Assembly: GCA_050298595.1 (NCBI GenBank)
Contig: JBNKUM010000085.1
Location: 1-64,000, forward strand
Length of the DNA stretch: 64,000 bases
From: Gammaproteobacteria bacterium
GTDB taxonomy: Bacteria > Pseudomonadota > Gammaproteobacteria > GCA-001735895
Reading direction: 5' to 3'
The notes under the pieces were generated by a model that was not told the origin of the DNA, did not search any database, and saw only the letters and a list, made by a program, of their open reading frames with translations. The position numbers were made by a program, and so were the translations under genes. Positions 1 through 64,000 of the stretch are shown one piece after another. Numbering within the stretch: position 1 is the stretch's first letter; each line of letters starts with the position of its first letter.

Positions 1-132
1 GTATTTAAGGGTATTATCCCAACGCATTTTCAGGTCGGGGTTATCGGTTTGTAGCTTAAATGCATAAACCGAAGGTGTAGCAAGCAGGATAGCCGCTGTC
101 ATTGAGACAGGGCCTAATAGTTTACTTCTCAT
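1..132 (-). CDS. 5' part of a DUF1302-family outer-membrane protein (runs off the window edge)
   Basis: Not in the ORF track. Manual translation from ATG 132 (GGAGG RBS upstream) gives MRSKLLGPVSMTAAILLATPSVYA-FKLQTDNPDLKMRWDNTLKY: a signal peptide plus the 'D.NPDL..RWDNT.KY' start typical of DUF1302. Confidence 0.75.
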   Translation of the reverse strand, partial: MRSKLLGPVSMTAAILLATPSVYAFKLQTDNPDLKMRWDNTLKY

Positions 133-320
133 ATTGCCTCCAATTTGCGTGATAAGTCTTCATATTCACGCCGTTTATAAATTTCTCATGATGCTCACTA
201 AAACCAGTGAGCCCATTGTCACCTGAAGTCCCTGGTGACCCTCCTCTTTAGGGAGGTTGTATTCTCAATCGCCAGCCTTAAGACCACGCAGGGCTTCAGA
301 GACTGGCAATTGAAACTTCA

Positions 321-1793
321 TTAAAAGGGATAGGGGTGGGCAGCGCCCTGGATAGTTACCCAACGCAACTGTGAAAAGTTTTCCCAGTTAGTGGGTCCAC
401 CAATATTGCCGCCATTTCCAGAACAGCCACAGCCACCAAATGGATTAACGCAGTCGTCGTTCACGGTCTGGTCGTTGATATGCAACATGCCGGATTTGAG
501 TTGATCGCCAATGCGCTGGGCGCGCGCTAGATCGGCGCTGATGATGCCTGCTGACAGGCCGTATTCGGTATCATTGGCCATCGCAATCAGCTCTTCGTCT
601 GTAGAGAAAGTGATGACATTCGCTACAGGACCAAAGACTTCATCGCTGAATGCACGCATGCCGGGGCCAACACCCGAGAGCACGGTAGGCTGATAAAACA
701 GCTTGTCGTAGGTGCCACCGACTTCGAGCTTTGCTCCCTCATCCACGCTTTGAGTAACAATCGCATGCACCTTGGCAAGCTGTGATTCATTGATCAGCGG
801 ACCGATAGCAACCTGTTCTGTCGCAGGGTTACCCACAGGTAGATTTTTCGCCCGCTCGACCAGCAGACGGGTCACCTCGGCGGCAATTTTTTCCTGCACA
901 AAGATACGACCAGAGGCCATACAGATCTGGCCCTGATGCAGGAAAGCACCCCAGGCCGCATTACTCGCCGCAACTTCTGGATCGGCATCATCCAGAATGA
1001 TTAATGGGCTCTTACCACCCAGCTCCAGCGCGACTTTCTTTAAATGCTTTCCAGCGCTCTCGGCCACCAGGCGACCGGTAGCGGTAGAGCCGGTAAAGCC
1101 GATCATGTCAATATTTGGATGCTCACACATCGCCGAACCCGCTTCAGCAGCACCCGGCAACACCTGTAACACCCCTTCGGGCAGTCCTGCAGCCTGTAAT
1201 GCAGCGGCAATCATATAGCCACCACTAACAGGGGTTTGTGGATCAGGCTTGAGGATGACCGCGTTACCTGCAGCCAGTGCAGGCGCTACCGCACGGAGGG
1301 AAAGAATAAGTGGAAAATTAAAAGGTGAAATAACACCTACCACACCAAGCGGTATACGTTTGGCGTAACTCAGGCGACCTTCCACTGAGGGCAACACCGA
1401 ACCCTGAGATTCGAGACACATGGCAGCAGCGATGTTAAATAACTCGACCGCTTCAACCACCTCGTGCTGGCCCTTGAGCGGTACGGCACCAGTTTCACGA
1501 ACCACCCAGTTAGCAAGCTCTGGCATATGAGACTGCATCATATCGGCAGCGCGACGAAAAATTGCCGCCTTTTCTCTGGGTGCGGTTGCGACCCAGCTCT
1601 TCTGTGCTTGCACAGCGCGCTGCGCCGCGTCGTGTATATCATCCGCATTGGCCATGCCACCGGTCGCAAGCACCGCTCCGGTTGCCGGTTCGATGATATC
1701 GAAACTGCCACCCTTAGCGCTTGTCCAACTGCCGGTAAAAATCTGTCCTGCCCATTGTTTTGAATCAAGCAGGTTGTCGTTATTGCCTGTCAT
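321..1793 (-). CDS. Aromatic (benzaldehyde-type) aldehyde dehydrogenase
   Basis: ALDH motifs SPFNFP, FTGST, LELGGK, catalytic Cys in HQGQICM, EVFGPV and PFGG. Confidence 0.9.
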   Translation of the reverse strand: MTGNNDNLLDSKQWAGQIFTGSWTSAKGGSFDIIEPATGAVLATGGMANADDIHDAAQRAVQAQKSWVATAPREKAAIFRRAADMMQSHMPELANWVVRETGAVPLKGQHEVVEAVELFNIAAAMCLESQGSVLPSVEGRLSYAKRIPLGVVGVISPFNFPLILSLRAVAPALAAGNAVILKPDPQTPVSGGYMIAAALQAAGLPEGVLQVLPGAAEAGSAMCEHPNIDMIGFTGSTATGRLVAESAGKHLKKVALELGGKSPLIILDDADPEVAASNAAWGAFLHQGQICMASGRIFVQEKIAAEVTRLLVERAKNLPVGNPATEQVAIGPLINESQLAKVHAIVTQSVDEGAKLEVGGTYDKLFYQPTVLSGVGPGMRAFSDEVFGPVANVITFSTDEELIAMANDTEYGLSAGIISADLARAQRIGDQLKSGMLHINDQTVNDDCVNPFGGCGCSGNGGNIGGPTNWENFSQLRWVTIQGAAHPYPF

Positions 1794-1880
1794 TTAAGAC
1801 GCCTCCAGAAAATCAGTTTTTAGTTATCTATGATTGATTAACGAACCACAGGGGTCAGTAATCACATAGCTATATGAGTT

Positions 1881-1896
1881 TGCAGAGAATGTGCCA
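1881..1896 (-). promoter_or_regulatory. sigma54 (-24/-12) promoter of the ALDH/DUF1302 operon
   Basis: The minus strand reads TGGCACATTCTCTGCA (GG-N10-GC), about 90 bp upstream of the ALDH start and next to a divergent sigma54 activator. Confidence 0.8.
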
Positions 1897-1951
1897 ATTT
1901 TCCTGTTCAATCCCTTTGTTGCAGCGCACATTCCTTTTAAATCAATCACAT

Positions 1952-2033
1952 TAGTTATAATTTATAACTAATTTATGTTTATTTTAGTTACGGTGCCTCC
2001 ATAAATAAGTTACTATTTGATAACTTTTATCAA
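1952..2033. promoter_or_regulatory. Two palindromes, candidate activator (UAS) sites
   Basis: TAGTTATAA-T-TTATAACTA (1952-1970) and TTGATAA-CTT-TTATCAA (2017-2033). The second resembles XylR/DmpR-type TTGAT...ATCAA sites. Confidence 0.45.
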
Positions 2034-2080
2034 GATTACGTCGAAATAAATTAATCATTTAATAACCAAATCAGGACATC

Positions 2081-3886
2081 ATGAAAAGCTCTCGTATATC
2101 GCTTGCTGAAGTTTCACGCACTACGGGCCGTGTTCTATCACCCGATGACGCACGCCACCTCGAGGAACAGACACCCACCCTGCAGGACCTGTCGGAGCAG
2201 TTATTTTTCTCGCCCGGCGATGGACGTATCTGGCTCAATAATCAGCGTATGGTTCTGATGCGCAGCGCGACGCTCGGAGTATTACGCAAGGAGCTGGTAT
2301 CAACCCTGGGCATGGAAAAGGCGCGTGGTCTTTTGACCCGAGCTGGATATGTTTCAGGCGTACGCGACGCCGAAATGGTGCGTGATCAATGGGCAGGAGC
2401 CGACATTGCATCCATGTTATTGGCAGGTACCCGTTTGCATTCACTAGAGGGGATTGTCCAGGTTGAGCCGCTGCACCTGGAGTTCGATGCAGATAAAGGG
2501 GTATATCATGGTGAGTTCTTATGGCATAACTCCTACGAGGTCGAAGAGCATGTTGCGGCATTTGGCGTGGGCAAACAACCAGCCTGCTGGACCCTGACAG
2601 GATATGCGATCGGATATGTAACCACACTACTGGGCCAGCTCATCATCTTTCGCGAAGTTGAATGCTGCGCCGCCGGTGCCAAGCGCTGCAAGGTGGTTGG
2701 CAAGGCTGCTGAGCAATGGCCTGATGTGGATGCCGATCTGGCCATCATCAACGCCGAGGACTTTATCAGTACCGAGGCATTCAGTCCCAGTAATCGATCA
2801 ACTCTAGCGCTCGACCTGCCTGACATTCCGATTGTCAGCGAAGAGACCGAGCAAATGGTTGGAGTTTCTGCCGCCTTTAATGCCGCCTGCCACATGTTGA
2901 AACGGGTGGCCCCTACTCGTGCAACAGTTTTATTCAGTGGTGAATCTGGTGTAGGTAAGGAGCTATTTGCTTCCATGCTACATAACATCAGTCCACGCAA
3001 AGATGCCCCTTTTATTTCCATCAACTGTGCTGCGATTCCAGAAAATCTGGTTGAATCAGAACTATTCGGCGTAGAACGCGGCGCTTTCACCGGTGCCACC
3101 ATCTCCCGCCCGGGGCGTTTCGAGCGCGCCGATGGCGGCACCCTGTTTCTGGATGAAATCGGTACGCTGAGCCTGGTATCACAGGGTAAATTGCTGCGTG
3201 CGATACAGGAGGGGATTATCGAACGCGTAGGCGGCACCAAACCAATCAAGGTTGATGTTCGACTAGTGGCTGCAACCAATGTGAATCTTCAGTCCGAAGT
3301 ACAGGCCGAACGTTTTCGCGAGGATCTATACTTTCGACTGAACGTATACCCGATAAATTTGCCGCCCTTGCGCGAGCGTCGAGATGATATCCCCTTATTA
3401 CTGAGCTATTTTCTGCATCATTACAGCCAGCGACATGGGCGCAAGGTAAGGGGCTTTACCCCGCGCGCAGTTCGTTCCCTGCTGAGCTATCACTACCCCG
3501 GCAATATTCGAGAGTTACAGAACCTCGTCGAACGCGGTGTGATTGAAGTGGAAGACGATGATCTGGTGGATCTGGTCCATATCTTTCGCAACGAGGAGGT
3601 TTCCTTCGATGGCCTTTACTCACTTGATGGAGAGGGCGAACTAACCAATAGTCCGTCACACAACCAGGAAAGCAAACTCGCCTCAACAGCCGACAATAAC
3701 TATATCGATCTCTTTACCAATGCAAACGAAGACAATCCTCTGACCCTGGACCTGTTACAGCAAAAGGTCATTGAGCAGGCCGTCGAGCATAGCGGAGGCA
3801 ATCTGGCAAAAGCGGCAAGATTACTCGGCCTGACCCGCCCGCAGCTGGCTTACCGTATGCAGAAGCTGCAGGCTGGCGAGGATTGA
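2081..3886 (+). CDS. XylR/DmpR-family sigma54 enhancer-binding protein (XylR_N, V4R, AAA+, Fis HTH)
   Basis: GRIWL..QRMVL N-domain, V4R cysteines (ACW..GY, EVECC..G..RC), GESGVGKE, GAFTGA and a C-terminal AARLLGLTRPQLAYR helix-turn-helix. Confidence 0.93.
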   Translation: MKSSRISLAEVSRTTGRVLSPDDARHLEEQTPTLQDLSEQLFFSPGDGRIWLNNQRMVLMRSATLGVLRKELVSTLGMEKARGLLTRAGYVSGVRDAEMVRDQWAGADIASMLLAGTRLHSLEGIVQVEPLHLEFDADKGVYHGEFLWHNSYEVEEHVAAFGVGKQPACWTLTGYAIGYVTTLLGQLIIFREVECCAAGAKRCKVVGKAAEQWPDVDADLAIINAEDFISTEAFSPSNRSTLALDLPDIPIVSEETEQMVGVSAAFNAACHMLKRVAPTRATVLFSGESGVGKELFASMLHNISPRKDAPFISINCAAIPENLVESELFGVERGAFTGATISRPGRFERADGGTLFLDEIGTLSLVSQGKLLRAIQEGIIERVGGTKPIKVDVRLVAATNVNLQSEVQAERFREDLYFRLNVYPINLPPLRERRDDIPLLLSYFLHHYSQRHGRKVRGFTPRAVRSLLSYHYPGNIRELQNLVERGVIEVEDDDLVDLVHIFRNEEVSFDGLYSLDGEGELTNSPSHNQESKLASTADNNYIDLFTNANEDNPLTLDLLQQKVIEQAVEHSGGNLAKAARLLGLTRPQLAYRMQKLQAGED

Positions 3887-3913
3887 CTTTCTGAAGGAAA
3901 CCCTGACTTCACC

Positions 3914-5350
3914 TTACTGGCAGGCGTTCACCTCTGGTCGTGCCTGTGCCCAGGGGCGAGCCTGTTCCAGCTGCTGAGCCAGAGCAAACAGTGTAGCTTC
4001 ATCCGCAAAGCGTCCAACAAAATGCGACCCCAGCGGCAAGCCGTCAGGCGTCCAGTACAGCGGTACTGACATCGCTGGTTGCCCGGTGGCATTGAACAGC
4101 GCCGTGAACGGGCTGTAGCTATGAGATAACTGAATAAAATCCTCAAGTCTGGCATTCTCATTTTGCATGATAAGCTCGCCGATCAGTGGCGGCTCCCGCG
4201 TCAGGGTCGGCGTCAGGATAACATCATAGTCCAGCATGAAATTCGCCATCACCCTGCCAAAGGCATGGAACATTTCAATCGATTTGACATATTCAACCCC
4301 ACTGATCCCCCCCTTCTCGCGCAGGATAATTCGGGTAGCGACTTCCAGCTCCGCATCCGTAACAGGAGAGCCCCGCAGCTGACCGACCAGGTCGAGATAG
4401 CTTCGGGTACTGGCGCCGATCACATTGAAAGCACTGTTTAAAAAGGCTTCCAGATCGACAGGCAGTTGGGCCGTCGTCACGGTATGCCCCAGGCTTTCAC
4501 AAAGTGCCGCAGTTGAACGTACCGCATTCACTGCCTCAGCAGAGCTCGGATAGGGGGAGAACGCTTCAATCAATGCGATCCGCAGTGGTCGAACGGGCTG
4601 CTTTAGCTGATCAACAAACGAAACCGCCTGTGTCGGCGCAGCGTAAGGCGCACCAAGATCTTCACCTGACACCACATCAAGCAGGGCCGCACTGTCCCGC
4701 ACAGACACCGTCAGTGCATGAGTGGTGCCCATACCACCCCAGCCTTCGCCCACCATGGGGCCACTTGGAACACGACCACGGGTAGGCTTCAACCCGAAAA
4801 TACCACAACAGGATGCAGGCACACGAATTGAGCCGCCACCATCATTACCATGCGCGAACGGGATGGCACGAGCGGCAACCAGCGCGGCAGAGCCACCACT
4901 AGACCCGCCCGCACTGCGTGCCGTATTCCAGGGGTTTAACGTAGCACCAAAGCGCTGAGACTCCGTGGAGTAGCAGGCACCAAACTCGGGTGACGTGGTG
5001 GTGCCGATAAAGCGACAGCCTGACGCTCGCAGGCGGCTGACCGTCGAGTCATCAAAGCCCGGACGGGCTTCACCCAGCGCCAGTGAACCGTTAGTCAAAC
5101 GTGCCTCCTTCAGCGGAGCAAAAAGGTCTTTGACCATGGTAGGAATACCTGAAAAGGGACCGTCTTGCACAGGAGTACTTCGTGCTGAGTCGTAGAGTTT
5201 TTCTGCTACAGCATTCAGTTTTGGATTTACTTTTTCCACTCGTTCAATACAGACCTCCAACAACTCAGATGCCTGAATTTCTCCTGCTTTTAGCAGCGCC
5301 GCCAGATCGGTAGCATCGTGAGAATCAACCAGATGATGAATATCTTTCAT
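3914..5350 (-). CDS. Amidase-signature family amidase
   Basis: KD lysine, GGSSGGSA and [11 protein letters not shown] signature motifs. Confidence 0.92.
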
Positions 5351-5467
5351 AACATATACCTATTTCAAAATATGGGCTGGATTTACCAGTCTCGTAATAA
5401 CAAGCCTGATACCCGTCGCGCTTTTATTCAGCGCAACTGTATCTATCTAACAGACAAGCAGACCTGT

Positions 5468-6718
5468 TCATGAGACCGCTTCGGCTTTAGCACGGGGTCC
5501 ACGAATAAACAGGCTATCGAGAAGCCAGAGCGCTGCGGCAGCTAAACTCATGACAGCAAGGCTTAAGATGGCGCCACGCAGATCGGATGCGCTGGCGGCA
5601 ATAACAACGCCAACAATAATCGGACTAACAAACTGTCCCAGATAGAGACAGGAGGTAAACCCTCCGATACCTCGACCACGTACCGACTTTGGCAGTGCAT
5701 GCATTACCTCAGCCATAACGTTAGGGACAAGTAGCCCCGCGCCGATCCCGTGAATGGTCACTGCGACCAGTACGTTCTCGTAGCTGCCGGCACTGGACAG
5801 AAGCCACAGTCCTGTTGCCAGCAGAGCAAGCAGAATGGCGTTACAACCTGGGATACCAATGCGGCGGCGTAGTTGTGGCCAGGAGAGTGACCCAATCAGG
5901 GTTGCCAGAAGACCAAGCCCCGCAGACATACCTATTTTGGTGGTGGAAACAACCCCCATATCAACGAGAAGACTCGGGGTCTGGATAGGCACGATAAAGT
6001 TCAGCACCATCCCTCCCAGAATCATCGCATAGCCTATGATCAGAGGCAGTTTGGCAACTTCTTCATTGCTTTCAGCAACTGGTCTCAAGCCTTCATCGGC
6101 CTTTTTAACCGGCTCCCAGAGCACTTTTATCATGAACGGGGTTAACACCAGAGGCAGCAGGTAGAGATAGAAGGGCGTACGCCAGGAACCCTCACCAAGC
6201 ACGCCGCCAATGACAAAGAATATGGAGCCGATAAGGCCGATTGAGACCACCTGATAGTTAACAAATTTCAGTCTCTCCTCACCATGCCAGTAGTCAGCTA
6301 TGAGCGTTGTACAACAGGTCATAATCGCTGCTTCGGCACAGCCGAACAATAAGCGTGAAAACACGATACTACCCAGATCGGTCAAAATCGCGGGCAGAAA
6401 ACCCAGCAATGCATACACAAAGGTAGCGATGATCAACAGGTTTTTTCGTCCTGCACGATCAGCCACCCAGCCCGCCAGAGGTGCAACGATTGCGATGGCC
6501 AGGGCTGGACCTGTGACCGCCAGGGGTACCAGCATCTCGGCCTGAGGTCCAGAAGATCCAGAAGATCCAAATTCAGCCGCCATCTTAGGTAGCATGGGGG
6601 CAACCATTACCGCACCCATTATGGTTAAGCTGCTCCCCAGAACCAGCAGAGAGCCTTCTGCTTTACCTGGCGTTTTTGCGGATAGGTTTATAGTGTCAGA
6701 CATGGCTAGCGCCAACAT
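5468..6718 (-). CDS. MFS transporter (start probably near 6703)
   Basis: About 12 hydrophobic segments and motif A GWVADRAGRK. Confidence 0.88.
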   Translation of the reverse strand: MLALAMSDTINLSAKTPGKAEGSLLVLGSSLTIMGAVMVAPMLPKMAAEFGSSGSSGPQAEMLVPLAVTGPALAIAIVAPLAGWVADRAGRKNLLIIATFVYALLGFLPAILTDLGSIVFSRLLFGCAEAAIMTCCTTLIADYWHGEERLKFVNYQVVSIGLIGSIFFVIGGVLGEGSWRTPFYLYLLPLVLTPFMIKVLWEPVKKADEGLRPVAESNEEVAKLPLIIGYAMILGGMVLNFIVPIQTPSLLVDMGVVSTTKIGMSAGLGLLATLIGSLSWPQLRRRIGIPGCNAILLALLATGLWLLSSAGSYENVLVAVTIHGIGAGLLVPNVMAEVMHALPKSVRGRGIGGFTSCLYLGQFVSPIIVGVVIAASASDLRGAILSLAVMSLAAAALWLLDSLFIRGPRAKAEAVS

Positions 6719-6859
6719 ATGAACTGCTTGCCAGAATGCGCGACCAAACGCCTGCTAAAAACAGGCCCAAACGAGTGTTATTTATTTTCATTGATACCTC
6801 CCAACGTATTGTTTATTACTCCACAATACTAAAGAGAGAGAACAGTCCGTTATCCGATA

Positions 6860-7840
6860 TCAGCAAAAATGAGATTGAGTTCGACGCAAGGTCTCTGACG
6901 GCAACTCACCAAATAGCTGCCTGTAATCATTGGCAAAGCGACTCAGATGCCAGAATCCTTGCGCTATGGCTACATCATGCACCGATGCAGTGCTGTTGGG
7001 GTTGAGAAGCTCTCGGTGAACGGCATTCAATCTCAGCGCTCTGAGATAAGCCACCGGATTAATGCCCAGGGTCTCCTGAAAACAGTATTGCAACTTTCTA
7101 CGGCTGACACCGACATTGTTGCAGAGTTCTAATATTGAAGGCGGTTCGTCGATATTTGAGTTCATATAATCCCGAGCACGGTCCACCACTAACTTACGTG
7201 ACGATGGCTCGAGATAATTCACTTTTTCCTCACTAACCAGCTCCAGCAAATATTGCAAAACAGTATCTCTAATACCATTCTGAGTCGTCAGCTGTTGTAG
7301 CAATGACTGCTTGTTTGCTGGATTCATTAACGAAGCCAGAAGATTAATAAGATCGGCCTGATTATTGAGCTTCTGCAGGCAGTACAACTGGGTTGAAGCT
7401 GCGGTATCGGGAAAAATATTCTGTTTTTGCAGGGATTCATACATTAACTCCTGCTGCAGCGAAATACATATCACATCAATTTGAGATGGGGTTTTGATCT
7501 CTGGCAGGCAATCACCTTGTGACACCAGCAAGTTCTTCAAATTAAATGCATGCCCTTCACAATAGGCACTATCTGGTGACGCAGACAACGGCAGATTAAA
7601 CATAATTGAGCCTGAAGGTGACGTCCCATTTTTAACCATGGCCTGGTTCGATCGATCTCTGATCAACTGCATCCCGATAAGGTTGAGTTCGGTGATACTA
7701 CCTGAAAAATGCCCGGGTGAGACCTGGTCATAACAGACATACCAGCCCGTCATGCCCGCTGCATGCTCGGTGATATCGGATGTCCGTCGAAACTTTAGAA
7801 CACCCTGATTCATATCACTGGTATTGAGATTATTAAGCAT
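6860..7840 (-). CDS. AraC-family regulator, EutR-like
   Basis: C-terminal double HTH (GVSRRKLQYCF...GFWHLSRFANDYRQLFGELPS) and an N-terminal W...YDQ.SPG.F.G ligand domain. Confidence 0.88.
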   Translation of the reverse strand: MLNNLNTSDMNQGVLKFRRTSDITEHAAGMTGWYVCYDQVSPGHFSGSITELNLIGMQLIRDRSNQAMVKNGTSPSGSIMFNLPLSASPDSAYCEGHAFNLKNLLVSQGDCLPEIKTPSQIDVICISLQQELMYESLQKQNIFPDTAASTQLYCLQKLNNQADLINLLASLMNPANKQSLLQQLTTQNGIRDTVLQYLLELVSEEKVNYLEPSSRKLVVDRARDYMNSNIDEPPSILELCNNVGVSRRKLQYCFQETLGINPVAYLRALRLNAVHRELLNPNSTASVHDVAIAQGFWHLSRFANDYRQLFGELPSETLRRTQSHFC

Positions 7841-7931
7841 TCCAGGAACTCTGTTTAGTGTCTATTTGACAGGTTTGCATAACAAAAAAGTGACTCACCC
7901 CCATTTTTATTGTTTCTGAGCTCTGGACAAG

Positions 7932-7969
7932 TATTAGGGCCTGTTAACACGTGTTAACAGGCCCTAATA
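7932..7969. repeat. Perfect 38-bp loopless palindrome, possibly collapsed IS/MITE ends
   Basis: TATTAGGGCCTGTTAACAC followed directly by its exact reverse complement GTGTTAACAGGCCCTAATA. Confidence 0.8.
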
Positions 7970-8218
7970 AGAATAAACACCGTTATTCAGTAACGCAAGC
8001 CTGAAATCTACCAGATTTCCCCTCGGTCTGGAGAAAGCGGTCCTCTCATCGCGATTTTATCTGGCGACGCGAATCTTCAAAATTAGTACCACAGCGAGAA
8101 ACCTCTTTCATAAAGTGCAGCAAGAATGTAACTCTAAGAGTGCCTTTGAATATATTTGGATTCGTATTAACCCGACAATTAAGTATGCCGTGTTAATAGT
8201 TTAATTCAGTCTCGATAT

Positions 8219-8566
8219 CTAATGTAATTCCCTGGACAGAATCTTGTCGGCATCCAGCGAGGCTATTGAGATATCCGGTCTTTGCGGTATTTCACCGCTT
8301 AGTTGCAGCGCAAGATAACGCATACAGCATACGCGTAGAAATGAAGTGAAGTTGCCCAGATCGTGCCCCGCATCGATAGATTCATGGTATAGACGGGCAA
8401 TCATTTGCGGAATATTCATCCCATCTCGCCGGGCAATCTCTTCCAGAGTAGTCCAGAAATAATTTTCCAGCCGCACACTGGTGACCATACCATCGATACG
8501 TAGTGAACGGGTACTGCTCACCCACAGATTACTATCCGCCTGTATGAAAAGTTTACACATAACCAC
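8219..8566 (-). CDS. Ribbon-helix-helix domain protein (RHH_4-like)
   Basis: RSLRIDGMVTSVRLENYFW..LEEIA...NFTSFLRV pattern. Confidence 0.8.
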   Translation of the reverse strand: MVMCKLFIQADSNLWVSSTRSLRIDGMVTSVRLENYFWTTLEEIARRDGMNIPQMIARLYHESIDAGHDLGNFTSFLRVCCMRYLALQLSGEIPQRPDISIASLDADKILSRELH

Positions 8567-8588
8567 CCTCTCACTTTTAGATATTATT

Positions 8589-8618
8589 TGAATGGACCTG
8601 AAATCTCAGGTCCATTCA
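8589..8618. terminator. 13-bp stem hairpin between the PfpI and RHH genes
   Basis: TGAATGGACCTGA-AATC-TCAGGTCCATTCA. There is no clear U-tract, so it may be an mRNA-stabilising stem rather than a terminator. Confidence 0.4.
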
Positions 8619-8633
8619 TGACCTGTTGTGACA

Positions 8634-9197
8634 CTAACCCAGCAAGGCCATAAACTGCGACAACCAGGCCGGATGAGCAGGCCAGGCTGGCGCAGTCACC
8701 AGATTGCCATCAGTGACAGCCGAATCTATAGCAATCTCGGCATAACTGCCACCGCTTTGCACAACCTCCGGTTTGCATGCGGGATAAGCTGAGCACTGCT
8801 TACCGCTCAGCACACCCGCAGCAGCCAGAAGCTGGGCGCCATGACAAATGGCAGCAACCGGTTTATTGGTATCGAAGAAGTGCTTCACCATAGCGATAAC
8901 TTCATCATTTAATCGCAGGTATTCGGGCGCTCGGCCACCGGGAATCACAAGCGCATCATAATCAGTAACATTGACCTCGTCGAAGCTGGCATTCAGTGCA
9001 AAATTATGCCCCCTTTTTTCAGAATAGGTTTGATCCCCTTCAAAATCATGGATTGCGGTTGCCACGGTTTCGCCACTTTTTTTACCCGGACAGATCGCAT
9101 GCACCTCGTGACCAACAGCCAGAAGAGTCTGGAAAGGCACCATGGTTTCGTAATCTTCAGTGAAATCACCCGTTATCATTAGTATTTTCTTTTTCAT
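8634..9197 (-). CDS. DJ-1/PfpI family protein
   Basis: [19 protein letters not shown] and the nucleophile elbow AICHG. Confidence 0.92.
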
Positions 9198-9557
9198 CAG
9201 AATTCCTCCTCGGTTATGAGCCTTAACCTTAGCAAGAGCTTCTGTCGAGGTGGTAATAAGTAAATACTACAAGTTACATAATGAGCAATGGTTTTGCGGA
9301 GGGGCTAGATGCCTACGCTTGCTATACCCAGACAGATCACTGGTATCAAAGCTGAGTCTATAAGCATATCCCTCGACCTGCTGAAACTTTTCATGCTTGA
9401 AACCAGATCAAGGTCTTATGTTAATTGTTGCAATATCACTTGCGGAAATAAGTCTGAATAGCATACCCCTCCTTTGTAGTAATAAAAGCTACTAACTCCG
9501 ATATAGTGAGACACGTTTAGAGACTCAGTATCCAGGTCTTTATAAAACCATAAGCTA

Positions 9558-10198
9558 TTACATTTTTCTAAACCTTTTCATGCGTTTTTTTTCTCTACGT
9601 TCCTCGGCTTTCATTTCTATCATTAGCCTTCTACTTCTGTTTGCAAAATTATCTATTTCATTTCCATTTGCGTCTACGAAGTAACCTTTTTCATTGACTG
9701 GGTATTGGTTGGTATCATCTTGGCCAGAGCGAGACACAAGATTCCTTCGATCTGCTTCTGCTTTCATTTCCATATAGGCTCTATGCTGCTCTTCCCTCTT
9801 TCTCTCCCTCTCTTTCTCCTCTGTTTCTATTTGAACTAAAATGTGCTGTCTGTGTTCCTCTTCTTTGCGTAAAAGATCAGCCTGGTATTGCTCATAATCT
9901 TCATAAGACCAATCCTTTTGTTTTTTAACCTGCTCTTGAACCCATTGCTCATCAGACAATCCTGAAGCGTTTTTAACTGTTTTCGGTTTCACTCTATTGG
10001 TATTTATTGGTTTGACGGAACTGCTGTGACGATCTTGTTTAGATTTAATCTTAATAGCTGTTGTTGCATCATGTGGCTTATCACCATAGTGCACCCTTCC
10101 CTGCTCATCTATCCACTTAAACATTTCTGCACTTGAGTAATTAGGAAGCATGAAAATCAGGTATATTACCAATCCATGCGAGGTTTTAAATAGCATAG
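9558..10198 (-). CDS. Exported DUF4124-domain protein with a charged coiled-coil tail
   Basis: Signal peptide followed by AEMFKWIDEQGRVHYGDKP. The ATG at 10198 (GGAG RBS) is more plausible than the track's TTG at 10286. Confidence 0.7.
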
Positions 10199-10524
10199 CC
10201 TTTTCTCCAGGTCTCTCTGAGTTGTAACTTTTACAGCAGTGAACATTATAGTTGAGTATTATTCGAAATTCTGGGATTCGCGGCAAATTCTACTCAGCGC
10301 TTAATTCCTTAAGGTTAGCTTATTCATTCAATCGAATTGATACGATCCCTAAAAAACCAGGAAACCCCACTCCCGACAGATGTCAATATAAATAAACCAC
10401 TCCAACATCCCTTAATTTTATTTCTTATCAGTCGTTAATTCCAAATAACTTTTTAACGTTTTCCGGATTTTCGATCTTTTTTCAATTGGCATATCTCGGG
10501 CAATATTCAGCTATACTGTCACCC

Positions 10525-11103
10525 ATGCTATACGAACTCGAAAACATACTGTGGGATATCCTCAAACAGCATCCATCAGGAATCAGTGAATACAATTTAC
10601 TGCGGCTGTTACAATATGAACTTGAAGATGACTTTGGCCCCGATTTATTTCGCGATGAACTTAAGATGTATCGGGCTCATTTCCTGTTATTTCATGCCCT
10701 GTATCGGCTATCTGACTATCTGGTCCAGCAACAACTTGGCCAGCTAGATATTCATGTGCTCAAAATTGCACTTCTACCTTATGTGAAAAATGATACCTCA
10801 GCGCTTACGACCCCTGACCCATTACGGGCACATTATCTCAACCTGGATAATCTCGAAGACACGACACTGGGAGATGTACAAGCTTTGCTGGGTCAATTCT
10901 GGACTTGCTACTTTGCCAATGAAAAACAGCATCAGGCTTTGCAGGTGCTGGGATTAACATTGCCCATCACACAATCAGAAATAGAAAACCGTTACCGCAA
11001 GTTAGTCATGCAGCATCACCCTGATAAGGGCGGTGAAGTGAAAGAGTTTGTCGCAGTTCAGCAAGCCATCGAAGTTTTAAGAAAGTGTGAATTCAGTGAT
11101 TAA
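10525..11103 (+). CDS. DnaJ-related protein (N-terminal DNAJ-related domain plus C-terminal J domain)
   Basis: HFLLFHALY motif and C-terminal YRKLVMQHHPDKGG. The ATG at 10525 is preferred over the track start at 10486. Confidence 0.85.
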   Translation: MLYELENILWDILKQHPSGISEYNLLRLLQYELEDDFGPDLFRDELKMYRAHFLLFHALYRLSDYLVQQQLGQLDIHVLKIALLPYVKNDTSALTTPDPLRAHYLNLDNLEDTTLGDVQALLGQFWTCYFANEKQHQALQVLGLTLPITQSEIENRYRKLVMQHHPDKGGEVKEFVAVQQAIEVLRKCEFSD

Positions 11104-11485
11104 CCAGCGGGACGATATCACTTTATTGCAACCACTGCTTTCAACCAGGTGCCAGCTCTCAAACCGTTGTTGTGACGCATGACACTTATAAAGGATCCTC
11201 AGTGTATGGATAGCAGTCTAACCTCAGTAAAAATACTCGCCAGGTCTTCAGGCATCATTCGTATTTCTGTGCTTACCGTCAGCATATAGTCAAGTTTTCT
11301 ATCCGAGATTACCCGTTAGCCATAGCCGGATTAATGCAGAAAACTCACCTAAACTGAGACAAATGAATAATAGCGAAAAATTATCCTAAAGGCATTGAAC
11401 TTTAGTCGCTCAAAATCAATCCTACAGGTTATCTAAAACTGGTAAGAAGATAGCAATAAATCTGGCTACCTTCGGGAGATAAATT

Positions 11486-12226
11486 ATGACTGAAGAAAAA
11501 ATAAATCACTCAAAACCGGTTTTGCTATCAGTGCTCATAGCATGCCTGATCGCACTCGCCGGATTTCAGACCTGGTACATGATGGATATGAAGCATAAGC
11601 TGGATTCCATCTCAAGTAAAAATGATATAACCGTTGATAACACGAGTGTTGCACAGGCTCCAACATCGACTGACAATCAGCTAACCCCATTAATTAGTAA
11701 ACAGGATCCGATTACCCAAACACCAGATCCTCTAAAGAATCCGGCACAACCCGATCACCCGGCACTAACCCTGAACGACGACTTTTTTAATCAGCCATTT
11801 GGCAGTGGTAACTGGGATCCTTATCAGGAAATCCAGCGTATCCAGCAGGAAATGGACAGGGTTTTTAATAGCGCCTTTAATGGCTTTGGCACCGTTCCCT
11901 CCCTGCAGAACTCATTTGCTGACAAAAGTGCAATTGCGCCGATGGATTTAAAAGAAGATCAATCTAGATATATTGTCACCATGGATATCCCGGGAGCTAA
12001 TGACAGCAACATCTCAGTCAACCTGGATGGCCAACAGCTGACCGTCAGCGGAGAACAGAATTTCAATCAGCAAAAACAGGATGATCAGGGCAATGTGATC
12101 CTTCAGAAGCACCGGTCAGGAAAGTTTCAACGTAGTATCACACTACCTCAACCAGTGAAGCAAAGTAGCCTGACGACTCAGGTAGACCACGGCGTGTTGA
12201 CCATTACCGTGAGTAAACTGAGTTAG
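11486..12226 (+). CDS. Hsp20/alpha-crystallin protein with an N-terminal membrane anchor
   Basis: C-terminal DIPG...LTVSGE...GKFQRSITLP...HGVLTITV domain and an N-terminal hydrophobic helix. Confidence 0.85.
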   Translation: MTEEKINHSKPVLLSVLIACLIALAGFQTWYMMDMKHKLDSISSKNDITVDNTSVAQAPTSTDNQLTPLISKQDPITQTPDPLKNPAQPDHPALTLNDDFFNQPFGSGNWDPYQEIQRIQQEMDRVFNSAFNGFGTVPSLQNSFADKSAIAPMDLKEDQSRYIVTMDIPGANDSNISVNLDGQQLTVSGEQNFNQQKQDDQGNVILQKHRSGKFQRSITLPQPVKQSSLTTQVDHGVLTITVSKLS

Positions 12227-12238
12227 TATCTGACTAAC

Positions 12239-12277
12239 CAGGTCCTGTAAAGCCATACATGGCGTTTACAGGACCTG
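12239..12277. terminator. Hairpin between convergent genes (likely bidirectional terminator)
   Basis: CAGGTCCTGTAAA...TTTACAGGACCTG with an inner GCCAT/ATGGC stem. Confidence 0.6.
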
Positions 12278-12309
12278 ACTGGATGTCTGTATGTCACAAA
12301 AAAATCAGG

Positions 12310-12732
12310 TTATTTTTTTAATTGCTGTAGCGACAGATTAGCCAGACGTTCAACATCGACCAACCGGGTACCGGCGCGCTTTAAAAAATCCTCGCTGAAG
12401 GCCGACTCACCATTACTTTTTCGGCTTGCCCAGTATTTACCCTTGATGCGACATACCTTTGCCAGCTTACCTAAGCCCAGGTCTTCAAGCTCAAATCCGA
12501 GAGCTGTCCAGAGCTTCGCAATCTCTTCTTCCTTGGACCTGGACTGCGATTTGCCATCACCTAAGTCCGTCACATAGCGCTCGGTTGTTCTGGCGGCCAG
12601 TACTACCGTACGCAATGCCTTTATCGACTGCTGTTTTCTCTCCTGTTGGGCTCGGCCCAGATTGCCAAGCCATTGCTTGACATGTTTTATCAGCGCAAGC
12701 CAGTCTGAAGAGCTCAGTTCGTAACCTGTCAT
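12310..12732 (-). CDS. Hypothetical protein
   Basis: 140-aa ORF predicted to be helical; no motif recognised. Confidence 0.6.
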   Translation of the reverse strand: MTGYELSSSDWLALIKHVKQWLGNLGRAQQERKQQSIKALRTVVLAARTTERYVTDLGDGKSQSRSKEEEIAKLWTALGFELEDLGLGKLAKVCRIKGKYWASRKSNGESAFSEDFLKRAGTRLVDVERLANLSLQQLKK

Positions 12733-12942
12733 ATTCGTAGTTATATATCTCGCTTTAGTCCTTATGCCTGTCGCTGTTACAGCACGGCAGAAACGTTAGC
12801 ATAACCCAGCCGTGCATTAAAAAGCACGTTTCAATCAAATGCCGGAGCCCTGTTTCAGGTTCATTTAAGAAAAATTTTCTAATATACGACGATTAAGCAT
12901 AGATTTTTTATTTAACCGACCTGCAATGCCATACCTGGGAAA

Positions 12943-14205
12943 ATGACTACAACCACACTAGCCATCATTATTTTTGTAGCAATAGTTGCCCAACTAGGTG
13001 TTTTTATTTTGCTTCATTTATACCGGGCCAATCGAAATCTTTCTCAAGGCGCTAAGCAAAACGAGAATGTACCGGCAGCGGGTCATATCGCAACACAAAA
13101 CCAGACGCGCGAACCTTCACTGGCGAATCACTGGATGGAATGCAAGGTTCAACGTCGAAAGTACGAAAACAAGGATCACAGCATCTGTTCCTACTACCTG
13201 GAAGCCGTTGATGGAAACCCCCTGCCCCATTTTTTACCCGGCCAGTATCTAACCTTTAAACTCAATATTGATGATCCGCTCACGCAGCAGCAAAAAGCAA
13301 TCATTCGCTGCTATTCACTGTCCGACGCACCTCGAGCTGACTATTACCGAGTATCAATCAAGCGCGTAAGCGCTCCTGCAGACCAACCCGAACTGCCTGA
13401 CGGAATAGCATCCAGCTACTTTCATGATGTTATACAGCCTGGTAGCAGGCTACTGATTAAACCGCCTTCCGGGCAGTTCCATCTACAGACAGAACAGGCG
13501 CTACCTGTTGTACTGATTGGCGGTGGTATCGGTATCACACCTATGCTTAGTATTGTGAATACCCTGTTACAGCAGGGCAGTGAAAGAGAAATCTGGCTTT
13601 TCTACGGCGTGCAGGACAGCCAAAGCCACGTCATGAAGCAACACCTCTCCACATTGGTAGAAAGCCATGCAAATTTTCATTTACATGTCTGCTACAGCAA
13701 CCCCGGAGAAAATGATCAACTGGGGGTTGATTACCAACATCAGGGTCGCGTCGATGTTGCATTGTTACGAAACACGCTCAACATGACGCGTTATCAATTT
13801 TACATCTGTGGGCCAGGCACCATGATGCAAAGCATGGTATCCGGCCTACAGGTGTGGGGTATTCCAGATCATGATATCTACTACGAGGCTTTCGGACCAT
13901 CCAGTATTAAACCGCCAAAAAAAGCCCCAATACAGACGCCTGAATTAATATCAGGCAGCGTTACCTTCTGCAAATCAGATAAATGCCTGGACTGGGATTC
14001 ATCATATAATTCCCTGCTCGAGTTTGCCGAAGATAATCACATTGAAATAGAGTCTGGCTGCCGCAGCGGTAGCTGTGGAGCCTGCCAGACCCCTGTGCAA
14101 TCAGGTGACCTGGATTTAATACAGGATCCTGATTTTGATATTCCTCCGGGTCACTGCCTGATGTGTATATCCACACCCAGAGGCAACCTGACATTAGATG
14201 CATAA
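12943..14205 (+). CDS. Membrane-anchored FAD/NAD(P)H oxidoreductase with a C-terminal 2Fe-2S ferredoxin
   Basis: N-terminal TM helix, RCYSLS FAD motif, GGGIGITP, ICGP, EAF and CRSGSCGAC...C. Confidence 0.9.
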   Translation: MTTTTLAIIIFVAIVAQLGVFILLHLYRANRNLSQGAKQNENVPAAGHIATQNQTREPSLANHWMECKVQRRKYENKDHSICSYYLEAVDGNPLPHFLPGQYLTFKLNIDDPLTQQQKAIIRCYSLSDAPRADYYRVSIKRVSAPADQPELPDGIASSYFHDVIQPGSRLLIKPPSGQFHLQTEQALPVVLIGGGIGITPMLSIVNTLLQQGSEREIWLFYGVQDSQSHVMKQHLSTLVESHANFHLHVCYSNPGENDQLGVDYQHQGRVDVALLRNTLNMTRYQFYICGPGTMMQSMVSGLQVWGIPDHDIYYEAFGPSSIKPPKKAPIQTPELISGSVTFCKSDKCLDWDSSYNSLLEFAEDNHIEIESGCRSGSCGACQTPVQSGDLDLIQDPDFDIPPGHCLMCISTPRGNLTLDA

Positions 14206-14791
14206 TAGAGCTATGGAACGATCACTAGTACGTAAAGAAATCATGCCTTTCCTGCTGATGTTTGGCTCACTCATACTGGCCACCATCATCACCGATGCGG
14301 TATTGCATATACTCGACATGACATGGGTTGGTCGATGGCTGGGTATACCTGGCACATTGTTAATTTTGTTTTCGTTCTTTTACTCCCTGCGTAAACGCAA
14401 GATGATCAATTTTGGTAAACCCAAAACCCTTCTTTTTTTGCATGAAACACTCACCTGGACAGGTTCGTTGTTTATTCTGGTGCATGCAGGTATCCATATT
14501 TATGACATACTGCCCTGGCTCGCCATACTCGCCATGTTGATCAATATCATCAGTGGCCTCACTGGAAAATATCTGCTCGATAGATCGCGTCGACATATCG
14601 CTGACAAAAAACAATACTACGCCGAACAGGGATTGTCTGAAGAAGAAATCGAAAAGAATTTATTCTGGGATGCGAGTACCTTTGATCTAATGAAAAAATG
14701 GCGCGTTATCCATCTGCCGATCACATTGGGGTTTGGAGTGCTCGCCCTGGTTCACATCATTAGCATCCTGATGTTCTGGGAATGGAGATAA
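14198..14791 (+). CDS. Membrane protein with TM-associated His residues (cytochrome b-like)
   Basis: About five TM segments with His in FLHE, LVHAGIH, VIHLP and LVHII. Overlaps both neighbouring genes in the ORF track. Confidence 0.6.
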   Translation: MHNRAMERSLVRKEIMPFLLMFGSLILATIITDAVLHILDMTWVGRWLGIPGTLLILFSFFYSLRKRKMINFGKPKTLLFLHETLTWTGSLFILVHAGIHIYDILPWLAILAMLINIISGLTGKYLLDRSRRHIADKKQYYAEQGLSEEEIEKNLFWDASTFDLMKKWRVIHLPITLGFGVLALVHIISILMFWEWR

Positions 14792-14793
14792 CG

Positions 14794-15582
14794 ATGGAAA
14801 AGAACGTTCCCCTGTTAATCATAGCGGCCAATCTCGTCTTACTGATTGTACTGACATTCTGGGTTCCGGAACTGATGATCTCACCAGGCAAAACCATTGA
14901 TGCCCACGCCGAGATATCAAACGACTGCTTTGCCTGTCACACAGTTTTTATAGGCAGCCCTTCCGAGAAATGTATCACCTGTCATCTGGTTGAAGAAATC
15001 GGTTTAAAAACCACTAAGGGATTAGCCATAGCTAAGGAAAACAAAAACGTCACCTTCCATCAACAGCTCATTGAAGAAGACTGTACAAGCTGCCATAGCG
15101 ACCATAATGGCGTTAAAGCCTTCAGGCCAATCAGCCAGTTTTCACATGAGTTACTTGAGCCTGAGTTACGGGACCAGTGCGATAGCTGCCATCAAAACCC
15201 CGATGACAGACTACATAAAAAGATTAGCGGAAACTGTAAACAGTGCCATAGTCAGGACAGCTGGACACCAGCAACCTTTGATCATGACGAATACTTCCGT
15301 TTCGACCGCCATCATGATACCGAATGCGAAACCTGTCATATGCAGAATGATTATAGTGAATACACCTGTTACGGATGTCATGAGCATTCACGCTCAAAAA
15401 TCCGCGAAGAACATTATGAAGAAGGCATACGGGATTATGAAAACTGCGTCGAGTGTCATCGTAGCGGTGATGAGGATGAAGCAAAACGCATTTGGCGTTC
15501 AAAACGCTCAGGCAACTACCGTTCAAACACTACCAATTCACAATATTATAAATCTGGAAAATATCATCATGATGATGACTAA
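14794..15582 (+). CDS. Octaheme cytochrome c
   Basis: Eight CxxCH motifs (CFACH, CITCH, CTSCH, CDSCH, CKQCH, CETCH, CYGCH, CVECH) and an N-terminal anchor. ATG 14794 follows a GGAG RBS. Confidence 0.9.
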   Translation: MEKNVPLLIIAANLVLLIVLTFWVPELMISPGKTIDAHAEISNDCFACHTVFIGSPSEKCITCHLVEEIGLKTTKGLAIAKENKNVTFHQQLIEEDCTSCHSDHNGVKAFRPISQFSHELLEPELRDQCDSCHQNPDDRLHKKISGNCKQCHSQDSWTPATFDHDEYFRFDRHHDTECETCHMQNDYSEYTCYGCHEHSRSKIREEHYEEGIRDYENCVECHRSGDEDEAKRIWRSKRSGNYRSNTTNSQYYKSGKYHHDDD

Positions 15583-15623
15583 GGTATCTGCCCAGACAGC
15601 AGGCTGTTTAAAGCATGCCGCTA

Positions 15624-16217
15624 TTAAACACTAACTTCATGCTGGTGCGATGCTGTCTCTGCATTCTGCTTATTCAGGATTAAAAATTTTAATCGAGTTT
15701 CATCCAGATTTGTACTGTGACCCAAATCCTGGCGCATTTTTTTAATCAGTTGCTGATACTGAGATGTTAGAGCATCCACACTCTCCCGATTCTGTATTGA
15801 CTGATCAAGCTTACGAAAACACTCAATAACTGCACTACCTGCAATCACATTGAGTTCGGCCGCTTTGGCCTGCAGCTTTAGTAAAGCATCCTGCTGCTGT
15901 GTTTTTACTCCTGCTTGTAGCGCAGAAAAATACACATCATAGACTTCAACCATGGCTTTATAAAGATCTATTTTGGTATCTGACAACTGAGCTTTTAACC
16001 TGGTTTGTGCTGCGGACTTTATGCCGCCTGAAATCAGGAAACAACCCAGCAGAAATACTGCAAACGAAGATAACAGGACCAAACGCAACGTCGTATCCAG
16101 TCCATCAAACAGATGCCAGATATATACAATCGCCAGATAGCCACCATAAAACAGCGCGGCAATAACTGATAGAACAAGGGTTACTACTATAAAGGTCGTT
16201 ATTGATTTCATTTTCAT
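15624..16217 (-). CDS. Two-TM membrane protein, last gene of the eCIS operon
   Basis: Two N-terminal hydrophobic helices and a helical soluble domain. Lies 76 bp after the nuclease gene on the same strand. Confidence 0.7.
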   Translation of the reverse strand: MKMKSITTFIVVTLVLSVIAALFYGGYLAIVYIWHLFDGLDTTLRLVLLSSFAVFLLGCFLISGGIKSAAQTRLKAQLSDTKIDLYKAMVEVYDVYFSALQAGVKTQQQDALLKLQAKAAELNVIAGSAVIECFRKLDQSIQNRESVDALTSQYQQLIKKMRQDLGHSTNLDETRLKFLILNKQNAETASHQHEVSV

Positions 16218-16293
16218 CTCCTGCTGGTTAGTTTTTCAGTGCATTGCTGACTAGTAAAAATATGGTATTGATTAAATTCATTTTCGTTAATTA

Positions 16294-19200
16294 CTAATTG
16301 GAAACTCTGTATAACAATACGTGCTTTCCAGATGTGGCGCGAATAGTGGAAGTATTAATACCCGGAACCAGCCGTTCCAGGGTTCCCCAACGCCTGATCG
16401 AATTGGACTGTTGTGCAGTTAATATCCTGTCTGCCATCTGATCATTAATACCATCCAGAGTCATCAATTGCGATTTGTTCATTTCGAGTAAATACACCTT
16501 CTCAGCAGGAATACCCACCAGATCATAACTGTTCAGGCTGGTACTAATGATATTACGTACGGTATGCCGACTGATCAGGTTACCGCGAGTTGGTGCAACC
16601 TCTACTGCACTGCAGTCGAGAGTAGTAGGTACTTTTGTTTCAGCTTCTATAACATCAGCAAGTACGGTATCACCAGTGGCTCTAAGATCTGCAACCTTAC
16701 CTGTCTGTAGACCAGAATGAGTTCCATATCTTGCGTTCACCACAAAGTCTATGGTTTTGTTATTCACATTCACCGCATCCTTTGCAAAACGCTCAAAATT
16801 CGGTTCGTGATCTTGCGTATTCGCGTATTGAGTAAGAGGTGTCAGGTTTCGCCAGTCATTTCCTGGGCCGCCCAGATTATTATTTAACAAGTGCCCTGCA
16901 ATATAATAAGACGTACCGCCCTGCCTACGAGCCTTTAAAGTTCTGAAGGTATTATTGCCATTCACATAGCCCTGATTTACTCCGGAACCGTTATTGTTTT
17001 TACTTAGCGTACTAACGCGTATACTGGATCCAAATCCTGCCGAAGTGGTACCACCATAAGAAGGATTAAAGCTGCCAGGCGCTGGTAGATCCAGGTCCGC
17101 CGTTAACACGGCCAGTTCATCGAGTTTAGCTGACAGAACAGTTTGGTCTGGCGGGTTCTGTTCGCTGGACTGACGAATCAACTGATCGATTTCAGTTGAT
17201 TTAGCCGTGGCAGCTGCTTTCGCTGCCTGTATATCAGCAGGTACCTCAAGACTATTCAGGTAGGCTGTGTAATACTGAGGCGTACTGCGCATCATCAACC
17301 TTGCACCTGTACCCTGTCCATCAAAGTAAAGAGTGTGTGTCTCTCCCCTGGCATTCCTGAATCGCTTGCGTGCGCGCCACCAGTTAACTACGGATGCAAC
17401 CGCATTACGGCCCATATTCAGCAGTGAGCTACCAGCGCTCACCGCTCTATCCACCAGCCAGGTCAACGCCCGATCCACCAGCCCTCTAACCCTTTCAATC
17501 ATTTCACCTATGCGTCGACCAATACCACTTAGCCCGACCTGATTGGCGAGAAACCCGATCGCTACCGGCATACCCTGGCTGAGAGAATTCTCCAGAAAAT
17601 TAGCGGCGTTCGTGACATTACCGCGCGCGATTTCTGCCACACCAACAACGAATGAATTGACGATCTCCAGCATTTCGCGCAGATAGCGGATAAAGGATTG
17701 CACCGCATTGTAAAAAGCAATAAAGCCATTCACCACGGCCATGATACCGGTGGGATCCAGCATACTGAGCAGGCGCACAGTGATACGTTCAACAATGCGC
17801 GTCATCACCCAGTTGCGCACCGCTTCCAGCACCGTACTCCACAGATTACTTAACCGCTCCTGTATGTATTCCCAGATAGCAATTGGACCGCGCGTAGCAA
17901 CATCCTTAACAAAGGTCCAGATGCCGGTCAGTCGATCGATCATGCCGCGAATACGTGCTACACGTTCTTCGCCGATACGTTCGGCCAGTTTTTGCCAGAT
18001 TCGTTCTACCGTAATGCCCAGCACTTCCAGCACAAAACCAAGTATTGAACGAAAGCTTAGATCCGTTGGTGGATTAATATTGGCATCGCGTAATTCTCCG
18101 AATAACCAGCCGGTTAACCCATTCAGCAGATGACGCAGGATATTGCCAAAGAATTGCTGGAACCCTGTCTTCACCGCCAGCAATAAATTCTTCAAAAAGC
18201 CGATAGGATCGCGCTTGATATCATCCATTGCCTGTAATGCTCGCGCGATAATGTTACGGATCAGACCGATAGGAAAATTCATTACTTCCATGATGACTTC
18301 GATCACAACCTTGATAATCTCACCAACAAAATTAATCAGACGCAGGATTGGCCCCGCAAAAATTGCCATCAATCTGGCAAAGGCTTCAAACGGTGCCGCC
18401 AGATCTGCCAGTGAAAAACTGTTCCAGGCGCGCGTAAATAGTCCGCGAATATACTCCCAGGTAAAATTCAACATCGCCATCGCTGCTTCAACGCGCGCGG
18501 TCATACGTGCTATGGCACCGCTTTGTTGCATCTCCTGAAACTGTTGCTCTCCATTTTCCATCAGGCTCATGAAACCTCGGATGATATTCGCGGTGTTGCG
18601 TTCGACCACTTCTTCAGAAAACGGATCCTTACCCAGAATGACCGTGATCAATGGATATCCCCTCACGGTTCGGGCATAAGCGACCAGACGATTGATCAGG
18701 GCATCCTTGATGAAACCAAGCACCTTGACAGCAATTTCAATGACGAAATTGATGATGCGCCCGACAGGAGCAGCAAAGATGTTATACAGCTGGCGAAAGG
18801 TTGCGGGTGGATTCAACAGGTTTTGAATGGTGACAAGATCCCAGGCCGCGCTAAAGGATTCGCGAATCACTTCCCAGGTGATATTGAGTCGGGCGACAGC
18901 CCCATCCAGCCAGTCGGCGGCGCGTTGCAGGCTGCCGCTTTCTTCCATCTGACGTAATTGTTCCTGACCACTATCAGTCAGCTGCATGAAGCCGCGCAAC
19001 AACGCAATTGGCGTTCGCTCCACGACTTCCTGGGAAATGGGATCGCGACCTAGAATTACAGTCATCAATGGATAGGCATTCGTTCGCTCGCGGATAAAAG
19101 AGATTAACGCAGATACGACGTAATCCTTAACGATCTGTAGGAGTTTAGCTGCCACATTGACCGCAAAACGACGCAACCTGCCTAAAGGTGCCAGAATAAT

Positions 19201-20547
19201 ATTCGACAGACGGCGCATTACAGTGGACAATCTGGTAGCGTCAGCAATAGTCAAACTGCTCCAGAAACTGGAGAACTGACTAGCAATCTCTGTGGGACTG
19301 AAATCCAGTTCCCTTATCTGTTCATCCAGCCATTGCGCAGCCTCGGCCAGTGCTCCTTCCTGTTCCAGTTTCTGTTTTAATTCAGCACCGTTGGGGATGA
19401 TATCGAGACCCGCTTCGATAAAGTTTCGCCCATTACGTTCAACATGCCGACCGGTTATTGGATCGCTGCCATACACCACGGTAAACAATGAGTACCCCGG
19501 CATATCACTGACAAATTCAGCCGCGCGTTCCTTGATATAATCTATGGCTTCACCGATAGTATCGCCTACCCATTCCACCGCACTGCTAACAGCATTAGAA
19601 ATCGCCGTGACTGGATTCCACCAACGTTGCACACGTGATGTGCTCGAGCTAATTTCTCGTTGCCCCGAAGATAGCCCACCACGTTGTTGGACCACATGAG
19701 TGGCTTCATGCGCCATCAGATGTAAATCAGACTGTGACTGCCCTTCACCCAGCCAGATATCATTTTTATGGGTAAAGGCACGTGCATTGATGGCTGCAGC
19801 AGCCTGATGTGCAGCACTATCCTCGTGTACACGTACCCCACTTAAGTCCGCACCTATACCTGATTCCAGCGTCGCCCTAACATCGGCTCTCAGCTGTGAT
19901 CCAGAAGAGGGAGAATTCACTGCCTGCGCCGCATTATTTACCGGCGCTACGCTACTTTTACTCTGTAATACTTCTTCATCATCCCTGTCAGCTTTGCGCT
20001 GTAATAAACGAGCCTGGACGGGCTCTTCCTCTTCTTCAGCTTGACGTTGAATCACCTTAGTCTGTACTGGTTCTTCCTCTTCTTCTGACTGACGCTGAAG
20101 TATTTTAGTCTGAAGGGGTTCCTCTTCCTGCTCTGACTGACGTTGTAACAATTTTGTCTGAACCGGTTCTTCTTCCTCGATTTGTCGTTGAAATAATTTA
20201 GTCTGTAGCGGCTCTTCTTCCTCTGGCTGGCGCTGTATCTCAGGTTCCTGTAATTCAGTTTCGCTTTCACTCTGTGTCTGAATTGCCTGGCTGGCAGCGT
20301 GCATATTGCTTGCGCTAACCGGAGAAATATCTGTCACCGATTGATTGGCAACAACCCGATCCGCCACACGATCCGCTTCCTGTTCGAAACGGTCATTGGG
20401 CTGACCAATCTTTATTTTAGGTTGAACGATTTGATGAATAGACGCCCGTTGTGCACGTAAGCGCGCACCTGGCACTGAATGGACAGAGGAATTTTTAACG
20501 CTTGAAGAAGACGTTGATTTTTTATCCTTTGCCGCGAAAGTTTTCAC
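16294..20547 (-). CDS. eCIS DUF4157 protein with long helical repeats, a C-terminal DNA/RNA non-specific endonuclease and HhH domain
   Basis: DUF4157 (VRVHED..A..INARAFT...LMAHEATHVVQQ), nuclease motif AGHLLNNNLGGPG..WRNLTPLT..N and HhH-like LMTLDGINDQMADRIL. GTG start. Confidence 0.85.
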   Translation of the reverse strand: MKTFAAKDKKSTSSSSVKNSSVHSVPGARLRAQRASIHQIVQPKIKIGQPNDRFEQEADRVADRVVANQSVTDISPVSASNMHAASQAIQTQSESETELQEPEIQRQPEEEEPLQTKLFQRQIEEEEPVQTKLLQRQSEQEEEPLQTKILQRQSEEEEEPVQTKVIQRQAEEEEEPVQARLLQRKADRDDEEVLQSKSSVAPVNNAAQAVNSPSSGSQLRADVRATLESGIGADLSGVRVHEDSAAHQAAAAINARAFTHKNDIWLGEGQSQSDLHLMAHEATHVVQQRGGLSSGQREISSSTSRVQRWWNPVTAISNAVSSAVEWVGDTIGEAIDYIKERAAEFVSDMPGYSLFTVVYGSDPITGRHVERNGRNFIEAGLDIIPNGAELKQKLEQEGALAEAAQWLDEQIRELDFSPTEIASQFSSFWSSLTIADATRLSTVMRRLSNIILAPLGRLRRFAVNVAAKLLQIVKDYVVSALISFIRERTNAYPLMTVILGRDPISQEVVERTPIALLRGFMQLTDSGQEQLRQMEESGSLQRAADWLDGAVARLNITWEVIRESFSAAWDLVTIQNLLNPPATFRQLYNIFAAPVGRIINFVIEIAVKVLGFIKDALINRLVAYARTVRGYPLITVILGKDPFSEEVVERNTANIIRGFMSLMENGEQQFQEMQQSGAIARMTARVEAAMAMLNFTWEYIRGLFTRAWNSFSLADLAAPFEAFARLMAIFAGPILRLINFVGEIIKVVIEVIMEVMNFPIGLIRNIIARALQAMDDIKRDPIGFLKNLLLAVKTGFQQFFGNILRHLLNGLTGWLFGELRDANINPPTDLSFRSILGFVLEVLGITVERIWQKLAERIGEERVARIRGMIDRLTGIWTFVKDVATRGPIAIWEYIQERLSNLWSTVLEAVRNWVMTRIVERITVRLLSMLDPTGIMAVVNGFIAFYNAVQSFIRYLREMLEIVNSFVVGVAEIARGNVTNAANFLENSLSQGMPVAIGFLANQVGLSGIGRRIGEMIERVRGLVDRALTWLVDRAVSAGSSLLNMGRNAVASVVNWWRARKRFRNARGETHTLYFDGQGTGARLMMRSTPQYYTAYLNSLEVPADIQAAKAAATAKSTEIDQLIRQSSEQNPPDQTVLSAKLDELAVLTADLDLPAPGSFNPSYGGTTSAGFGSSIRVSTLSKNNNGSGVNQGYVNGNNTFRTLKARRQGGTSYYIAGHLLNNNLGGPGNDWRNLTPLTQYANTQDHEPNFERFAKDAVNVNNKTIDFVVNARYGTHSGLQTGKVADLRATGDTVLADVIEAETKVPTTLDCSAVEVAPTRGNLISRHTVRNIISTSLNSYDLVGIPAEKVYLLEMNKSQLMTLDGINDQMADRILTAQQSNSIRRWGTLERLVPGINTSTIRATSGKHVLLYRVSN
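19960..20240 (-). repeat. Six tandem 15-16 aa acidic repeats (QRQxEEEEP[LV]QTK)
   Basis: Directly visible in the translation; two more units occur in the 20615..22375 protein. Confidence 0.85.
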
Positions 20548-20614
20548 TTATTCACCATTAAAAGATTTAAACCTTCTATCCATAATTGCATCACTTAAAA
20601 AATCCGGGCTACAA

Positions 20615-22375
20615 TTACATCCGCCACAACCCCGGGTTAACACCTCCTTTTCGATACTCCTTTCTATATGTACTGTAAAATCCTGCATTGCCCTGGTACA
20701 TGGAAAACCACGGCCTCACATGCCCCGGGAATGCAGCATTAACTTCAGAAGTAACGACTGTCGTATCGTCTTTTGCTACCACCGTAGCCACATGAAATCT
20801 TGTTAATTCTTTTCTAACTGTCTGCCTGTTATTCCACGGAGACAGCACATTCTCTGCAACCGCTCCAGCGCCTGTTCCTCTAGGTGAAATATAATAAGCT
20901 TCACCAGGACGAAGATCATTTGCAGGTGCCAGGCCAATACCAGGCCTGCTGGTTGAATAGGAATCAGGTGTACGACCAGTTTCTCTGATCAGCGCTCTTG
21001 CATATTGCCCGCAATCACCGCCCAAAGCTTTTAGTCGTGTGATACCCAGACCATCTGTCCATTGCTTTGAATAATCGGTAAAGCTTGAGTTTGTCTGGGT
21101 GAAACCAGAAGCAGGAACCAGATTTGGTGCCAGAGCTAATCCGTACAGTTTAGTTGCATCGCCCCTGCCGTATACGTACTTTCGTAATGATGAGTAACGC
21201 CTGTCTGGTATATTTAAAAGATTGCTAACTGGAGCAAATGGAATATGTGCCTGCGCCAGACGGTTAGGCCCCAATGATGATGAAAACTGATCTGTCTCTC
21301 CCTGTGCGAATACGCTAATGCTACCCGAAGGTATTCCAGGTACACCTCTTGACGGCATCATTAATTCATACGCTAACGAATGCGCTCTGGCGCAGGATAG
21401 TGGCCAATTAATATCGGGGCCACCATCTATACTCGCGTAGCCATCAACTCTGATATGCTCAGTCCCTCCGCTGAAGTGCCAGTTGTTTACAAAGTTTTCG
21501 ATGGCACCAATACTGCCCGCTGAAAGTACACTACTATTAATGCCAAAATTAATATCAAGACTATACCCAGCGGGTGATGAATTGGCGATGGAACATGCCA
21601 TGGGAGGCGCTGTAAGCGGATCATTTTCCAGCTCATGGGTTACCTTTCGTTGGATACCTGATTCATGTCCTTTCTGCTGCACGACATGAGTTAATTCATG
21701 GCCCAACAATCGCTTACCTTCACTGGAGTGAGGTTGATATTCGCCAGCAGCAAAAGCTATATTATTCCCCATCGTGAAAGCACGGGCATTTATGGAACGT
21801 GAAAGGTCTGCTGCCTGCCCTCCCTGATGCACTCTTACCTGACTAAAATCTCGCCCGAAGCGTGATTCGAAAAACTGACTCGTCACGGGGTCCAGTGGCT
21901 GACCTCCGCCTTTAAGGCTTTTTATACCTGTCTCATTTGCAGTGCTTATCTGCCTGCCCTGCCCATTATTTTGCATAGCCTGAACAGGCTCTTCTTCCTC
22001 TTCTGACTGTCGCTGTAACAGTTTTGCCTGTAATGGCTGCTCTTCTTCCTGTGGTTGTTGCTGTAGCGCAGGATCCTTTAATTCTGCCTCGCTTTCAGAT
22101 TGTTTTTGCAGCGCCAGACTGGCTCTCGACATACTGCCTTTACTGATTGGTGTAATGTCTGACACAGACTGATTGGAAAGCACCCGGTCAGCCACACTGT
22201 CGGCTTCCTGTTCGAAACGATCATTGGGCTCACCAGTCTTTATGCTGGGTTGAACAATCTGATGAATAGAGGCCTGCTGGGCACGTAAGTACGCAACCGG
22301 AACTGAACGGGCAGAGATATTTCTATGCAGTGATGAAGAACTAAATCTATTATCCTTTTTCGCAAAGGTTTTCAT
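20615..22375 (-). CDS. eCIS DUF4157 protein with an OmpA-like domain and a C-terminal papain/CHAP-like domain
   Basis: DUF4157 (FGRDFSQVRVH...LLGHELTHVVQQ), OmpA-like INFG..S..L...VDGYAS.DG...NWPLSCARA, and C-terminal DCGQYA...FHVATVV...SEVN. Confidence 0.82.
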   Translation of the reverse strand: MKTFAKKDNRFSSSSLHRNISARSVPVAYLRAQQASIHQIVQPSIKTGEPNDRFEQEADSVADRVLSNQSVSDITPISKGSMSRASLALQKQSESEAELKDPALQQQPQEEEQPLQAKLLQRQSEEEEEPVQAMQNNGQGRQISTANETGIKSLKGGGQPLDPVTSQFFESRFGRDFSQVRVHQGGQAADLSRSINARAFTMGNNIAFAAGEYQPHSSEGKRLLGHELTHVVQQKGHESGIQRKVTHELENDPLTAPPMACSIANSSPAGYSLDINFGINSSVLSAGSIGAIENFVNNWHFSGGTEHIRVDGYASIDGGPDINWPLSCARAHSLAYELMMPSRGVPGIPSGSISVFAQGETDQFSSSLGPNRLAQAHIPFAPVSNLLNIPDRRYSSLRKYVYGRGDATKLYGLALAPNLVPASGFTQTNSSFTDYSKQWTDGLGITRLKALGGDCGQYARALIRETGRTPDSYSTSRPGIGLAPANDLRPGEAYYISPRGTGAGAVAENVLSPWNNRQTVRKELTRFHVATVVAKDDTTVVTSEVNAAFPGHVRPWFSMYQGNAGFYSTYRKEYRKGGVNPGLWRM

Positions 22376-22411
22376 CTTTAGTCCATGAGTTTAGTCGACT
22401 GGAAATGCGGG

Positions 22412-24682
22412 TTATTCATAAACACAATGCAGGCTCCATGCGTTAAGACTACCGACATCTTTTGAATAAGTATCGACCACGCTTAAACGCCAGTTACCCT
22501 GAATTTCAGTATTTAACAACGACCTCATCGCTTCATTGGCCGTAGTGCTGTAGGTTTGCTTTATGTCATGCCGACTTTTACCACTGCGGTCGTGTAGAAC
22601 CGCCTCCACACCCGTTGGCGACTTCAAAACGACTCTTAGGTCACCTATCCATGTGTGAGAGATATCCACCTCTACATCCAACCTGAGTATACTTCCGCTT
22701 TCGTTTACCTGCAGCTCTCGGCTGATACCGTCTGGGTTTTTATCAGGGATCGGCAGTCCACTATCATCCGTCAAGGTAAACTCTTTTTTCACTGCCTTCT
22801 CTATCGAGAACTCGAGACTCCATTTAAGTAGCTTGCCGGTATCAACAGCCGCGTGATCGGATACCACTAGCTGCCATTCGCCCTGCACCTGATCACCTAA
22901 ATAAGCATTTAGTTCGGGTAAGGTCTGCAGGTTATAGGTAGTAGAAATATCATGTTGTGAACCACCTTTGCGATCATGCAGCACAACTGACTCTCCCTGA
23001 GGCGATGTTAGGATGAGGCGTAGATCACCGATGTAACTGTGCTGGATATCAACCTGAACCTTGAGTGCCTTGACCAAACCCTCATCTGCAATATTCAGCA
23101 CGCTCGATATGCCAGCAGGATTCATATCAGGAATAGCCTGATTAGGCGACACCTCGCGCCGGATCAATACAAAGTCATCTGCAGGGTCTCCTACTCCAAC
23201 AGCAGCCCAGGCGTTTTTCAGGCTGGCATACTCAGATCCGTTATCGCCATACAACTGTCTACAGGCGTTCAATATTGCGTAACGTGCCTGCATAAAGGTC
23301 CATCGACTATCGGTGCTGCTGTACAGATAATTCGTCATCGCCAGGTAGTAAATTTGCTCAACCTTCTCTCGTCCCAGCCCTTGTACACGAACCCCATGGT
23401 GACTACCCCCATCTACAGAAAGGTAGGCTGCCTTGTTTGGTATGCCACTGTTGGAATGCACGTAACCATTATCATTCTTGTTTGAATCGGGTTGTTCGTT
23501 GTCACCTAATGCCAGAAAGTCATCCATGTGGTCAGGTTGTCCATACAGAGCAGGATTGGACATATCCCGTAGCGCATCCCCCCCTCTGAAAGGCGTATAT
23601 ATGCCTTCACCTACTTCCCAATCTTCTATAGCACCGGAATTTGAGGCCATCACTCCAAAAAAATCAGCGAAGGATTCGTCCAGCGCTCCTGCCTGCTCAG
23701 CATAAATAAAACGAGCTGTGCGCGCAGTAACAGCATGTGTCAGCTCATGCCCAACCACGTCCAGTGCCAGTGACAATGGAGCAAAACGAAAGCCATCACC
23801 ATCTCCGTATACCATCTGTTTCAGATAATCTGTCCAGAAAGCATTGTTGTATTTTTCCTTATAATGCACAGTGGATACCAGATTAGCACCTTGGTCGTCA
23901 TAGCTATTGCGCCCAAAGGTATTCAGATAATAATCATGCACGATCAGAGCATTGTCGTGCGCAGCCTGAGCTACCGTGTCACTTGAGTTCTGATCATCCT
24001 GCAAGATCAGAGATGCCTTGAGATTATCTGTATTTTTCGCCGAATAGGTCAGACGTGAAGCAATGTCTTTCATGCGGCTGTGTTTCAACAAAAGACTTCC
24101 ATCATGGGCATCAATGATATGCAGACTGAAAGCCAACTCCAGCCTGCTAACCCACTCAACTTCCCATGCCAGATGAACCTTTCTGGATGAGTCTCGGTAC
24201 AGAATCAGGCGCGCTTTTTTCTCCAGTAGATCTTCCTTTGTTTTACCCGTATCGTGCAGCATAATGTCCAACGCCTGTTCTTCATCAACAAGAGGTTCAA
24301 GAGATACATCTACTGCATCAAGCCGATAATCCTTGTAGGCAACAATTTCCCCCTGAGGATTAATATGGACCTGAGTAGAGCCTTCATAAACAGGAATATC
24401 ATTTAATGATTGAGAAAAATACACATGACTATGTCCCTGTTTATCTATTTCATTGCTGACTATTTGCAAAGACTCTTTTAATCCATCCTGCAAATCCAGT
24501 AACTCGGGATTTTGCTGGAGAAAATCACGTGCGATAGTTTCCGATTTTTCAGATGTTTTCTGTGTTAGCTTTCCCTTGATGAATTTGGCACTTCCTGTTT
24601 CCTCATTCCAGAAAAAATCTACCGTCGAGTCCAGTTGACTCAACCTGTTTACGAGCTTTGACTGTTGATTATTCAGTTTCAT
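22412..24682 (-). CDS. M4 (thermolysin-like) metalloprotease with FTP/PepSY propeptide and two P-proprotein domains
   Basis: NNAFW, VVGHELTH, GALDESFAD and VHSNSG motifs, plus two 'V.VDI.H..IGDLR..L.SP.G' P-domains. Confidence 0.92.
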   Translation of the reverse strand: MKLNNQQSKLVNRLSQLDSTVDFFWNEETGSAKFIKGKLTQKTSEKSETIARDFLQQNPELLDLQDGLKESLQIVSNEIDKQGHSHVYFSQSLNDIPVYEGSTQVHINPQGEIVAYKDYRLDAVDVSLEPLVDEEQALDIMLHDTGKTKEDLLEKKARLILYRDSSRKVHLAWEVEWVSRLELAFSLHIIDAHDGSLLLKHSRMKDIASRLTYSAKNTDNLKASLILQDDQNSSDTVAQAAHDNALIVHDYYLNTFGRNSYDDQGANLVSTVHYKEKYNNAFWTDYLKQMVYGDGDGFRFAPLSLALDVVGHELTHAVTARTARFIYAEQAGALDESFADFFGVMASNSGAIEDWEVGEGIYTPFRGGDALRDMSNPALYGQPDHMDDFLALGDNEQPDSNKNDNGYVHSNSGIPNKAAYLSVDGGSHHGVRVQGLGREKVEQIYYLAMTNYLYSSTDSRWTFMQARYAILNACRQLYGDNGSEYASLKNAWAAVGVGDPADDFVLIRREVSPNQAIPDMNPAGISSVLNIADEGLVKALKVQVDIQHSYIGDLRLILTSPQGESVVLHDRKGGSQHDISTTYNLQTLPELNAYLGDQVQGEWQLVVSDHAAVDTGKLLKWSLEFSIEKAVKKEFTLTDDSGLPIPDKNPDGISRELQVNESGSILRLDVEVDISHTWIGDLRVVLKSPTGVEAVLHDRSGKSRHDIKQTYSTTANEAMRSLLNTEIQGNWRLSVVDTYSKDVGSLNAWSLHCVYE

Positions 24683-24709
24683 TGAATGTCCCTCCCCTGT
24701 GCTGGCAAA

Positions 24710-27700
24710 TCAAATAACCTGCATGAAATTGAAAGTACCCCGTGGCAGATAAGCGTTAAAAAACTGTTCTATCCTGAAATTAATCGGATTAAATTGACTT
24801 AATGACTGGTTATTGATAATCATACCCCTATAACCATAAGCATAGGCCAGGACAGTACTTGACTCACGCTGATTAAACATAAAATGATTACCTTCCAGGT
24901 TACAGAATTTTGCAATAAAACTATTTTCCTCCTGGTAAAAAACATTATCCTTGACGCTCATCGATTCGTAAGCCTGAATAGTTAATGCAGAGTCAAAAGT
25001 ACCACTCAATATTTTCTCGATTTCATCCAGCGTAGCCTGAGTCACCATGCTTAACACGGCCACAACATTATTGCCCGTGATATTAATCTGATTCTCAGCT
25101 GGCCAGTTAAAGTCAATGGTGCTCTGAGAAAAATTATCCTTGTTCTTGAGTCGTTCCGGTTCAGAATTTGATTGCCAGCTCAAACTTACGGCTTTTTCCT
25201 GCTCATAGTGCAACACTAAGTACCCCGAAATATCATTATCCTTAATCCATCCACCCACCTGATTAGATTGCAGTGCAAGTGCATAATCGGGTTTATAACT
25301 CAGCAGAGTTATTTCCTTGATCGCTTCTAGAATTTCTGCTTTGTTCTGCGTTGTAGTTGTATTGAACAAATCATAGAATTTAGTAACTGTCTCCTTCGGA
25401 GAAGAGGTGGATACAGGAGCTGTACGCAACAGCCCGCCGGCCAATGCAGGTGTACTGCCTGATAGCAGGGCAGGTGTACGGCCTCGAACTTCTGGCAGGC
25501 TATTAATATCTTTCACTGGCCTTTTTTCGAACCACTCAGTACGTGATTGCGCATCCATTGTTATAATTTTGTCTGCAACCATCTCTGCCTGGGAATTGTA
25601 TGCGGCTGAATCAGCCATAGCATTCATCGCTAACAGGGTATTGAATTCAACCAGTACATCTTTACCTGTTACACCGAGATCTTCTTCCTTAGGTAATATG
25701 CCTATTTTCTGTTCGATCTCGCGCGTAGCTAACATACGATTATTGTTCCACTGCAGTTCAAATTTATTACCCACAGTTACTACAGGTCGCCAAACTTCAT
25801 CTACGCCGAAGTAGATACGCTTGAAAACGCAGTTTTCCACCACAGTTTTCCCGTCGCTAAGCGTGGATAAATTAAAATATCCAGTTCCTATACTGCTTTT
25901 TTCATCATCCACAACAGAAAACTGTATCCCTGTGATATTGATCAAAGTGGATTGGATATCAAACATTCCCATCAAAGATACTCTTGCCGCCCCGTGACCA
26001 TCTAGAGTAAAACTATCAGCATTGGCGACTTTGATTTCGTTGAAAACATGATCACCAGGTAAAAGACATATACTGATTTGACTGCCGGGTTTGTCTTCAA
26101 AAATCTTAAGCGCTTCTTCCAGGGTAGGAAAAGTACCACCATCACCCACCGAGATGGCGCATCCACCACCGCCCACCACCTTGCACAACTGGTTAATCGC
26201 ATCCTGAATGGTATCGACCCTGTTCACACCAGTGGCTGACTTCAATTTTGTGCAGAGACTATTACGGTCTACAGGTATATCCGTTGCATCTAATTCGGAC
26301 ACCAGGTCGTCAATCGCCTGCTGAACTGTATCAGGTCGATCACCGCCTTCGTTAATATCGTCCCAGCGACTACCGTGAACTGTGGGATCGTAAGGCAGAT
26401 GTTGTGCTTCCAGTTTGCATAACAGGGTATCTAGAATATCTTTAACAGTGACTTGACCATCAGAGTTGAAGTCCAGATTAACCAGTAGAGACCCTACCGT
26501 ATGCGTATCACAGCCTGGATCATCATACGGAATATGATCGGCTTTCAGTTTGCATAACAGGGTATCTAGAACATCTTTAACAGTGAGTAGTCCATCAGAG
26601 TTGAAATCCAGATTAGCCAGTAGAGATTTTACCGTATGTGTATCACAGCCTGGATCATCATAAGGAATATGATCAGCTTTCATTTCGCATAACAGTGCAT
26701 CCAGTACCTGCTTAACCGTGTAGTAATCGTCACTACCCAAACGCGAGTCATCCGGCCCCAATAGTAAATGATGCACGCTAGCCTCAACAGTATCCGGTTG
26801 ACACTGCGGCGCATAGGCGACCTGGTCAGCAGAGATCAGGTTAGCGTAGAAATATACCGGTGGTAGCAGATCCTTGCTAGCATCAGATGGGTTATCAGGA
26901 TCAACCAGTGTTGCTTTAACACAGTAGGTGTCAGTTATCACAGCATCGGGAGTCCATTCGCATTCGGCTATACCCTGTGCATCGGTTAGTCCAGCACTGA
27001 CAACATTTAGTGAACCACCACCCTCTTCGATCACAAAACGCACTGTGGCTCCTATCACGGGCCATTCACCATTCGCTACGCCTACTCGTAATGGCTGTGG
27101 CAATGATTCTCCGGGTACGATTTCCTGCCCGTCACCTCCCGCCATAAAAAGACGAGTCATTTGAGTTAATGGGGGAAAGGCATACTTGCGATCAATTTCA
27201 GGGTTTTCCTGCAATACACCAGCAGTAACACTGGCTAATGTCAGGTAATAATGCGGTATGCCCTGAGGTGGTTGATTGATTAATAATTTACTGCCTTCAC
27301 TATGCACGGCTTCACGTACATCGGCCAGCCAGAAGTCACCGGCGACAAATGATTTACTATTGATATCTAGTTTAATACTGAGTGAATTCAGTACCATCTG
27401 CAGTGTAGAACCAATGCTTATGCTTACATAGCCCAGGCTATCAACGGCCTTACCCGTATCCAGTTCCACGCCTCGATCCATACCCTCCAGCAGCACCCCC
27501 GAGCTTAAATCGATTTTACAATAGCCATCCCAGCGTCTAACTAGAGTAGTAGATTCAGTCGAACCTGGAATAGTTGGTACCGCATAGCCTCCGGCTATTT
27601 CATTGAAGACGACTAACCCCACACGAGAGGGTTGCCAGGAGGTATTATTCAGGTGTACCCCGACATGTCGCTCTGTGGTTTCGTCAAAAAACTCATACAC

Positions 27701-28486
27701 CCACTTGTCACTGATAAAGCCTGCGGGCATGGCGTCTTCAGTTGCCAATGCCTCGAACTGTTCAGCGCCATTCTCGCTGGACCATTTCAGAGTGATCCCT
27801 GTTGGATTATTGGCATCGCCCTGTACATCATGCACTTCAACGCGGAATAAATAATTACCTACTCGGCTATCTATATCCAGCTCTGCAGCACAGGGGTCGC
27901 AGGTATCTGGGTCAGTGGTTTTCTGTAACAGGGTCAGAGTCAAACCAGCATCTCCTTTCGCCGGATTGAGTGCAGACTGTTCAGGATCTATGCTATCTGG
28001 ACACCATTTAACCTGAGCCAGCATCTGCTTGCGCGTGCAGGTATCCGCACCATGCAGGCCAGCATCAAGTAAACGTTGATCCATCAAATGGGTAATACTT
28101 CTCTCCCACATATCAGCGTAGACAAGATAATTATCAGTAGGTGAAGGAGGATGGGGAAAATCAGTTTGTTCATCGAAATTGAGAGGATCAGATTCCGGCA
28201 GACTGGCCGCCATACCATCGATGTAAATGTGCCCCGGCTGAATCTTGATGCCACTATCATCAATGATGCTCAAGGCTCGATGCCTTGGCGTACCACCAAC
28301 ACTGCCCTGCTCGCTGCCAACAATATCTCTGAGTGCTTCGTTAAGTCGAGACTTTAGTATCTCGACCAGCTCATTCCAGTCGGCATCGGTAAGCATACGC
28401 CCCTGTTGCTGGTAGACTCCGGAGTAGCGTTTTTCGCTCTGATAGCTGTCCCTGGAAATTTCGCTTTTCATGTTATTCCTCCTCAC
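24710..28486 (-). CDS. DUF6519-family eCIS fibre-like protein (start probably MKSEISR at 28471)
   Basis: N-terminal YSGVYQQQGRMLTDADWNE, NYLFRVEVH and LKWSSENG motifs, an Ig-like GGDGQE...PLRVGV segment, and tandem repeats. Confidence 0.78.
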   Translation of the reverse strand: MRRNNMKSEISRDSYQSEKRYSGVYQQQGRMLTDADWNELVEILKSRLNEALRDIVGSEQGSVGGTPRHRALSIIDDSGIKIQPGHIYIDGMAASLPESDPLNFDEQTDFPHPPSPTDNYLVYADMWERSITHLMDQRLLDAGLHGADTCTRKQMLAQVKWCPDSIDPEQSALNPAKGDAGLTLTLLQKTTDPDTCDPCAAELDIDSRVGNYLFRVEVHDVQGDANNPTGITLKWSSENGAEQFEALATEDAMPAGFISDKWVYEFFDETTERHVGVHLNNTSWQPSRVGLVVFNEIAGGYAVPTIPGSTESTTLVRRWDGYCKIDLSSGVLLEGMDRGVELDTGKAVDSLGYVSISIGSTLQMVLNSLSIKLDINSKSFVAGDFWLADVREAVHSEGSKLLINQPPQGIPHYYLTLASVTAGVLQENPEIDRKYAFPPLTQMTRLFMAGGDGQEIVPGESLPQPLRVGVANGEWPVIGATVRFVIEEGGGSLNVVSAGLTDAQGIAECEWTPDAVITDTYCVKATLVDPDNPSDASKDLLPPVYFYANLISADQVAYAPQCQPDTVEASVHHLLLGPDDSRLGSDDYYTVKQVLDALLCEMKADHIPYDDPGCDTHTVKSLLANLDFNSDGLLTVKDVLDTLLCKLKADHIPYDDPGCDTHTVGSLLVNLDFNSDGQVTVKDILDTLLCKLEAQHLPYDPTVHGSRWDDINEGGDRPDTVQQAIDDLVSELDATDIPVDRNSLCTKLKSATGVNRVDTIQDAINQLCKVVGGGGCAISVGDGGTFPTLEEALKIFEDKPGSQISICLLPGDHVFNEIKVANADSFTLDGHGAARVSLMGMFDIQSTLINITGIQFSVVDDEKSSIGTGYFNLSTLSDGKTVVENCVFKRIYFGVDEVWRPVVTVGNKFELQWNNNRMLATREIEQKIGILPKEEDLGVTGKDVLVEFNTLLAMNAMADSAAYNSQAEMVADKIITMDAQSRTEWFEKRPVKDINSLPEVRGRTPALLSGSTPALAGGLLRTAPVSTSSPKETVTKFYDLFNTTTTQNKAEILEAIKEITLLSYKPDYALALQSNQVGGWIKDNDISGYLVLHYEQEKAVSLSWQSNSEPERLKNKDNFSQSTIDFNWPAENQINITGNNVVAVLSMVTQATLDEIEKILSGTFDSALTIQAYESMSVKDNVFYQEENSFIAKFCNLEGNHFMFNQRESSTVLAYAYGYRGMIINNQSLSQFNPINFRIEQFFNAYLPRGTFNFMQVI
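26408..26677 (-). repeat. 135-bp (45-aa) tandem duplication inside the DUF6519 protein
   Basis: TATCACAGCCTGGATCATCAT occurs at 26506 and 26641. The unit is ADHIPYDDPGCDTHTVxSLLxNLDFNSDGxxTVKDxLDTLLCKL. Confidence 0.9.
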
Positions 28487-30638
28487 TGATATTCTTGATT
28501 TCCGGCGGTAAATTAAGCAGGCGCCGATCCTGTATCAGCACCGGATCAATACCGACGGGTAAAAATTCCTGGATCTTTTCCAGCACAGCTTCGATCTTGA
28601 GGCTGTAGTATTGATGATGATGTGCACCCATTTCGGCACCATCCTCAGCACCAAAACGAATGGCATCAGGTGTTGCCCGATCAAGCACTGCGTAACCTGC
28701 TTCGCCGAAACTGGCGACACGTCTTTCATGAGAAGTACCCGTACAATAATCGTAGCGAATGAACACGGGCATTTGAGTGGTATTGGTGCAGGTGTAACCA
28801 TTAAAAACATTCAATGTACTGCCATTTAAAGTGGCTGGAATACGAGAGTAACGAATACAGCCGACTTCAGGCTCAGCACCGTCAGCATCTGTTATGCTAC
28901 CGACAAAAACACAATCACTGGCCTGTAATCTCAGGCAGTTGGCAGCCTGCATCACCGTGCAATATTCAAGTCGGGCGAGACCATTGGCGAGTGTAATCTC
29001 TTCAAATACACAATCGATGGCATCCAGTGCGGGAACATCATGACCTTTCGTATCTGTCGATAATCCGGCATCAAGCGTCAGGCTGGCAAAAGCACAGCGA
29101 AGCAATTTAACGTGTCCACTGGCGACTAATACCTCACCATCAAAGATCACATCCCGCAATGTGTAAGCTGCATTGCCAGGAAGAAGTAATGCATCAGCCG
29201 CTACAAAGTCCCCGCTGATACGTACCGCTCGGCCCACTCGACCATGATGGTAATAACCCATCTCTGCTGATTCGCTGGAACCCTGGTAGATACTTGCCGG
29301 TGTATCTGGAGTCAGTACTGAACGGGCATTCAACTCGGTTTGATTATCGAAAAAGGCCGGCTCATCAGTAGTTGAATCCTCGATATACATTTTACTGGCA
29401 CTTAATGAGGCTGCAGTTGGGTAACAGCTATTTTCAAGCACTCCAGATATTTCTATGCCAACCATTTCAGTCAGGATAGAGTCCTTCGCAATAATGGCAG
29501 TGAGGAATGCAGTATCTCGCACGGTGCAACTTTCCAGTTGTACCAGCCCGGCAACCGAAAGCTCACCGATCAGGCAATCGCTGGCATATAGCGATGCTTC
29601 TTCGCTGATCGGGGTCGCCACATCCACACGGCCTGCTTCCACCTGTGAAAGCTTTAACTTTCCGCCACTGGCAACCTTGAGTTCACCATTGAAATTTAAC
29701 CCTTCTATGCTGTAGGACTTTGCATCCAGACTGACATCATCGCTGATGATCACAATACGTTCGCTTTGGTTACGAATAACAGTGACACCATTTTCCAGGG
29801 TTTCCTGTATCAGGTGCTCATACAGGGTTTCCTCGCGCTGCGCCCAGGTAATGCTGATGGCATCAAAGGGTATCAACCCTTGCGGAGGTGCGACATACGC
29901 CAGTAATCGTTTGTGATGATAATGGCCGTGATTAACGCTGGCGCTACGAATATCTACGCTACGGCGCGAAACATCATCATAGCTCCCCGGAAAACAGGGG
30001 GCACCATGTCGATTGAGTTGACGCCAGTTGAGTTTTAGACCCGCAAACTCAGACAATTTTGCCGCTGGATTAGTCGCTAAGGCTTCCACGGCTCGTGATG
30101 GTCGACGCAGGTCTACTGTGGCTGCAGGCAATGAAGGATGCTGCGCTACACGCGAAGCAAACCGGTCATCAATATCCAGAGTGTTATCTACCACAGAAAC
30201 CGGCATTAATGGCATACCGATGCGTGGTGTCATAACTACCCGCTTCCAGCCTTCCTGCAATTCGGCTTCCATCTGCCCAACCGCTTCAGCAATCTGTTCC
30301 GCAACCTTAAGCGTTCCCTTACGTTGACGCCATGAAATCGCCTGATCCACCTCGGCATATTTACCTGCTGCATCCGGCGATACAATATTCACTGCCAGCA
30401 GTTGTGCAAAATAGGGTAATAACCAGTCCTGACTGCTAGCGGGCAAGGTATCTTTTAACTGTTGTTGCAGCGTGCTATGAATCAGGTCTAGTAACTCTCC
30501 ATGTGCATCCAGATAGCGCGCCAGGTCCTGATTGCGGTTGCCCCCACTGTCAGGGTCATAGCTATCACGAGTACGGTAAACCTCCGGTAGTAAGCCGTAT
30601 AGTTGCTCACCCAGCCTGGAGTCGAATTGATAACTCAT
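28473..30638 (-). CDS. eCIS baseplate wedge / phage tail protein I-like protein with a beta-helical C-terminus
   Basis: LYGLLPEVYRTRD...WLLPYFAQLL...WRQRKGT N-terminus, EMG repeats and a C-terminal EFLPVG. Located in the baseplate block. Confidence 0.7.
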   Translation of the reverse strand: MSYQFDSRLGEQLYGLLPEVYRTRDSYDPDSGGNRNQDLARYLDAHGELLDLIHSTLQQQLKDTLPASSQDWLLPYFAQLLAVNIVSPDAAGKYAEVDQAISWRQRKGTLKVAEQIAEAVGQMEAELQEGWKRVVMTPRIGMPLMPVSVVDNTLDIDDRFASRVAQHPSLPAATVDLRRPSRAVEALATNPAAKLSEFAGLKLNWRQLNRHGAPCFPGSYDDVSRRSVDIRSASVNHGHYHHKRLLAYVAPPQGLIPFDAISITWAQREETLYEHLIQETLENGVTVIRNQSERIVIISDDVSLDAKSYSIEGLNFNGELKVASGGKLKLSQVEAGRVDVATPISEEASLYASDCLIGELSVAGLVQLESCTVRDTAFLTAIIAKDSILTEMVGIEISGVLENSCYPTAASLSASKMYIEDSTTDEPAFFDNQTELNARSVLTPDTPASIYQGSSESAEMGYYHHGRVGRAVRISGDFVAADALLLPGNAAYTLRDVIFDGEVLVASGHVKLLRCAFASLTLDAGLSTDTKGHDVPALDAIDCVFEEITLANGLARLEYCTVMQAANCLRLQASDCVFVGSITDADGAEPEVGCIRYSRIPATLNGSTLNVFNGYTCTNTTQMPVFIRYDYCTGTSHERRVASFGEAGYAVLDRATPDAIRFGAEDGAEMGAHHHQYYSLKIEAVLEKIQEFLPVGIDPVLIQDRRLLNLPPEIKNISEEE

Positions 30639-33600
30639 GGCCTGTACTCCTCGCTACTGATGACCAGACTGGAACCCGCTGTTACATCAAGATGCACCAC
30701 CGAGCTTCGGTCATCGGCAGGTACCACCGTGGCACCTTCGTTCAGCTTACAGATTGAATTCTCTACCCCTTCTATATTCTCTACGATTTTATAAATTTCA
30801 CTCAGGTAAAGCGGCTCGCCCAGCCCTCGATACTGCAAGGCTAGCTGACGAATTAATGCCGCCCTTACGGCTATTTCAATATCCTGAGCAATAAAAGCAC
30901 CAGAGTCGACACGGATAGTGACCGTTAAATTCACTGTCCTGGGGGAGTATGATTCAACACTGACCTGTACCGCTGGCAACGCATGTTTTTGCAGGTAGTA
31001 TTCCAGGTCGCTTTTAATCTCGGGCGAAAAAACACCTCCTGCTGGCACAACAATAACAGTCACTTTTTGCATGCGTCCTGCATACAATAATTCATCAAAA
31101 GCTTTGGCTTGCCAGATACTACTCTGGGCGGTTGCCAGATGAGAAAAATCACTCAGTGACACTGCGCGCTTAAGTGCTAATAAGGTAGAAGGGGCATTCT
31201 CTCTGAGAGATTGCTGATCTTCCATATCACCACCACCGCTGGAAGCAATCGGTTGTGCCACCGATTCAATTATCGGGTTCGGTTTAATCGCTTTATTCAG
31301 GCTATCGGCAGCAAGGTTACCGGCTATACCTGAACCTACCCGATAACTTACCCTGATGTTATTTTTACCACTGGGTAGTCGACGACCATTACGACCATCA
31401 CCAAAAATAATTTTTACATAGCCATCTTCGGTCATGCGGGTTTCGTAATGATGATCATCCGCCAGTGAATCCTTCAGCGATGACACCTGCTCCCAGACCC
31501 TGCCTTCTACCTCTACCTCTATGGCCGCCGCTACGCCAGCATCTTTAGTCACATCCTGAATAAACGATAAACCCGCGACCTCCAGAATAAACTCCTGATT
31601 ACTTTTCGCCGCATTACCACTGCCCATGATTTTTTGTGGCTGGCTTTCTCCATGACCGGCCAGTACGACATTGCCGTGGATAATCATTTTACCTGCCAGA
31701 CAGGCGGATAAGGGAGGATCGAAAGTTATCTTCTTACCCTCAATAGCGGAGATCCTGGTCTGGTAGGGATCACCGCAACCTGTAATCAACAACTCACGCC
31801 CTACCTGTAGCTCCTCGGGTAGCTGTTCGAACTCGAAATTTTCCGGGTCAATCGGCGACAGGTTAATATTCGCTTCATAGGCAATAAGTTGTCCACGAAA
31901 GTCTGCATATACACTCTGTAATTCACCGGTTAAAGCCGGCAAATTTTTAAAGCCTAATGTAAAGCTTTCTGTTTTATCATCATCTATAAATTTTTCTATC
32001 TGTTTTATTTTTAGTGCGCGCAATCCATCGCTGAACTCGGCTACCACCCAGTTACCGGTTTTGATTCTATCTGGGGTGCTATCGAACATATAAACAGGGT
32101 CTGCAGTCACAACCTTTGCGATTCTTTCTGCGCCTTTAGCAAGCGCCAGCAATGGTCCATTTTGTTCAATTTCCTGTTTTACCTGCTGAAACATTGGAGT
32201 ATCGCCAGTCGCTATATTTTCAAGCACTGCCTGCAGTTGCGCTACGGATTCTGCCGCGCTACCTACCCAGTCAACCATCTTAACCCCACCGGAGTCAGGG
32301 ACCTCAAGTTTATCCATCATGTCGTAAAGCGCCTGCGCTGCATCGCCGAAATTATCGATACCTCCTAACAAGCCCTCCATAGGTAACCCTTTAATCACAA
32401 TCTCACCGGTACTGGGGATAATCATGACACCCAGATTAAGCATTAGCTCAACTGCAGCCTTGACCAGATCTATAGGCAGAAAAGGGGTAGGAAAGAGAAA
32501 ACTACCAATTCCAGGTAAAGCTCCCGGAGGCAATAAGTCTGGTAATGTCACCGGCGATGGGGTGCTACTCAGGTCTTTGATAGTAAAGATATGATCAAGT
32601 CCCGGGCTGGCGGGTACAGTCAATGGCACATCTTCCACCGCATCCATATTATCGCCAGCAGTTCCAGCTTCATCCAGCAGAACAACCACTTCCAGGTTAG
32701 TCCCGGCAATATTACCTTGTATGGGACGGAGCTGATAAAGGTCACTACCCGGTAATGGCATCGCCCCCTTATGATCCAGCCGTAAGTCCCTCTTATCAGC
32801 CTCAATCACCTCGGCATAATGCCATATACCGCCAACCTTCCAGCCGACATAAGATTCCGCAGTTAGACCATGAGCCTTCTCTGTACGCACTACATTGACC
32901 CCATTCAACCAGCATTTCTTATACCAGCGCGGTGCGTAGTGCAGCATAGCATCGCCTTTAGTCCATTCGCTCCAGCTGTTTTGCACAGGACTGGGCAGTA
33001 AATCCAGTTCCAGATACGCAGGCTCTGCTTCTATTTCTTCTACCTGATTGATCGTGACGGCTTCAGCACGGTCATGGCTTTCATCCACTATAATCGCAAC
33101 CTCAGCGGGTTCAACCTCCGGTTTGACTGGCAGGTACCAGCTTGTAGTCACGAAGCTTGATTCACTTCCCTCGTCTACCACCAGATCCCGGTAGTACAGA
33201 TCTACAAAACGAATGTGGTCGAGACATACCTCTACCATTTCCAGCTTTTGTTTCAAAACAGTAGCCATTTCCAAAGAGTTACCAGATAACAGAGCCAGGG
33301 CTTCTGCAGTGCTGGATGTAATCTCGGGTAAGCGGCTATCTTTGATCTTTGACCAGTCACCCTCAACTGAAAACTGAAATAGATACAAAGCTTTAGCCTT
33401 CCATTCCAACAAACTGGTGTTATCAATATCCAGCACAACTTCATCTGGATTCAACTCCAGAAAATCTATAATTTTGAAACCAGCTCCCGGTTTCAACGTA
33501 TCCAGTTTAGCGGACTGGATCGGCCCTATTCCCTGCAAATAGATGGCAGGTTTCTGCATGATTTCAGCCACATCGCCGGATATCGCTGATCCAGTCGCTG

Positions 33601-34240
33601 TTGTTGAAGCCAGGGCTTGCTCGGATTTATCCCACCCCAGGGGGCGTAATTCGTTAAATGCTGCATCTATGGTTATATCCTGCAGAGTTTCAAAGATAAC
33701 CTTGTCAGCACCGGCGAGAGGACTATTCTTGATCTGGAAACCACTGGCAATGGTTCCGCTCTTACCGGCTTTGGCCTGAATACTGATCCAGGCTGAAGCA
33801 GAAGCCGGCGGTGCGGGATGGTAATCCAGCATTTCCACCAGCCTGCGCACATGTTCCCACTGGGTTGCTGTACCCAGAAATCCTTCATTAGCATAGGCAT
33901 TCGCATGCTCGGTCAGCATGTGACAGCAACGCGCAAAACTGCGGCTGATCTCCCAGGCCCAGTCACGCCTGTCCTGCTGATAGGTTTCCAGTAGTCGTCG
34001 ATTGCGGATACTCAATCGTTGTCCGCGCTGTACCAGAGTTTCACCCTCTAGCTCGACTTCGTTGGCTGGTACCTTTTGTGATGGATTAATCCACTCGCAC
34101 TCTACTGTCTCGGGGTCAGCGAAATGCCTGACCAGTTGCTGACGCAATATCTCCAGATACTCGACGGCATTGCCATCCACGTAATCAAAACGGCTTAGCC
34201 CTGCACGATTCCAGCGTGTCAGATCATTTCTCTGGGTCAT
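30635..34240 (-). CDS. Large baseplate J/gp6-like (Afp11/12-type) protein
   Basis: YANEGFLGTA...LVEMLDYHPAP, FET, IFGDGRNGRRLPSG..NI...YRVGSG and RAVSLSDF motifs. Confidence 0.82.
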   Translation of the reverse strand: MTQRNDLTRWNRAGLSRFDYVDGNAVEYLEILRQQLVRHFADPETVECEWINPSQKVPANEVELEGETLVQRGQRLSIRNRRLLETYQQDRRDWAWEISRSFARCCHMLTEHANAYANEGFLGTATQWEHVRRLVEMLDYHPAPPASASAWISIQAKAGKSGTIASGFQIKNSPLAGADKVIFETLQDITIDAAFNELRPLGWDKSEQALASTTATGSAISGDVAEIMQKPAIYLQGIGPIQSAKLDTLKPGAGFKIIDFLELNPDEVVLDIDNTSLLEWKAKALYLFQFSVEGDWSKIKDSRLPEITSSTAEALALLSGNSLEMATVLKQKLEMVEVCLDHIRFVDLYYRDLVVDEGSESSFVTTSWYLPVKPEVEPAEVAIIVDESHDRAEAVTINQVEEIEAEPAYLELDLLPSPVQNSWSEWTKGDAMLHYAPRWYKKCWLNGVNVVRTEKAHGLTAESYVGWKVGGIWHYAEVIEADKRDLRLDHKGAMPLPGSDLYQLRPIQGNIAGTNLEVVVLLDEAGTAGDNMDAVEDVPLTVPASPGLDHIFTIKDLSSTPSPVTLPDLLPPGALPGIGSFLFPTPFLPIDLVKAAVELMLNLGVMIIPSTGEIVIKGLPMEGLLGGIDNFGDAAQALYDMMDKLEVPDSGGVKMVDWVGSAAESVAQLQAVLENIATGDTPMFQQVKQEIEQNGPLLALAKGAERIAKVVTADPVYMFDSTPDRIKTGNWVVAEFSDGLRALKIKQIEKFIDDDKTESFTLGFKNLPALTGELQSVYADFRGQLIAYEANINLSPIDPENFEFEQLPEELQVGRELLITGCGDPYQTRISAIEGKKITFDPPLSACLAGKMIIHGNVVLAGHGESQPQKIMGSGNAAKSNQEFILEVAGLSFIQDVTKDAGVAAAIEVEVEGRVWEQVSSLKDSLADDHHYETRMTEDGYVKIIFGDGRNGRRLPSGKNNIRVSYRVGSGIAGNLAADSLNKAIKPNPIIESVAQPIASSGGGDMEDQQSLRENAPSTLLALKRAVSLSDFSHLATAQSSIWQAKAFDELLYAGRMQKVTVIVVPAGGVFSPEIKSDLEYYLQKHALPAVQVSVESYSPRTVNLTVTIRVDSGAFIAQDIEIAVRAALIRQLALQYRGLGEPLYLSEIYKIVENIEGVENSICKLNEGATVVPADDRSSVVHLDVTAGSSLVISSEEYRP

Positions 34241-35421
34241 CCCTTACGCCCTCCGTGTAAGGTTAGACGGTAATAGCCACGTGCTGTATCAGCAGGGTTG
34301 TTATCACAGGCTGCAACCTCCAGCCCGTCCAGTGCAATAAACCCGGCCTCCACTCTATCTGCGAACTGACTGCCGATGCGTTTGAATCGATTCAGGCAGA
34401 TGTGCTCTATGCCATCCAGCGCCATTAGTGCCTGTACCACATCACTACTGTAAATATCCTCACCAAAGCCATGCCTGCCAGGCGCAAAGAAACCATCAGG
34501 GCCATGCCCCAGTGCCTGTGCTATCGCATGACGGATTTCAGACTGAAAATGGTTGGGACCAATCTTGACTGAAATCGCCATATAGATGCCGATATACACC
34601 GGATCCTGCAGAATGACTTCCTGACCGACCATACGAAATGCATCGATATAGGGCCGCAATATCATGCGTGCAGTCGGTGCAGGTGTAGTGTCCAGATTGG
34701 GTGCGAGTAATCCCACCGATTCGTGAAAATTGATAATGCTTTCCTTTAGCTCTGCGCCATAACCTGTACTGGTCATAGCTGTATCCAGTTGTAGCCCAGC
34801 TTCAGCAATTACAGCCAGGTAAAGGGTGAACCAGGAGCCACTCCATTCGGTCCAGGCGTAGGCATTGGCAACCAGCGGATGCTCACGCAGACGCAGGGCA
34901 TAATCCTCGGTAGTGACCATGCGCTTCTGAGTCTGTATCTCACGTGGACCAGCTCGTTTGGCCTGTTGCATGGCATGCGGATGACTGCGCCAGTAATCTT
35001 CCAGCGCCTTAATGGCATCTTCATCAAACACATCGCTGGCTATCTGGTCCTTACTGCGCGCTGCGGCGATGGCATCGTAACCGATAAAATTTAACAGGCT
35101 GCGCACATGCTCAGGACGTCTCGCGGTTTCCAGAAAGGCTTCGGCAGCCACTCGGTCCAGCATGTCAGACAGTTGATCCAGCACAGTGGCGAATGCCTCT
35201 ACCAGCACCACTTCCAGGTCGGCGGGCGTCCAGCGTTTACGTTCGGGAAAGCGCGCAGCCAGTTCTTCCAGCATGAACAGGCGAAAGTCATCGTAGTCGC
35301 GTACGCGCCAGTCAAAATCATCGCCTGCATCAGGCAGAGCAGCAGGCAGATGCACCTCACGAACCCCGCAGTCGGGACAGCTACCCTCAAAACGCAGTGC
35401 CATCAACGGTGCATCAGCCAT
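34237..35421 (-). CDS. Compact baseplate J-like protein
   Basis: RDYDDFR..M...DQLSDMLDRVAAEAFLETAR N-terminal part joined to a QKRMVTTEDY...FGEDIYSS C-terminal part. Confidence 0.78.
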   Translation of the reverse strand: MADAPLMALRFEGSCPDCGVREVHLPAALPDAGDDFDWRVRDYDDFRLFMLEELAARFPERKRWTPADLEVVLVEAFATVLDQLSDMLDRVAAEAFLETARRPEHVRSLLNFIGYDAIAAARSKDQIASDVFDEDAIKALEDYWRSHPHAMQQAKRAGPREIQTQKRMVTTEDYALRLREHPLVANAYAWTEWSGSWFTLYLAVIAEAGLQLDTAMTSTGYGAELKESIINFHESVGLLAPNLDTTPAPTARMILRPYIDAFRMVGQEVILQDPVYIGIYMAISVKIGPNHFQSEIRHAIAQALGHGPDGFFAPGRHGFGEDIYSSDVVQALMALDGIEHICLNRFKRIGSQFADRVEAGFIALDGLEVAACDNNPADTARGYYRLTLHGGRKG

Positions 35422-35806
35422 GACTATCCTCCGCGATGGTAAACGCCTGTGTCTCCTGACGATTGATTGCAGCCAGTTTGTACGAAATCAGGATGATCAG
35501 TTTGCTGTCCTGCTGTTCCAGCTGGACATCCAGGGTTTTGGCTTCAACCTCGCCGTGTAAGGCTTCAGCCAGTGAAGACAATAACTGTTTATGCGTGATA
35601 TTCCACAACGCGGTACTATTCGGCTCAAACACCAGGCGACGGATACCAGCACCGAATTCGGGACGGAATACACGTTCTTTGGGGCTGGTGAACAATAGCT
35701 GCTCTATCTGTTCGCGCACATGATCGATACGCGAACTGGTTTGTGGACCATCGGGTTTGATGGTAAATGGAAACTTCAGATATTGTGTTTCGCTCAGGCC
35801 TGGCAT
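35414..35806 (-). CDS. GPW/gp25 baseplate protein (Afp9-like)
   Basis: IEQLLFTSPKERVFRPEFGAG...FEPN signature. Confidence 0.9.
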   Translation of the reverse strand: MPGLSETQYLKFPFTIKPDGPQTSSRIDHVREQIEQLLFTSPKERVFRPEFGAGIRRLVFEPNSTALWNITHKQLLSSLAEALHGEVEAKTLDVQLEQQDSKLIILISYKLAAINRQETQAFTIAEDSHG

Positions 35807-35816
35807 GGGTAGATAC

Positions 35817-36638
35817 TCATATGGTTTTCACCGTGGTCGACAGCGTACTCATTTCGCCCTGTGGAATAGGCGGTGAAGTAGGCCCGCCCACGACCGGTGC
35901 CGAGGTATGGATATGGGTAGCAAACAATGATAGAAAGCTCTGACCCTTGATGACCGGCTCACCACCTTCATCACCCAGGTGAACCTGAGAACCCTTAAGC
36001 ACAATCTTGGGTGCTTCAGCAGTAATACCTGCAGCCGCCATTTCAATCACATTGCCGTTGGAATCTTCAACTTTGGTGCCAGAACTATTCATCGTCATAA
36101 TATTTCCATTGGCATCCTCAACAATTATTTCATTGCCTGGCGCATCCATTTTCAGTGTGGCGCCCGAGGAATCAGTGAGAGAAATGCTGCCATCCTTGTC
36201 AATTATCATCTCTGCTTCCGCCGGGTGGTACAGGCGAAACTGTTCCTCGCCTTCTTCATCATCAAATTGCAGAATATGTCCGGAGCTGGTCTGGATCATG
36301 CGCGTGGTAGGTTCGTCTTTAGATGCATCCTCAGGAGTATCGCTTTGTTGTTGCCAGAAGGTTCCCACCCAGATCGGTCGGCTGATATCGCCCTCTTCGA
36401 ATTCGACCCACAGCTGTGCATCCACATCGGGCACGAAGAACATACCTTGCTGATCCAGGCCACCATAAGGCAGACAGGGCAATGCCCAGTCCGAATCCTG
36501 CTCCGCCAGCACTGAGGGAATACGCAACTTCAGTCGACCACGCTTCTGTGGATCCTGGTTATCTATCACTGTGGCACGATATTTACCAAATCGTTTTTGA
36601 TCGACATAACGCGCTATACGAGCAACCGTTTCTTCCAT
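35817..36638 (-). CDS. Baseplate spike, gpV/VgrG C-terminal type
   Basis: GKYRATV..NQDP..RGRL, WALPC, VEFEEGD..RPIW.G OB-fold, a beta-helix and a C-terminal HIH. Confidence 0.88.
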   Translation of the reverse strand: MEETVARIARYVDQKRFGKYRATVIDNQDPQKRGRLKLRIPSVLAEQDSDWALPCLPYGGLDQQGMFFVPDVDAQLWVEFEEGDISRPIWVGTFWQQQSDTPEDASKDEPTTRMIQTSSGHILQFDDEEGEEQFRLYHPAEAEMIIDKDGSISLTDSSGATLKMDAPGNEIIVEDANGNIMTMNSSGTKVEDSNGNVIEMAAAGITAEAPKIVLKGSQVHLGDEGGEPVIKGQSFLSLFATHIHTSAPVVGGPTSPPIPQGEMSTLSTTVKTI

Positions 36639-36640
36639 AG

Positions 36641-37759
36641 CTACCTCACCGCTGCCAGCGCGTCACTGGACTCAGGCTCGGTATTTTGTCCAGTGGCATT
36701 ACGTAATAATCGGAACGACTGCCGATACCCCGTCTGAGCAAATATATGCGTGACCTTGTCGACGTAGTAGAGGCCACCATAGGTATCGCCGATGCCATAA
36801 ACCCCAACAGGTTTATGCGTCAACAGCACATGACCGTACAGCGAACCATCAAGCTCACCTTCGGCGATAACTTTCCAGGCATTTTCATTGGCCTTTGCCT
36901 GCGCGCGTGCACGCGCTTCTTCCAGCGAACTACCAGCAGGACGAGGCATTTGCCAGTTAAACGGGCTTAGCCCCATGCTGTCGCTGCTGGCAGCTGTACT
37001 ACCGAGTAAAGTCAGATTAGGGGTAAAGCTTTCCTGTTCCAGCTCGGTTCCGCTGTCGGCAGCACGTACCAGTGATATCTCATCGGGTTTATGCCCATCA
37101 TGTTGAATACTGATACGCGTACAGTTACTGCGCTCACCTTTGTACACCATGATGTCAGCCTGCGGATCTTCGTCTAGTTGCGGGGGCTTGAAGAAAATCG
37201 TACCTTCGCGAAAGTAAAGTTCGTAGCCATTAGCTTCGGCTCGATCACGCATAAACTGGATACTGGTACCATCCTGATTCAGGCTGATATTGCTCAAGCC
37301 ATCATCAGTTTCTACCTGGAACTGGCTACCTGCTATCTCGCTGAGGATATCGCCATCGCTCATCGCTTCTTCTTCGGTGGACCACACGCGGCGGATATGC
37401 TCCCGATCCAGTAGCAGGCTTTCATCCTGGCACAGCACGATAACTCTGGACTTACCCATTTGCTCAGGGGTATCCGACCACACTTCCTTAACATAGCCGC
37501 GCATGACTTCTTCGGAATAATCTCCAAAGTGGGCTTCCAGTCGAAATGGCTTCCACGGCAGAAATATACCGGCATCCTGTATCTGCCAGCTTTCATCTTC
37601 CAGACGCATGTTATCAAACTCCAGCGTACACACTGTAGCTGCTGATCGACTGCACTCAACACTGGCCTCGATCAGGCTGGGCATCAAGTCGATGATCTCT
37701 TCATCGTCTACAAACAGCTTGCAACGAGCAGGTTGACGAAAATCCTGTTCAGAGCTCAT
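36641..37759 (-). CDS. Baseplate hub, phage late-control D/gp27-like
   Basis: QDGTSIQFMRDRAEANGYELY and GLYYVDKVTH.F...GYRQ.F motifs; immediately upstream of the spike. Confidence 0.82.
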   Translation of the reverse strand: MSSEQDFRQPARCKLFVDDEEIIDLMPSLIEASVECSRSAATVCTLEFDNMRLEDESWQIQDAGIFLPWKPFRLEAHFGDYSEEVMRGYVKEVWSDTPEQMGKSRVIVLCQDESLLLDREHIRRVWSTEEEAMSDGDILSEIAGSQFQVETDDGLSNISLNQDGTSIQFMRDRAEANGYELYFREGTIFFKPPQLDEDPQADIMVYKGERSNCTRISIQHDGHKPDEISLVRAADSGTELEQESFTPNLTLLGSTAASSDSMGLSPFNWQMPRPAGSSLEEARARAQAKANENAWKVIAEGELDGSLYGHVLLTHKPVGVYGIGDTYGGLYYVDKVTHIFAQTGYRQSFRLLRNATGQNTEPESSDALAAVR

Positions 37760-38061
37760 CCCCTATTACCTCCTTCTGATGCACGCGGTATCAAAATAGT
37801 GCTACCGATATTGTCATCCAGTGTCAGATCTGGACCAAACACGATTTCAGGATTAGCATCCAGAATGCGCCACCACTTGCGACTGTCGACATAAAAATAC
37901 TGTGCCAGCAAATCCAGTCGATCATCGGCCTTGACGATATACTCAATCACACCTGTTGCCTGACCTATTTCACGCGCTCTGCCTCCTTTAAATACAGGTT
38001 CCTGGCCATCCAGCCCGTTAAATGGTCTGACATTTTGATAGCGGTAACCTTTGCCAGCCAT
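37756..38061 (-). CDS. LysM/tail-X-like baseplate protein
   Basis: YIVKADDRLDLLAQYFY.DSRKWWRILDANP. Confidence 0.85.
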   Translation of the reverse strand: MAGKGYRYQNVRPFNGLDGQEPVFKGGRAREIGQATGVIEYIVKADDRLDLLAQYFYVDSRKWWRILDANPEIVFGPDLTLDDNIGSTILIPRASEGGNRG

Positions 38062-38089
38062 CAGATTTCTCTCACCAGTCTAGATCGAT

Positions 38090-38767
38090 TCATGATCCTG
38101 CACCTCCTGTCGACTGATAGCCCTGTAATGAGCCTATCGCAGCCTGAGCCGAGTTAAACATGCGCTCGACCTCGGGGGTGTAAAAATCATTGCGACTCTG
38201 GATGACCTGCAGCGTCAAAGTCGCTTCAGTGCGATATGGCACCAGCGTGGGCAAATATTCTTTAACTTCAAACTGCACCTGAGTCATAAACACGGGCAGC
38301 ACCTGCGCACCCCAGGAGAATAGCAATACCGAAGGATAAGGCTGGGCATCTCCACCTTCGTCTGACAATGCTGCCAGTGTGGTTGCACCGTTCGGTGCCT
38401 GCAATTTGGGCTCTACCATGCTGTACAGAATATCCATCTCGGGTTGCACTCCTTTACTACTGGCATTCTGGTCACTGGAATTCATGCGATCAGTGGCATC
38501 CAGTAATATCTTCAGGGTAAAGCTTTCTGCCTTCACACTAGCACCCTGCGCCACGCGTGCGATTTCACTGGTACCACTAAAATCGCGCCCTCCAGCGTTT
38601 GCCTGACCTTCGCCGAACTCAATTTCGATAGCTCGAGTACGGGTGATGGTGGAAGGATTAAATTCAAAATGCAGCTCCAGAGGATTGTCACCACCGGTAT
38701 GCTCTTTCAATACCCCGCGTGTTACCTTGAGACTGGACTGATTACCGGTTGCCAGAGGTGTACTCAT
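38090..38767 (-). CDS. CIS tube initiator (Afp7/CIS_tube-like)
   Basis: FEFNPSTITR, LLFSWG and P.R.EATLTL motifs. Confidence 0.78.
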   Translation of the reverse strand: MSTPLATGNQSSLKVTRGVLKEHTGGDNPLELHFEFNPSTITRTRAIEIEFGEGQANAGGRDFSGTSEIARVAQGASVKAESFTLKILLDATDRMNSSDQNASSKGVQPEMDILYSMVEPKLQAPNGATTLAALSDEGGDAQPYPSVLLFSWGAQVLPVFMTQVQFEVKEYLPTLVPYRTEATLTLQVIQSRNDFYTPEVERMFNSAQAAIGSLQGYQSTGGAGS

Positions 38768-38997
38768 CGGCTTACTCCTGCTTGCGTGGTGATTAACTGG
38801 TTAACAATCATTTGTGCGATTTCATCGTCTGAAGTACTGGCCCGAATGTTTTGTGCAGAGATATTGACCACATCATTCGATACCTGACGAGATGGCGCCT
38901 GTTTTGCCAGTACCTTGCCCACCATGTGCGCGATACTGGCAGCACGGTGTTCAAAACCAGCAGGAAGTCGCATACGCAAACGATCAATCTGAATCAT
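38764..38997 (-). CDS. Small eCIS-associated hypothetical protein
   Basis: 77 aa starting IQIDRLRMRLP, with 4-bp overlaps on both sides. Confidence 0.7.
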   Translation of the reverse strand: MIQIDRLRMRLPAGFEHRAASIAHMVGKVLAKQAPSRQVSNDVVNISAQNIRASTSDDEIAQMIVNQLITTQAGVSR

Positions 38998-40313
38998 TCC
39001 TTAAGCTCCCGCTTGAGAAAACTGGCAAACTTGCCCATACCGGCAGATGACTGCTCGCCTCCCTTTTTGCAGAATTCACTCCACACCGCATTCGCAATAT
39101 GGCTGTTGCCGATGGGTTTTGAATCACCTGCTGCTAGAAAAGCCGCATGCAGGGCAGCGTTACGAATCTGCCCGCCAGTGAGATTGAATTCATTGCCCAG
39201 CAATCTGGTATCGATATCACTGTCGCGCGGCGCAGCTGGTGGAATATGCAACTCCCATAGGCGTGACCGTGCATCCACTTCTGGCTTTGGAAAATCAATC
39301 ACCATTTGAAAACGTCGGGTAAAGGCCGTGTCGATATGTTTGCGCAGATTGGTAGTTAGAATACAGGGTCCCTTATGACGCTCGACACGTGACAACAGGT
39401 GACTCACTTCCATATTGGCATAGCGATCACGCGCTTCCTTAACCTCGCCACGCTTGCTAAACAGACTATCAGCTTCATCGAATAACAATACCAGTTGCTG
39501 ACCGTCAGCGGCCTCGAACAGTGCATTCAGATTCTTTTCGGTTTCCCCGATATACTTGCTCACCAGCAGACCCAGATCGACCCGAAACAAAGGCCAGCCC
39601 AACGCATTCGCCACTACCTCGGCAGCAAAGGTTTTACCGGTACCCGATGAGCCGGAGAATAACGCTACCGGACCACCAGTGACCCTGGCGCCCCATTGCT
39701 GCTCTACCTGTTGGCGATGCGTAACCCAGAGGATAAATTCGCGCAACTTGCGCAAGCAGGATTCGGGCAACACCAGTTCATCCCAGCTCGCCTCACAAGC
39801 TACCTGTACCGCACCGGGTACACTCACCTTGCTGTTTAGCTGCCAACCTAGCAATTGTTGACAGGCCAGCGTTGAGGGACGTATGGGTTGAAACAATCCC
39901 GGCTCTCCCGTCTCTAGCAGACCGCTGCGAATCAGTGTTGAATCCTGCGACAGCTTGTGGTTAAATTTCTGCGATTCCTCGTGGTTTAACACGAACATTT
40001 CTCGAATCAGTGCCGGAGTCGGATAAGGCGTGGTCATGCCGTTTTGCAATTCCTGATACATCCAGCCCAGTCGCGGCTCTGCCTCAGGTGCCAGACAGCA
40101 GGCGATAATATCCTGATCCAGCGTATCCAGTCCGTAGTTGCGCTGTAACGAGTTCCACGGATCCTGAGCACGTAAGGCATTCACATCGCTTTGTACTTGC
40201 TCCAGACGTGCGCCGACCTCATCAGGCAGCTCTGCACCTCGGCGATAAGCACCAAGACAGGCACCCAGTAAATCAATACGTTCCCATTCAGCAGCTAGCG
40301 GCATAACATTCAT
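38994..40313 (-). CDS. eCIS AAA+ ATPase (Afp15-like)
   Basis: GSSGTGKT, VSKYIGETEKNL and LLFDEADSLFSKRGEVKEARDRYAN.EV motifs. Confidence 0.92.
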   Translation of the reverse strand: MNVMPLAAEWERIDLLGACLGAYRRGAELPDEVGARLEQVQSDVNALRAQDPWNSLQRNYGLDTLDQDIIACCLAPEAEPRLGWMYQELQNGMTTPYPTPALIREMFVLNHEESQKFNHKLSQDSTLIRSGLLETGEPGLFQPIRPSTLACQQLLGWQLNSKVSVPGAVQVACEASWDELVLPESCLRKLREFILWVTHRQQVEQQWGARVTGGPVALFSGSSGTGKTFAAEVVANALGWPLFRVDLGLLVSKYIGETEKNLNALFEAADGQQLVLLFDEADSLFSKRGEVKEARDRYANMEVSHLLSRVERHKGPCILTTNLRKHIDTAFTRRFQMVIDFPKPEVDARSRLWELHIPPAAPRDSDIDTRLLGNEFNLTGGQIRNAALHAAFLAAGDSKPIGNSHIANAVWSEFCKKGGEQSSAGMGKFASFLKRELKE

Positions 40314-41455
40314 GAACTACCTCCGTAAAACAGCAAGCTATTGCTCTGGATTGAGCTGGTGATATTGAGCGTGGGGTCAATAGGGTCAGCATGGGTCCAT
40401 TCCTGCACGGCATACAGCACTGCCTGCCAGGTTTTGGTATTGACAGCTTTGACATCATCCGGCAACAACACCTGAAACAGGCTTTGATTGTGGATATTAG
40501 CGGGGTCTACTGTTGCTGGGTCAAATCCTGTTGTCGCTGCATTGATCACTTTATCTAACGGTGTCTTAGTGTCGGCGATAGCCTCTTTCCAGGCTACTAT
40601 GCTGTTATCAGTTTTCTTGAGCCATACATTCCACAATAGCTTAACCGTTCCTCCTGACTTGCCTGCAATCAGGATATCGACAGCCGCATTCAAATCCCCC
40701 TCCAGCCTGAACACATAATGCAATTGTTTTGAGCTGTCTGGCAGGGTTTGCACGGCACAGATATGCGGTATCCAGCTATCAACTGAGGTATCCACCTGCA
40801 GGTATTCAACCTGTGGTTTCAGGCTAATTTCACCCTCTCTTTCACTACCCGGTGCACGCGACATTGCGCCCCATACCACCATTCGAGAATCCCCAACCAG
40901 CGGAACAGGATCGACGGCAAGCGAATAAGGAACTGGCGCTAATGCCATTTCGTAAGCCACCGATAATCGATAAGAGATATCGTTCTGGGTCGACCAGATA
41001 TGATTCAGGTTATCCAGATTCAGGGCATTTGGAACCACCTGTAACATAGCCACGGGCTGTCCAGCTGGATCGCTAATCGATAACAACGGTTGCTGGTGTA
41101 GAATGCGCATCACTTCACCGATCAGACGCAGTTCATTCTCACCCTTACTGACATCGCGTTCACTGCTACTACCTGGCGACTCAGGCTCGGTAGTTTGAAA
41201 ACTGACCGCAGTGATCAGGCAATGCAAACGCACAAAAAAGGGATTGTCGCTACTACCATCCGCAGGATAGCCATCGTAGGCAACATCGTAAAAAAACAGA
41301 TTCAGGCAATGGTCGTCCAGATCAACCAGTTCCTTGACATTGTCGGCCGGGTGGCCAATGCGAATATTATCAAGCGCTGAAATATCGGCGATATTATCCA
41401 GAAACAGATTTCGTAATCCATGTGCGGCGGATGATAGTGAACTCGCCGGTAGCAT
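40310..41455 (-). CDS. DUF4255/Pvc16-type tube terminator (cap) with a C-terminal extension
   Basis: LNLFFYDV...LHCLITA...LIGEVMRILHQQP...IWS...YRLSVAYE. Confidence 0.8.
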   Translation of the reverse strand: MLPASSLSSAAHGLRNLFLDNIADISALDNIRIGHPADNVKELVDLDDHCLNLFFYDVAYDGYPADGSSDNPFFVRLHCLITAVSFQTTEPESPGSSSERDVSKGENELRLIGEVMRILHQQPLLSISDPAGQPVAMLQVVPNALNLDNLNHIWSTQNDISYRLSVAYEMALAPVPYSLAVDPVPLVGDSRMVVWGAMSRAPGSEREGEISLKPQVEYLQVDTSVDSWIPHICAVQTLPDSSKQLHYVFRLEGDLNAAVDILIAGKSGGTVKLLWNVWLKKTDNSIVAWKEAIADTKTPLDKVINAATTGFDPATVDPANIHNQSLFQVLLPDDVKAVNTKTWQAVLYAVQEWTHADPIDPTLNITSSIQSNSLLFYGGSS

Positions 41456-42765
41456 TACAGCCTCCTCAGGTATTGACGGCTCGCCATTGAAATGGATGGA
41501 CGAATCGATCTACCTGCTGACGTAGATACAGCCACTGGTTTTTCGATAAACACATCCACCTGACCAATCCTGACTTCTGCTGAACCCTGACTGATCCGCA
41601 CAGGGTTTCCTGGAGACTGTAAATCGGCATGTTGACTGGCCAGTTGATTAGCAACCATATTGGTGGTCTGGGCTGCCATCACCTGCATACCTGCTGTTTT
41701 ATCCGTTTGCTGTTGAACCTGTGAATCGAGATTATGTAGTCGTGCTTCGGTCACAGACTGCCTGGTTTCAGCTGACGGCATTTCTGATTGTGCTTTTTCC
41801 GCTAAGTGAAGATCAGGATTGCTCTGCACCTGCTGAGAGTCATGGTTACCAGTTTCTGTATACAGGGCTGTTGCGATATCTGGTGATACATTTTGCGCTG
41901 AGGTATCGGTCTCTTGCCCGCGACTGGAGTTCGTTTGCTGAGGATTGCTAGCTTCTGTATTAAGCCGACTATGCTTGAATTCAACTTCATTGAAGCTTTT
42001 GACAACAGAGTCCGTCGCCTTTAACTGGCTTTCATTCGACCCTGATGAAGTTACCTTTTCATCCGTGACCGACATTTTTGAAAATCCTGTATCGCTAGTA
42101 TCAAATGCTGACTCTCTAACCTCAGGCTGAATCGGGGTTTGTGTATTGCTGGACTGCTTAAGCTTTTTATCCTGCTTCTCCTGAATATATTTCCTGGCCC
42201 TGGCTGCTGGCATTTTTTGTGTAGGGAAATCAGTGGCTGGATCAGATGATAAATTCTTTTCTAATGACTGAGTCCGGACGCTGGATAAATCTGATGAATC
42301 CGCATTTATTTCACCCGGCTTCATTGAGACGCTGGGCAAATATGATTTAGATTGCGGAAAATCCTGATTGCGCTGAACCGGGGATGTGAGTGAGACCGGT
42401 TTAGCTGCTTTTTCACTCTGCCTGGTAATCTGCTGAGGTAAAACATGTTTGGCCTGATAAACATGACTGTTGTTTTTTTCTGGCCGTGAAAGTCGCTCCG
42501 ATTTAATGGCTTGAGTATCCCGTAAGTTGCTTAATTGAGATGACCGATGATGTCTGTCCAGAACTGGAGTATTCGAAACAATTGGGCCGGTTTGACTCTG
42601 CCTGGGCAACAGGCTATCGCTCTGTCTGCCTGAAGATTTCGCTAACATGTTGTCAGACGAACTGGTGACTGGCATTGGTACAGAAACACTGGCTGGGCTC
42701 GTATACGAACGTTGTAGGGACTTTGCAGGGCGGGCATCAGCTATTACAGACTTCAGAAAACCCAT
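41455..42765 (-). CDS. Largely disordered S/Q/T-rich eCIS protein
   Basis: Low-complexity centre with short ordered termini (MGFLKSVIADAR; EVRIGQVDVFIE). Overlaps the downstream gene by 1 nt. Confidence 0.7.
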   Translation of the reverse strand: MGFLKSVIADARPAKSLQRSYTSPASVSVPMPVTSSSDNMLAKSSGRQSDSLLPRQSQTGPIVSNTPVLDRHHRSSQLSNLRDTQAIKSERLSRPEKNNSHVYQAKHVLPQQITRQSEKAAKPVSLTSPVQRNQDFPQSKSYLPSVSMKPGEINADSSDLSSVRTQSLEKNLSSDPATDFPTQKMPAARARKYIQEKQDKKLKQSSNTQTPIQPEVRESAFDTSDTGFSKMSVTDEKVTSSGSNESQLKATDSVVKSFNEVEFKHSRLNTEASNPQQTNSSRGQETDTSAQNVSPDIATALYTETGNHDSQQVQSNPDLHLAEKAQSEMPSAETRQSVTEARLHNLDSQVQQQTDKTAGMQVMAAQTTNMVANQLASQHADLQSPGNPVRISQGSAEVRIGQVDVFIEKPVAVSTSAGRSIRPSISMASRQYLRRL

Positions 42766-42769
42766 TGTA

Positions 42770-43594
42770 CTAACCTGCGCTACCGCTGTGCGAAGAGCGG
42801 CTTATCAGTTGCAAATAGCGTCGGCGTTTTGTACGCGGCAAATCGAGGATTTCAGCTTCACTCCAGTGGTAGTGACTGGCCAGGGTATGAATCTCGTCGT
42901 AAAAAAAGTATTCATCCAGACCAATATTGGCGTAGTGATCCAGTAAGGCGCTTTGTTCGGTATGACACTCAGGGCAGCTAACCAGCAGACGATCACAAAC
43001 TGCGGGGGCAACCTCATCCAGCGCTTCGTCAATGGCCTCGATTTCAGCCTCGTTCAGCAAGCGAGAAAAGTCTGCATGCGGTGACTCGCCATTTACCGAA
43101 CAGATACATTGCTGCAACAGGGTGAGTAAAGCTTCATCCTCTGATATTTGTGAGATAGCCTGCTGATCCTGTCCATTGGGCACCCTGGCTTTTATATCCC
43201 AGTTTTCCAGATGTAATGAAACCTCAGGAAAGCTGTCACCAGCCGCTTTAACAGGTAACTCACAACGCTGTAATTCGACATCAAACGGCTCTCCACAATG
43301 ACCACAATCTACCTTCAGCCACATTTGCTCCCCGCCGAGTAAGGCAGCTAGCCGTAGCATTAGATACTGGCGGTCAGCCACAGTTAGACGAGATACGATA
43401 TCGGCATCCACTGCTGATTCACCAATTGCATCCAGCACCTGAGAGAGCACGGCTGTTACATAGGCAGGTCGATCCAGATTCGCTGCGGACTCAATCAGCG
43501 ATTGCTCAATACGTCCAGTCAAAGGCCGAAATCTGGCATTACGTTGAATGCATCCACCCTGTAGCAGGCCACCGGGAAGCTGTACTTCCATCAT
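42770..43594 (-). CDS. Tail assembly chaperone / gp26-like protein with two CxxC pairs and a DUF6760-like C-terminus
   Basis: RPLTG..E, LTVADRQYLML, CGHC, CPEC and EIHTLASHYHWSEAEILDLP...RRRY; follows the tube gene. Confidence 0.7.
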   Translation of the reverse strand: MMEVQLPGGLLQGGCIQRNARFRPLTGRIEQSLIESAANLDRPAYVTAVLSQVLDAIGESAVDADIVSRLTVADRQYLMLRLAALLGGEQMWLKVDCGHCGEPFDVELQRCELPVKAAGDSFPEVSLHLENWDIKARVPNGQDQQAISQISEDEALLTLLQQCICSVNGESPHADFSRLLNEAEIEAIDEALDEVAPAVCDRLLVSCPECHTEQSALLDHYANIGLDEYFFYDEIHTLASHYHWSEAEILDLPRTKRRRYLQLISRSSHSGSAG

Positions 43595-43612
43595 TTTCAG
43601 TGACTCCTGTCA

Positions 43613-44122
43613 TCAGGATTCACTGGGTTCAGAGACTGCTTCATCACGGTCCCAGCCTTCATGCTCTAGCTTGATGGTCTGTATACCAACAGTATTGGTG
43701 GTGCCTGCATCGAATTCCGGCAAGGCCTGATACTCTGACACCCAGGCACGTTTCACCTGATAACTCATCGCCACCACACCCTGCAAATTCAACACATTGA
43801 TAACAATATCCTTACGGAAATTAACCAGCGACATGGCAGCATCGCCGTCTATGTTGTTGACCAGATTGGCCCATTGCTCGAATACTGGGTCATGGGTGAG
43901 TCCCTGCTCCAGTGTAATGGCTTCGTATTTGGTACCACCAGGCAGTTTACGCACATGGGTGGGATCACCTCCGGTACGCCAGTCGACGGCTTCGGTGGTT
44001 TTTTTCAATGCGCCCATTTTCCTCAGGCCTGCCACGGGCTGACCATCAATAAGAACCTGGAATTTAAACGTGCGATAGGGATCGTGACGATGCGCATTCG
44101 CGGGAAAGAGTGGTGCAGCCAT
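43613..44122 (-). CDS. Tail tube protein (T4 gp19-like, Afp1/5)
   Basis: DPYRTFKFQV, KLPG.TKYEAITLEQG and I.L.HEGW motifs. Confidence 0.93.
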   Translation of the reverse strand: MAAPLFPANAHRHDPYRTFKFQVLIDGQPVAGLRKMGALKKTTEAVDWRTGGDPTHVRKLPGGTKYEAITLEQGLTHDPVFEQWANLVNNIDGDAAMSLVNFRKDIVINVLNLQGVVAMSYQVKRAWVSEYQALPEFDAGTTNTVGIQTIKLEHEGWDRDEAVSEPSES

Positions 44123-44134
44123 ATCAATTCTCCT

Positions 44135-46516
44135 TTATTGCAGGTTGACTTTTTGCTGTATACGGACGATGACGAATTCAGCGGGTTTGAGTGGCGCAAA
44201 GCCGACTATGACAATGACCTGGCCTGCATCTATGTCACCCTGTGTCATGGTGTCTCCAAGACCGCAGCGTACAAAATAGGCATCTGATGCCTTCTCCCCC
44301 TGAAATGCACCGGCACGAAAAAGGCCATTCATAAAATTGCCAATATTGGCTCGCAGAGAAGACCATAGCCGATGATCATTCGGTTCGAAAACGGCCCACT
44401 GAATACCATTGAAGATACTTTGCTCAATCATAATTGCGGTACGACGTACAGGAACATAACGCCATTCGGGATCGGCTTTGGTAGCCAGTGTACGTGCACC
44501 CCAGATCACCCTGCCACCGCCTGGCATATTCCTGAAACAGTTTACGCCCAATGGATTGAGCTGGTCCTGCTCTCCATCTTCCACCTTATATTTGAAATCA
44601 GCGACTCCGAGCAGGCCGGTACCCATCCCAGCTGGCGCCTTCCACACACCTCGCTTACCATCTATGCGTGACCACATACCTGCGGCAAATGATGAAGGTG
44701 CGACATCAATGGTCTTATCGGCCGTTGGATTTTTTTCAGCATGGTATAAGGGATTGGCAACCTTGACCCAGGGGTAGTACAACACCGAGTAGGTAGATGA
44801 TGGCAGGGCCAGTCCATTCACCGTTGCCGCCTGATCCAGTTCCAGTGATGGCGGTGGGTCAACGATTAGGACACGACTCTTAACCGCCTGACAATGAGCC
44901 AGTGACGCACTCAGAATAGCATTGCCACTACCATCAGAAGCCCAGTATTCGCCAGGATTTAGCAAGATACTGACGTCACGAACCTTGCGTAAAACACTGT
45001 CGTAAAAATCGGTAAAATCATTGGCTGTGGCATCATTTTCCTTGCCATCCAGTAATGCCACACCCTGCTCGTTGAGACCCAGTGTCTGTAGCGGTATTAC
45101 CCGGTAAGTACCCTGCGAGATAGAACGCCCCACCGTTGTTGCTGCACCGCTTGTAGTATCCAGTTTTAACACGCCCCCCAGTGATGCAGCATCTACCGAC
45201 AGATCTGACGTGCGAGCAGAAGCATTTCCGGATGTCATCCTGAACTTGCGATTCGCCAGTGTGCTATCGTACAGGTATTCACATTTGAAATCCTTGTAAG
45301 CAGCTATTGCAGGATTCAATGCCTGTACTGCATTCTGGATCGCTGCAGCAATATTTTCTCCGTCACTTTTATTATCACCAGAGAGATCGATATTCGTTGT
45401 ATCCAGAGTGATTGTTTCCGACCCATGCTTATCTATTTCGAACGTTAGTGTCATCTGGCCGGTTATATTGGTATCAAAATAGCTAGCATTAAAAGAACCT
45501 CCATGACCCAATAGCACCGCAGGTTGTTTTGAATCCATTCGTAATAAAGCTGCTAGCGTGCCATCGCTCACCTCTATCGAGGCCGTTGACTTTTCATCTT
45601 CATCGGATGGTTCAGCAGAACTCAACACAAACTTGTCTGTACTGAAAACACAGCTAAAGCCCTGATAAGCATCTTCGGTGCTCAGAGCTCGTACTGCCTT
45701 CTGGATTTCAGCTGCCAGAGAGGCTGCATCATCGGCATGGGCGGTACCGAGGAGAGGAGTTGTGAAATTTGATGGCGTTAGCGTTATAAGCTTTGCCCCC
45801 AGGCTATTGATATTCAGGGTCAGGGTAACAGGTCCAGTTATCGCTGCAGAATAATAGGTATTATCAGTAGCATCCAAAGCACCACCGCTCAAGCTAGCTG
45901 CCTGATATTGTTCATCCACAGAATCAGCAGGATCGGCAGATTCCTCCAGTGAAAGCTCTACATAACTGGAGTTACCGTTCACACGATCCAGCGCATAGTT
46001 ATCATCTCCAGCCCTCATGGTCAGCCCAGCAAAGCTTTCGTCACTGATAAACTGTCCTTTTTCCATATGACCAATTTCGAGATCGAAACTGAGTGAATCC
46101 TGATCCGCTTTAACGATTCGGTAGTACAGCTTATTGCCCCAGTCGCCTTTACTGGATGCAGAAATTCTGAGTACTGATTTTGCAGTCTGTGCTCCAGTTG
46201 TCCCCTGCAGGGTTCCCTGACCTTTAACCGCTGAGCTAGCTGCTGCTGATCCAGCACCGGCCAGCCGACAGATATAAGCAGTTTTACCACCATTCAGGTA
46301 AAATGCCTGCACGGCCAGACCCATAGCATCTTTTTCTGAAGCTATGTCGCCATATTCATTATTGTAATCATCGAAACTCTGGATCAGTCTGGCTTCACCA
46401 ACCGGTCCCTTAGTTGCCTTGCCAACAAAAGCTGCGACCGATGTCGCCACACCCTCTATTGGCCTTGACCCACTTGGAATTTCTTCTATATAAACACCAG
46501 GATGTAAATATGCCAT
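44135..46516 (-). CDS. Contractile tail sheath protein with a large inserted domain
   Basis: YLHPGVYIEE, RGVWKAPAG, WGARTL, WRYVPVRR, WAVFEPN and APLKPAEFV motifs. Confidence 0.95.
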   Translation of the reverse strand: MAYLHPGVYIEEIPSGSRPIEGVATSVAAFVGKATKGPVGEARLIQSFDDYNNEYGDIASEKDAMGLAVQAFYLNGGKTAYICRLAGAGSAAASSAVKGQGTLQGTTGAQTAKSVLRISASSKGDWGNKLYYRIVKADQDSLSFDLEIGHMEKGQFISDESFAGLTMRAGDDNYALDRVNGNSSYVELSLEESADPADSVDEQYQAASLSGGALDATDNTYYSAAITGPVTLTLNINSLGAKLITLTPSNFTTPLLGTAHADDAASLAAEIQKAVRALSTEDAYQGFSCVFSTDKFVLSSAEPSDEDEKSTASIEVSDGTLAALLRMDSKQPAVLLGHGGSFNASYFDTNITGQMTLTFEIDKHGSETITLDTTNIDLSGDNKSDGENIAAAIQNAVQALNPAIAAYKDFKCEYLYDSTLANRKFRMTSGNASARTSDLSVDAASLGGVLKLDTTSGAATTVGRSISQGTYRVIPLQTLGLNEQGVALLDGKENDATANDFTDFYDSVLRKVRDVSILLNPGEYWASDGSGNAILSASLAHCQAVKSRVLIVDPPPSLELDQAATVNGLALPSSTYSVLYYPWVKVANPLYHAEKNPTADKTIDVAPSSFAAGMWSRIDGKRGVWKAPAGMGTGLLGVADFKYKVEDGEQDQLNPLGVNCFRNMPGGGRVIWGARTLATKADPEWRYVPVRRTAIMIEQSIFNGIQWAVFEPNDHRLWSSLRANIGNFMNGLFRAGAFQGEKASDAYFVRCGLGDTMTQGDIDAGQVIVIVGFAPLKPAEFVIVRIQQKVNLQ

Positions 46517-46636
46517 TTTGATCCTCCAGACCAGATCTAGTTATTTAGCTAACAAAAATTCATTTATTCCATACTTGTTTCAAAGTGATCCGTCACATGT
46601 AATACAACATACTCCTGTTCGATTTACTCTTTACTC

Positions 46637-46885
46637 TTAACCCTTTTCCGGTTTCAATGCCTCTTTCAGGCTATAAAAAGTCTCCCGGTTTGGATTAATA
46701 TTTTTTGAAACCTTACCTTGCTCGGCCAGTTGTTCGAGTGCCTGTTCTACCAGGTTTTTATTTTTCATAATCGATTGCTGCATCAGCCACCAATGCATAA
46801 CGCCTTCCAGTGAGTCAGACGCCATGGGTCGCTTTTGTAGATACTCCATTATTTCTGCAGCGATTGTGTTTACATCATCATCCAT
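46637..46885 (-). CDS. Small winged-helix-like protein, first gene of the eCIS operon
   Basis: EIMEYLQKRP.ASDSLEGV.HWWL...VEQALEQL...G.V....FYSL pattern; sits between the sigma54 promoter and the sheath gene. Confidence 0.72.
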   Translation of the reverse strand: MDDDVNTIAAEIMEYLQKRPMASDSLEGVMHWWLMQQSIMKNKNLVEQALEQLAEQGKVSKNINPNRETFYSLKEALKPEKG

Positions 46886-46925
46886 AAACTCGACACATAA
46901 CCTTTAGTTAACAGGGTCTCTACAA

Positions 46926-46941
46926 TGCATCAGATGTGCCA
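46926..46941 (-). promoter_or_regulatory. sigma54 (-24/-12) promoter of the eCIS operon
   Basis: The minus strand reads TGGCACATCTGATGCA (GG-N10-GC), 40 bp upstream of the first ATG. Confidence 0.8.
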
Positions 46942-46969
46942 TATTCCATATTTTTAAATAAATGGTTTA

Positions 46970-46982
46970 AAACACATTGATA
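46970..46982 (-). promoter_or_regulatory. IHF-like site
   Basis: TATCAATGTGTTT, one mismatch to WATCAAnnnnTTR, in AT-rich DNA between the promoter and the enhancer palindromes. Confidence 0.4.
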
Positions 46983-47028
46983 AAGGGGTTCCTGTAGTCA
47001 TAGTGAACTCAAAGAAGAATCCTTAATC

Positions 47029-47132
47029 TGAGGCAAAAAAGCCTCACTATAAATTGAAGTACGAGTTAACAGGCTGATGGAGCGAGTTTTATTGCTACCG
47101 ATATTTATTCTTGTTAGGGCAAAATAACCTCA
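47029..47132. promoter_or_regulatory. Two 18-bp enhancer-like palindromes
   Basis: TGAGGC-AAAAAA-GCCTCA (47029-47046) and the related TAGGGC-AAAATA-ACCTCA (47115-47132). Confidence 0.6.
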
Positions 47133-47151
47133 CCACCCGGCACCAAAGTGC

Positions 47152-47176
47152 AAAAAAAATCGGCGTAACGCCGATT
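47152..47176 (-). terminator. Rho-independent terminator of the activator gene
   Basis: AATCGGCG-TTA-CGCCGATT followed by a T run on the minus strand. Confidence 0.8.
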
Positions 47177-47201
47177 GATATCCAGAACATGGAAAGTTAG
47201 T

Positions 47202-48614
47202 TTATTTTGATATTTCTACATGACCAACATGAGCCTTAGCAGCTGTTAATAACCCATATTTTTCCATCAGCCGAGTAAACGATCTACGCTCTTTACCGGC
47301 AATACGAGCGGCTTCAGAGATGTTACCCTTAGCCTTATCCAATACACTAACCAGATAACGTTGTTCAAAATCTTCGATAACACAGGACTTGGCCTCTACC
47401 ATAGGTTGAGACATCAATCTATGCAGACGGCGGTCTCCATTAAAAGCTCGTCTTTCACGCTTTCTGGTTTCCAGCTCATCAATATAGATATATTTCCCTT
47501 CCGCCATCAAAAACTCTCGATGTAGCGTATTCTCAAGCTCTCTTACATTGCCTGGCCAGTCATGGTATCTAAGTGCCTCCAGCGAACCAGGGTGTAGTGT
47601 TCTCTCTGGCTGATCATACTGAAACTGCAATTGACGAATAAAATGTTCTGCCAGTAACTGGATATCCCCACTGCGCTCTCTTAGCGGTGGTAACAGAATA
47701 TTAATCAGGTTGATTCGATAGAAAAGGTCTTTACGGAACTCACCTTGTTCAACCATCTCTGCAATGTTTTCATTGGTTGCCGTAATAATCCGTACATTGG
47801 CTTTTTTAGCGGCTTTACTACCCAGGGGGCGGTATATCAGGTTTTCCAGAAATCGTAACAATACTACCTGCCCTCTAGCTGACAGGGTTTCAATTTCATC
47901 CAGGAATAAGGTGCCGCCATCGGCCTGACATATTAAACCGTTGCTACTTGCTGACGCATCGGTAAAAGCACCCTTCTCATGTCCAAACAACTCATTTTCA
48001 ATTAACTGGTCGGGTAATGCGCCACAGTTAGTAGCAATAAAGGGCTGATCTTTTCTGGTGCCCAGATAATGAATCGCACGCGCAACTAGCTCCTTACCGG
48101 TTCCAGTTTCACCATCGATATAAACAGGTGCATCACAGTGCATAATTTTATGTATTTTTTTAAGTACCTGCTGGAACCCTGGTGAATTTCCGATCAGTTT
48201 CATTTGTCTGAAAATATTGACATCAACTGCTTCGCTGGAAAAATCTCGATATATCAATTTACCCAGCCGATAATCCAGTTCGTTGGTTTCACAGGGAAAG
48301 GTCTCGATTTCATTACAGGCTTTGACTATTTCAGGAATGAACAGCGGGGTTTTCTCTGCAAATAACCCTAATACTGGTATGGCAGGATCCAGTTTTAAAA
48401 TATCAATAGTGTCTGATTTACACTGGTTTTTTTCAGTAAAGAGCAGTATAAGCGCTATTATGCTACCTTCACTCATTAACTTATCCAGTAGTATGCGATT
48501 TTTTACAAGATGAATATTCAGGTATCCGGCATGCTCCAGCATCAAAGAGAGTTGCTTGTCGTCTGCTGAGCTGGCGTTTGAATAAATGATTATTTTTTCT
48601 GCCTGACTTTCCAT
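47202..48614 (-). CDS. sigma54 enhancer-binding protein with a degenerate receiver-like N-terminus
   Basis: GETGTGKE, ENELFGHEKGAFTDA, LFLDEI, WPGNVRELEN and a C-terminal GNISEAARIAG HTH. Confidence 0.92.
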   Translation of the reverse strand: MESQAEKIIIYSNASSADDKQLSLMLEHAGYLNIHLVKNRILLDKLMSEGSIIALILLFTEKNQCKSDTIDILKLDPAIPVLGLFAEKTPLFIPEIVKACNEIETFPCETNELDYRLGKLIYRDFSSEAVDVNIFRQMKLIGNSPGFQQVLKKIHKIMHCDAPVYIDGETGTGKELVARAIHYLGTRKDQPFIATNCGALPDQLIENELFGHEKGAFTDASASSNGLICQADGGTLFLDEIETLSARGQVVLLRFLENLIYRPLGSKAAKKANVRIITATNENIAEMVEQGEFRKDLFYRINLINILLPPLRERSGDIQLLAEHFIRQLQFQYDQPERTLHPGSLEALRYHDWPGNVRELENTLHREFLMAEGKYIYIDELETRKRERRAFNGDRRLHRLMSQPMVEAKSCVIEDFEQRYLVSVLDKAKGNISEAARIAGKERRSFTRLMEKYGLLTAAKAHVGHVEISK

Positions 48615-49109
48615 AGTACTTCTCCGTTTTTATATAATAAATACTATGTGCCTTATCTCTCCTTTAAAACGACCTCTCTGGAACAAGCGAAATGTATGCA
48701 CAGACTATTGAGTCTAATCAAAATATATTTCTATTCAATTAAATTATGTATATTAAAACAACCTGGCTCATCAAAGCATTTTATAGACCCCAGTTTAAAC
48801 AGTATTTATTACCAGTTTTTTTCCCGATTAATAAAAGTACTCAAGTCAAAGAATTAATGAGCAAGGATTCACTAACAAGATCTATTAACCCGTCACAAGC
48901 TGAAATATTTCCCATTTAGTACAACCTTAATATCAGAGGTTCCGCTTAGATTTGGAGCCGCAGTAAGCAGACAGACAAATGATTTTTTATCTTGTACACA
49001 TGCTGACCAGTTTCGGATTAAAAACCAATTATCTCACACGCAACATTAATAAAGTAATAATGAAGAGCAGCAGAAAGACCAGGCATTTGATCAATATTAG
49101 AAATTGCTA

Positions 49110-49413
49110 AATCAAAGGTATCTGACCTGAAGGGTAAAGCGGTGGGTTACCCTGCCCCCACAGCACTGGCAGCGCCCCTGATGCCCCAATATTATCTTCA
49201 GACTCATGGTATTAACGTGATAGCCGAGCTGGGCAATAAATACATAGGCTCTAAGGAATCGTCAGTGATGAATGTTTTTTCTGGTAAATCTGCAGCTTCG
49301 GCTACCTGGCCACCACCCTGGAAAGCTCTGAGTAAAAAGCGCCCTGAACTGGCTGAGCAACTCCATGACTCCATGTGATCTGGCAAACAGAACCTTTGCT
49401 AAACAATGGCTTA
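49110..49413 (+). pseudogene. Fragment of a PhnD-like substrate-binding protein
   Basis: SDLKGKAVGYPAPTALAA...YIGSKESSVMNV...ATWPPPW. An 8-bp duplication shifts the frame before VIWQTEPLLNNGL. No intact start was found. Confidence 0.65.
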
Positions 49414-49415
49414 AA

Positions 49416-50258
49416 GGAAGGGTACTGGGCTATAGCGACAGGTCTTAAGTTGGTCACTATGTCAATGACGACATCAGCAAAAGCCTGTATAGCAAATCTT
49501 TTACCGAGCTACAGCCCGCGCACATCCTTATTAATGACGTGAGCATGATTGATGTTGCTGCCCCAGTTGTTTCTGGAGAAGAATTGATTGGCTGGGTACG
49601 AGTCGGGATCAGCCGCTCTGAAATGTCCAACAACCTTCAATACGTCACCATCAAAGGCTTGCTATATACCTTGATAGCGATATTGGTCGGAGCAGCCTTC
49701 GCCTGGGTGATTGCAAGAGGGTTAATCTCGTGTATCCAGCACATCATCAATCTCATGAAGTCACTCAAGCAGGGGGCAACGTGAAGTTAACTTCACGCTA
49801 AATAGACACGATGAGCTCGGCATTCTGAGCAGAGATATGACGGACGCTATTATTAAAGTAAATGCGCTGGATAAAGAGCTAAGCAATCTTTACGAGCGTA
49901 CACGAGTTACCTTACGTTCAACCTGAGGACAGCGTTTAATTTTATGGATCGACTGTTAAAGCTCAGCATGAGTTTCTCGCTGGATGATTTTGGTAGTGGC
50001 CTGTCTTCCTTCGCCTATCTTAAAAACATGCCGGTCTCGAGACTTAAGATAGATGGTAGTTTTGTGAGAGACATTACTACCGACTCAGTAGATGCAGCTA
50101 TGGTGCTGGCAATTGCACAGGTTAGCCAGAAAACTGGCATAAAAACCTTCGCTGAGTTTGTAGAAAATGAAGAGACATTACAATTACTGGAGGGCTATGA
50201 AGTGGACTTTGCTCAGGGTTATTATATTGAAAAACTGCACCCACTTAGTGATCTCTAA
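49416..50258 (+). pseudogene. Remnants of a membrane sensor-HAMP-(PAS)-EAL c-di-GMP protein
   Basis: Periplasmic/TM fragment with an in-frame stop, a frameshifted HAMP (RHDELGIL), the linker ERTRVTLRS, then only the EAL C-terminal half (LDDFGSG, LKIDGSF, AEFVE, AQGY). Confidence 0.75.
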
Positions 50259-50380
50259 CCCATATAGCTATAAAATAAAACAACTGTTTTTAGTCTATAA
50301 ATCACGCTAGAATAAACTGCAGTCATTAATAGAACTATGGATCTGAAGTTGTATCAACACATCAATGATTATATTTTTAT

Positions 50381-50456
<76 letters not shown>

Positions 50457-50566
50457 TCTTTTCCCTGCCGTCGTAAACATCCGACATAAACAACACAAAC
50501 ACCCAGCCAAGCTCAAAGGCCGATCAATGTTGGAAGACGTCGTTCCTCCTTTTCCAACCGACAATT

Positions 50567-51241
50567 CTACTCAACATCGGTTTTTCTACATAACTTCACT
50601 GAGATTGAAATCAAATAAATCGTGAGCCCAAAAGCAGGGAATAATGCCGTCATGCTATCCATAGCAATATAAGTCAACATACTGAACAACAACCACAGTG
50701 CTGATAGCAGGGAAAACAATGCTGGCAGACCTAATAGCAACATAAAAGCAATTGTCATAAACGCTAAAGAATCTGGCGTAGCTGCAAACACGGATAGCTG
50801 ACTCCAGATGCGTCCGCTTAATAATTCAGTGCCGGGCTGAACTATTAGAGTCATCATCCATAATAAAACCCCCAGATAGAAAAAAACAGCATCCGTTTGG
50901 GTTTTATTCTCTGGGTAAGAAAACAGGCCTGCCCATAGAATGAGTAGCACCTGAATAAAAATTATCACAATAAAATAATCAACTAACCAGTTGATCGCTG
51001 AGTAAAACTGCCACATAAATCCGTAACTACAGATCAGCCATAAAGGCACTGTGCTAAGAAATAGAATACGGATTAAAGAGCTTTGTGGTCTTAACAGAGA
51101 ATATAAAAAAATTATACCGTACAGATAAAACAACCACTGCCATGGTGATAACCATTGATTGTAAAGTTCAAACTGGCGCAGATAACTCTGTTCAGAAAAC
51201 AATAACAGGTCAGACAGTCGGTAAGATAACCAGTCCTGCAT
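50567..51241 (-). CDS. Multi-pass membrane protein (DUF6064-like)
   Basis: W.SYRLSDLLLFS...Y.RQFELYNQ N-terminus and about six TM segments; overlaps the upstream AKR gene by 1 nt. Confidence 0.6.
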   Translation of the reverse strand: MQDWLSYRLSDLLLFSEQSYLRQFELYNQWLSPWQWLFYLYGIIFLYSLLRPQSSLIRILFLSTVPLWLICSYGFMWQFYSAINWLVDYFIVIIFIQVLLILWAGLFSYPENKTQTDAVFFYLGVLLWMMTLIVQPGTELLSGRIWSQLSVFAATPDSLAFMTIAFMLLLGLPALFSLLSALWLLFSMLTYIAMDSMTALFPAFGLTIYLISISVKLCRKTDVE

Positions 51242-52176
51242 TACAACGACTGCACATAACTTAGCATACGTTGCCGCATCTCGGGATCAGGTAGTCGGCC
51301 ATAGCAGGCATCCATGTTTTCCAGCATGTGATCGACGCGAGATGTCGCTGGAATTGCACAGGTTATAGCTGGGTGAGAAACGATGAATTTAAGAAAAAAC
51401 TGCGCCCAGTTATGACAGTCAAAGTCCTTTGTCCAGGCAGGTAATGGATACCCCTGATACCTATCGAACAGCCCTCCCCTTCTAAAAGGTCGGTTCGCAA
51501 TCACTGCGACACCTTTTTCAAGCGCCAATGGCAGCAGGCGATGCTCAGCATCTCGGTTATCGATGTGATAGGTCAGTTGTACAAAGTCCAGCGGCAGGCT
51601 GTTCATAATATTTTCCACATCACGATGGCGTCGTCCATGCGAGGTGGTGATACCCACATATTGCAGTCTACCGTCTGCTTTCATCTGCAACAATGTATCC
51701 AGGTGTTCACGCCAGTTAACAAGGTTATGCACCTGATTCAAATTCAGTTTATCAACACCCCACAGCCTTTGAGAATCAGCAATCTGCTGTTTACCGTCCT
51801 GTTTACTTGAGGTCCACACTTTAGTCGCTGAAAATAATGGGGATGAGGTGCTACCGAGTTTGTTTATACAGTAACCCAGTACGGACTCTGCTGATCCATA
51901 CATCGGTGAAGAATCAACCAACCGTCCACCACGTTCAAAAAAGGTTTTCAACACCTCTACACGCTGGTTCCTCACCTGAGGGTCATTGCCCACATTAAAG
52001 GTAATATGTGAGCCCATACCAATAACAGGTAAACGCTGACCTGTAGAGGGAATAACTCGCGTAATCAGCGACTGTTCAGACTGCGCAAAGCCTGAGCGAT
52101 AAAAACTGGAAGCAAATCCCAGCAGAGCAATTTTTTTAATCCAGTCTCGACGTGATGTGGAAATTAAATCGCTCAT
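51241..52176 (-). CDS. Aldo/keto reductase with a twin-arginine signal
   Basis: SRRDWIK Tat-like leader and DSSPMYG, ATKVW, QVHN and IPATS motifs. Confidence 0.88.
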   Translation of the reverse strand: MSDLISTSRRDWIKKIALLGFASSFYRSGFAQSEQSLITRVIPSTGQRLPVIGMGSHITFNVGNDPQVRNQRVEVLKTFFERGGRLVDSSPMYGSAESVLGYCINKLGSTSSPLFSATKVWTSSKQDGKQQIADSQRLWGVDKLNLNQVHNLVNWREHLDTLLQMKADGRLQYVGITTSHGRRHRDVENIMNSLPLDFVQLTYHIDNRDAEHRLLPLALEKGVAVIANRPFRRGGLFDRYQGYPLPAWTKDFDCHNWAQFFLKFIVSHPAITCAIPATSRVDHMLENMDACYGRLPDPEMRQRMLSYVQSL

Positions 52177-52194
52177 AGCACGCTCTCACTCCAT

Positions 52195-53250
52195 CTAAAA
52201 TGGTATCGGGTAGCGTTTAATCACTGCATTGATATCGTCCATCACCTGCTCAGACAAGACCAGTTCATAGGCATCAATATCCTCCTTGAGCTGTTCCATG
52301 GAGGTCGCACCTATAATCGTAGAGGTGACACCCTTGTACTGGTATATATAAGCGAGTGACATTTGCGTCAGAGACAATTGATGGCGCTGTGCAACTTCAT
52401 AATAGGCCTCAATGGCAGCGTGCGTACCCTCGGTATCTCGAAATAGACCGTTACGCTGCGACATGCTCCAGCGACTGCCTTCAGGCCTGGCACCATTGCG
52501 ATATTTTCCTGACAGGGCTCCGCCCGCTAAAGGTGACCATGGCAAATAAGCCACTTCATTCATCACACAGGTTTCAATCAGGTGTGGTGCATCCAGCATC
52601 AGGTGTATCAGATTAAATTCATTTTGAATAGAAACCATCTTTGGCAGGTTATGAATTTCAGCCAGCCGCAGATACTCATTAATGCCCCATGGCGTATCAT
52701 CAGAAAGTCCGCCGTGGCGGATCTTTCCAGCCTTAATGCAGTCATCAATAGCTGTTAGTATATCCAGATGTTCCGCTCGCTCTTTTTCTACATCGACTTT
52801 TTCGTAGTCCAGATGCTGTGGCCAGTGCTTGGAAAAATGAGGGCTAGTACGGTTAGGCCAGTGCAACTGATACACATCGATATAATCCGTCTGTAAACGC
52901 TTAAGCGAATCATCCACAGCCTGTTTAATGGTTTTACTGCTGATATTAGAGCCTCCACGTATCCATGGCAGGCCAGCACCAGCAATCTTGCTGGCAATCA
53001 CCACATCCTGACGTTTTGTGGGGTTTTTAGAGATCCAGCTACCGATACAGGTTTCGGTGGTGCCGTAGCTATCCGCTGTTGGAGGTACTGCGTACATCTC
53101 TGCAGTATCGATAAAGTTAATACCCTGCTCTAACGCATAATCAATCTGCTCACAAGCATCCTCAACGGTATTCTGGCTACCCCAGGTCATAGACCCAAGA
53201 CATACCTCTGAAACCTGTAAATCACTGCTACCCAGTTTTGTGTATTTCAT
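52195..53250 (-). CDS. tas: Aldo/keto reductase, Tas-like
   Basis: CLGSMTWG.QN, GINFIDTAEMY, LQTDYIDVYQLHWP, WSPLAGG and IIGAT motifs. Confidence 0.8.
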   Translation of the reverse strand: MKYTKLGSSDLQVSEVCLGSMTWGSQNTVEDACEQIDYALEQGINFIDTAEMYAVPPTADSYGTTETCIGSWISKNPTKRQDVVIASKIAGAGLPWIRGGSNISSKTIKQAVDDSLKRLQTDYIDVYQLHWPNRTSPHFSKHWPQHLDYEKVDVEKERAEHLDILTAIDDCIKAGKIRHGGLSDDTPWGINEYLRLAEIHNLPKMVSIQNEFNLIHLMLDAPHLIETCVMNEVAYLPWSPLAGGALSGKYRNGARPEGSRWSMSQRNGLFRDTEGTHAAIEAYYEVAQRHQLSLTQMSLAYIYQYKGVTSTIIGATSMEQLKEDIDAYELVLSEQVMDDINAVIKRYPIPF

Positions 53251-53370
53251 ATCTGTTTAACCTAGATAAATTTATCTGTGCAATCCTGACAGTCTAGAAT
53301 AAAGGCAAACTAATGAAAAATACACCCACAGAAAGAAGTAGCACTAATTTCAGGTTGATATAACAAAGCT

Positions 53371-53901
53371 TCAGTTAAATACTCCGTCATCCAGTTTATC
53401 AGTGATCTCGGTGTTCACCTCTTCAAATCGAAGAATTTTGACACCCTTATGATCTTTCAGGAGTTCCTTTGCATCATCAAGCGTTTCCAGTGGGATTAAT
53501 TCATGTCCCATTGGCCCAAGCACGTCGGAACCAATCACATAATAGGCTTTATGAGCATCGATGAGTGACACGCTATAGTATTCGGTAACACCTATTGAAG
53601 CTATATTCTTTAACTCGTGTCCTGGCGCCCATTTAGGCAAATCATTTAAATACTTAAATAGATCTTTGGCACCATCAAAATGATGAGCATGACCATTTTT
53701 ATACAGCACTGTAGCAACCCAGTCAGGATATTTTGCCACAAACATGCCACACACTGGACAGGTGTCCTTGATACCGGGCTTTGGTAAATCTATCGGTTCA
53801 GACCTCACCGAAAATGATACCGTGAACAGTAAACAAATAAATAGCCAGGATATTTTTTGAGATTCAATCATATTTCTTTCAGCTTTAAGTTGAGAGAACA
53901 C
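53371..53901 (-). CDS. nosL: NosL-family metal-binding protein
   Basis: CPVCGM, FDGAKD and YVIGSDVLGPMGHELIP motifs; signal peptide. Confidence 0.82.
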   Translation of the reverse strand: MFSQLKAERNMIESQKISWLFICLLFTVSFSVRSEPIDLPKPGIKDTCPVCGMFVAKYPDWVATVLYKNGHAHHFDGAKDLFKYLNDLPKWAPGHELKNIASIGVTEYYSVSLIDAHKAYYVIGSDVLGPMGHELIPLETLDDAKELLKDHKGVKILRFEEVNTEITDKLDDGVFN

Positions 53902-53924
53902 AGAGGGACATATCCCCTCTGTGT
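53898..53924. terminator. Intergenic hairpin
   Basis: ACACAGAGGG-ACATATC-CCCTCTGTGT between the two NosL-family genes. Confidence 0.4.
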
Positions 53925-53938
53925 CAGTCAGCTATTAA

Positions 53939-54622
53939 TTAACCACTCTTCTTCATTTTCATTTGCATCATTTTTTTGCGCTTTTCAGCACGGTTTTTTC
54001 TGATCATCATAGTATTGCTTGCCATGCCCAGATAGGCCTGTGTCAGCGCTTCATTAAAATCACCCAGTTCGCCACCTTTGTCGGCTTGTACTGCCTTAGC
54101 AGTATCCAGGGATGCAAATGCCATGCTGCTCTTCTTACTCATGGTGCCTTTGAGTTTTGAGCCAATCAGATAGGTGACCTTATCAACATTCACAAGCGGT
54201 TTGACTTTCTCACTGGAACCAAAGTCTGGTGCATAGATCGCCCTGGGGCCACGATCAATATTCAGAGATAGACTAATAGCCATACAATGAAGTGAACAGG
54301 TTCCATCAGCCAGTCCATCATCGTAGTGCACCAGATGGCGGCTATGATTAAACATGGTACGGTTCATACCGCAATAGGGGCAGGTAGGGTATTTTTTGAG
54401 CTCATTCGCAAGTGGGTTATCGTCTGGGGCAGTCTTAGGGATAAACTGCAAAGGTGTTCCATCTCCTTCACATGACTTACCCGATGCCTTCACCCATCCT
54501 TTTCCAGGAATCATGGCTCCAACATTACTATCAGCCATAGCGGTAAAAGTAAAACCACCCAGGCCAATAGCGGCAATGGCTTTCATCATGTCTCTACGAT
54601 CATTACTGTGTTTTTCACTCAT
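53939..54622 (-). CDS. NosL-family protein with a Tat-like leader
   Basis: DRRDMMK leader and CPYCGM, CSLHC and YLIGS...GTM....AF motifs. Confidence 0.78.
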   Translation of the reverse strand: MSEKHSNDRRDMMKAIAAIGLGGFTFTAMADSNVGAMIPGKGWVKASGKSCEGDGTPLQFIPKTAPDDNPLANELKKYPTCPYCGMNRTMFNHSRHLVHYDDGLADGTCSLHCMAISLSLNIDRGPRAIYAPDFGSSEKVKPLVNVDKVTYLIGSKLKGTMSKKSSMAFASLDTAKAVQADKGGELGDFNEALTQAYLGMASNTMMIRKNRAEKRKKMMQMKMKKSG

Positions 54623-54684
54623 ATGAGTTTCTCCTTTTTTGATTTAAAAAATAAATACAACCTGGTTGTCGGTAGTAAATGGTT

Positions 54685-55197
54685 TCATAACAATGAGGTG
54701 ATTATCTGTTCAAATACTTCGGCCGGTGTTTCTCCTAACAAACGGGTGTGCAGGTTTCCATCTCTATCAACGATTAAAGCCGAAGGTAATGTTGTGGTCG
54801 CATAGTTCTTTGCTACGCCCCCTTTATCATCCAGCAAAACTTCATAGGTAAGATTCAGGCCATCGATAAAAGCCATCGCTGTCTGTTTATCCTGATCAAT
54901 ATTAAGTGCAAGTACGGCTAAGCCCTGCCCTCGATATTTTTGATAGATTGTCTCGAAGTCACGCAACTCCTTTTTACAACTGGGACACCAGTCCGCCCAG
55001 AAACTTATTAACACCACCTTGTTATTAAAGCCATCAGGAAAATCAACGCTTTGCTGCTGCAAGTTTTTTAAACTAAATGGTGGTGCTGGCTGCCCTTTTA
55101 CCAGAGATGCTTCATTATTACTACAGGCTGTCATCAGCAGTGAAGCAAAAAATATTATTAAAAATGGAAGCTTAATGACTTGCATTGCTACCACCAT
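54685..55197 (-). CDS. TlpA/ResA-like thiol-disulfide oxidoreductase lipoprotein
   Basis: Lipobox MTAC and FWADWCPSC active site. Confidence 0.88.
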   Translation of the reverse strand: MVVAMQVIKLPFLIIFFASLLMTACSNNEASLVKGQPAPPFSLKNLQQQSVDFPDGFNNKVVLISFWADWCPSCKKELRDFETIYQKYRGQGLAVLALNIDQDKQTAMAFIDGLNLTYEVLLDDKGGVAKNYATTTLPSALIVDRDGNLHTRLLGETPAEVFEQIITSLL

Positions 55198-56195
55198 ACC
55201 GACTGCATGGTCAACGACGACTGCAAGACCCAGTAGGTAGACATGGCGTAGAAAACCACAAAAAGAATAAGCGATATATAGGTAATGCGAGAGCTATCTA
55301 CTGCTACCGCCTGCTTGAGACTAGGGATGTTGCCCCAGGGCGAAATTACCCCTGCCGCCAGCGCCATAGAGGCGGCCAAAAACAGAGGGATATATAAAGT
55401 GTAACCTGCGTAGTCATGCCCTGATTTCAAGATACAAAATGGGCAATGATGATGAGGGTGCTCATAGATATATAGTGAGATATAAGAGACTATTGCAACC
55501 AGTGCTGCAACAAAAGCAGCCAAAGCTGATAGCGCAAACATCAAGCCGCCTTTGTTTCGAAAAAGAAATAAAGTACCCGTTAGCATGACCACCAGCCCGG
55601 ATCCATACAATGCAACAATAGCCTGACCTGGTGATAAGCTGGAAACCTCTGCTGCTACACCTTTAGCATCTGCTGAAAATAAGGAGCCACAGCAAGAGGT
55701 GATGACGTCAGGATCCATTTCCAGGAAATAGCGTGCCTGTACATAAAACTCAGCCATCACTAGCGGGAGGATGAGAAGCAATAGCCAGTACTTAACCCTG
55801 ACTAATGGATAGTCATACCCCTGATTATCCAGGTAGTTAAGTGCCAGCCAGATGCTACCGATGAAGAATATCCCTATTTTCAGAAACAATGTCGGCCAGC
55901 CCCAGACATTCACATTCAGTACACCGGTGGCGCACATGGCTCCAACAAACTGCCCCGACATGGATTCAGCGTTATAAACAAACAGTAGCAACGAAATCAG
56001 TTCAGAGATAAACACCATCGCTAGCAATGTGGATATCAAATAGGTACGTCGCTCCAGACGCAACTGTAATTCACTACCACTATTGATATCCCATGACCTT
56101 AATATCCGAATAGCAAACATAGAGGCTAATACCAGCATTAAACTGATCACAGCAGAGACGATGAATAATGCAATAATGGCCGGATTAAGTAGCAT
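55188..56195 (-). CDS. Multi-pass membrane protein with Cys/His motifs
   Basis: GAMCATG, ITSCCG and EHPHHHCPFC within a hydrophobic protein. Confidence 0.7.
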   Translation of the reverse strand: MLLNPAIIALFIVSAVISLMLVLASMFAIRILRSWDINSGSELQLRLERRTYLISTLLAMVFISELISLLLFVYNAESMSGQFVGAMCATGVLNVNVWGWPTLFLKIGIFFIGSIWLALNYLDNQGYDYPLVRVKYWLLLLILPLVMAEFYVQARYFLEMDPDVITSCCGSLFSADAKGVAAEVSSLSPGQAIVALYGSGLVVMLTGTLFLFRNKGGLMFALSALAAFVAALVAIVSYISLYIYEHPHHHCPFCILKSGHDYAGYTLYIPLFLAASMALAAGVISPWGNIPSLKQAVAVDSSRITYISLILFVVFYAMSTYWVLQSSLTMQSVWW

Positions 56196-56895
56196 GATCA
56201 GTGTCTACTATCTCGCCATCGCGCATTTCAATCACCGTATCAACTACCGGCGAATCAAACACATCCGAATCGTGACTGGTCATCAAAATCGTTTTTCCTG
56301 ACTGTCTTAACTCGTCCATTAACCCCATCAATTCCTGCGACAGTTTTGAATCCAGGTTTGCCGTAGGTTCGTCGGCAATAACTATCTGAGGATTATTGAT
56401 TAAGGCTCTACAGATGGCTACCCGTTGCGACTCTCCACCTGATAGCCATTCAACCGGATTATCCTGCACGCGCTGCAAACCAAAGTGCGAAATAAGTGCT
56501 TCGGCTGATTTTTTAAGTTCACTGTGTTTCAACCCCAGCGGGTATGCTGGTAGCATGATATTCTCCTGCACACTCAGTCCCTGAATCAGGTTAAATTTCT
56601 GAAAGATAAAACCAAAGGTATGACGTCTGATATCAGTAAGAAAACGCTCGGGCAGCCCCGATAGAATCTTATCCTCCAGCATGATACGTCCTGAAGTAGG
56701 ACGCGACAGACAACCGATCATTGATAACAGCGTGGTTTTTCCTGAACCACTGGCACCTTTCAGGCAGCTGACTTTACCGGCTTCCAGTTGCAGAGAAACA
56801 TCCCTGATTGCACGGAACTCATTATGCCTGCCCTGATTAAATATCTTGTTGATATCGGTTAAAGTAATCAGCATGGTACTAGCGCATGATCGCAT
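56185..56895 (-). CDS. ABC transporter ATP-binding protein (LolD/MacB type)
   Basis: GASGSGKT, LSGGESQRVAI, ADEPTANLD and the H-loop. The start may be near 56874. Confidence 0.92.
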   Translation of the reverse strand: MRSCASTMLITLTDINKIFNQGRHNEFRAIRDVSLQLEAGKVSCLKGASGSGKTTLLSMIGCLSRPTSGRIMLEDKILSGLPERFLTDIRRHTFGFIFQKFNLIQGLSVQENIMLPAYPLGLKHSELKKSAEALISHFGLQRVQDNPVEWLSGGESQRVAICRALINNPQIVIADEPTANLDSKLSQELMGLMDELRQSGKTILMTSHDSDVFDSPVVDTVIEMRDGEIVDTDHAT

Positions 56896-58009
56896 CAGGG
56901 TCGGTGACCGATGCCTGCCAGATTGGAATGATAGTCGCTACGACATACGGAAAAACTGTAAAGAAGAATAACGTTGCTATCTGTAAACCATCAATAAAGG
57001 GGACCAGCTTGAACTGAGGATACAAGGTAGCCCAACCTTTAAGCACAGGTTCGAACAATACAGTAGTGCTATAAAAGACATGCAGATAAGCTAGCAGATA
57101 ACCGATGATGAAAGCCGTTAACGAAATAATAATACCCTCCCAGAATTTCATCCGAAGGATATCCCCTGACTCCCAACCAACGGCTTTTAAAATTCCAATC
57201 TCTCGTTTCTCTTCAGCTGATAATCCAGAAGCTTTATCCCAGGCAAAAATCACAAAAGCAAGAATTGAACCCATAAGTAATACAAATACAATACCCTGGC
57301 GCCAGGAGAAAACACTGTCATAGGTACGCAGTATCTCTTCGCGCAAAACCGGGCGCACATCAGGCAGTTTTTCAATCAGTTTCTCTGCCACTTTTCGTAT
57401 TTCACGTGGGTTACGAACTGATAATACGATATCGGTAAACTGACCCTCAGCTATTCCACTGATCACACGAAATGCTTTACTCGAAATCAATACCATATCA
57501 GTTGTGATCAGCTCAGATTGCTGACTAAAAAGCTCTTTAATCTGAAACGAGTAGGTATTGTTATTCGAACGAATGGTAAAATAATCACCGACATCCACAG
57601 TGAGCGCACGAGCAATACCCGCACCAAGAACCGCCTGAGTGGTATCTAGCTCCCGATCATCGGCAGCCATCACGGTATAGTTTGCCTTTACTACCGGATT
57701 GTAGAAGTAGCCCCATAGGCGACCTTTTTTGGAAGTTACACCTCGCAACTGACCTATTTTTTCAATATAGCTAGCGGGTATCAACGCCTGACGTCCAGCC
57801 TCAAGGCGCTGCACAATGATTTCTGGTGACTGCTGCAGGATAATGCCGGCCTCTTTCTTTAACGCATGAGTAAACAACATGGCCATAGCCAGCATGAAGA
57901 CGATTAATGTGTAAACCAGTAGTAGACCGAAATTCTTACCTTTCCTACGCAACAGAGAAGAAAGCGTAAAATCGATCAGGTAAGCCTGCTTACGCAAAAA
58001 AACCATCAT
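56879..58009 (-). CDS. FtsX/MacB-like ABC permease
   Basis: One TM, a periplasmic domain, then three TMs with REIGILKAVGW. Confidence 0.88.
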   Translation of the reverse strand: MMVFLRKQAYLIDFTLSSLLRRKGKNFGLLLVYTLIVFMLAMAMLFTHALKKEAGIILQQSPEIIVQRLEAGRQALIPASYIEKIGQLRGVTSKKGRLWGYFYNPVVKANYTVMAADDRELDTTQAVLGAGIARALTVDVGDYFTIRSNNNTYSFQIKELFSQQSELITTDMVLISSKAFRVISGIAEGQFTDIVLSVRNPREIRKVAEKLIEKLPDVRPVLREEILRTYDSVFSWRQGIVFVLLMGSILAFVIFAWDKASGLSAEEKREIGILKAVGWESGDILRMKFWEGIIISLTAFIIGYLLAYLHVFYSTTVLFEPVLKGWATLYPQFKLVPFIDGLQIATLFFFTVFPYVVATIIPIWQASVTDPDAIMR

Positions 58010-58296
58010 GGTGTTAACTGCGCAGGCGGTTGATAGAGAGACCCTGTAGGAAAATGATCAAAAGAAGCAGGAGAATTTTGAAAAGCTGAATGTCGATCTG
58101 ACAAAGACAGGTGGCGGGTATAACGAGCTTCAGTAAATAGAGCCAGATCGGATACCCCTAACTCGCTAACCAGCTTCGCACGTCGGTTCAACAACTCCAT
58201 AGATCTATGCTGGCGAATATTGGCATCTATAGCGGTCAGAAGAATTGCCACGAAACCTGTCAGGAAAAAAAGCGCAACAAAGGTGGGCTTACGCAT
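58006..58296 (-). CDS. Small membrane-anchored hypothetical protein
   Basis: N-terminal TM and LG.SDLALFTEARYTRH; first gene of the NosL/ABC operon with a 4-bp overlap. Confidence 0.7.
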   Translation of the reverse strand: MRKPTFVALFFLTGFVAILLTAIDANIRQHRSMELLNRRAKLVSELGVSDLALFTEARYTRHLSLSDRHSAFQNSPASFDHFPTGSLYQPPAQLTP

Positions 58297-58810
58297 AGCA
58301 GGATTTTGCTCTTTCGCTAGTGACTACTCAGAAGGCAGAATTATACCTATCAACAAAAAAATATAGAGTGACAAATTGTCGCAGGGAGTGCGTATCATCA
58401 CTGGCATGCTGCTACCCTGGAATTTGTTTGAGTATTACCTGAACCCATAGCTTCATGTCGGTTGCTGAAGTTAATCAAGCCACTTTCACAGATTACCCTT
58501 GTTCGTTATGCAGCAAACCAACTTGAGCACAGCATAAGGATTGCCTGACATCCTCATCCTTATTTGTGAAATAGCTACTTTACCTGAACAAACGGGTCGT
58601 ACATCCTGTGAAAACAGTGCTTTCTTGAGCTATGCTAATAAGTTAGAGGATAGTTAAAATTGATACAGGCAAGATTTGATTATGCTCTAAATTATCGACA
58701 TTCCAGCCCTGGCCGCAGGTTTTTCGATAACTGGCAGGCCCCTGAGGAAACATCTGCTTCCTTGATAACACTGTCACAACCCAAACGATATCTACAAAGA
58801 GGGTAAAGGT

Positions 58811-60271
58811 ATGAATCATCTCGACGAGTGGGTTCATTTAATCGCCAAACAACTTAAGTCCGAAGCCGAGCTGATTGGCGTACAAGCTAAAAGTGAGCTA
58901 TACGAGGATGCCGCACGGGATACCTTTGTGCGCATGGTATTAGATCCATTTCTACCTGCCAGCTATACGGTCGGATCGGGCAAGGTCATCGACGCTGCCG
59001 GTAATATATCCCAGCCTCAGGATATCGTCATTTATCGTAGCGACTTTCCTCAGTTCAATATGCCGGGCAGCCATGACGTATTCATCTACGAGAGTGTGCT
59101 GGCAACTATTCAGGTGCGCTCAAAGCTGGTTCGTAAATCGTTTTTCAGCGCCATGGATCAATGCGCCTCACTAGGTACTCTCACCCCTGCCATTGATCAC
59201 GCGACCAGACGAGCAATCGCCGAAAAAATGAAAATGCGAGCTGATGCGAAGCACCAATACATTCACCCCGACCCGCTACATACCGGCCGCTTTAACTTGA
59301 TCGCTCGGCCACATTGTTTCATTTATGCCTTTACAGGATATCAAACCAGTGAACATCAACTGGCCGAAAACCTCACCAAATGGATCGATTTTTACCACCA
59401 GGATCAGGATCACGCTGCCCTGCAAATGAAATCCCTGCCCTCGGTGATCGCAACACAGGGCTGTTTTGCCTGGCGAAATGCCGCACCGTTTACCATCAAG
59501 CAACGCGCTTTGATGGGTGTCGGTAACGATCCTGCACCCTTGCGCCTGATCATTCTGCAATTAATGCACGCTCTCAATCGGCGCCTGCTAAACACCAGTG
59601 ATGGCTACGGCATTAAATCGACTATTGCGCCCTACATTGCTCACTTTGAAGCACCCAAAATTACTCAAATGGTTGGCACTGCCTTAAACCCAGGGGATGA
59701 AAAGCCTGCTCCGATCAATAGACCTGTTCCACAACAGCTAGCAGCAAAAGTCCAGCCACCCTCAGCCGAGAAGATACAAGCCACGGTGGGAAAACCTGTT
59801 CAAGCTGCAAAGCAAGCCGCCACAGCAGACAGTGATCAGAACAAAAGCCAACCCCAGATCAAGGATTTCTCTGCCCTCAGATCCAGTATAGCGACTGCCG
59901 GTTCTAATCAGCCGCAGGTAACTAGCACCATTGCTAAATCCACTAACCCTCTCTCCACATTCAGTAGTGGCGACGAAAAAGAGGAAGTTGAAGAGTATCA
60001 GTTTGATCCCATTGATCACCTCAAGCCTGAACCTGAAGAGAAGGCTGAACAATCGGGCGATAACCCCCAACCTGTTCGTCACCATAACAAAGTTGATAAA
60101 GATTTTGAAAGAACTCAAAAACTTCCAGATAAGCTAACCAGTCTGAAAAAAGCTAAGGATTCGAAAGATCCTTTTACAAAAACCTTGATAGAAGCACCGG
60201 AATCTAAGGACAAGGTAACGCCCAATTCTCCTGCAAAAAAATCAGCATACATTTCCGAATCATTGATATAA
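58811..60271 (+). CDS. DUF6602-like (PD-(D/E)xK-fold) protein with a low-complexity C-terminal tail
   Basis: FLP..Y.VGSGKVID..G..S...DIVIY...ESVLATIQVRSKL, followed by a P/Q/K/E-rich tail. Confidence 0.7.
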   Translation: MNHLDEWVHLIAKQLKSEAELIGVQAKSELYEDAARDTFVRMVLDPFLPASYTVGSGKVIDAAGNISQPQDIVIYRSDFPQFNMPGSHDVFIYESVLATIQVRSKLVRKSFFSAMDQCASLGTLTPAIDHATRRAIAEKMKMRADAKHQYIHPDPLHTGRFNLIARPHCFIYAFTGYQTSEHQLAENLTKWIDFYHQDQDHAALQMKSLPSVIATQGCFAWRNAAPFTIKQRALMGVGNDPAPLRLIILQLMHALNRRLLNTSDGYGIKSTIAPYIAHFEAPKITQMVGTALNPGDEKPAPINRPVPQQLAAKVQPPSAEKIQATVGKPVQAAKQAATADSDQNKSQPQIKDFSALRSSIATAGSNQPQVTSTIAKSTNPLSTFSSGDEKEEVEEYQFDPIDHLKPEPEEKAEQSGDNPQPVRHHNKVDKDFERTQKLPDKLTSLKKAKDSKDPFTKTLIEAPESKDKVTPNSPAKKSAYISESLI

Positions 60272-60272
60272 C

Positions 60273-60303
60273 GGGAGTTCCCTGGACCAGCTGCGGAACT
60301 CCC
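60273..60303. terminator. Hairpin between convergent genes
   Basis: GGGAGTTCC...GGAACTCCC directly after the stop codon at 60271. Confidence 0.45.
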
Positions 60304-60389
60304 CTCGTTGCTTTGGGCTATTTCACCTTTGGCTCTGAGCGGTGCAGCATGACTGCACCGCCTTAGTTTCATGGACAAAGCCTCCTGAT

Positions 60390-60821
60390 CTAATTTCGAC
60401 CACCAGAACCAGATCCTGAACCTCCTCCTGTGCCACCTGAGCCACCTGATCCGCCTGATCCGCCTGATCCGCCAGAGCCAGAACCTGAACTACCACCCAT
60501 TCCAGATTGACTCATGCCATTAGCGCTGTTGCGAGAGCGTAGCTGCTCCTTATTCTTACTTTCTTCCTGTAACTTAATTCTGAGCTGCTCGCGCTCGCGT
60601 AGCGCTTCAAGGTCGGCACTTTGCTGTTCATCGCGGAGTTGTTTTCTAACCTGATCCCGCTGCTGAACAGGCTCACCCTGAGCATCTTTCTCAGTCAATC
60701 GATATTGATGAGTATTCTGGTATTGAAACTGCGCTTCTACCGGTTCATCAACTGCAAATACCGAAGAGGTAAACACCGCAACAGCGGCCAAAGTGGCAAT
60801 TGTAAGTAATTTCGTTTTCAT
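60390..60821 (-). CDS. Secreted Q/R-rich protein with a Gly/Ser tail
   Basis: ATG 60821 follows AAGGAGA. Signal peptide MKTKLL...VFA and a (GGS)n C-terminus. Confidence 0.75.
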   Translation of the reverse strand: MKTKLLTIATLAAVAVFTSSVFAVDEPVEAQFQYQNTHQYRLTEKDAQGEPVQQRDQVRKQLRDEQQSADLEALREREQLRIKLQEESKNKEQLRSRNSANGMSQSGMGGSSGSGSGGSGGSGGSGGSGGTGGGSGSGSGGRN

Positions 60822-60846
60822 GACAGTCTCCTTCATGTTTCTAGAC

Positions 60847-60895
60847 GTGGGAACATTTCCCACATAACATAAATATATGTGGTATTTTTTCCCAC
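60847..60895. promoter_or_regulatory. Two 17-bp palindromic operator-like sites
   Basis: GTGGGAA-CAT-TTCCCAC (60847-60863) and GTGGTAT-TTT-TTCCCAC (60879-60895), 32 bp apart. Confidence 0.65.
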
Positions 60896-61012
60896 GTCAA
60901 GCTAATATTAGTATCAGAGCACATTGTTTTTTCAACATTTTCTAATTGAAAAAAATATTCCTTTTAATTCAATTAGTTGAACAGATACCCAGTCATTGCC
61001 CGAACATGAAAT

Positions 61013-61834
61013 ATGAATAAAGTCACACAACAGAAAACACGGCAAACCTTAATCAGGGCGTTAAAGGGCATTCTGCGGCCATTGGTCAGGCTGCTGATTC
61101 AGCATCAAATTACCTTCCCGGCTCTGCGTGAATTGCTTAAGGAGGTATATGTTGAAGTGGCGAATGAAATCATTCAGCGTGATGGTGACGCAGCCAATAA
61201 CAGTCGCATCTATATCCTCACCGGTGTGCACCGCAAAGACATCAAGCGTATCTTCGAACAGCAACCAGAAGATAACGCTCCACCTGCAGATCTGTCTCTC
61301 GGTGGCGCCGTGATTTCCAGCTGGACCGCAAAGGACGAATACATTGATGAACAGGGAATGCCACGAGCATTGAAAAAAAGTGGTAATGACGATGAGCCTG
61401 GTTTTGAGCAACTGGTCGCCAGTGTCAGTAAGGATGTTCGCCCTCGCGCCCTGCTCGATGAATGGCTACGTCAGGGCCTGATCAGCCTTCAACAGGATCA
61501 GCTTGTACTTAACGAAAAAGCCTTCATCCCTTCAGAAGATTTCGAAAAACTATGCTTTTATCTGGAAAGAAATATCCGTGATCACCTCGCCAGCGCGACT
61601 CATAACCTGTTGAAAGAAGGCGAGCCGATGCTAGAACGCAGTGTTTACTACGGCAAGCTGACAGCAGAATCAGTACAACAGTTACGCGAACAGGCCAATG
61701 CAATGGCTATGAATATGCTCAGCGAAATTAACCAGCAAGCTATGCAACGACTACAGGCAGATAGCGATAAGCCTAATACCAACTCTCGCTTCACGCTCGG
61801 CTGTTACTGGCACGAACAGGAAAAATCATCATGA
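61013..61834 (+). CDS. DUF6502-family protein
   Basis: LRPLVRLLI...LLKEVYVEVA, HTH-like SRIYILTGVHRKDI, FEQLV.SVSKDVRPRALLDEW and LERSVYY. Confidence 0.78.
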   Translation: MNKVTQQKTRQTLIRALKGILRPLVRLLIQHQITFPALRELLKEVYVEVANEIIQRDGDAANNSRIYILTGVHRKDIKRIFEQQPEDNAPPADLSLGGAVISSWTAKDEYIDEQGMPRALKKSGNDDEPGFEQLVASVSKDVRPRALLDEWLRQGLISLQQDQLVLNEKAFIPSEDFEKLCFYLERNIRDHLASATHNLLKEGEPMLERSVYYGKLTAESVQQLREQANAMAMNMLSEINQQAMQRLQADSDKPNTNSRFTLGCYWHEQEKSS

Positions 61835-62706
61835 AGACCCTTTCAACATTACTAACAATTTTAGCCATTCTATTCATTGCAGCCTGTGCTAATAAGCAAA
61901 CGATGCAACTGACAGAAAATGAGGCTGAGGATTTCGGTATCGGCGGTACCGGAATTATGGCAGGAAATCAGCAGGGAACCGGAATCATCGGCATGATTAC
62001 CGGCTATGGCTCTATTTTTGTGAACGGCATAGAAATAGAAACCGAGAATAATGCCACGATCAGTATTGATGGCATGGTCGTTAAAGCGCATGATTTTGAG
62101 ATCGGTGAAGTCGTTGAAGTACTTACCCTGGACACAAACACCCACACTCAGGCGCAACACATCAATATTCGTCATGAAATCATAGGTCCTGTTTCCCACT
62201 ATGATTATGACCAGTCAACTGCAGTCATTCTGGGTCATACCATTCAACTGACTAATACAATCAACACAGCTGTTGAATTAGGAGATACGCTTGCCGTTTC
62301 TGGATTTACAAATCCCTCAGGCCTGATTCATGCTACTCATATCAGGCATACAACAGACAAGCAGATACTTCTGCGTGGTGTAATTAATCCTGAAGAGCAC
62401 ACCTTACCATTTATTAAGGTGTCAAAGTGGGTAATCCAGGGTTATCCCGCAAGCTACGCATCACAATGGAACATCGACTCTACGAATATTCGCAGCACAG
62501 GAAACAATGAACCTATTGTGTTTGAGGTAATAAAACCTAACTCTGATTCAGCAACTATTAACGTGCTTTCTCAGCAGATGTTACCGAGAGGATCAGCAAA
62601 CAAATCATTTCTTCAACAGCAGCGTATACCCAGTAGATCATTACAACCTGGTCGACAATCCGGATCAGGCGGAGGCGGAGGCGGAGGCGGACGCGGACGA
62701 AGATGA
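61831..62706 (+). CDS. DUF5666-family lipoprotein
   Basis: Lipobox IAAC, GIGGTG and G.ITGYGSIFVNGI motifs, with a poly-Gly C-terminus. Confidence 0.78.
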   Translation: MKTLSTLLTILAILFIAACANKQTMQLTENEAEDFGIGGTGIMAGNQQGTGIIGMITGYGSIFVNGIEIETENNATISIDGMVVKAHDFEIGEVVEVLTLDTNTHTQAQHINIRHEIIGPVSHYDYDQSTAVILGHTIQLTNTINTAVELGDTLAVSGFTNPSGLIHATHIRHTTDKQILLRGVINPEEHTLPFIKVSKWVIQGYPASYASQWNIDSTNIRSTGNNEPIVFEVIKPNSDSATINVLSQQMLPRGSANKSFLQQQRIPSRSLQPGRQSGSGGGGGGGGRGRR

Positions 62707-62803
62707 TAGCAAGCTGAAAAACCCCAATTAAATTCCAGTATCAAAAATGAAGCGCTTAAAAACTTTTCATTTTTTGTTCGCATTAAATTTCAAAATATTT
62801 TTA

Positions 62804-62840
62804 TTGACATAAAAATTTCACAGGCGTAAAGTCGCGCCCC
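62804..62840 (+). promoter_or_regulatory. sigma70 promoter with a GC-rich discriminator upstream of rtcB
   Basis: TTGACA (62804-62809), 17-bp spacer, TAAAGT (62827-62832), then CGCGCCCC; AT-rich UP-like tract upstream. Confidence 0.75.
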
Positions 62841-62870
62841 TGATTTTTCAACTTCAACTTTACGGAGGCA

Positions 62871-62966
62871 ATGAATGGTTTTACCAAAAATTCAACTGAG
62901 CCTCGCGTCCTTTACCTTCCGGTAATTTCTTCCGGTCGTCTGGACCGGGCTCCGAATATATCTTAA
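62871..62966 (+). CDS. Putative leader peptide uORF1 (31 aa)
   Basis: GGAGG RBS just upstream of the ATG; translates to MNGFTKNSTEPRVLYLPVISSGRLDRAPNIS. Confidence 0.5.
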   Translation: MNGFTKNSTEPRVLYLPVISSGRLDRAPNIS

Positions 62967-63042
62967 TTTTTATTAGGCCGATTATTGGCTATGGACTATT
63001 GCGTCTATATGCCACTGCTTTTATCGGCCTATGGAGCAGGAA

Positions 63043-63138
63043 ATGAAACGGGACTACTTATACTCAACCATTAATCGTTCAAAACAACAAAAACACGTAC
63101 CAGCCTTAGATTATAAGTTCGTGCTGGCACAAAACTAA
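63043..63138 (+). CDS. Putative uORF2 (31 aa) whose stop overlaps the rtcB RBS
   Basis: GGAG/AGGA upstream; translates to MKRDYLYSTINRSKQQKHVPALDYKFVLAQN. Its TAA is part of TAAGGAG. Confidence 0.35.
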   Translation: MKRDYLYSTINRSKQQKHVPALDYKFVLAQN

Positions 63139-63149
63139 GGAGAATAGCT

Positions 63150-64000
63150 ATGCCTATTCAAAAAATAATCAGTAAAGGAAAAGTACCAGTCAAGATTTAT
63201 ACCGACGAGGTCGAATCTGGTGCCATGCAGCAACTGTATAACATGGCTCAGCTACCTTTTATCCATAGCCATATTGCTGCAATGCCGGATGTTCATATGG
63301 GTAAAGGTGCTACGGTAGGATCAGTCATACCGACCAAAGGCGCCATTATTCCTGCGGCTGTGGGTGTGGATATCGGCTGCGGCATGAATGCAATACGCCT
63401 GACAATAAAAGCTAACGATCTGCCGGATAACTTGCGTGCTGTTCGCCTGGCGATTGAAGAAGCAATCCCAGTGGGTTTTAACATGCACACAACTGATCGT
63501 GCTCGGCGTTCAACTATACAGGCATTATCTGGAGGACTGGATCAAATTATCGGTAAGCACAAAAAGATTTACTCGATGCAGAAAAAGCCCTATCAGACCT
63601 GGATACGCCAGATTGGCACACTGGGTGGTGGCAATCATTTCATCGAGTTATGTCTTGATGAGAATAACGATGTCTGGGTGATGCTGCACTCAGGTAGTCG
63701 CGGCGTGGGTAATGTGATTGGACAGTATTTTATCAGCCTGGCGAAAAAGGATATGGGCCAGCACCTGATCAATCTACCAGATAAGGATCTGGCTTACTTT
63801 AACGAAGGCTGCAAATATTTTGATGATTATATTCAGGCCGTGCAATGGGCTCAGGATTACGCAATGGCTAATCGTCGAGAAATGATGCATCTGATTTTAA
63901 AAGCATTGAGAAAGAAGCTGCCGAAATTCGGCATTACCAAAGAAGCGATTAACTGCCATCACAATTATGTGTCTCGGGAATTTCACTTTGGTGAAAATGT
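63150..64000 (+). CDS. rtcB: RtcB RNA-splicing/repair ligase (3' end outside the window)
   Basis: Not in the ORF track. Manual translation gives MPDVHMGKGATVGSV, AAVGVDIGCGM, GTLGGGNHFIE, LHSGSRGVG and NCHHNYV. Confidence 0.95.
   Translation, partial: MPIQKIISKGKVPVKIYTDEVESGAMQQLYNMAQLPFIHSHIAAMPDVHMGKGATVGSVIPTKGAIIPAAVGVDIGCGMNAIRLTIKANDLPDNLRAVRLAIEEAIPVGFNMHTTDRARRSTIQALSGGLDQIIGKHKKIYSMQKKPYQTWIRQIGTLGGGNHFIELCLDENNDVWVMLHSGSRGVGNVIGQYFISLAKKDMGQHLINLPDKDLAYFNEGCKYFDDYIQAVQWAQDYAMANRREMMHLILKALRKKLPKFGITKEAINCHHNYVSREFHFGEN

Follow-up and report, generated by a model that had tools for sequence, protein, structure and literature searches.

The window analyzed here is a stretch of 64,000 nucleotides from a Gammaproteobacteria genome, on contig JBNKUM010000085.1. 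It carries an intact eCIS locus of 22 genes, all on the minus strand, from position 48614 to position 15624. An earlier note made from the sequence had counted about 21 co-oriented genes. All of these minus-strand ORFs were confirmed, and one further gene of 77 aa (38764-38997) had been overlooked; it has homologues at the equivalent position in loci L022, L025, and L026. All reading frames of the operon are open. The genes are closely spaced, with 17 of the 21 junctions at 40 bp or less, but their description as mostly overlapping was overstated, since overlaps occur at 8 of the 21 junctions when homologue-supported starts are used (the GTG start listed for the fibre gene would raise this to 9). 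Over most of its length, the operon shares 68-77% nucleotide identity with that of Desulfopila sp. IMCC35006. The structural part of the locus comprises the following genes (basis of the annotation in parentheses):

44135..46516, minus strand: sheath of 793 aa, with insertions (Pfam, PHROG, comparison with solved sheaths)
43613..44122, minus strand: tube, Afp1/5-like (Pfam, NCBIfam)
42770..43594, minus strand: T4_baseplate/DUF6760 protein, gp26-like (Pfam, PHROG)
41455..42765, minus strand: low-complexity protein of 436 aa, poorly conserved (composition; 26% identity in L022)
40310..41455, minus strand: cap/terminator, Pvc16_N (Pfam)
38994..40313, minus strand: Afp15-like AAA+ ATPase, Walker A and B intact (Pfam)
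38764..38997, minus strand: conserved small ORF of 77 aa (homologues given above)
38090..38767, minus strand: tube initiator, CIS_tube (Pfam)
37756..38061, minus strand: LysM/tail-X-like baseplate protein (weak match, PHROG)
36641..37759, minus strand: gp27-like hub, first half of a split Afp8 (weak PHROG 52 match, position, synteny)
35817..36638, minus strand: gp5-like spike with an H-x-H motif at its end and no PAAR gene after it (Pfam)
35414..35806, minus strand: gp25 wedge protein (Pfam)
34237..35421, minus strand: baseplate J, copy 1 (NCBIfam, PHROG)
30635..34240, minus strand: baseplate J, copy 2, 1201 aa (Pfam, NCBIfam)
28473..30638, minus strand: fibre adaptor, Tail_P2_I-like and Afp12-like (Tail_P2_I E 0.0035, below the cut-off)
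24710..28486, minus strand: DUF6519 (eBAP5) tail fibre, distal half variable (Pfam)

Pfam matches above the cut-off cover the structural families sheath C-domain, Phage_sheath_1, gp19 tube, T4_baseplate, Pvc16_N, AAA with WHD, CIS_tube, Phage_base_V, gp25, Baseplate_J, and DUF6519, together with eCIS_core (twice), Peptidase_M4, and Sigma54_activat among the other genes. Besides that of the adaptor, weak or sub-cut-off matches were obtained for the hub (PHROG 52, E 3.7e-4), the second baseplate J (TIGR02243, E 7.8e-22, below the cut-off), OmpA (E 1.5e-4), and Endonuclea_NS_2 (26.2 bits for a cut-off of 27). The core backbone defined in dbeCIS (PMC6899500) is present in full, i.e., Afp1/5 tube, Afp2/3/4 sheath, Afp7, Afp8, Afp9, Afp11, Afp15 ATPase, and Afp16 cap (Pfam, NCBIfam, and PHROG, with weak matches for the hub and LysM proteins). 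HMM typing thus upholds the identity first proposed, and the gene families indicate that the locus is almost certainly an eCIS. The 436-aa protein has no family match in Pfam and might be a ruler or a chaperone. Among solved sheaths, 8bky, 8bl4, and 9ezm scored best against that of the window (267-281 bits), followed by Pvc2, Afp3, All3325, and 7adz (148-185 bits); our own sheath tree was built without named reference sequences. A second eCIS (on contig C101) and a canonical T6SS with TssM (on contig C26) are found in the same genome, outside the window. We searched for an island anchored at a tRNA and found no att repeat of the tRNA-Gly ends.

The upstream end of the locus contains a regulatory region:

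47202..48614, minus strand: sigma54 enhancer-binding protein of 470 aa, with a degenerate receiver-like N-domain, an AAA+ core with GAFTDA, and a Fis-type HTH (Pfam, alignment, tree)
47158..47176, minus strand: terminator-like hairpin 3' of the activator gene (consensus scan only)
47115..47132, no strand: upstream dyad 1, putative activator binding site (sequence)
47029..47046, no strand: upstream dyad 2, perfect palindrome TGAGGC-N6-GCCTCA, putative activator binding site (sequence)
46926..46941, minus strand: sigma54 -24/-12 promoter TGGCAC-N5-ATGCA, one mismatch to the consensus (sequence)
46637..46885, minus strand: winged-helix-like protein of 82 aa, first gene of the sigma54 operon (profile search, gene context)

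The activator gene is separated from the operon by 316 bp, within which lies the hairpin. The elements expected of sigma54 enhancer-binding control are all found: an AAA+ core with a GAFTGA-type loop, an HTH, the -24/-12 promoter, upstream dyads, and an RpoN encoded in the genome. The N-domain has no Pfam match at E<=1, Response_reg included, and the NtrC-type receiver residues (acidic pair, phospho-Asp, Lys) are not conserved in 14 full-length members of the alignment, as read by eye. Since this receiver-like domain lacks the phosphorylation residues, the signal it receives probably comes from a ligand or protein and not from a kinase. The sigma54 box was identified in 20 of 24 loci, when shuffles gave a mean of 0.15 and a maximum of 2 out of 24, and dyads similar to dyad 2 occur in L029, L037, L039, L041, and L081. 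No -24/-12 box was found before the C101 eCIS or in the scanned C26 interval. A wider regulon including an unlinked lysis gene was considered and rejected, as a stringent search of the genome (G000) for the combination of dyad and box returned the window locus only.

In a tree whose outgroup was drawn from one genome, the linked activators fall on one side of a branch with 100/99 support, and 17 other activators of G000 on the other. A profile search of 400 genomes gave 12 matches at 450 bits or more, the next one being at 412. Eight of the 11 non-self activators of this clade are linked to a CIS, although 7 of the 11 were already in the training alignment and only 2 of the 4 new members are CIS-linked; none of the 18 next-best matches has a CIS within 1.5 kb. 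The clade activators of G177 and G384 have no CIS nearby. The conserved box, the upstream dyads, and the activator clade all back the claim of the earlier note that the locus has its own sigma54 activator, and these sequence features make it very likely that this activator controls the operon.

The 82-aa protein belongs to a family of 2931 representatives at E<=0.001 that lacks a Pfam family and whose Atlas clusters are unnamed; it has no match in plasmids. Its PDB profile matches include MarR, FadR, and ArsR regulators, and most of them we take to be winged-helix proteins. The activator, the -24/-12 box, and the 82-aa gene form a module found in front of eCIS of several unrelated types and of one T6SS. 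In a genome of the same genus, the module is at the same site before a different structural operon. It is not required, since the close relatives L018, L019, L020, and L025 lack it next to the sheath. In a second phylum, 5 of 10 weaker winged-helix matches have neither activator nor CIS genes around them. The literature searched contains no description of the module, and sigma54 Pfam hits in eCIS operons are tabulated in a 2021 supplement. An on-switch made of a dedicated activator, a promoter, and a small partner is apparently undescribed before.

We consider a regulatory role of the 82-aa protein somewhat favored. Tentatively, one may go further and propose that the activator, a pseudo-receiver protein of a clade of its own, and the winged-helix protein, as a small feedback partner, make up an unrecognised two-gene sigma54 switch. 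This would be a portable controller used in at least two phyla before structurally unrelated injection machines (eCIS of type Ib, several lineage-II types, and a T6SS); it would answer a non-kinase signal, and its activation would turn on silent eCIS clusters. A less likely reading accepts the activator and promoter, but takes the 82-aa protein as a DNA-binding co-regulator or assembly factor rather than the activator's partner, and the module as a general switch of surface or social programmes rather than one specific to CIS. The module of G162, which fronts PEP-CTERM genes, fits this reading, as do the CIS-less clade activators of G177 and G384, the G425 locus with activator, box, and sheath without a winged-helix match, and the MarR, FadR, and ArsR matches. 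However, the 82-aa gene lies directly behind the box in nearly all strong matches, before several eCIS types and a T6SS with unrelated parts, and the family consists mostly of neutral or acidic proteins (with a net negative charge in 61 of 105), which we consider less typical of DNA binders.

The operon's 3' end encodes the candidate cargoes and a membrane protein:

22412..24682, minus strand: M4 metalloprotease with a propeptide and two P-domains, no signal peptide (Pfam)
20615..22375, minus strand: cargo 2, with a putative loading N-terminus, DUF4157, an OmpA-like domain, and a Cys-His-Glu papain-like C-terminal domain (Pfam, alignment)
16294..20547, minus strand: cargo 1, 1417 aa, a Tme-like polymorphic effector with a putative loading N-terminus, DUF4157, a tape-measure-like helical trunk, and a variable EndA-type nuclease tip (Pfam, PHROG)
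15624..16217, minus strand: last gene, encoding a 2-TM protein whose C-terminal domain is of a four-helix type (sequence, model)

Three cargo candidates spanning DNA, cell wall, and protein targets had been put forward, and they fared differently. The nuclease stood: cargo 1 combines DUF4157, tape-measure homology (PHROG 58, E 1e-17), and an EndA-type domain just under the cut-off, which supports its annotation as a putative nuclease cargo. Its trunk shares 83-96% identity with the Desulfopila copy in blocks 274-1055, its tip is not conserved, and the latter has no match in the PDB. The cell-wall target assigned to cargo 2 was not established. Its invariant C, H, and E-x-N are found in 11 of 11 sequences, and its C-terminal domain, with no Pfam match at E<=1, appears to be Cys-His papain-like, with CHAP, deamidase, and protease as candidate readings. 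The model has a pLDDT of 47, and its weak structural matches are distributed over endolysin, deamidase, and DUB folds. Fold searches gave no significant match (the top VIA row is an unrelated chain), and annexins, stemming from other alignment rows, dominated the PDB profile search. The case for the M4 protease is weak. It lacks both DUF4157 and the loading N-terminus, and is missing in all four of the related loci that were read across this part; it is thus not supported as a core cargo and its cargo status is doubtful. We regard it as a locus-specific insert that is unlikely to be loaded. The N-termini of cargoes 1 and 2 are 40-42% identical to each other, and the Afp15-like ATPase is probably the cargo loader, by analogy with Alg15. 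The gaps between cargo genes (36-76 bp) contain no immunity ORF.

The terminal 2-TM protein is a candidate for an anchor, immunity, or release role. In G000, G001, G041, G042, and G082, its gene lies behind a DUF4157 gene at the 3' end, and it was not found in the fetched loci of G045, G004, G141, G320, G476, G010, G007, and G299. As it is conserved while the toxin tip changes, tracking the operon and not the tip, cognate immunity to the nuclease is disfavoured. A known anchor, holin, or defence protein was rejected as well, with no significant match in Pfam, NCBIfam, PADLOC, Foldseek, or VIA; a 169-aa gene of G044 matches it weakly (probability 8.6%). The lack of a lysis cassette had also been reported, and indeed no holin or endolysin was matched, but this is not a novelty, since for this class the lack of a lysis system has been published as a defining trait (PMC4122934). 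The 11 short hydrophobic ORFs considered as hidden holins all overlap longer called ORFs or lie outside the operon, and the genome yielded no phage lysozyme.

These data bear on where the particle acts. The lineage-II systems that have been studied best work within the producer cell or docked to it. If so here, the 2-TM protein would act in the manner of CisA or Hbor_38620 and dock the particle on the inner membrane, to fire outward or into the cell's own envelope, and the nuclease and hydrolase would cause programmed death and DNA release, making the syringe the producer's own lysis device. We find this rather improbable. The characterised IIa system of Halogeometricum borinquense is membrane-docked (PMC11566945) and the Streptomyces CIS needs CisA, but CisA has 1 TM and Hbor_38620 has 6, and the model of the window protein yields generic four-helix matches only. 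The stable position of the 2-TM gene behind a DUF4157 gene, ill-fitting immunity, and the lack of lysis genes agree with such a role, as does the promotion of eDNA release by Tme (PMC11126660), yet the gene was not found in the fetched loci of the eight genomes above. Besides, a full-length fibre, variable in its distal half, is retained in the operon, and a diderm host would need a route across the outer membrane. The fibre argues for release, membrane docking by the 2-TM protein is possible, and on balance we lean slightly towards extracellular action.

Finally, a reading of the locus as a defective tail of prophage or tailocin origin, or as an accessory to a T6SS that borrows the TssJLM of C26, is very improbable: the sheath, tube, and baseplate match phage families and the genome encodes a canonical T6SS with TssM, but the eCIS markers (Pvc16_N, Afp15-type ATPase, CIS_tube, DUF4157, and DUF6519) are present, the frames are open and close to those of Desulfopila, and head, packaging, and lysis genes are lacking. 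In agreement with the absences reported in the earlier note, capsid, terminase, integrase, TssJLM, ClpV, holin, and endolysin had no family match (Pfam for 52 ORFs of the window, PHROGs for 21 ORFs of the locus). By Pfam, the locus lacks TssJLM, a TssB/C-type sheath, and ClpV, the T6SS i-iii set being present separately on C26. It has a probable AAA+ loader and no holin/endolysin cassette, unlike R-type tailocins and prophages, a contrast with this eCIS class stated in PMC4122934.

The split hub and spike had been presented as a difference from Afp/PVC/MAC. It is not new: together with two baseplate J genes, it is the published definition of subtype IIa (PMC6899500). The locus has two afp11 copies and a split afp8 (Pfam, NCBIfam, PHROG), and divergent afp12 and afp13 (weak Tail_P2_I match and DUF6519). 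Using C101 proteins as queries, neither afp14 (CIS_TMP) nor the afp10 (PAAR) usual in IIa was matched in the window; the spike and gp25 genes are 10 bp apart, and the H-x-H end was found in 6 of 6 examined members of the sheath clade. Because PAAR is missing, we file the locus as a PAAR-less, IIa-like variant, as its gene content suggests.

We give a probability of roughly 0.6 to the picture as a whole, in which a dedicated sigma54 switch governs an intact, subtype-IIa-like eCIS, including the following loading and release steps. The activator, transcribed on its own, would bind the two dyads 90-190 bp upstream and open the sigma54 promoter, probably upon sensing a ligand or protein rather than a kinase. 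The 82-aa protein, as the first product, would be its regulatory partner and not a particle part. The Afp15 ATPase would load both DUF4157 cargoes through their common disordered N-terminus. Particles would exit when a subpopulation undergoes lysis via a route not linked to the locus. They would then attach by means of the DUF6519 fibre, use the self-tipped spike for piercing, and bring in the nuclease, on a membrane-inserting tape-measure-like trunk, and the cysteine hydrolase. A 2023 review (PMC10598620) describes, in the part dealing with eCIS loci that lack lysis cassettes and conserved regulators, their regulation and inducers as unclear. This locus offers an activator together with its promoter, candidate operator sites, and a gene for a partner, a set found again in different phyla and with different types of machine; eCIS induction therefore becomes testable, and the module is a handle on how injection syringes get turned on. 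Through the relative in Desulfopila sp. IMCC35006, a lineage-II particle of a diderm bacterium could become accessible; the literature examined describes no characterised example of one.

Enhancer-binding proteins encoded next to T6SS (VasH type) activate -24/-12 promoters. The window shares with them an activator gene beside a contractile system and such a promoter, but in its module the input domain is of a degenerate receiver type, a winged-helix gene is linked, and the targets are mostly eCIS. PMC8213781 names GerE, BTAD, and RfaH as eCIS regulators and lists Sigma54_activat only in its 2021 supplement (49 hits, OR 1.59). With dbeCIS IIa systems (PMC6899500), including that of H. borinquense (PMC11566945), the locus shares a second afp11 copy, an afp8 divided between gp27 and gp5 genes, divergent afp12/13, DUF4157 cargoes, and the absence of afp14 and of lysis genes; it differs by the lack of a PAAR gene (the spike ends in H-x-H), the diderm host, the sigma54 module, and, relative to H. 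borinquense, a 2-TM terminal gene instead of a 6-TM anchor. The Tme architecture was established in Streptomyces davawensis (PMC11126660), where the largest cargo likewise joins DUF4157, a tape-measure-like helical region, and a C-terminal EndA-type nuclease, and where the clade is likewise spread over distant phyla. There, Tme is encoded upstream of the baseplate genes and the system has a PAAR-like tip, whereas the window cargo, set beside Tme by its architecture, lies at the 3' end, has a tip that is polymorphic between relatives, and carries the motif IAGH where Tme has DRGH. AlgoCIS, in which cargo loading via the N-terminus and the ATPase was demonstrated (10.64898/2026.05.27.728243; PMC8894135), likewise has an AAA+ loader and two cargoes, Cgo1 and Cgo2, with a common disordered N-terminus followed by DUF4157, but it belongs to clade Ib and has a fused VgrG as well as a TMP gene, a type to which the C101 locus belongs and the window locus does not. 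The fibre shares its N-terminal domain and upstream Tail_P2_I adaptor with catalogued eBAP5 (DUF6519) fibres (PMC12923769), and differs in its distal binding domain, which has no family match. Hence, the syringe type, with its machine and cargo architecture, is already catalogued, as are the fibre, the Tme-type cargo, and the absence of lysis genes, and the new part of this locus is its regulation.

Comparative evidence lends good support to a putative portable sigma54 switch, made up of a sigma54 activator, a -24/-12 box and the gene of an 82-aa winged-helix-like protein, in front of an otherwise ordinary eCIS. The operon spans 48614 to 15624 of the window on the minus strand and comprises the following 22 genes.

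Gene 1, sigma54 activator (family scan)
Gene 2, 82-aa protein (no family assigned in scans)
Gene 3, sheath (family scan)
Gene 4, tube (family scan)
Gene 5, gp26-like protein (family scan)
Gene 6, 436-aa low-complexity protein
Gene 7, Pvc16 cap (family scan)
Gene 8, AAA+ ATPase (family scan)
Gene 9, 38764-38997, minus strand, 77-aa ORF
Gene 10, tube initiator (family scan)
Gene 11, LysM-like protein (match weak or below cut-off)
Gene 12, hub (match weak or below cut-off)
Gene 13, spike (family scan)
Gene 14, gp25 (family scan)
Genes 15 and 16, two baseplate-J proteins (family scan)
Gene 17, Tail_P2_I-like adaptor (match weak or below cut-off)
Gene 18, DUF6519 fibre (family scan)
Gene 19, M4 protease (family scan)
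Genes 20 and 21, two DUF4157 proteins, cargo 2 and cargo 1 (family scan)
Gene 22, 2-TM protein, last of the operon

The earlier note had counted about 21 genes, and the 21 it lists are all present, but it missed the 77-aa ORF. It had also described them as mostly overlapping, which holds for 8 of the 21 junctions only, with a spacing of at most 40 bp at 17 of the 21. Its claim that head, packaging, integrase, T6SS membrane and lysis genes are lacking agrees with the family scans, which matched none. The OmpA and nuclease matches in the cargo genes were weak or below cut-off in these scans.

Four elements lie between the activator gene and the 82-aa gene.

Terminator-like hairpin
47115-47132, dyad 1
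47029-47046, dyad 2, perfect
46941-46926, -24/-12 box

We surveyed the box in 26 loci anchored on the 82-aa gene, two of which were dropped because the anchor motif was unmatched. A box with at most 2 mismatches precedes the anchor by 87-147 nt in 20 of the remaining 24 loci, which include the near-copies L035/L036 and L038/L043, against an average of 0.15 loci, and never more than 2, over 500 shuffles. Similar dyads are found in loci L029, L037, L039, L041 and L081, spaced by 86-90 bp where two are present. Within G000, the genome of the window, dyad and box occur together only at this locus (1 of 27 dyads at one mismatch). This genome is 98.6% complete and encodes RpoN; judging from a contig of the same genus, its host is probably a member of the Gammaproteobacteria.

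The Pfam scan gave no family for the 82-aa protein, which has 2931 relatives at 50% clustering and whose Atlas clusters are unnamed. Its PDB profile matches are eS25, Hop2, cullin, MarR, FadR and ArsR proteins, which are winged-helix proteins. Of nine metagenome loci with the gene, seven have an activator upstream and seven have a gene for sheath or Pvc16 downstream, the misses being contig ends. The gene is present in 11 of the 399 other genomes of the same class that were scored. The activator adjoins it in 8 of these 11, and the downstream neighbours are an eCIS gene (7), a T6SS sheath (1), PEP-CTERM genes (1) or unresolved (2); leaving out the unpublished genome G068, the counts are 7/10 for the activator and 6/10 for eCIS. 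Across 300 further genomes from the phylum of Desulfopila, the gene was found at 10 loci in 8 genomes: four of the ten have the activator and four a confirmed eCIS gene, one has activator and box without a structural operon, and five are weak matches with neither activator nor eCIS. At L069 (G303:C1) the module precedes a T6SS whose first ORF fuses TssB and TssC domains in frame. On contig G476:C77, two eCIS (Ib and lineage II; L078, L079, L105) have a single activator in common, each is preceded by a winged-helix gene and a box, and DUF4157 genes and gene fragments are arrayed between them.

In the activator tree, a 100/99 branch separates the 17 linked activators from 17 other activator cores, an outgroup drawn from G000 only. 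The motif GA[FY]T[DG]A is found in 16 of the 17. Their N-terminal domain, for which the Pfam scan matched nothing, looks like a receiver, but in 14 full-length sequences compared by eye it has neither the acidic pair nor the Asp and Lys that receivers conserve. A reverse search of the same 400 genomes with the activator profile, scoring at most 4 candidates per genome, gave 12 matches of at least 450 bits, followed by a drop to 412. Eight of the 11 non-self members of the clade are CIS-linked, 7 of the 11 being training rows of the profile. Two of the four new activators, in G425 and G320, front eCIS; no CIS lies in the vicinity of the other two, in G177 and G384. The 18 next-best activators all lack CIS and winged-helix genes in the 1.5 kb around them. 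In G320 (L142, contig C65), the activator stands about 5 kb away from the box and winged-helix gene, with what look like pieces of RuBisCO, LysR and AAA genes in between. A second sigma54 activator in the window (321-3886, XylR/V4R type), divergent from an aldehyde dehydrogenase gene and with its own -24/-12 box at 1896, falls outside the CIS-linked clade.

Behind the module stand eCIS of type Ib and of several lineage-II types, as well as a T6SS. Mapped on a 25-sheath tree, it needs 7 changes and clusters no better than shuffles (92/500 as low), the absence of the module being uncertain for L017, L021 and L026, where the upstream region is short or IS-disrupted. At L021:394-4067, in an Accumulibacter MAG, transposase-like ORFs lie upstream of the sheath in place of the module. 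The same-genus genome G004 retains, at the same site, the left flank (88-93% DNA identity) along with the activator (76%) and the 82-aa gene (62%); its structural operon differs (sheath 42%, tube 59%) and has four DUF4157 genes. Judging from these sequences, switch and syringe are exchanged independently of each other. The syringe operon has also moved between phyla, with syntenic copies in Desulfopila sp. IMCC35006 and the Accumulibacter MAG (tubes 95-96%, DNA 64-77% identical).

The portable switch is apparently new to the literature. We found no description of this module among the papers listed by full-text searches, in a corpus thin in subscription papers, and the word "sigma" is missing from the main text of PMC8213781, PMC10598620, PMC12210884 and PMC4122934. 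Full novelty is tempered by the supplement of PMC8213781, whose accessible part lists Sigma54_activat 49 times in eCIS operons of 4 phyla (OR 1.59, FDR 0.04), with examples in Pelobacter propionicus, Lysobacter and Solimonas.

Around the operon, sensor/EAL signalling gene fragments (49539-50258; 81-aa and 104-aa pieces), probably a pseudogene, lie between the activator and a tRNA-Gly. Three genes converge on the operon end (12943-15582), encoding a FAD/NAD/2Fe-2S reductase, a membrane protein and a multiheme cytochrome c; G001 and G004 keep this unit in the same place. At 53371-58296, two NosL-like genes cluster with those of a thioredoxin-like protein and an ABC/FtsX transporter.

Elsewhere in G000, a second eCIS of the fused-VgrG, PAAR, TMP type (C101:142452-165202) has Pvc16, a single sheath, two tubes, fused VgrG, PAAR, CIS_TMP, ATPase and DUF4157 genes, together with a 650-aa membrane protein bearing a PG-binding match; no sigma54 box was found upstream of it. 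A canonical T6SS (C26:25000-54000) has TssM, TssB/C, Hcp, ClpV-like and VgrG genes, so that with the two eCIS the genome holds three contractile systems. An isolated 514-aa ORF (C94:171262-172806), one region of which is like T6SS VipA, lies amid housekeeping genes, apart from the T6SS cluster. The genome search did not find the PF00959 lysozyme.

The 2-TM gene ends the operon in G000, G001, G041, G042 and G082. The match in G044 is weak, and eight other loci examined gave none. The model of its product (pLDDT 77) combines a helical hairpin with a generic four-helix bundle. Membrane factors are needed or implicated in the CIS of S. coelicolor (PMC12237407) and H. borinquense (PMC11566945) and in SalCIS (bioRxiv 10.1101/2025.06.01.657177), and by this analogy docking of the particle from inside the producing cell would stay a live, if rather improbable, rival.

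Behind the putative portable sigma54 switch, neither the structural locus nor the cargo departs from what is usual in lineage II. The M4 protease keeps its HELTH motif intact; hydropathy indicates no signal peptide, and a loading region is lacking. It is absent from the corresponding position of the 4 related loci read and from 40/40 family genomes at E 1e-60. There is no room for an immunity ORF between the cargo genes. Both DUF4157 proteins have in common a polar N-terminus (40-42% identity), a pattern that drives ATPase-dependent loading in AlgoCIS (bioRxiv 10.64898/2026.05.27.728243). The C-terminal domain of cargo 2, papain-like, has Cys, His and E-x-N invariant in 11/11 sequences and occurs behind varied N-terminal modules; its model is poor (pLDDT 47), with weak fold matches split between endolysin, AvrPphB, Josephin and Cif. 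The loci of Desulfopila, Accumulibacter and G044 lack cargo 2 at the corresponding position. In P0179-P0181 the C-terminal domain of cargo 2 follows DUF4157 and annexin-like repeats, a hint that certain relatives may be aimed at membranes or at eukaryotes. The helical trunk of cargo 1 (1417 aa) resembles tape-measure proteins (PHROG 58, E 1e-17); residues 274-1055 are 83-96% conserved per block in the Desulfopila copy, and the tip of cargo 1 varies among Desulfopila, Accumulibacter, G044 and G001. Its architecture is that of Tme (PMC11126660), and Sle1 is related to Tme (PMC13277306).

The top solved-sheath matches of the window sheath are 8bky, 8bl4 and 9ezm, the first two presumably Streptomyces CIS sheaths. 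The spike carries a C-terminal H-x-H motif in 6/6 examined members of its sheath clade; in 3/3 more distant relatives the spikes are shorter and the motif is missing. At the end of phage spikes, a motif of this type forms a metal-bound tip. The H. borinquense CIS paper mentions 9EZM once (PMC11566945). Subtype IIa is defined by two afp11 copies, a split afp8, divergent afp12/13 and no afp14 (PMC6899500), all of which apply to the window locus; DUF6519 is catalogued as the eBAP5 fibre anchor (PMC12923769), and the missing lysis system is a defining trait of this eCIS class (PMC4122934). The clades were put in context with PMC8894135. Subtype IIa usually has PAAR, whereas the window locus has no PAAR gene; the syringe thus belongs to a known lineage, in a variant that lacks PAAR.

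Follow-up and report, generated by a model that had tools for sequence, protein, structure and literature searches.

A tape-measure-like body joined to a nuclease domain in a likely cargo effector of a bacterial eCIS

Can one protein both set the length of an injection tube and deliver a nuclease through it? The question is raised by an eCIS locus in the window analysed here, a 64,000-nucleotide stretch of a gammaproteobacterial contig (JBNKUM010000085.1), where the original prediction tentatively assigned both tasks to the product of one gene, P0001. The locus extends from about 15.6 to 46.5 kb and lies, like all features described below, on the minus strand. Upstream of P0001, on the same strand, lie genes for the sheath, the tube, a Pvc16_N cap, an AAA+ ATPase (38994..40313; Afp15/Alg15-like and the presumed cargo loader), VgrG, gp25, Baseplate_J, P2_I and a fibre-like protein (DUF6519, 1258 aa). 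P0001 sits at the operon's 3' end, after the fibre, an M4 peptidase and a second DUF4157 gene, 67 bp from its upstream neighbour.

P0001 is one uninterrupted frame of 1417 aa (16294..20547, including the stop codon at 16294-16296). No ORF in the CIS cluster is larger, the next two having 1258 and 1201 aa. Its upstream GTG start is favoured by an alignment in which residues 1-120 pair, from residue 1 on, with P0124, the neighbouring DUF4157 protein. From N- to C-terminus, the protein consists of a polar region that carries five acidic repeats, a DUF4157 (eCIS_core) domain, a predicted helical stretch of about 750 aa, a His-Me nuclease and a tail with weak HhH similarity. Frame, domain and profile checks confirm overall the anatomy described in the original prediction.

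The N-terminal region (residues 1-218; 19894..20547) is composed of 14% E, 14% Q and 11.5% S, and contains the conserved motif QPK..G.P.D..E.EAD..A..V. The acidic repeats noticed earlier are five EEEEP[LV]Q[TA][KR]..LQR[QK] units at residues ~109-186, with a matching 45-48-bp tandem array in the DNA (19988-20235). The region had been called a leader. It lacks a hydrophobic core, on which ground we reject a Sec-type signal, and no signal peptide was found in P0001; what stands is a polar segment that may act as a loading sequence, by analogy with Cgo1 and Cgo2 as described for AlgoCIS (bioRxiv 10.64898/2026.05.27.728243).

The adjoining DUF4157 domain (residues 219-291; 19675..19893), likewise foreseen, matches PF13699, now named eCIS_core, with an E-value of 4.7e-23, and H280, E281 and H284 of its HExxH motif are invariant. 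P0124 (586 aa; 20615..22375) shares both the N-terminal region and DUF4157 with P0001, at 39% identity over P0001 residues 1-323 (E 4e-49), and is probably a second cargo resembling Cgo1.

The body contains three helical repeats of ~140 aa (residues ~331-750; 18298..19557), each with a PT-TG-like Y.L.TV..G.DP....VER hairpin, the motif starting at residues 352, 492 and 631. Identity is 44% between repeats 2 and 3 (E 3e-39) and 32% between repeats 1 and 2 (E 3e-26); the motif as originally given is exact in repeats 2 and 3, and repeat 1 has one extra residue. A fragment scores 28.3 bits with the PT-TG profile, for which the cut-off is 23.5. The ~750 aa of helix that had been anticipated appear in a low-confidence AlphaFold2 model of residues 300-1100 (pLDDT 61.6, pTM 0.31), with 603 of 801 residues helical; no structural match to this low-confidence model was found. 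Hydrophobic stretches of the body have charged residues within them and do not qualify as transmembrane helices of the classical kind.

The body had been called a tape-measure-like scaffold, and the likeness goes beyond looks. Residues 656-1055 (17383..18582), which hold the hydrophobic helices most conserved in the family, match PHROG 58, "tail length tape measure protein", with an E-value of 1e-17, and PHROG 1535 matches with 1e-4. Across the family, PHROG 58 matches 26 of 31 members, and other tape-measure PHROGs up to 15 of 31. Judged by these profiles, the helical body shares ancestry with the tape-measure proteins of phages and is descended from them.

A pre-toxin linker (residues 1056-1190; 16978..17382) leads into a predicted His-Me finger nuclease of the NucA/EndA/EsaD-like kind (residues ~1170-1350; 16498..17040). 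Its catalytic His1219, encoded by CAC at 16891-16893, is invariant in 29 aligned sequences, as are R1207, N1234, N1243 and E1252. With PF13930 (Endonuclea_NS_2), the full-length protein reaches 23.4 bits and a fragment 26.5 bits, just short of the curated cut-off of 27. Foldseek, run on a model of the C-terminal domain (pLDDT 86.9), returned NucA (4qgo, E 1.8e-4), then Spd1, EsaD and EndA, and model and alignment together present a beta-beta-alpha-metal fold with the conserved His and Asn. The literal DRGH motif is absent from the domain, which reads IAGH. Fold and invariant residues bear out the nuclease of the original prediction, whose GHLL...GG spacing was off by one residue, and identify the P0001 C-terminus as a NucA/EndA-type His-Me nuclease. 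The remaining tail (residues ~1351-1417; 16297..16497) is helical, and its proposed similarity to HhH is weak: HHH_3 gives 16.2 bits (E 0.011; cut-off 27) and is significant only in two relatives carrying other tails.

Of 8000 candidates scored, 879 proteins matched at E<=0.001, and species genomes from many phyla yielded 637 confirmed relatives; actinobacterial homologs of the body are 33-39% identical (L018, L020, L021). Comparison of homologs reveals a conserved body with variable C-termini, the tails of 118 proteins falling into 16 clusters, the largest of which has 84 members, 65 with a GH...N.P motif. Homologs part within a stretch from about residue 1047 to 1180, and relatives whose bodies are 93% identical differ from about residue 1050-1180 onwards. 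Among the 32 relatives whose tails do not align with that of P0001 by BLAST, ten carry divergent Endonuclea_NS_2 tails that pass or approach the PF13930 cut-off, one has a weak deaminase match and 21 have tails without a Pfam family. The C-terminus is thus exchangeable in the manner of polymorphic toxins, as had been suggested, and the best explanation is that delivery falls to the conserved body, while the C-terminus serves as a toxin module that can be swapped.

The likeness to polymorphic toxins with Endonuclease_NS_2 or EsaD-type tips extends to the PT-TG-like signature and the NucA/EsaD-like fold. Unlike them, P0001 would be delivered by an eCIS, as its DUF4157 domain and N-terminal loading region suggest, rather than by a T5SS, T6SS or T7SS, and no recognisable cognate immunity gene accompanies it in the window.

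The plan of P0001 is already published for Tme of Streptomyces davawensis (BN159_7576; PMC11126660) and resembles that of AlgoCIS Cgo2 (ALPR1_12690; PMC8894135); we likened P0001 to both from their published descriptions. Tme is reported to have a three-part plan and a nuclease inactivated by a His-to-Ala change, and its authors already proposed that the C-terminal domain is exchanged and that the family has spread across phyla (PMC11126660). As described there, Tme shares with P0001 an N-terminal DUF4157, central remote homology to tape measures and an EndA-related C-terminal nuclease with a catalytic His, each protein being the largest ORF of its own cluster. Tme is longer (2247 aa against 1417 aa), about 70% disordered and endowed with predicted transmembrane helices, whereas the P0001 body is predicted to be helical and holds the three 140-aa repeats; tme directly precedes the baseplate genes, on their upstream side, a synteny described as conserved for Tme-like effectors, whereas P0001 follows the fibre and other cargo genes; and where Tme carries DRGH, P0001 has IAGH.

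Cgo1 and Cgo2, in the published accounts, are a small and a large DUF4157 protein sharing a disordered N-terminal region, as P0124 and P0001 do, and P0001 conforms to the Cgo layout of a disordered N-terminal region, DUF4157 and a variable C-terminal domain. In Algoriphagus yeomjeoni, a homolog of P0001 with 44% identity and a nuclease tail adjoins CIS_TMP and AAA genes. The accounts of Cgo2 speak only of a long C-terminal domain. AlgoCIS is described as subtype Ib, its length being set by Alg14, a tape measure of the PF19268 family, whereas the eCIS of the window is without PF19268; nor is AlgoCIS the nearest solved system by sheath sequence, the closest entries being 8bky and 8bl4.

We consider it likely that P0001 is an optional nuclease cargo effector of the eCIS, of the Tme/Cgo2 type, its body serving as a delivery module and not as a ruler. 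With published systems as the guide to how this anatomy would work, the AAA+ ATPase of the operon would recognise the N-terminal region and thread P0001, for the most part in an unfolded or extended state, into the lumen of the tube along with P0124, and sheath contraction would expel the cargo. The tape-measure-derived hydrophobic helices may help P0001 into or across the membrane of the target, a role that has been proposed for the tape-measure proteins of phages, and the nuclease would then cut nucleic acid in the target.

A nuclease directed at the producer, acting on its own cells through extracellular DNA release or programmed death, would agree with the lack of an evident immunity gene and with a sheath closest to 8bky and 8bl4, which we take to be cytoplasmic Streptomyces CIS. 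Its model is Tme, which has the same domain plan and is reported to drive eDNA release in its producer, S. davawensis (Nagakubo et al. 2024, PMC11126660). We nevertheless regard such a role as unlikely: the large fibre-like protein and the P2_I and Baseplate_J proteins are typical of target-binding particles, and the immunity-type genes found after some relatives, tightly coupled to them and encoding Tdi1 (L062) or ankyrin proteins (L051, L068), fit inter-bacterial use.

The cargo role of P0001 has also to be weighed against the setting of tube length. As the original prediction noted, an Afp14-type gene is missing: none of the 20 locus proteins matches PF19268 (CIS_TMP), P0001 itself giving no match at E<=0.01, and the positive control (L001:6740-8317) was recovered at E 1.6e-98. 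Elsewhere in the genome, PF19268 is matched only once, in a second CIS that lies on a different contig (C101). The afp14 slot is occupied by P0122 (436 aa; 41455..42765), which has conserved termini and a low-complexity middle and recurs in the genome G276 and in L112, a locus without a P0001-type body. From its position and recurrence, P0122 appears to be a better candidate for the ruler than P0001, separate from the effector.

Of 34 related loci in which the body is complete, 28 have a dedicated PF19268 gene just upstream, and a CIS_TMP gene is upstream in 44 of 70 related loci overall, these loci not being independent of one another. Body lengths of P0001 relatives form discrete classes and show no correlation with how long the CIS_TMP encoded beside them is (Spearman 0.04, p 0.85, n=25). 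In the eCIS lineage to which the locus belongs, only 3 of 14 metagenome loci contain a P0001-type body; the count takes in loci whose sequence continues for at least 6 kb beyond the fibre gene, spans up to 8.5 kb past the fibre hit, so that a body gene could sit elsewhere, and includes two near duplicates (L096 and L097). Cgo1 and Cgo2 are reported to fill the tube lumen of AlgoCIS, their mutants giving empty yet assembled particles (PMC8894135), and delta-sle1/2 particles of S. lividans (SLP) are described as having no apparent structural defect (PMC13277306); in both systems, particles form when DUF4157 or tape-measure-like cargo is missing. In AlgoCIS, the N-terminal region and Alg15 are described as required for loading, and Alg14 as setting length (bioRxiv 10.64898/2026.05.27.728243).

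Because most relatives coexist with CIS_TMP, lengths are uncorrelated, the body is optional and cargo mutants assemble, length-setting by P0001 is unsupported, and P0001 probably does not set tube length. Of the original interpretation, the tape-measure homology, the nuclease fold, the exchange of C-termini and the absence of a local PF19268 gene stand; the control of tube length does not find support. P0001 is like Afp14, Pvc14 and Alg14 (PF19268) in being a long helical protein, with a place in the tube lumen that is suggested by analogy; it differs from them in the lack of a PF19268 match, in its variable C-terminus, in coexisting with PF19268 genes in most related loci and in being optional in its own lineage.

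Could the body still be the tube ruler in this Afp14-less lineage, the same chain delivering the nuclease? PF19268 is missing not only from the locus but from the whole of G276, a genome that is 99% complete and whose eCIS is syntenic, and three actinobacterial genomes bearing homologs have neither PF19268 nor a P0122-like gene; the descent of the body from phage tape measures and its place in the largest ORF of the cluster would also suit a ruler. We hold this to be quite unlikely, since the swappable part here is the C-terminus, which true tape measures anchor in the baseplate hub, since P0001 lies among the 3'-end cargo genes with a cargo-type N-terminal region in common with P0124, and since P0122 fills the afp14 slot and recurs in G276 and also in L112, where the body is absent. 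The scarcity of the body in its own lineage, the usual presence of a CIS_TMP of uncorrelated length beside relatives and the assembly of particles without Sle1/2 or Cgo1 and Cgo2 weigh in the same direction. From other systems, the ruler can draw on CIS-Sc particles, which are uniform in length and for which a tape-measure gene is not known (PMC10066040, PMC12237407), and on the reported co-purification of Tme with spike and tube-initiator proteins (PMC11126660). In its general form, in which the DUF4157 effector body still measures the tube in eCIS lineages devoid of an Afp14-type gene, ruler and injected nuclease in one, the proposal is very improbable; if true, it would make such proteins a living intermediate between phage tape measure and CIS toxin.

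That P0001 is instead a polymorphic toxin exported by another route, the eCIS operon being merely adjacent, is hardly credible: a weak PT-TG pre-toxin signature and variable C-termini would accord with it, but P0001 is without a signal peptide and co-directional with the operon at the close spacing given above, DUF4157 is described as an eCIS-specific marker (PMC8213781), the fetched loci of relatives include the eCIS AAA ATPase gene in 51 of 70 cases, and the position after the fibre gene is kept in G276, L079, L080, L085 and L089.

Directly downstream of P0001 lies P0123 (197 aa; 15624..16217), a protein with two N-terminal hydrophobic helices. It is probably not an immunity protein specific to the P0001 C-terminal domain, since a homolog, 43% identical, also follows a relative with an unrelated C-terminus. 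By the same comparison, P0123 is a conserved companion of the P0001 gene.

P0001, the gene studied here, is one unbroken frame of 1417 codons with a GTG start (16294-20547, minus strand). It lies within a long minus-strand operon of the window, whose genes 5' of P0001 are assigned by Pfam to an extracellular contractile injection system (eCIS). From 46.5 kb downwards, the order on the minus strand is as follows: sheath, gp19-type tube, T4_baseplate/DUF6760 protein, a family-less 436-aa protein (P0122), Pvc16_N cap, AAA ATPase, CIS_tube, VgrG-type spike, gp25, Baseplate_J, P2_I, DUF6519 fibre-like protein, M4 peptidase, a 586-aa DUF4157 protein and P0001 itself.

A gene for a sigma-54 enhancer-binding protein (47202-48614, minus strand) sits just upstream of the sheath gene, and a -24/-12-like site with one mismatch is placed between the two (46927-46941, minus strand). 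The sigma-54 promoter pattern is not enriched in the window (6 matches against 5.76 expected by chance); it is the position of that single site alone that may be called suggestive. The M4 peptidase of the operon (22412-24682, minus strand) is a thermolysin-type enzyme of 756 aa with a propeptide and two P-domains, encoded after the fibre-like gene and before the genes of the DUF4157 cargo. Its role may be that of another cargo or of an enzyme for processing, and a partial homologue of it follows the fibre gene of one related locus (L083).

Every element listed for P0001 in the original prediction is present, the HhH tail only as a weak similarity. The acidic repeats comprise five units (residues ~109-186), matching a 45-48-bp array in the DNA at 19988-20235, and DUF4157 occupies residues 219-291 (Pfam, E 4.7e-23). 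Residues 1-218 contain no hydrophobic core and have a high content of E, Q and S. From residue 1 onwards P0001 aligns with the neighbouring 586-aa DUF4157 protein, with 39% identity over residues 1-323 (E 4e-49). An N-terminal region common to a pair of DUF4157 proteins recalls Cgo1 and Cgo2, the lumen cargo of AlgoCIS: their loading requires a common disordered N-terminal region, while DUF4157 is dispensable (bioRxiv 10.64898/2026.05.27.728243).

The helical body is recovered in an AlphaFold2 model of low confidence (603 of 801 residues helical, pLDDT 61.6). Its three repeats of ~140 aa start at residues 352, 492 and 631, the second and third being 44% identical (E 3e-39). Residues 656-1055 match PHROG 58 (E 1e-17), which is also matched by 26 of 31 diverse relatives; other tape-measure PHROGs are matched by up to 15 of the 31. 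Judged by these profiles, the body of P0001 is a homologue of the tape-measure proteins of phage tails. The repeat hairpins carry the PT-TG pre-toxin signature, at 28.3 bits on a repeat fragment (cut-off 23.5) and below threshold when the whole of P0001 is scanned. Foldseek returned no match to the body model at E<=0.001, a search made uninformative by the low confidence of the model, and comparison of P0001 with PDB sequences yielded a chance-level match to apolipoprotein C-III only.

The model of the C-terminal domain (AlphaFold2, pLDDT 86.9) resembles the His-Me nucleases NucA, Spd1, EsaD and EndA, with 4qgo as its best structural match (E 1.8e-4). His1219 is specified by the CAC codon at 16891-16893; together with R1207, N1234, N1243 and E1252, this residue is invariant in 29 aligned sequences. 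PF13930 falls just below its cut-off, with 23.4 and 26.5 bits against 27. Similarity to HhH in the tail is present but weak (E 0.011).

Of 8000 candidates scored with residues 300-1100 as the query, 879 proteins reached E<=0.001; over the body, the best 120 of the 879 share 48-100% identity with that query. Species genomes were scanned as well, and 637 relatives were confirmed there, spanning Bacteroidota, Pseudomonadota, Actinomycetota, Chlorobiota, Cyanobacteria, Verrucomicrobiota and one archaeon. Proteins with this body form a very large family whose conservation crosses phyla. Many relatives cease to align at about residue 1047-1180, some despite 93% body identity. The exchangeable C-terminus predicted for P0001 is thereby borne out, the comparison of homologues for a conserved body with variable ends being positive: past this point, the tails of 118 proteins form 16 clusters. 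The largest has 84 members, 65 of them with the GH...N.P motif. Among 32 relatives whose tails are not aligned to that of the window by BLAST, a divergent Endonuclea_NS_2 is found in 10 (2 also with HHH_3) and a weak deaminase match in 1, and 21 have no Pfam family in the tail.

Such an architecture has precedents. DUF4157 has been described as an eCIS core domain N-terminal to toxins, in some cases with a linker of >1000 aa after it (Geller et al. 2021, PMC8213781). Tme, a CIS effector of S. davawensis, joins DUF4157 to a region related to tape measures and to an EndA-like nuclease, and a His-to-Ala change abolishes the toxicity of this nuclease; a cross-phylum family with exchangeable C-termini was proposed in the same work (Nagakubo et al. 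2024, PMC11126660). P0001 shows four of the descriptive features set out in that paper, a likeness by description and not by alignment, and departs from it in synteny: its gene comes after the fibre gene, not before the baseplate genes. The plan of DUF4157, tape-measure-like body and nuclease is thus already published. Since both this three-part plan (2024) and the long linker (2021) are in print, P0001 is an added member, of proteobacterial type and with a clearly repeated body. It belongs to a published kind of eCIS effector, likened here to Tme and Cgo2 by their descriptions.

The original prediction went further, proposing that the same chain may also set the length of the tube. As it had remarked, the locus lacks an Afp14-type gene: none of its proteins matches PF19268, the Pfam family for CIS tape measures. 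The nearest solved structures to the sheath sequence are 8bky and 8bl4, which we take to be the Streptomyces coelicolor CIS. According to papers on this CIS, a typical tape-measure gene is absent, yet particle length is uniform (PMC10066040, PMC12237407); because of these reports, the remark on the missing tape measure raises a real open point. The sole PF19268 match in the genome belongs to a second CIS on another contig (C101, ~144.8-165.1 kb), which comprises a sheath gene, an AAA ATPase, a DUF4157 gene and the PF19268 tape measure, the last lying in an unusually long open frame of 1367 aa.

Relatives of P0001 commonly have a separate tape measure. In Algoriphagus yeomjeoni, PF19268 is matched (E 1.6e-98) by a 525-aa protein whose gene immediately precedes those of the ATPase and the homologue. 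A PF19268-like ORF lies <=10 kb upstream of the homologue in 44 of 70 fetched loci, and upstream in 28 of the 34 with a complete body-bearing ORF (the other six are L018, L020, L021, L030, L034 and L037). Tape-measure length and body span give a Spearman coefficient of 0.04 (p 0.85) in the 25 loci with both proteins complete, and body lengths fall into classes of roughly 700-750, 545-570 and 415-440 aa; both results are descriptive, related loci being non-independent. According to published reports, AlgoCIS particle length shifts with the length of its tape measure Alg14 (bioRxiv 10.64898/2026.05.27.728243), AlgoCIS particles without Cgo1/Cgo2 are assembled but empty (PMC8894135), and an S. 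lividans mutant that lacks both Sle1, an effector of the tape-measure-like type, and the DUF4157 partner of Sle1 forms particles without apparent structural defect (PMC13277306). A literature search for a protein shown to be ruler and effector at once found none.

Using the P2_I protein to scan metagenome contigs, we collected 48 loci with the gene order of the window, 14 of them with at least 6 kb after the fibre hit (visible stretch up to 8.5 kb only). Within that stretch, a tape-measure-like body is encoded in 3 of these 14 same-lineage loci (L080, L085, L089), shorter or different DUF4157 proteins only in 10 (L096 and L097 being near duplicates), and neither in 1. Opposite-strand genes come next in some of the same-lineage metagenome loci. 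By gene content of this stretch, then, the body appears optional within the eCIS lineage of the window. Because a dedicated tape measure is usual, body lengths are discrete, the body is optional in one lineage and its family is large and crosses phyla, we argue that it would be a portable delivery module rather than a ruler. The original interpretation was right about the parts and the exchangeable tip, but its claim of length control is probably wrong, given the PF19268 genes of relatives, the optional body and the presence of another protein, P0122, in the afp14 slot.

The gene of P0122 (41455-42765, minus strand) is flanked by the gp26-like gene on one side and the cap gene on the other. 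The 16-residue N-terminus and ~45-residue C-terminus of the protein are conserved; the middle is polar, low-complexity and fast-evolving. Its profile has 69 hits among 1.8 billion representatives, mostly of 345-531 aa, and none of the 49 scanned contains a Pfam family. A syntenic copy of 482 aa is found in another genome (G276), where flanking genes are 50-88% identical. In a locus without the body (L112), a copy precedes the cap gene, both termini being recognised by eye and not by HMM; the P0122 HMM has no match in 70 genome loci, four other genomes or, at E<=0.01, the 48 metagenome loci. Since ends and length are conserved and the middle is free, we infer that P0122 is ruler-like, a candidate for the non-canonical ruler in a CIS lineage that lacks Afp14. 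It has no BLASTP match to the CIS_TMP of Algoriphagus yeomjeoni, and its alignment against 37 CIS_TMP sequences reveals no profile similarity to PF19268 (hhalign probability 0.13). No PDB sequence matches P0122, and none matches the cap protein or the gp26-like protein; for both P0122 and P0123, the protein encoded downstream of P0001, the ESM Atlas returned only unnamed clusters. A complex prediction with three VgrG chains and the C-terminal 60 residues of P0122, also in triplicate, scored 0.00, which is evidence neither way. P0122 bears on the question posed by the Streptomyces CIS, namely what sets particle length without a tape-measure gene, and is a more novel lead than P0001. Between the tube gene and P0122 lies the gene of the 274-aa T4_baseplate protein (42770-43594, minus strand), which matches PF12322, PHROG 150 (baseplate hub) and DUF6760 and is kept in G276.

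P0123 (15624-16217, minus strand), directly downstream of P0001, has 197 aa and two N-terminal hydrophobic helices. We rejected it as the immunity protein of the nuclease, as P0123 and the tail do not co-vary. In L080, a P0123 homologue (43% identical, E 4e-46) follows a body relative that ends in a C-terminal domain not similar to the nuclease of the window; for this reason, P0123 appears to accompany the body and not the toxin. P0134, the downstream protein in G276, gave no BLASTP alignment with P0123, but each of them has a pair of hydrophobic helices at its N-terminus and an R(D/E)LGH motif. Nothing in the window stands out as a cognate immunity gene. Among 13 tightly coupled downstream genes scanned from other loci, that of L062 encodes an immunity protein of the Tdi1 type, and those of L051 and L068 encode ankyrin proteins. 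Finally, a sister locus encodes a 1328-aa DUF4157 protein after the fibre gene (L087:16225-20211), with a TPR protein next. The long C-terminal part of this DUF4157 protein shows no relation to the tape-measure-like body, so that bodies of more than one type occur in large DUF4157 cargos.
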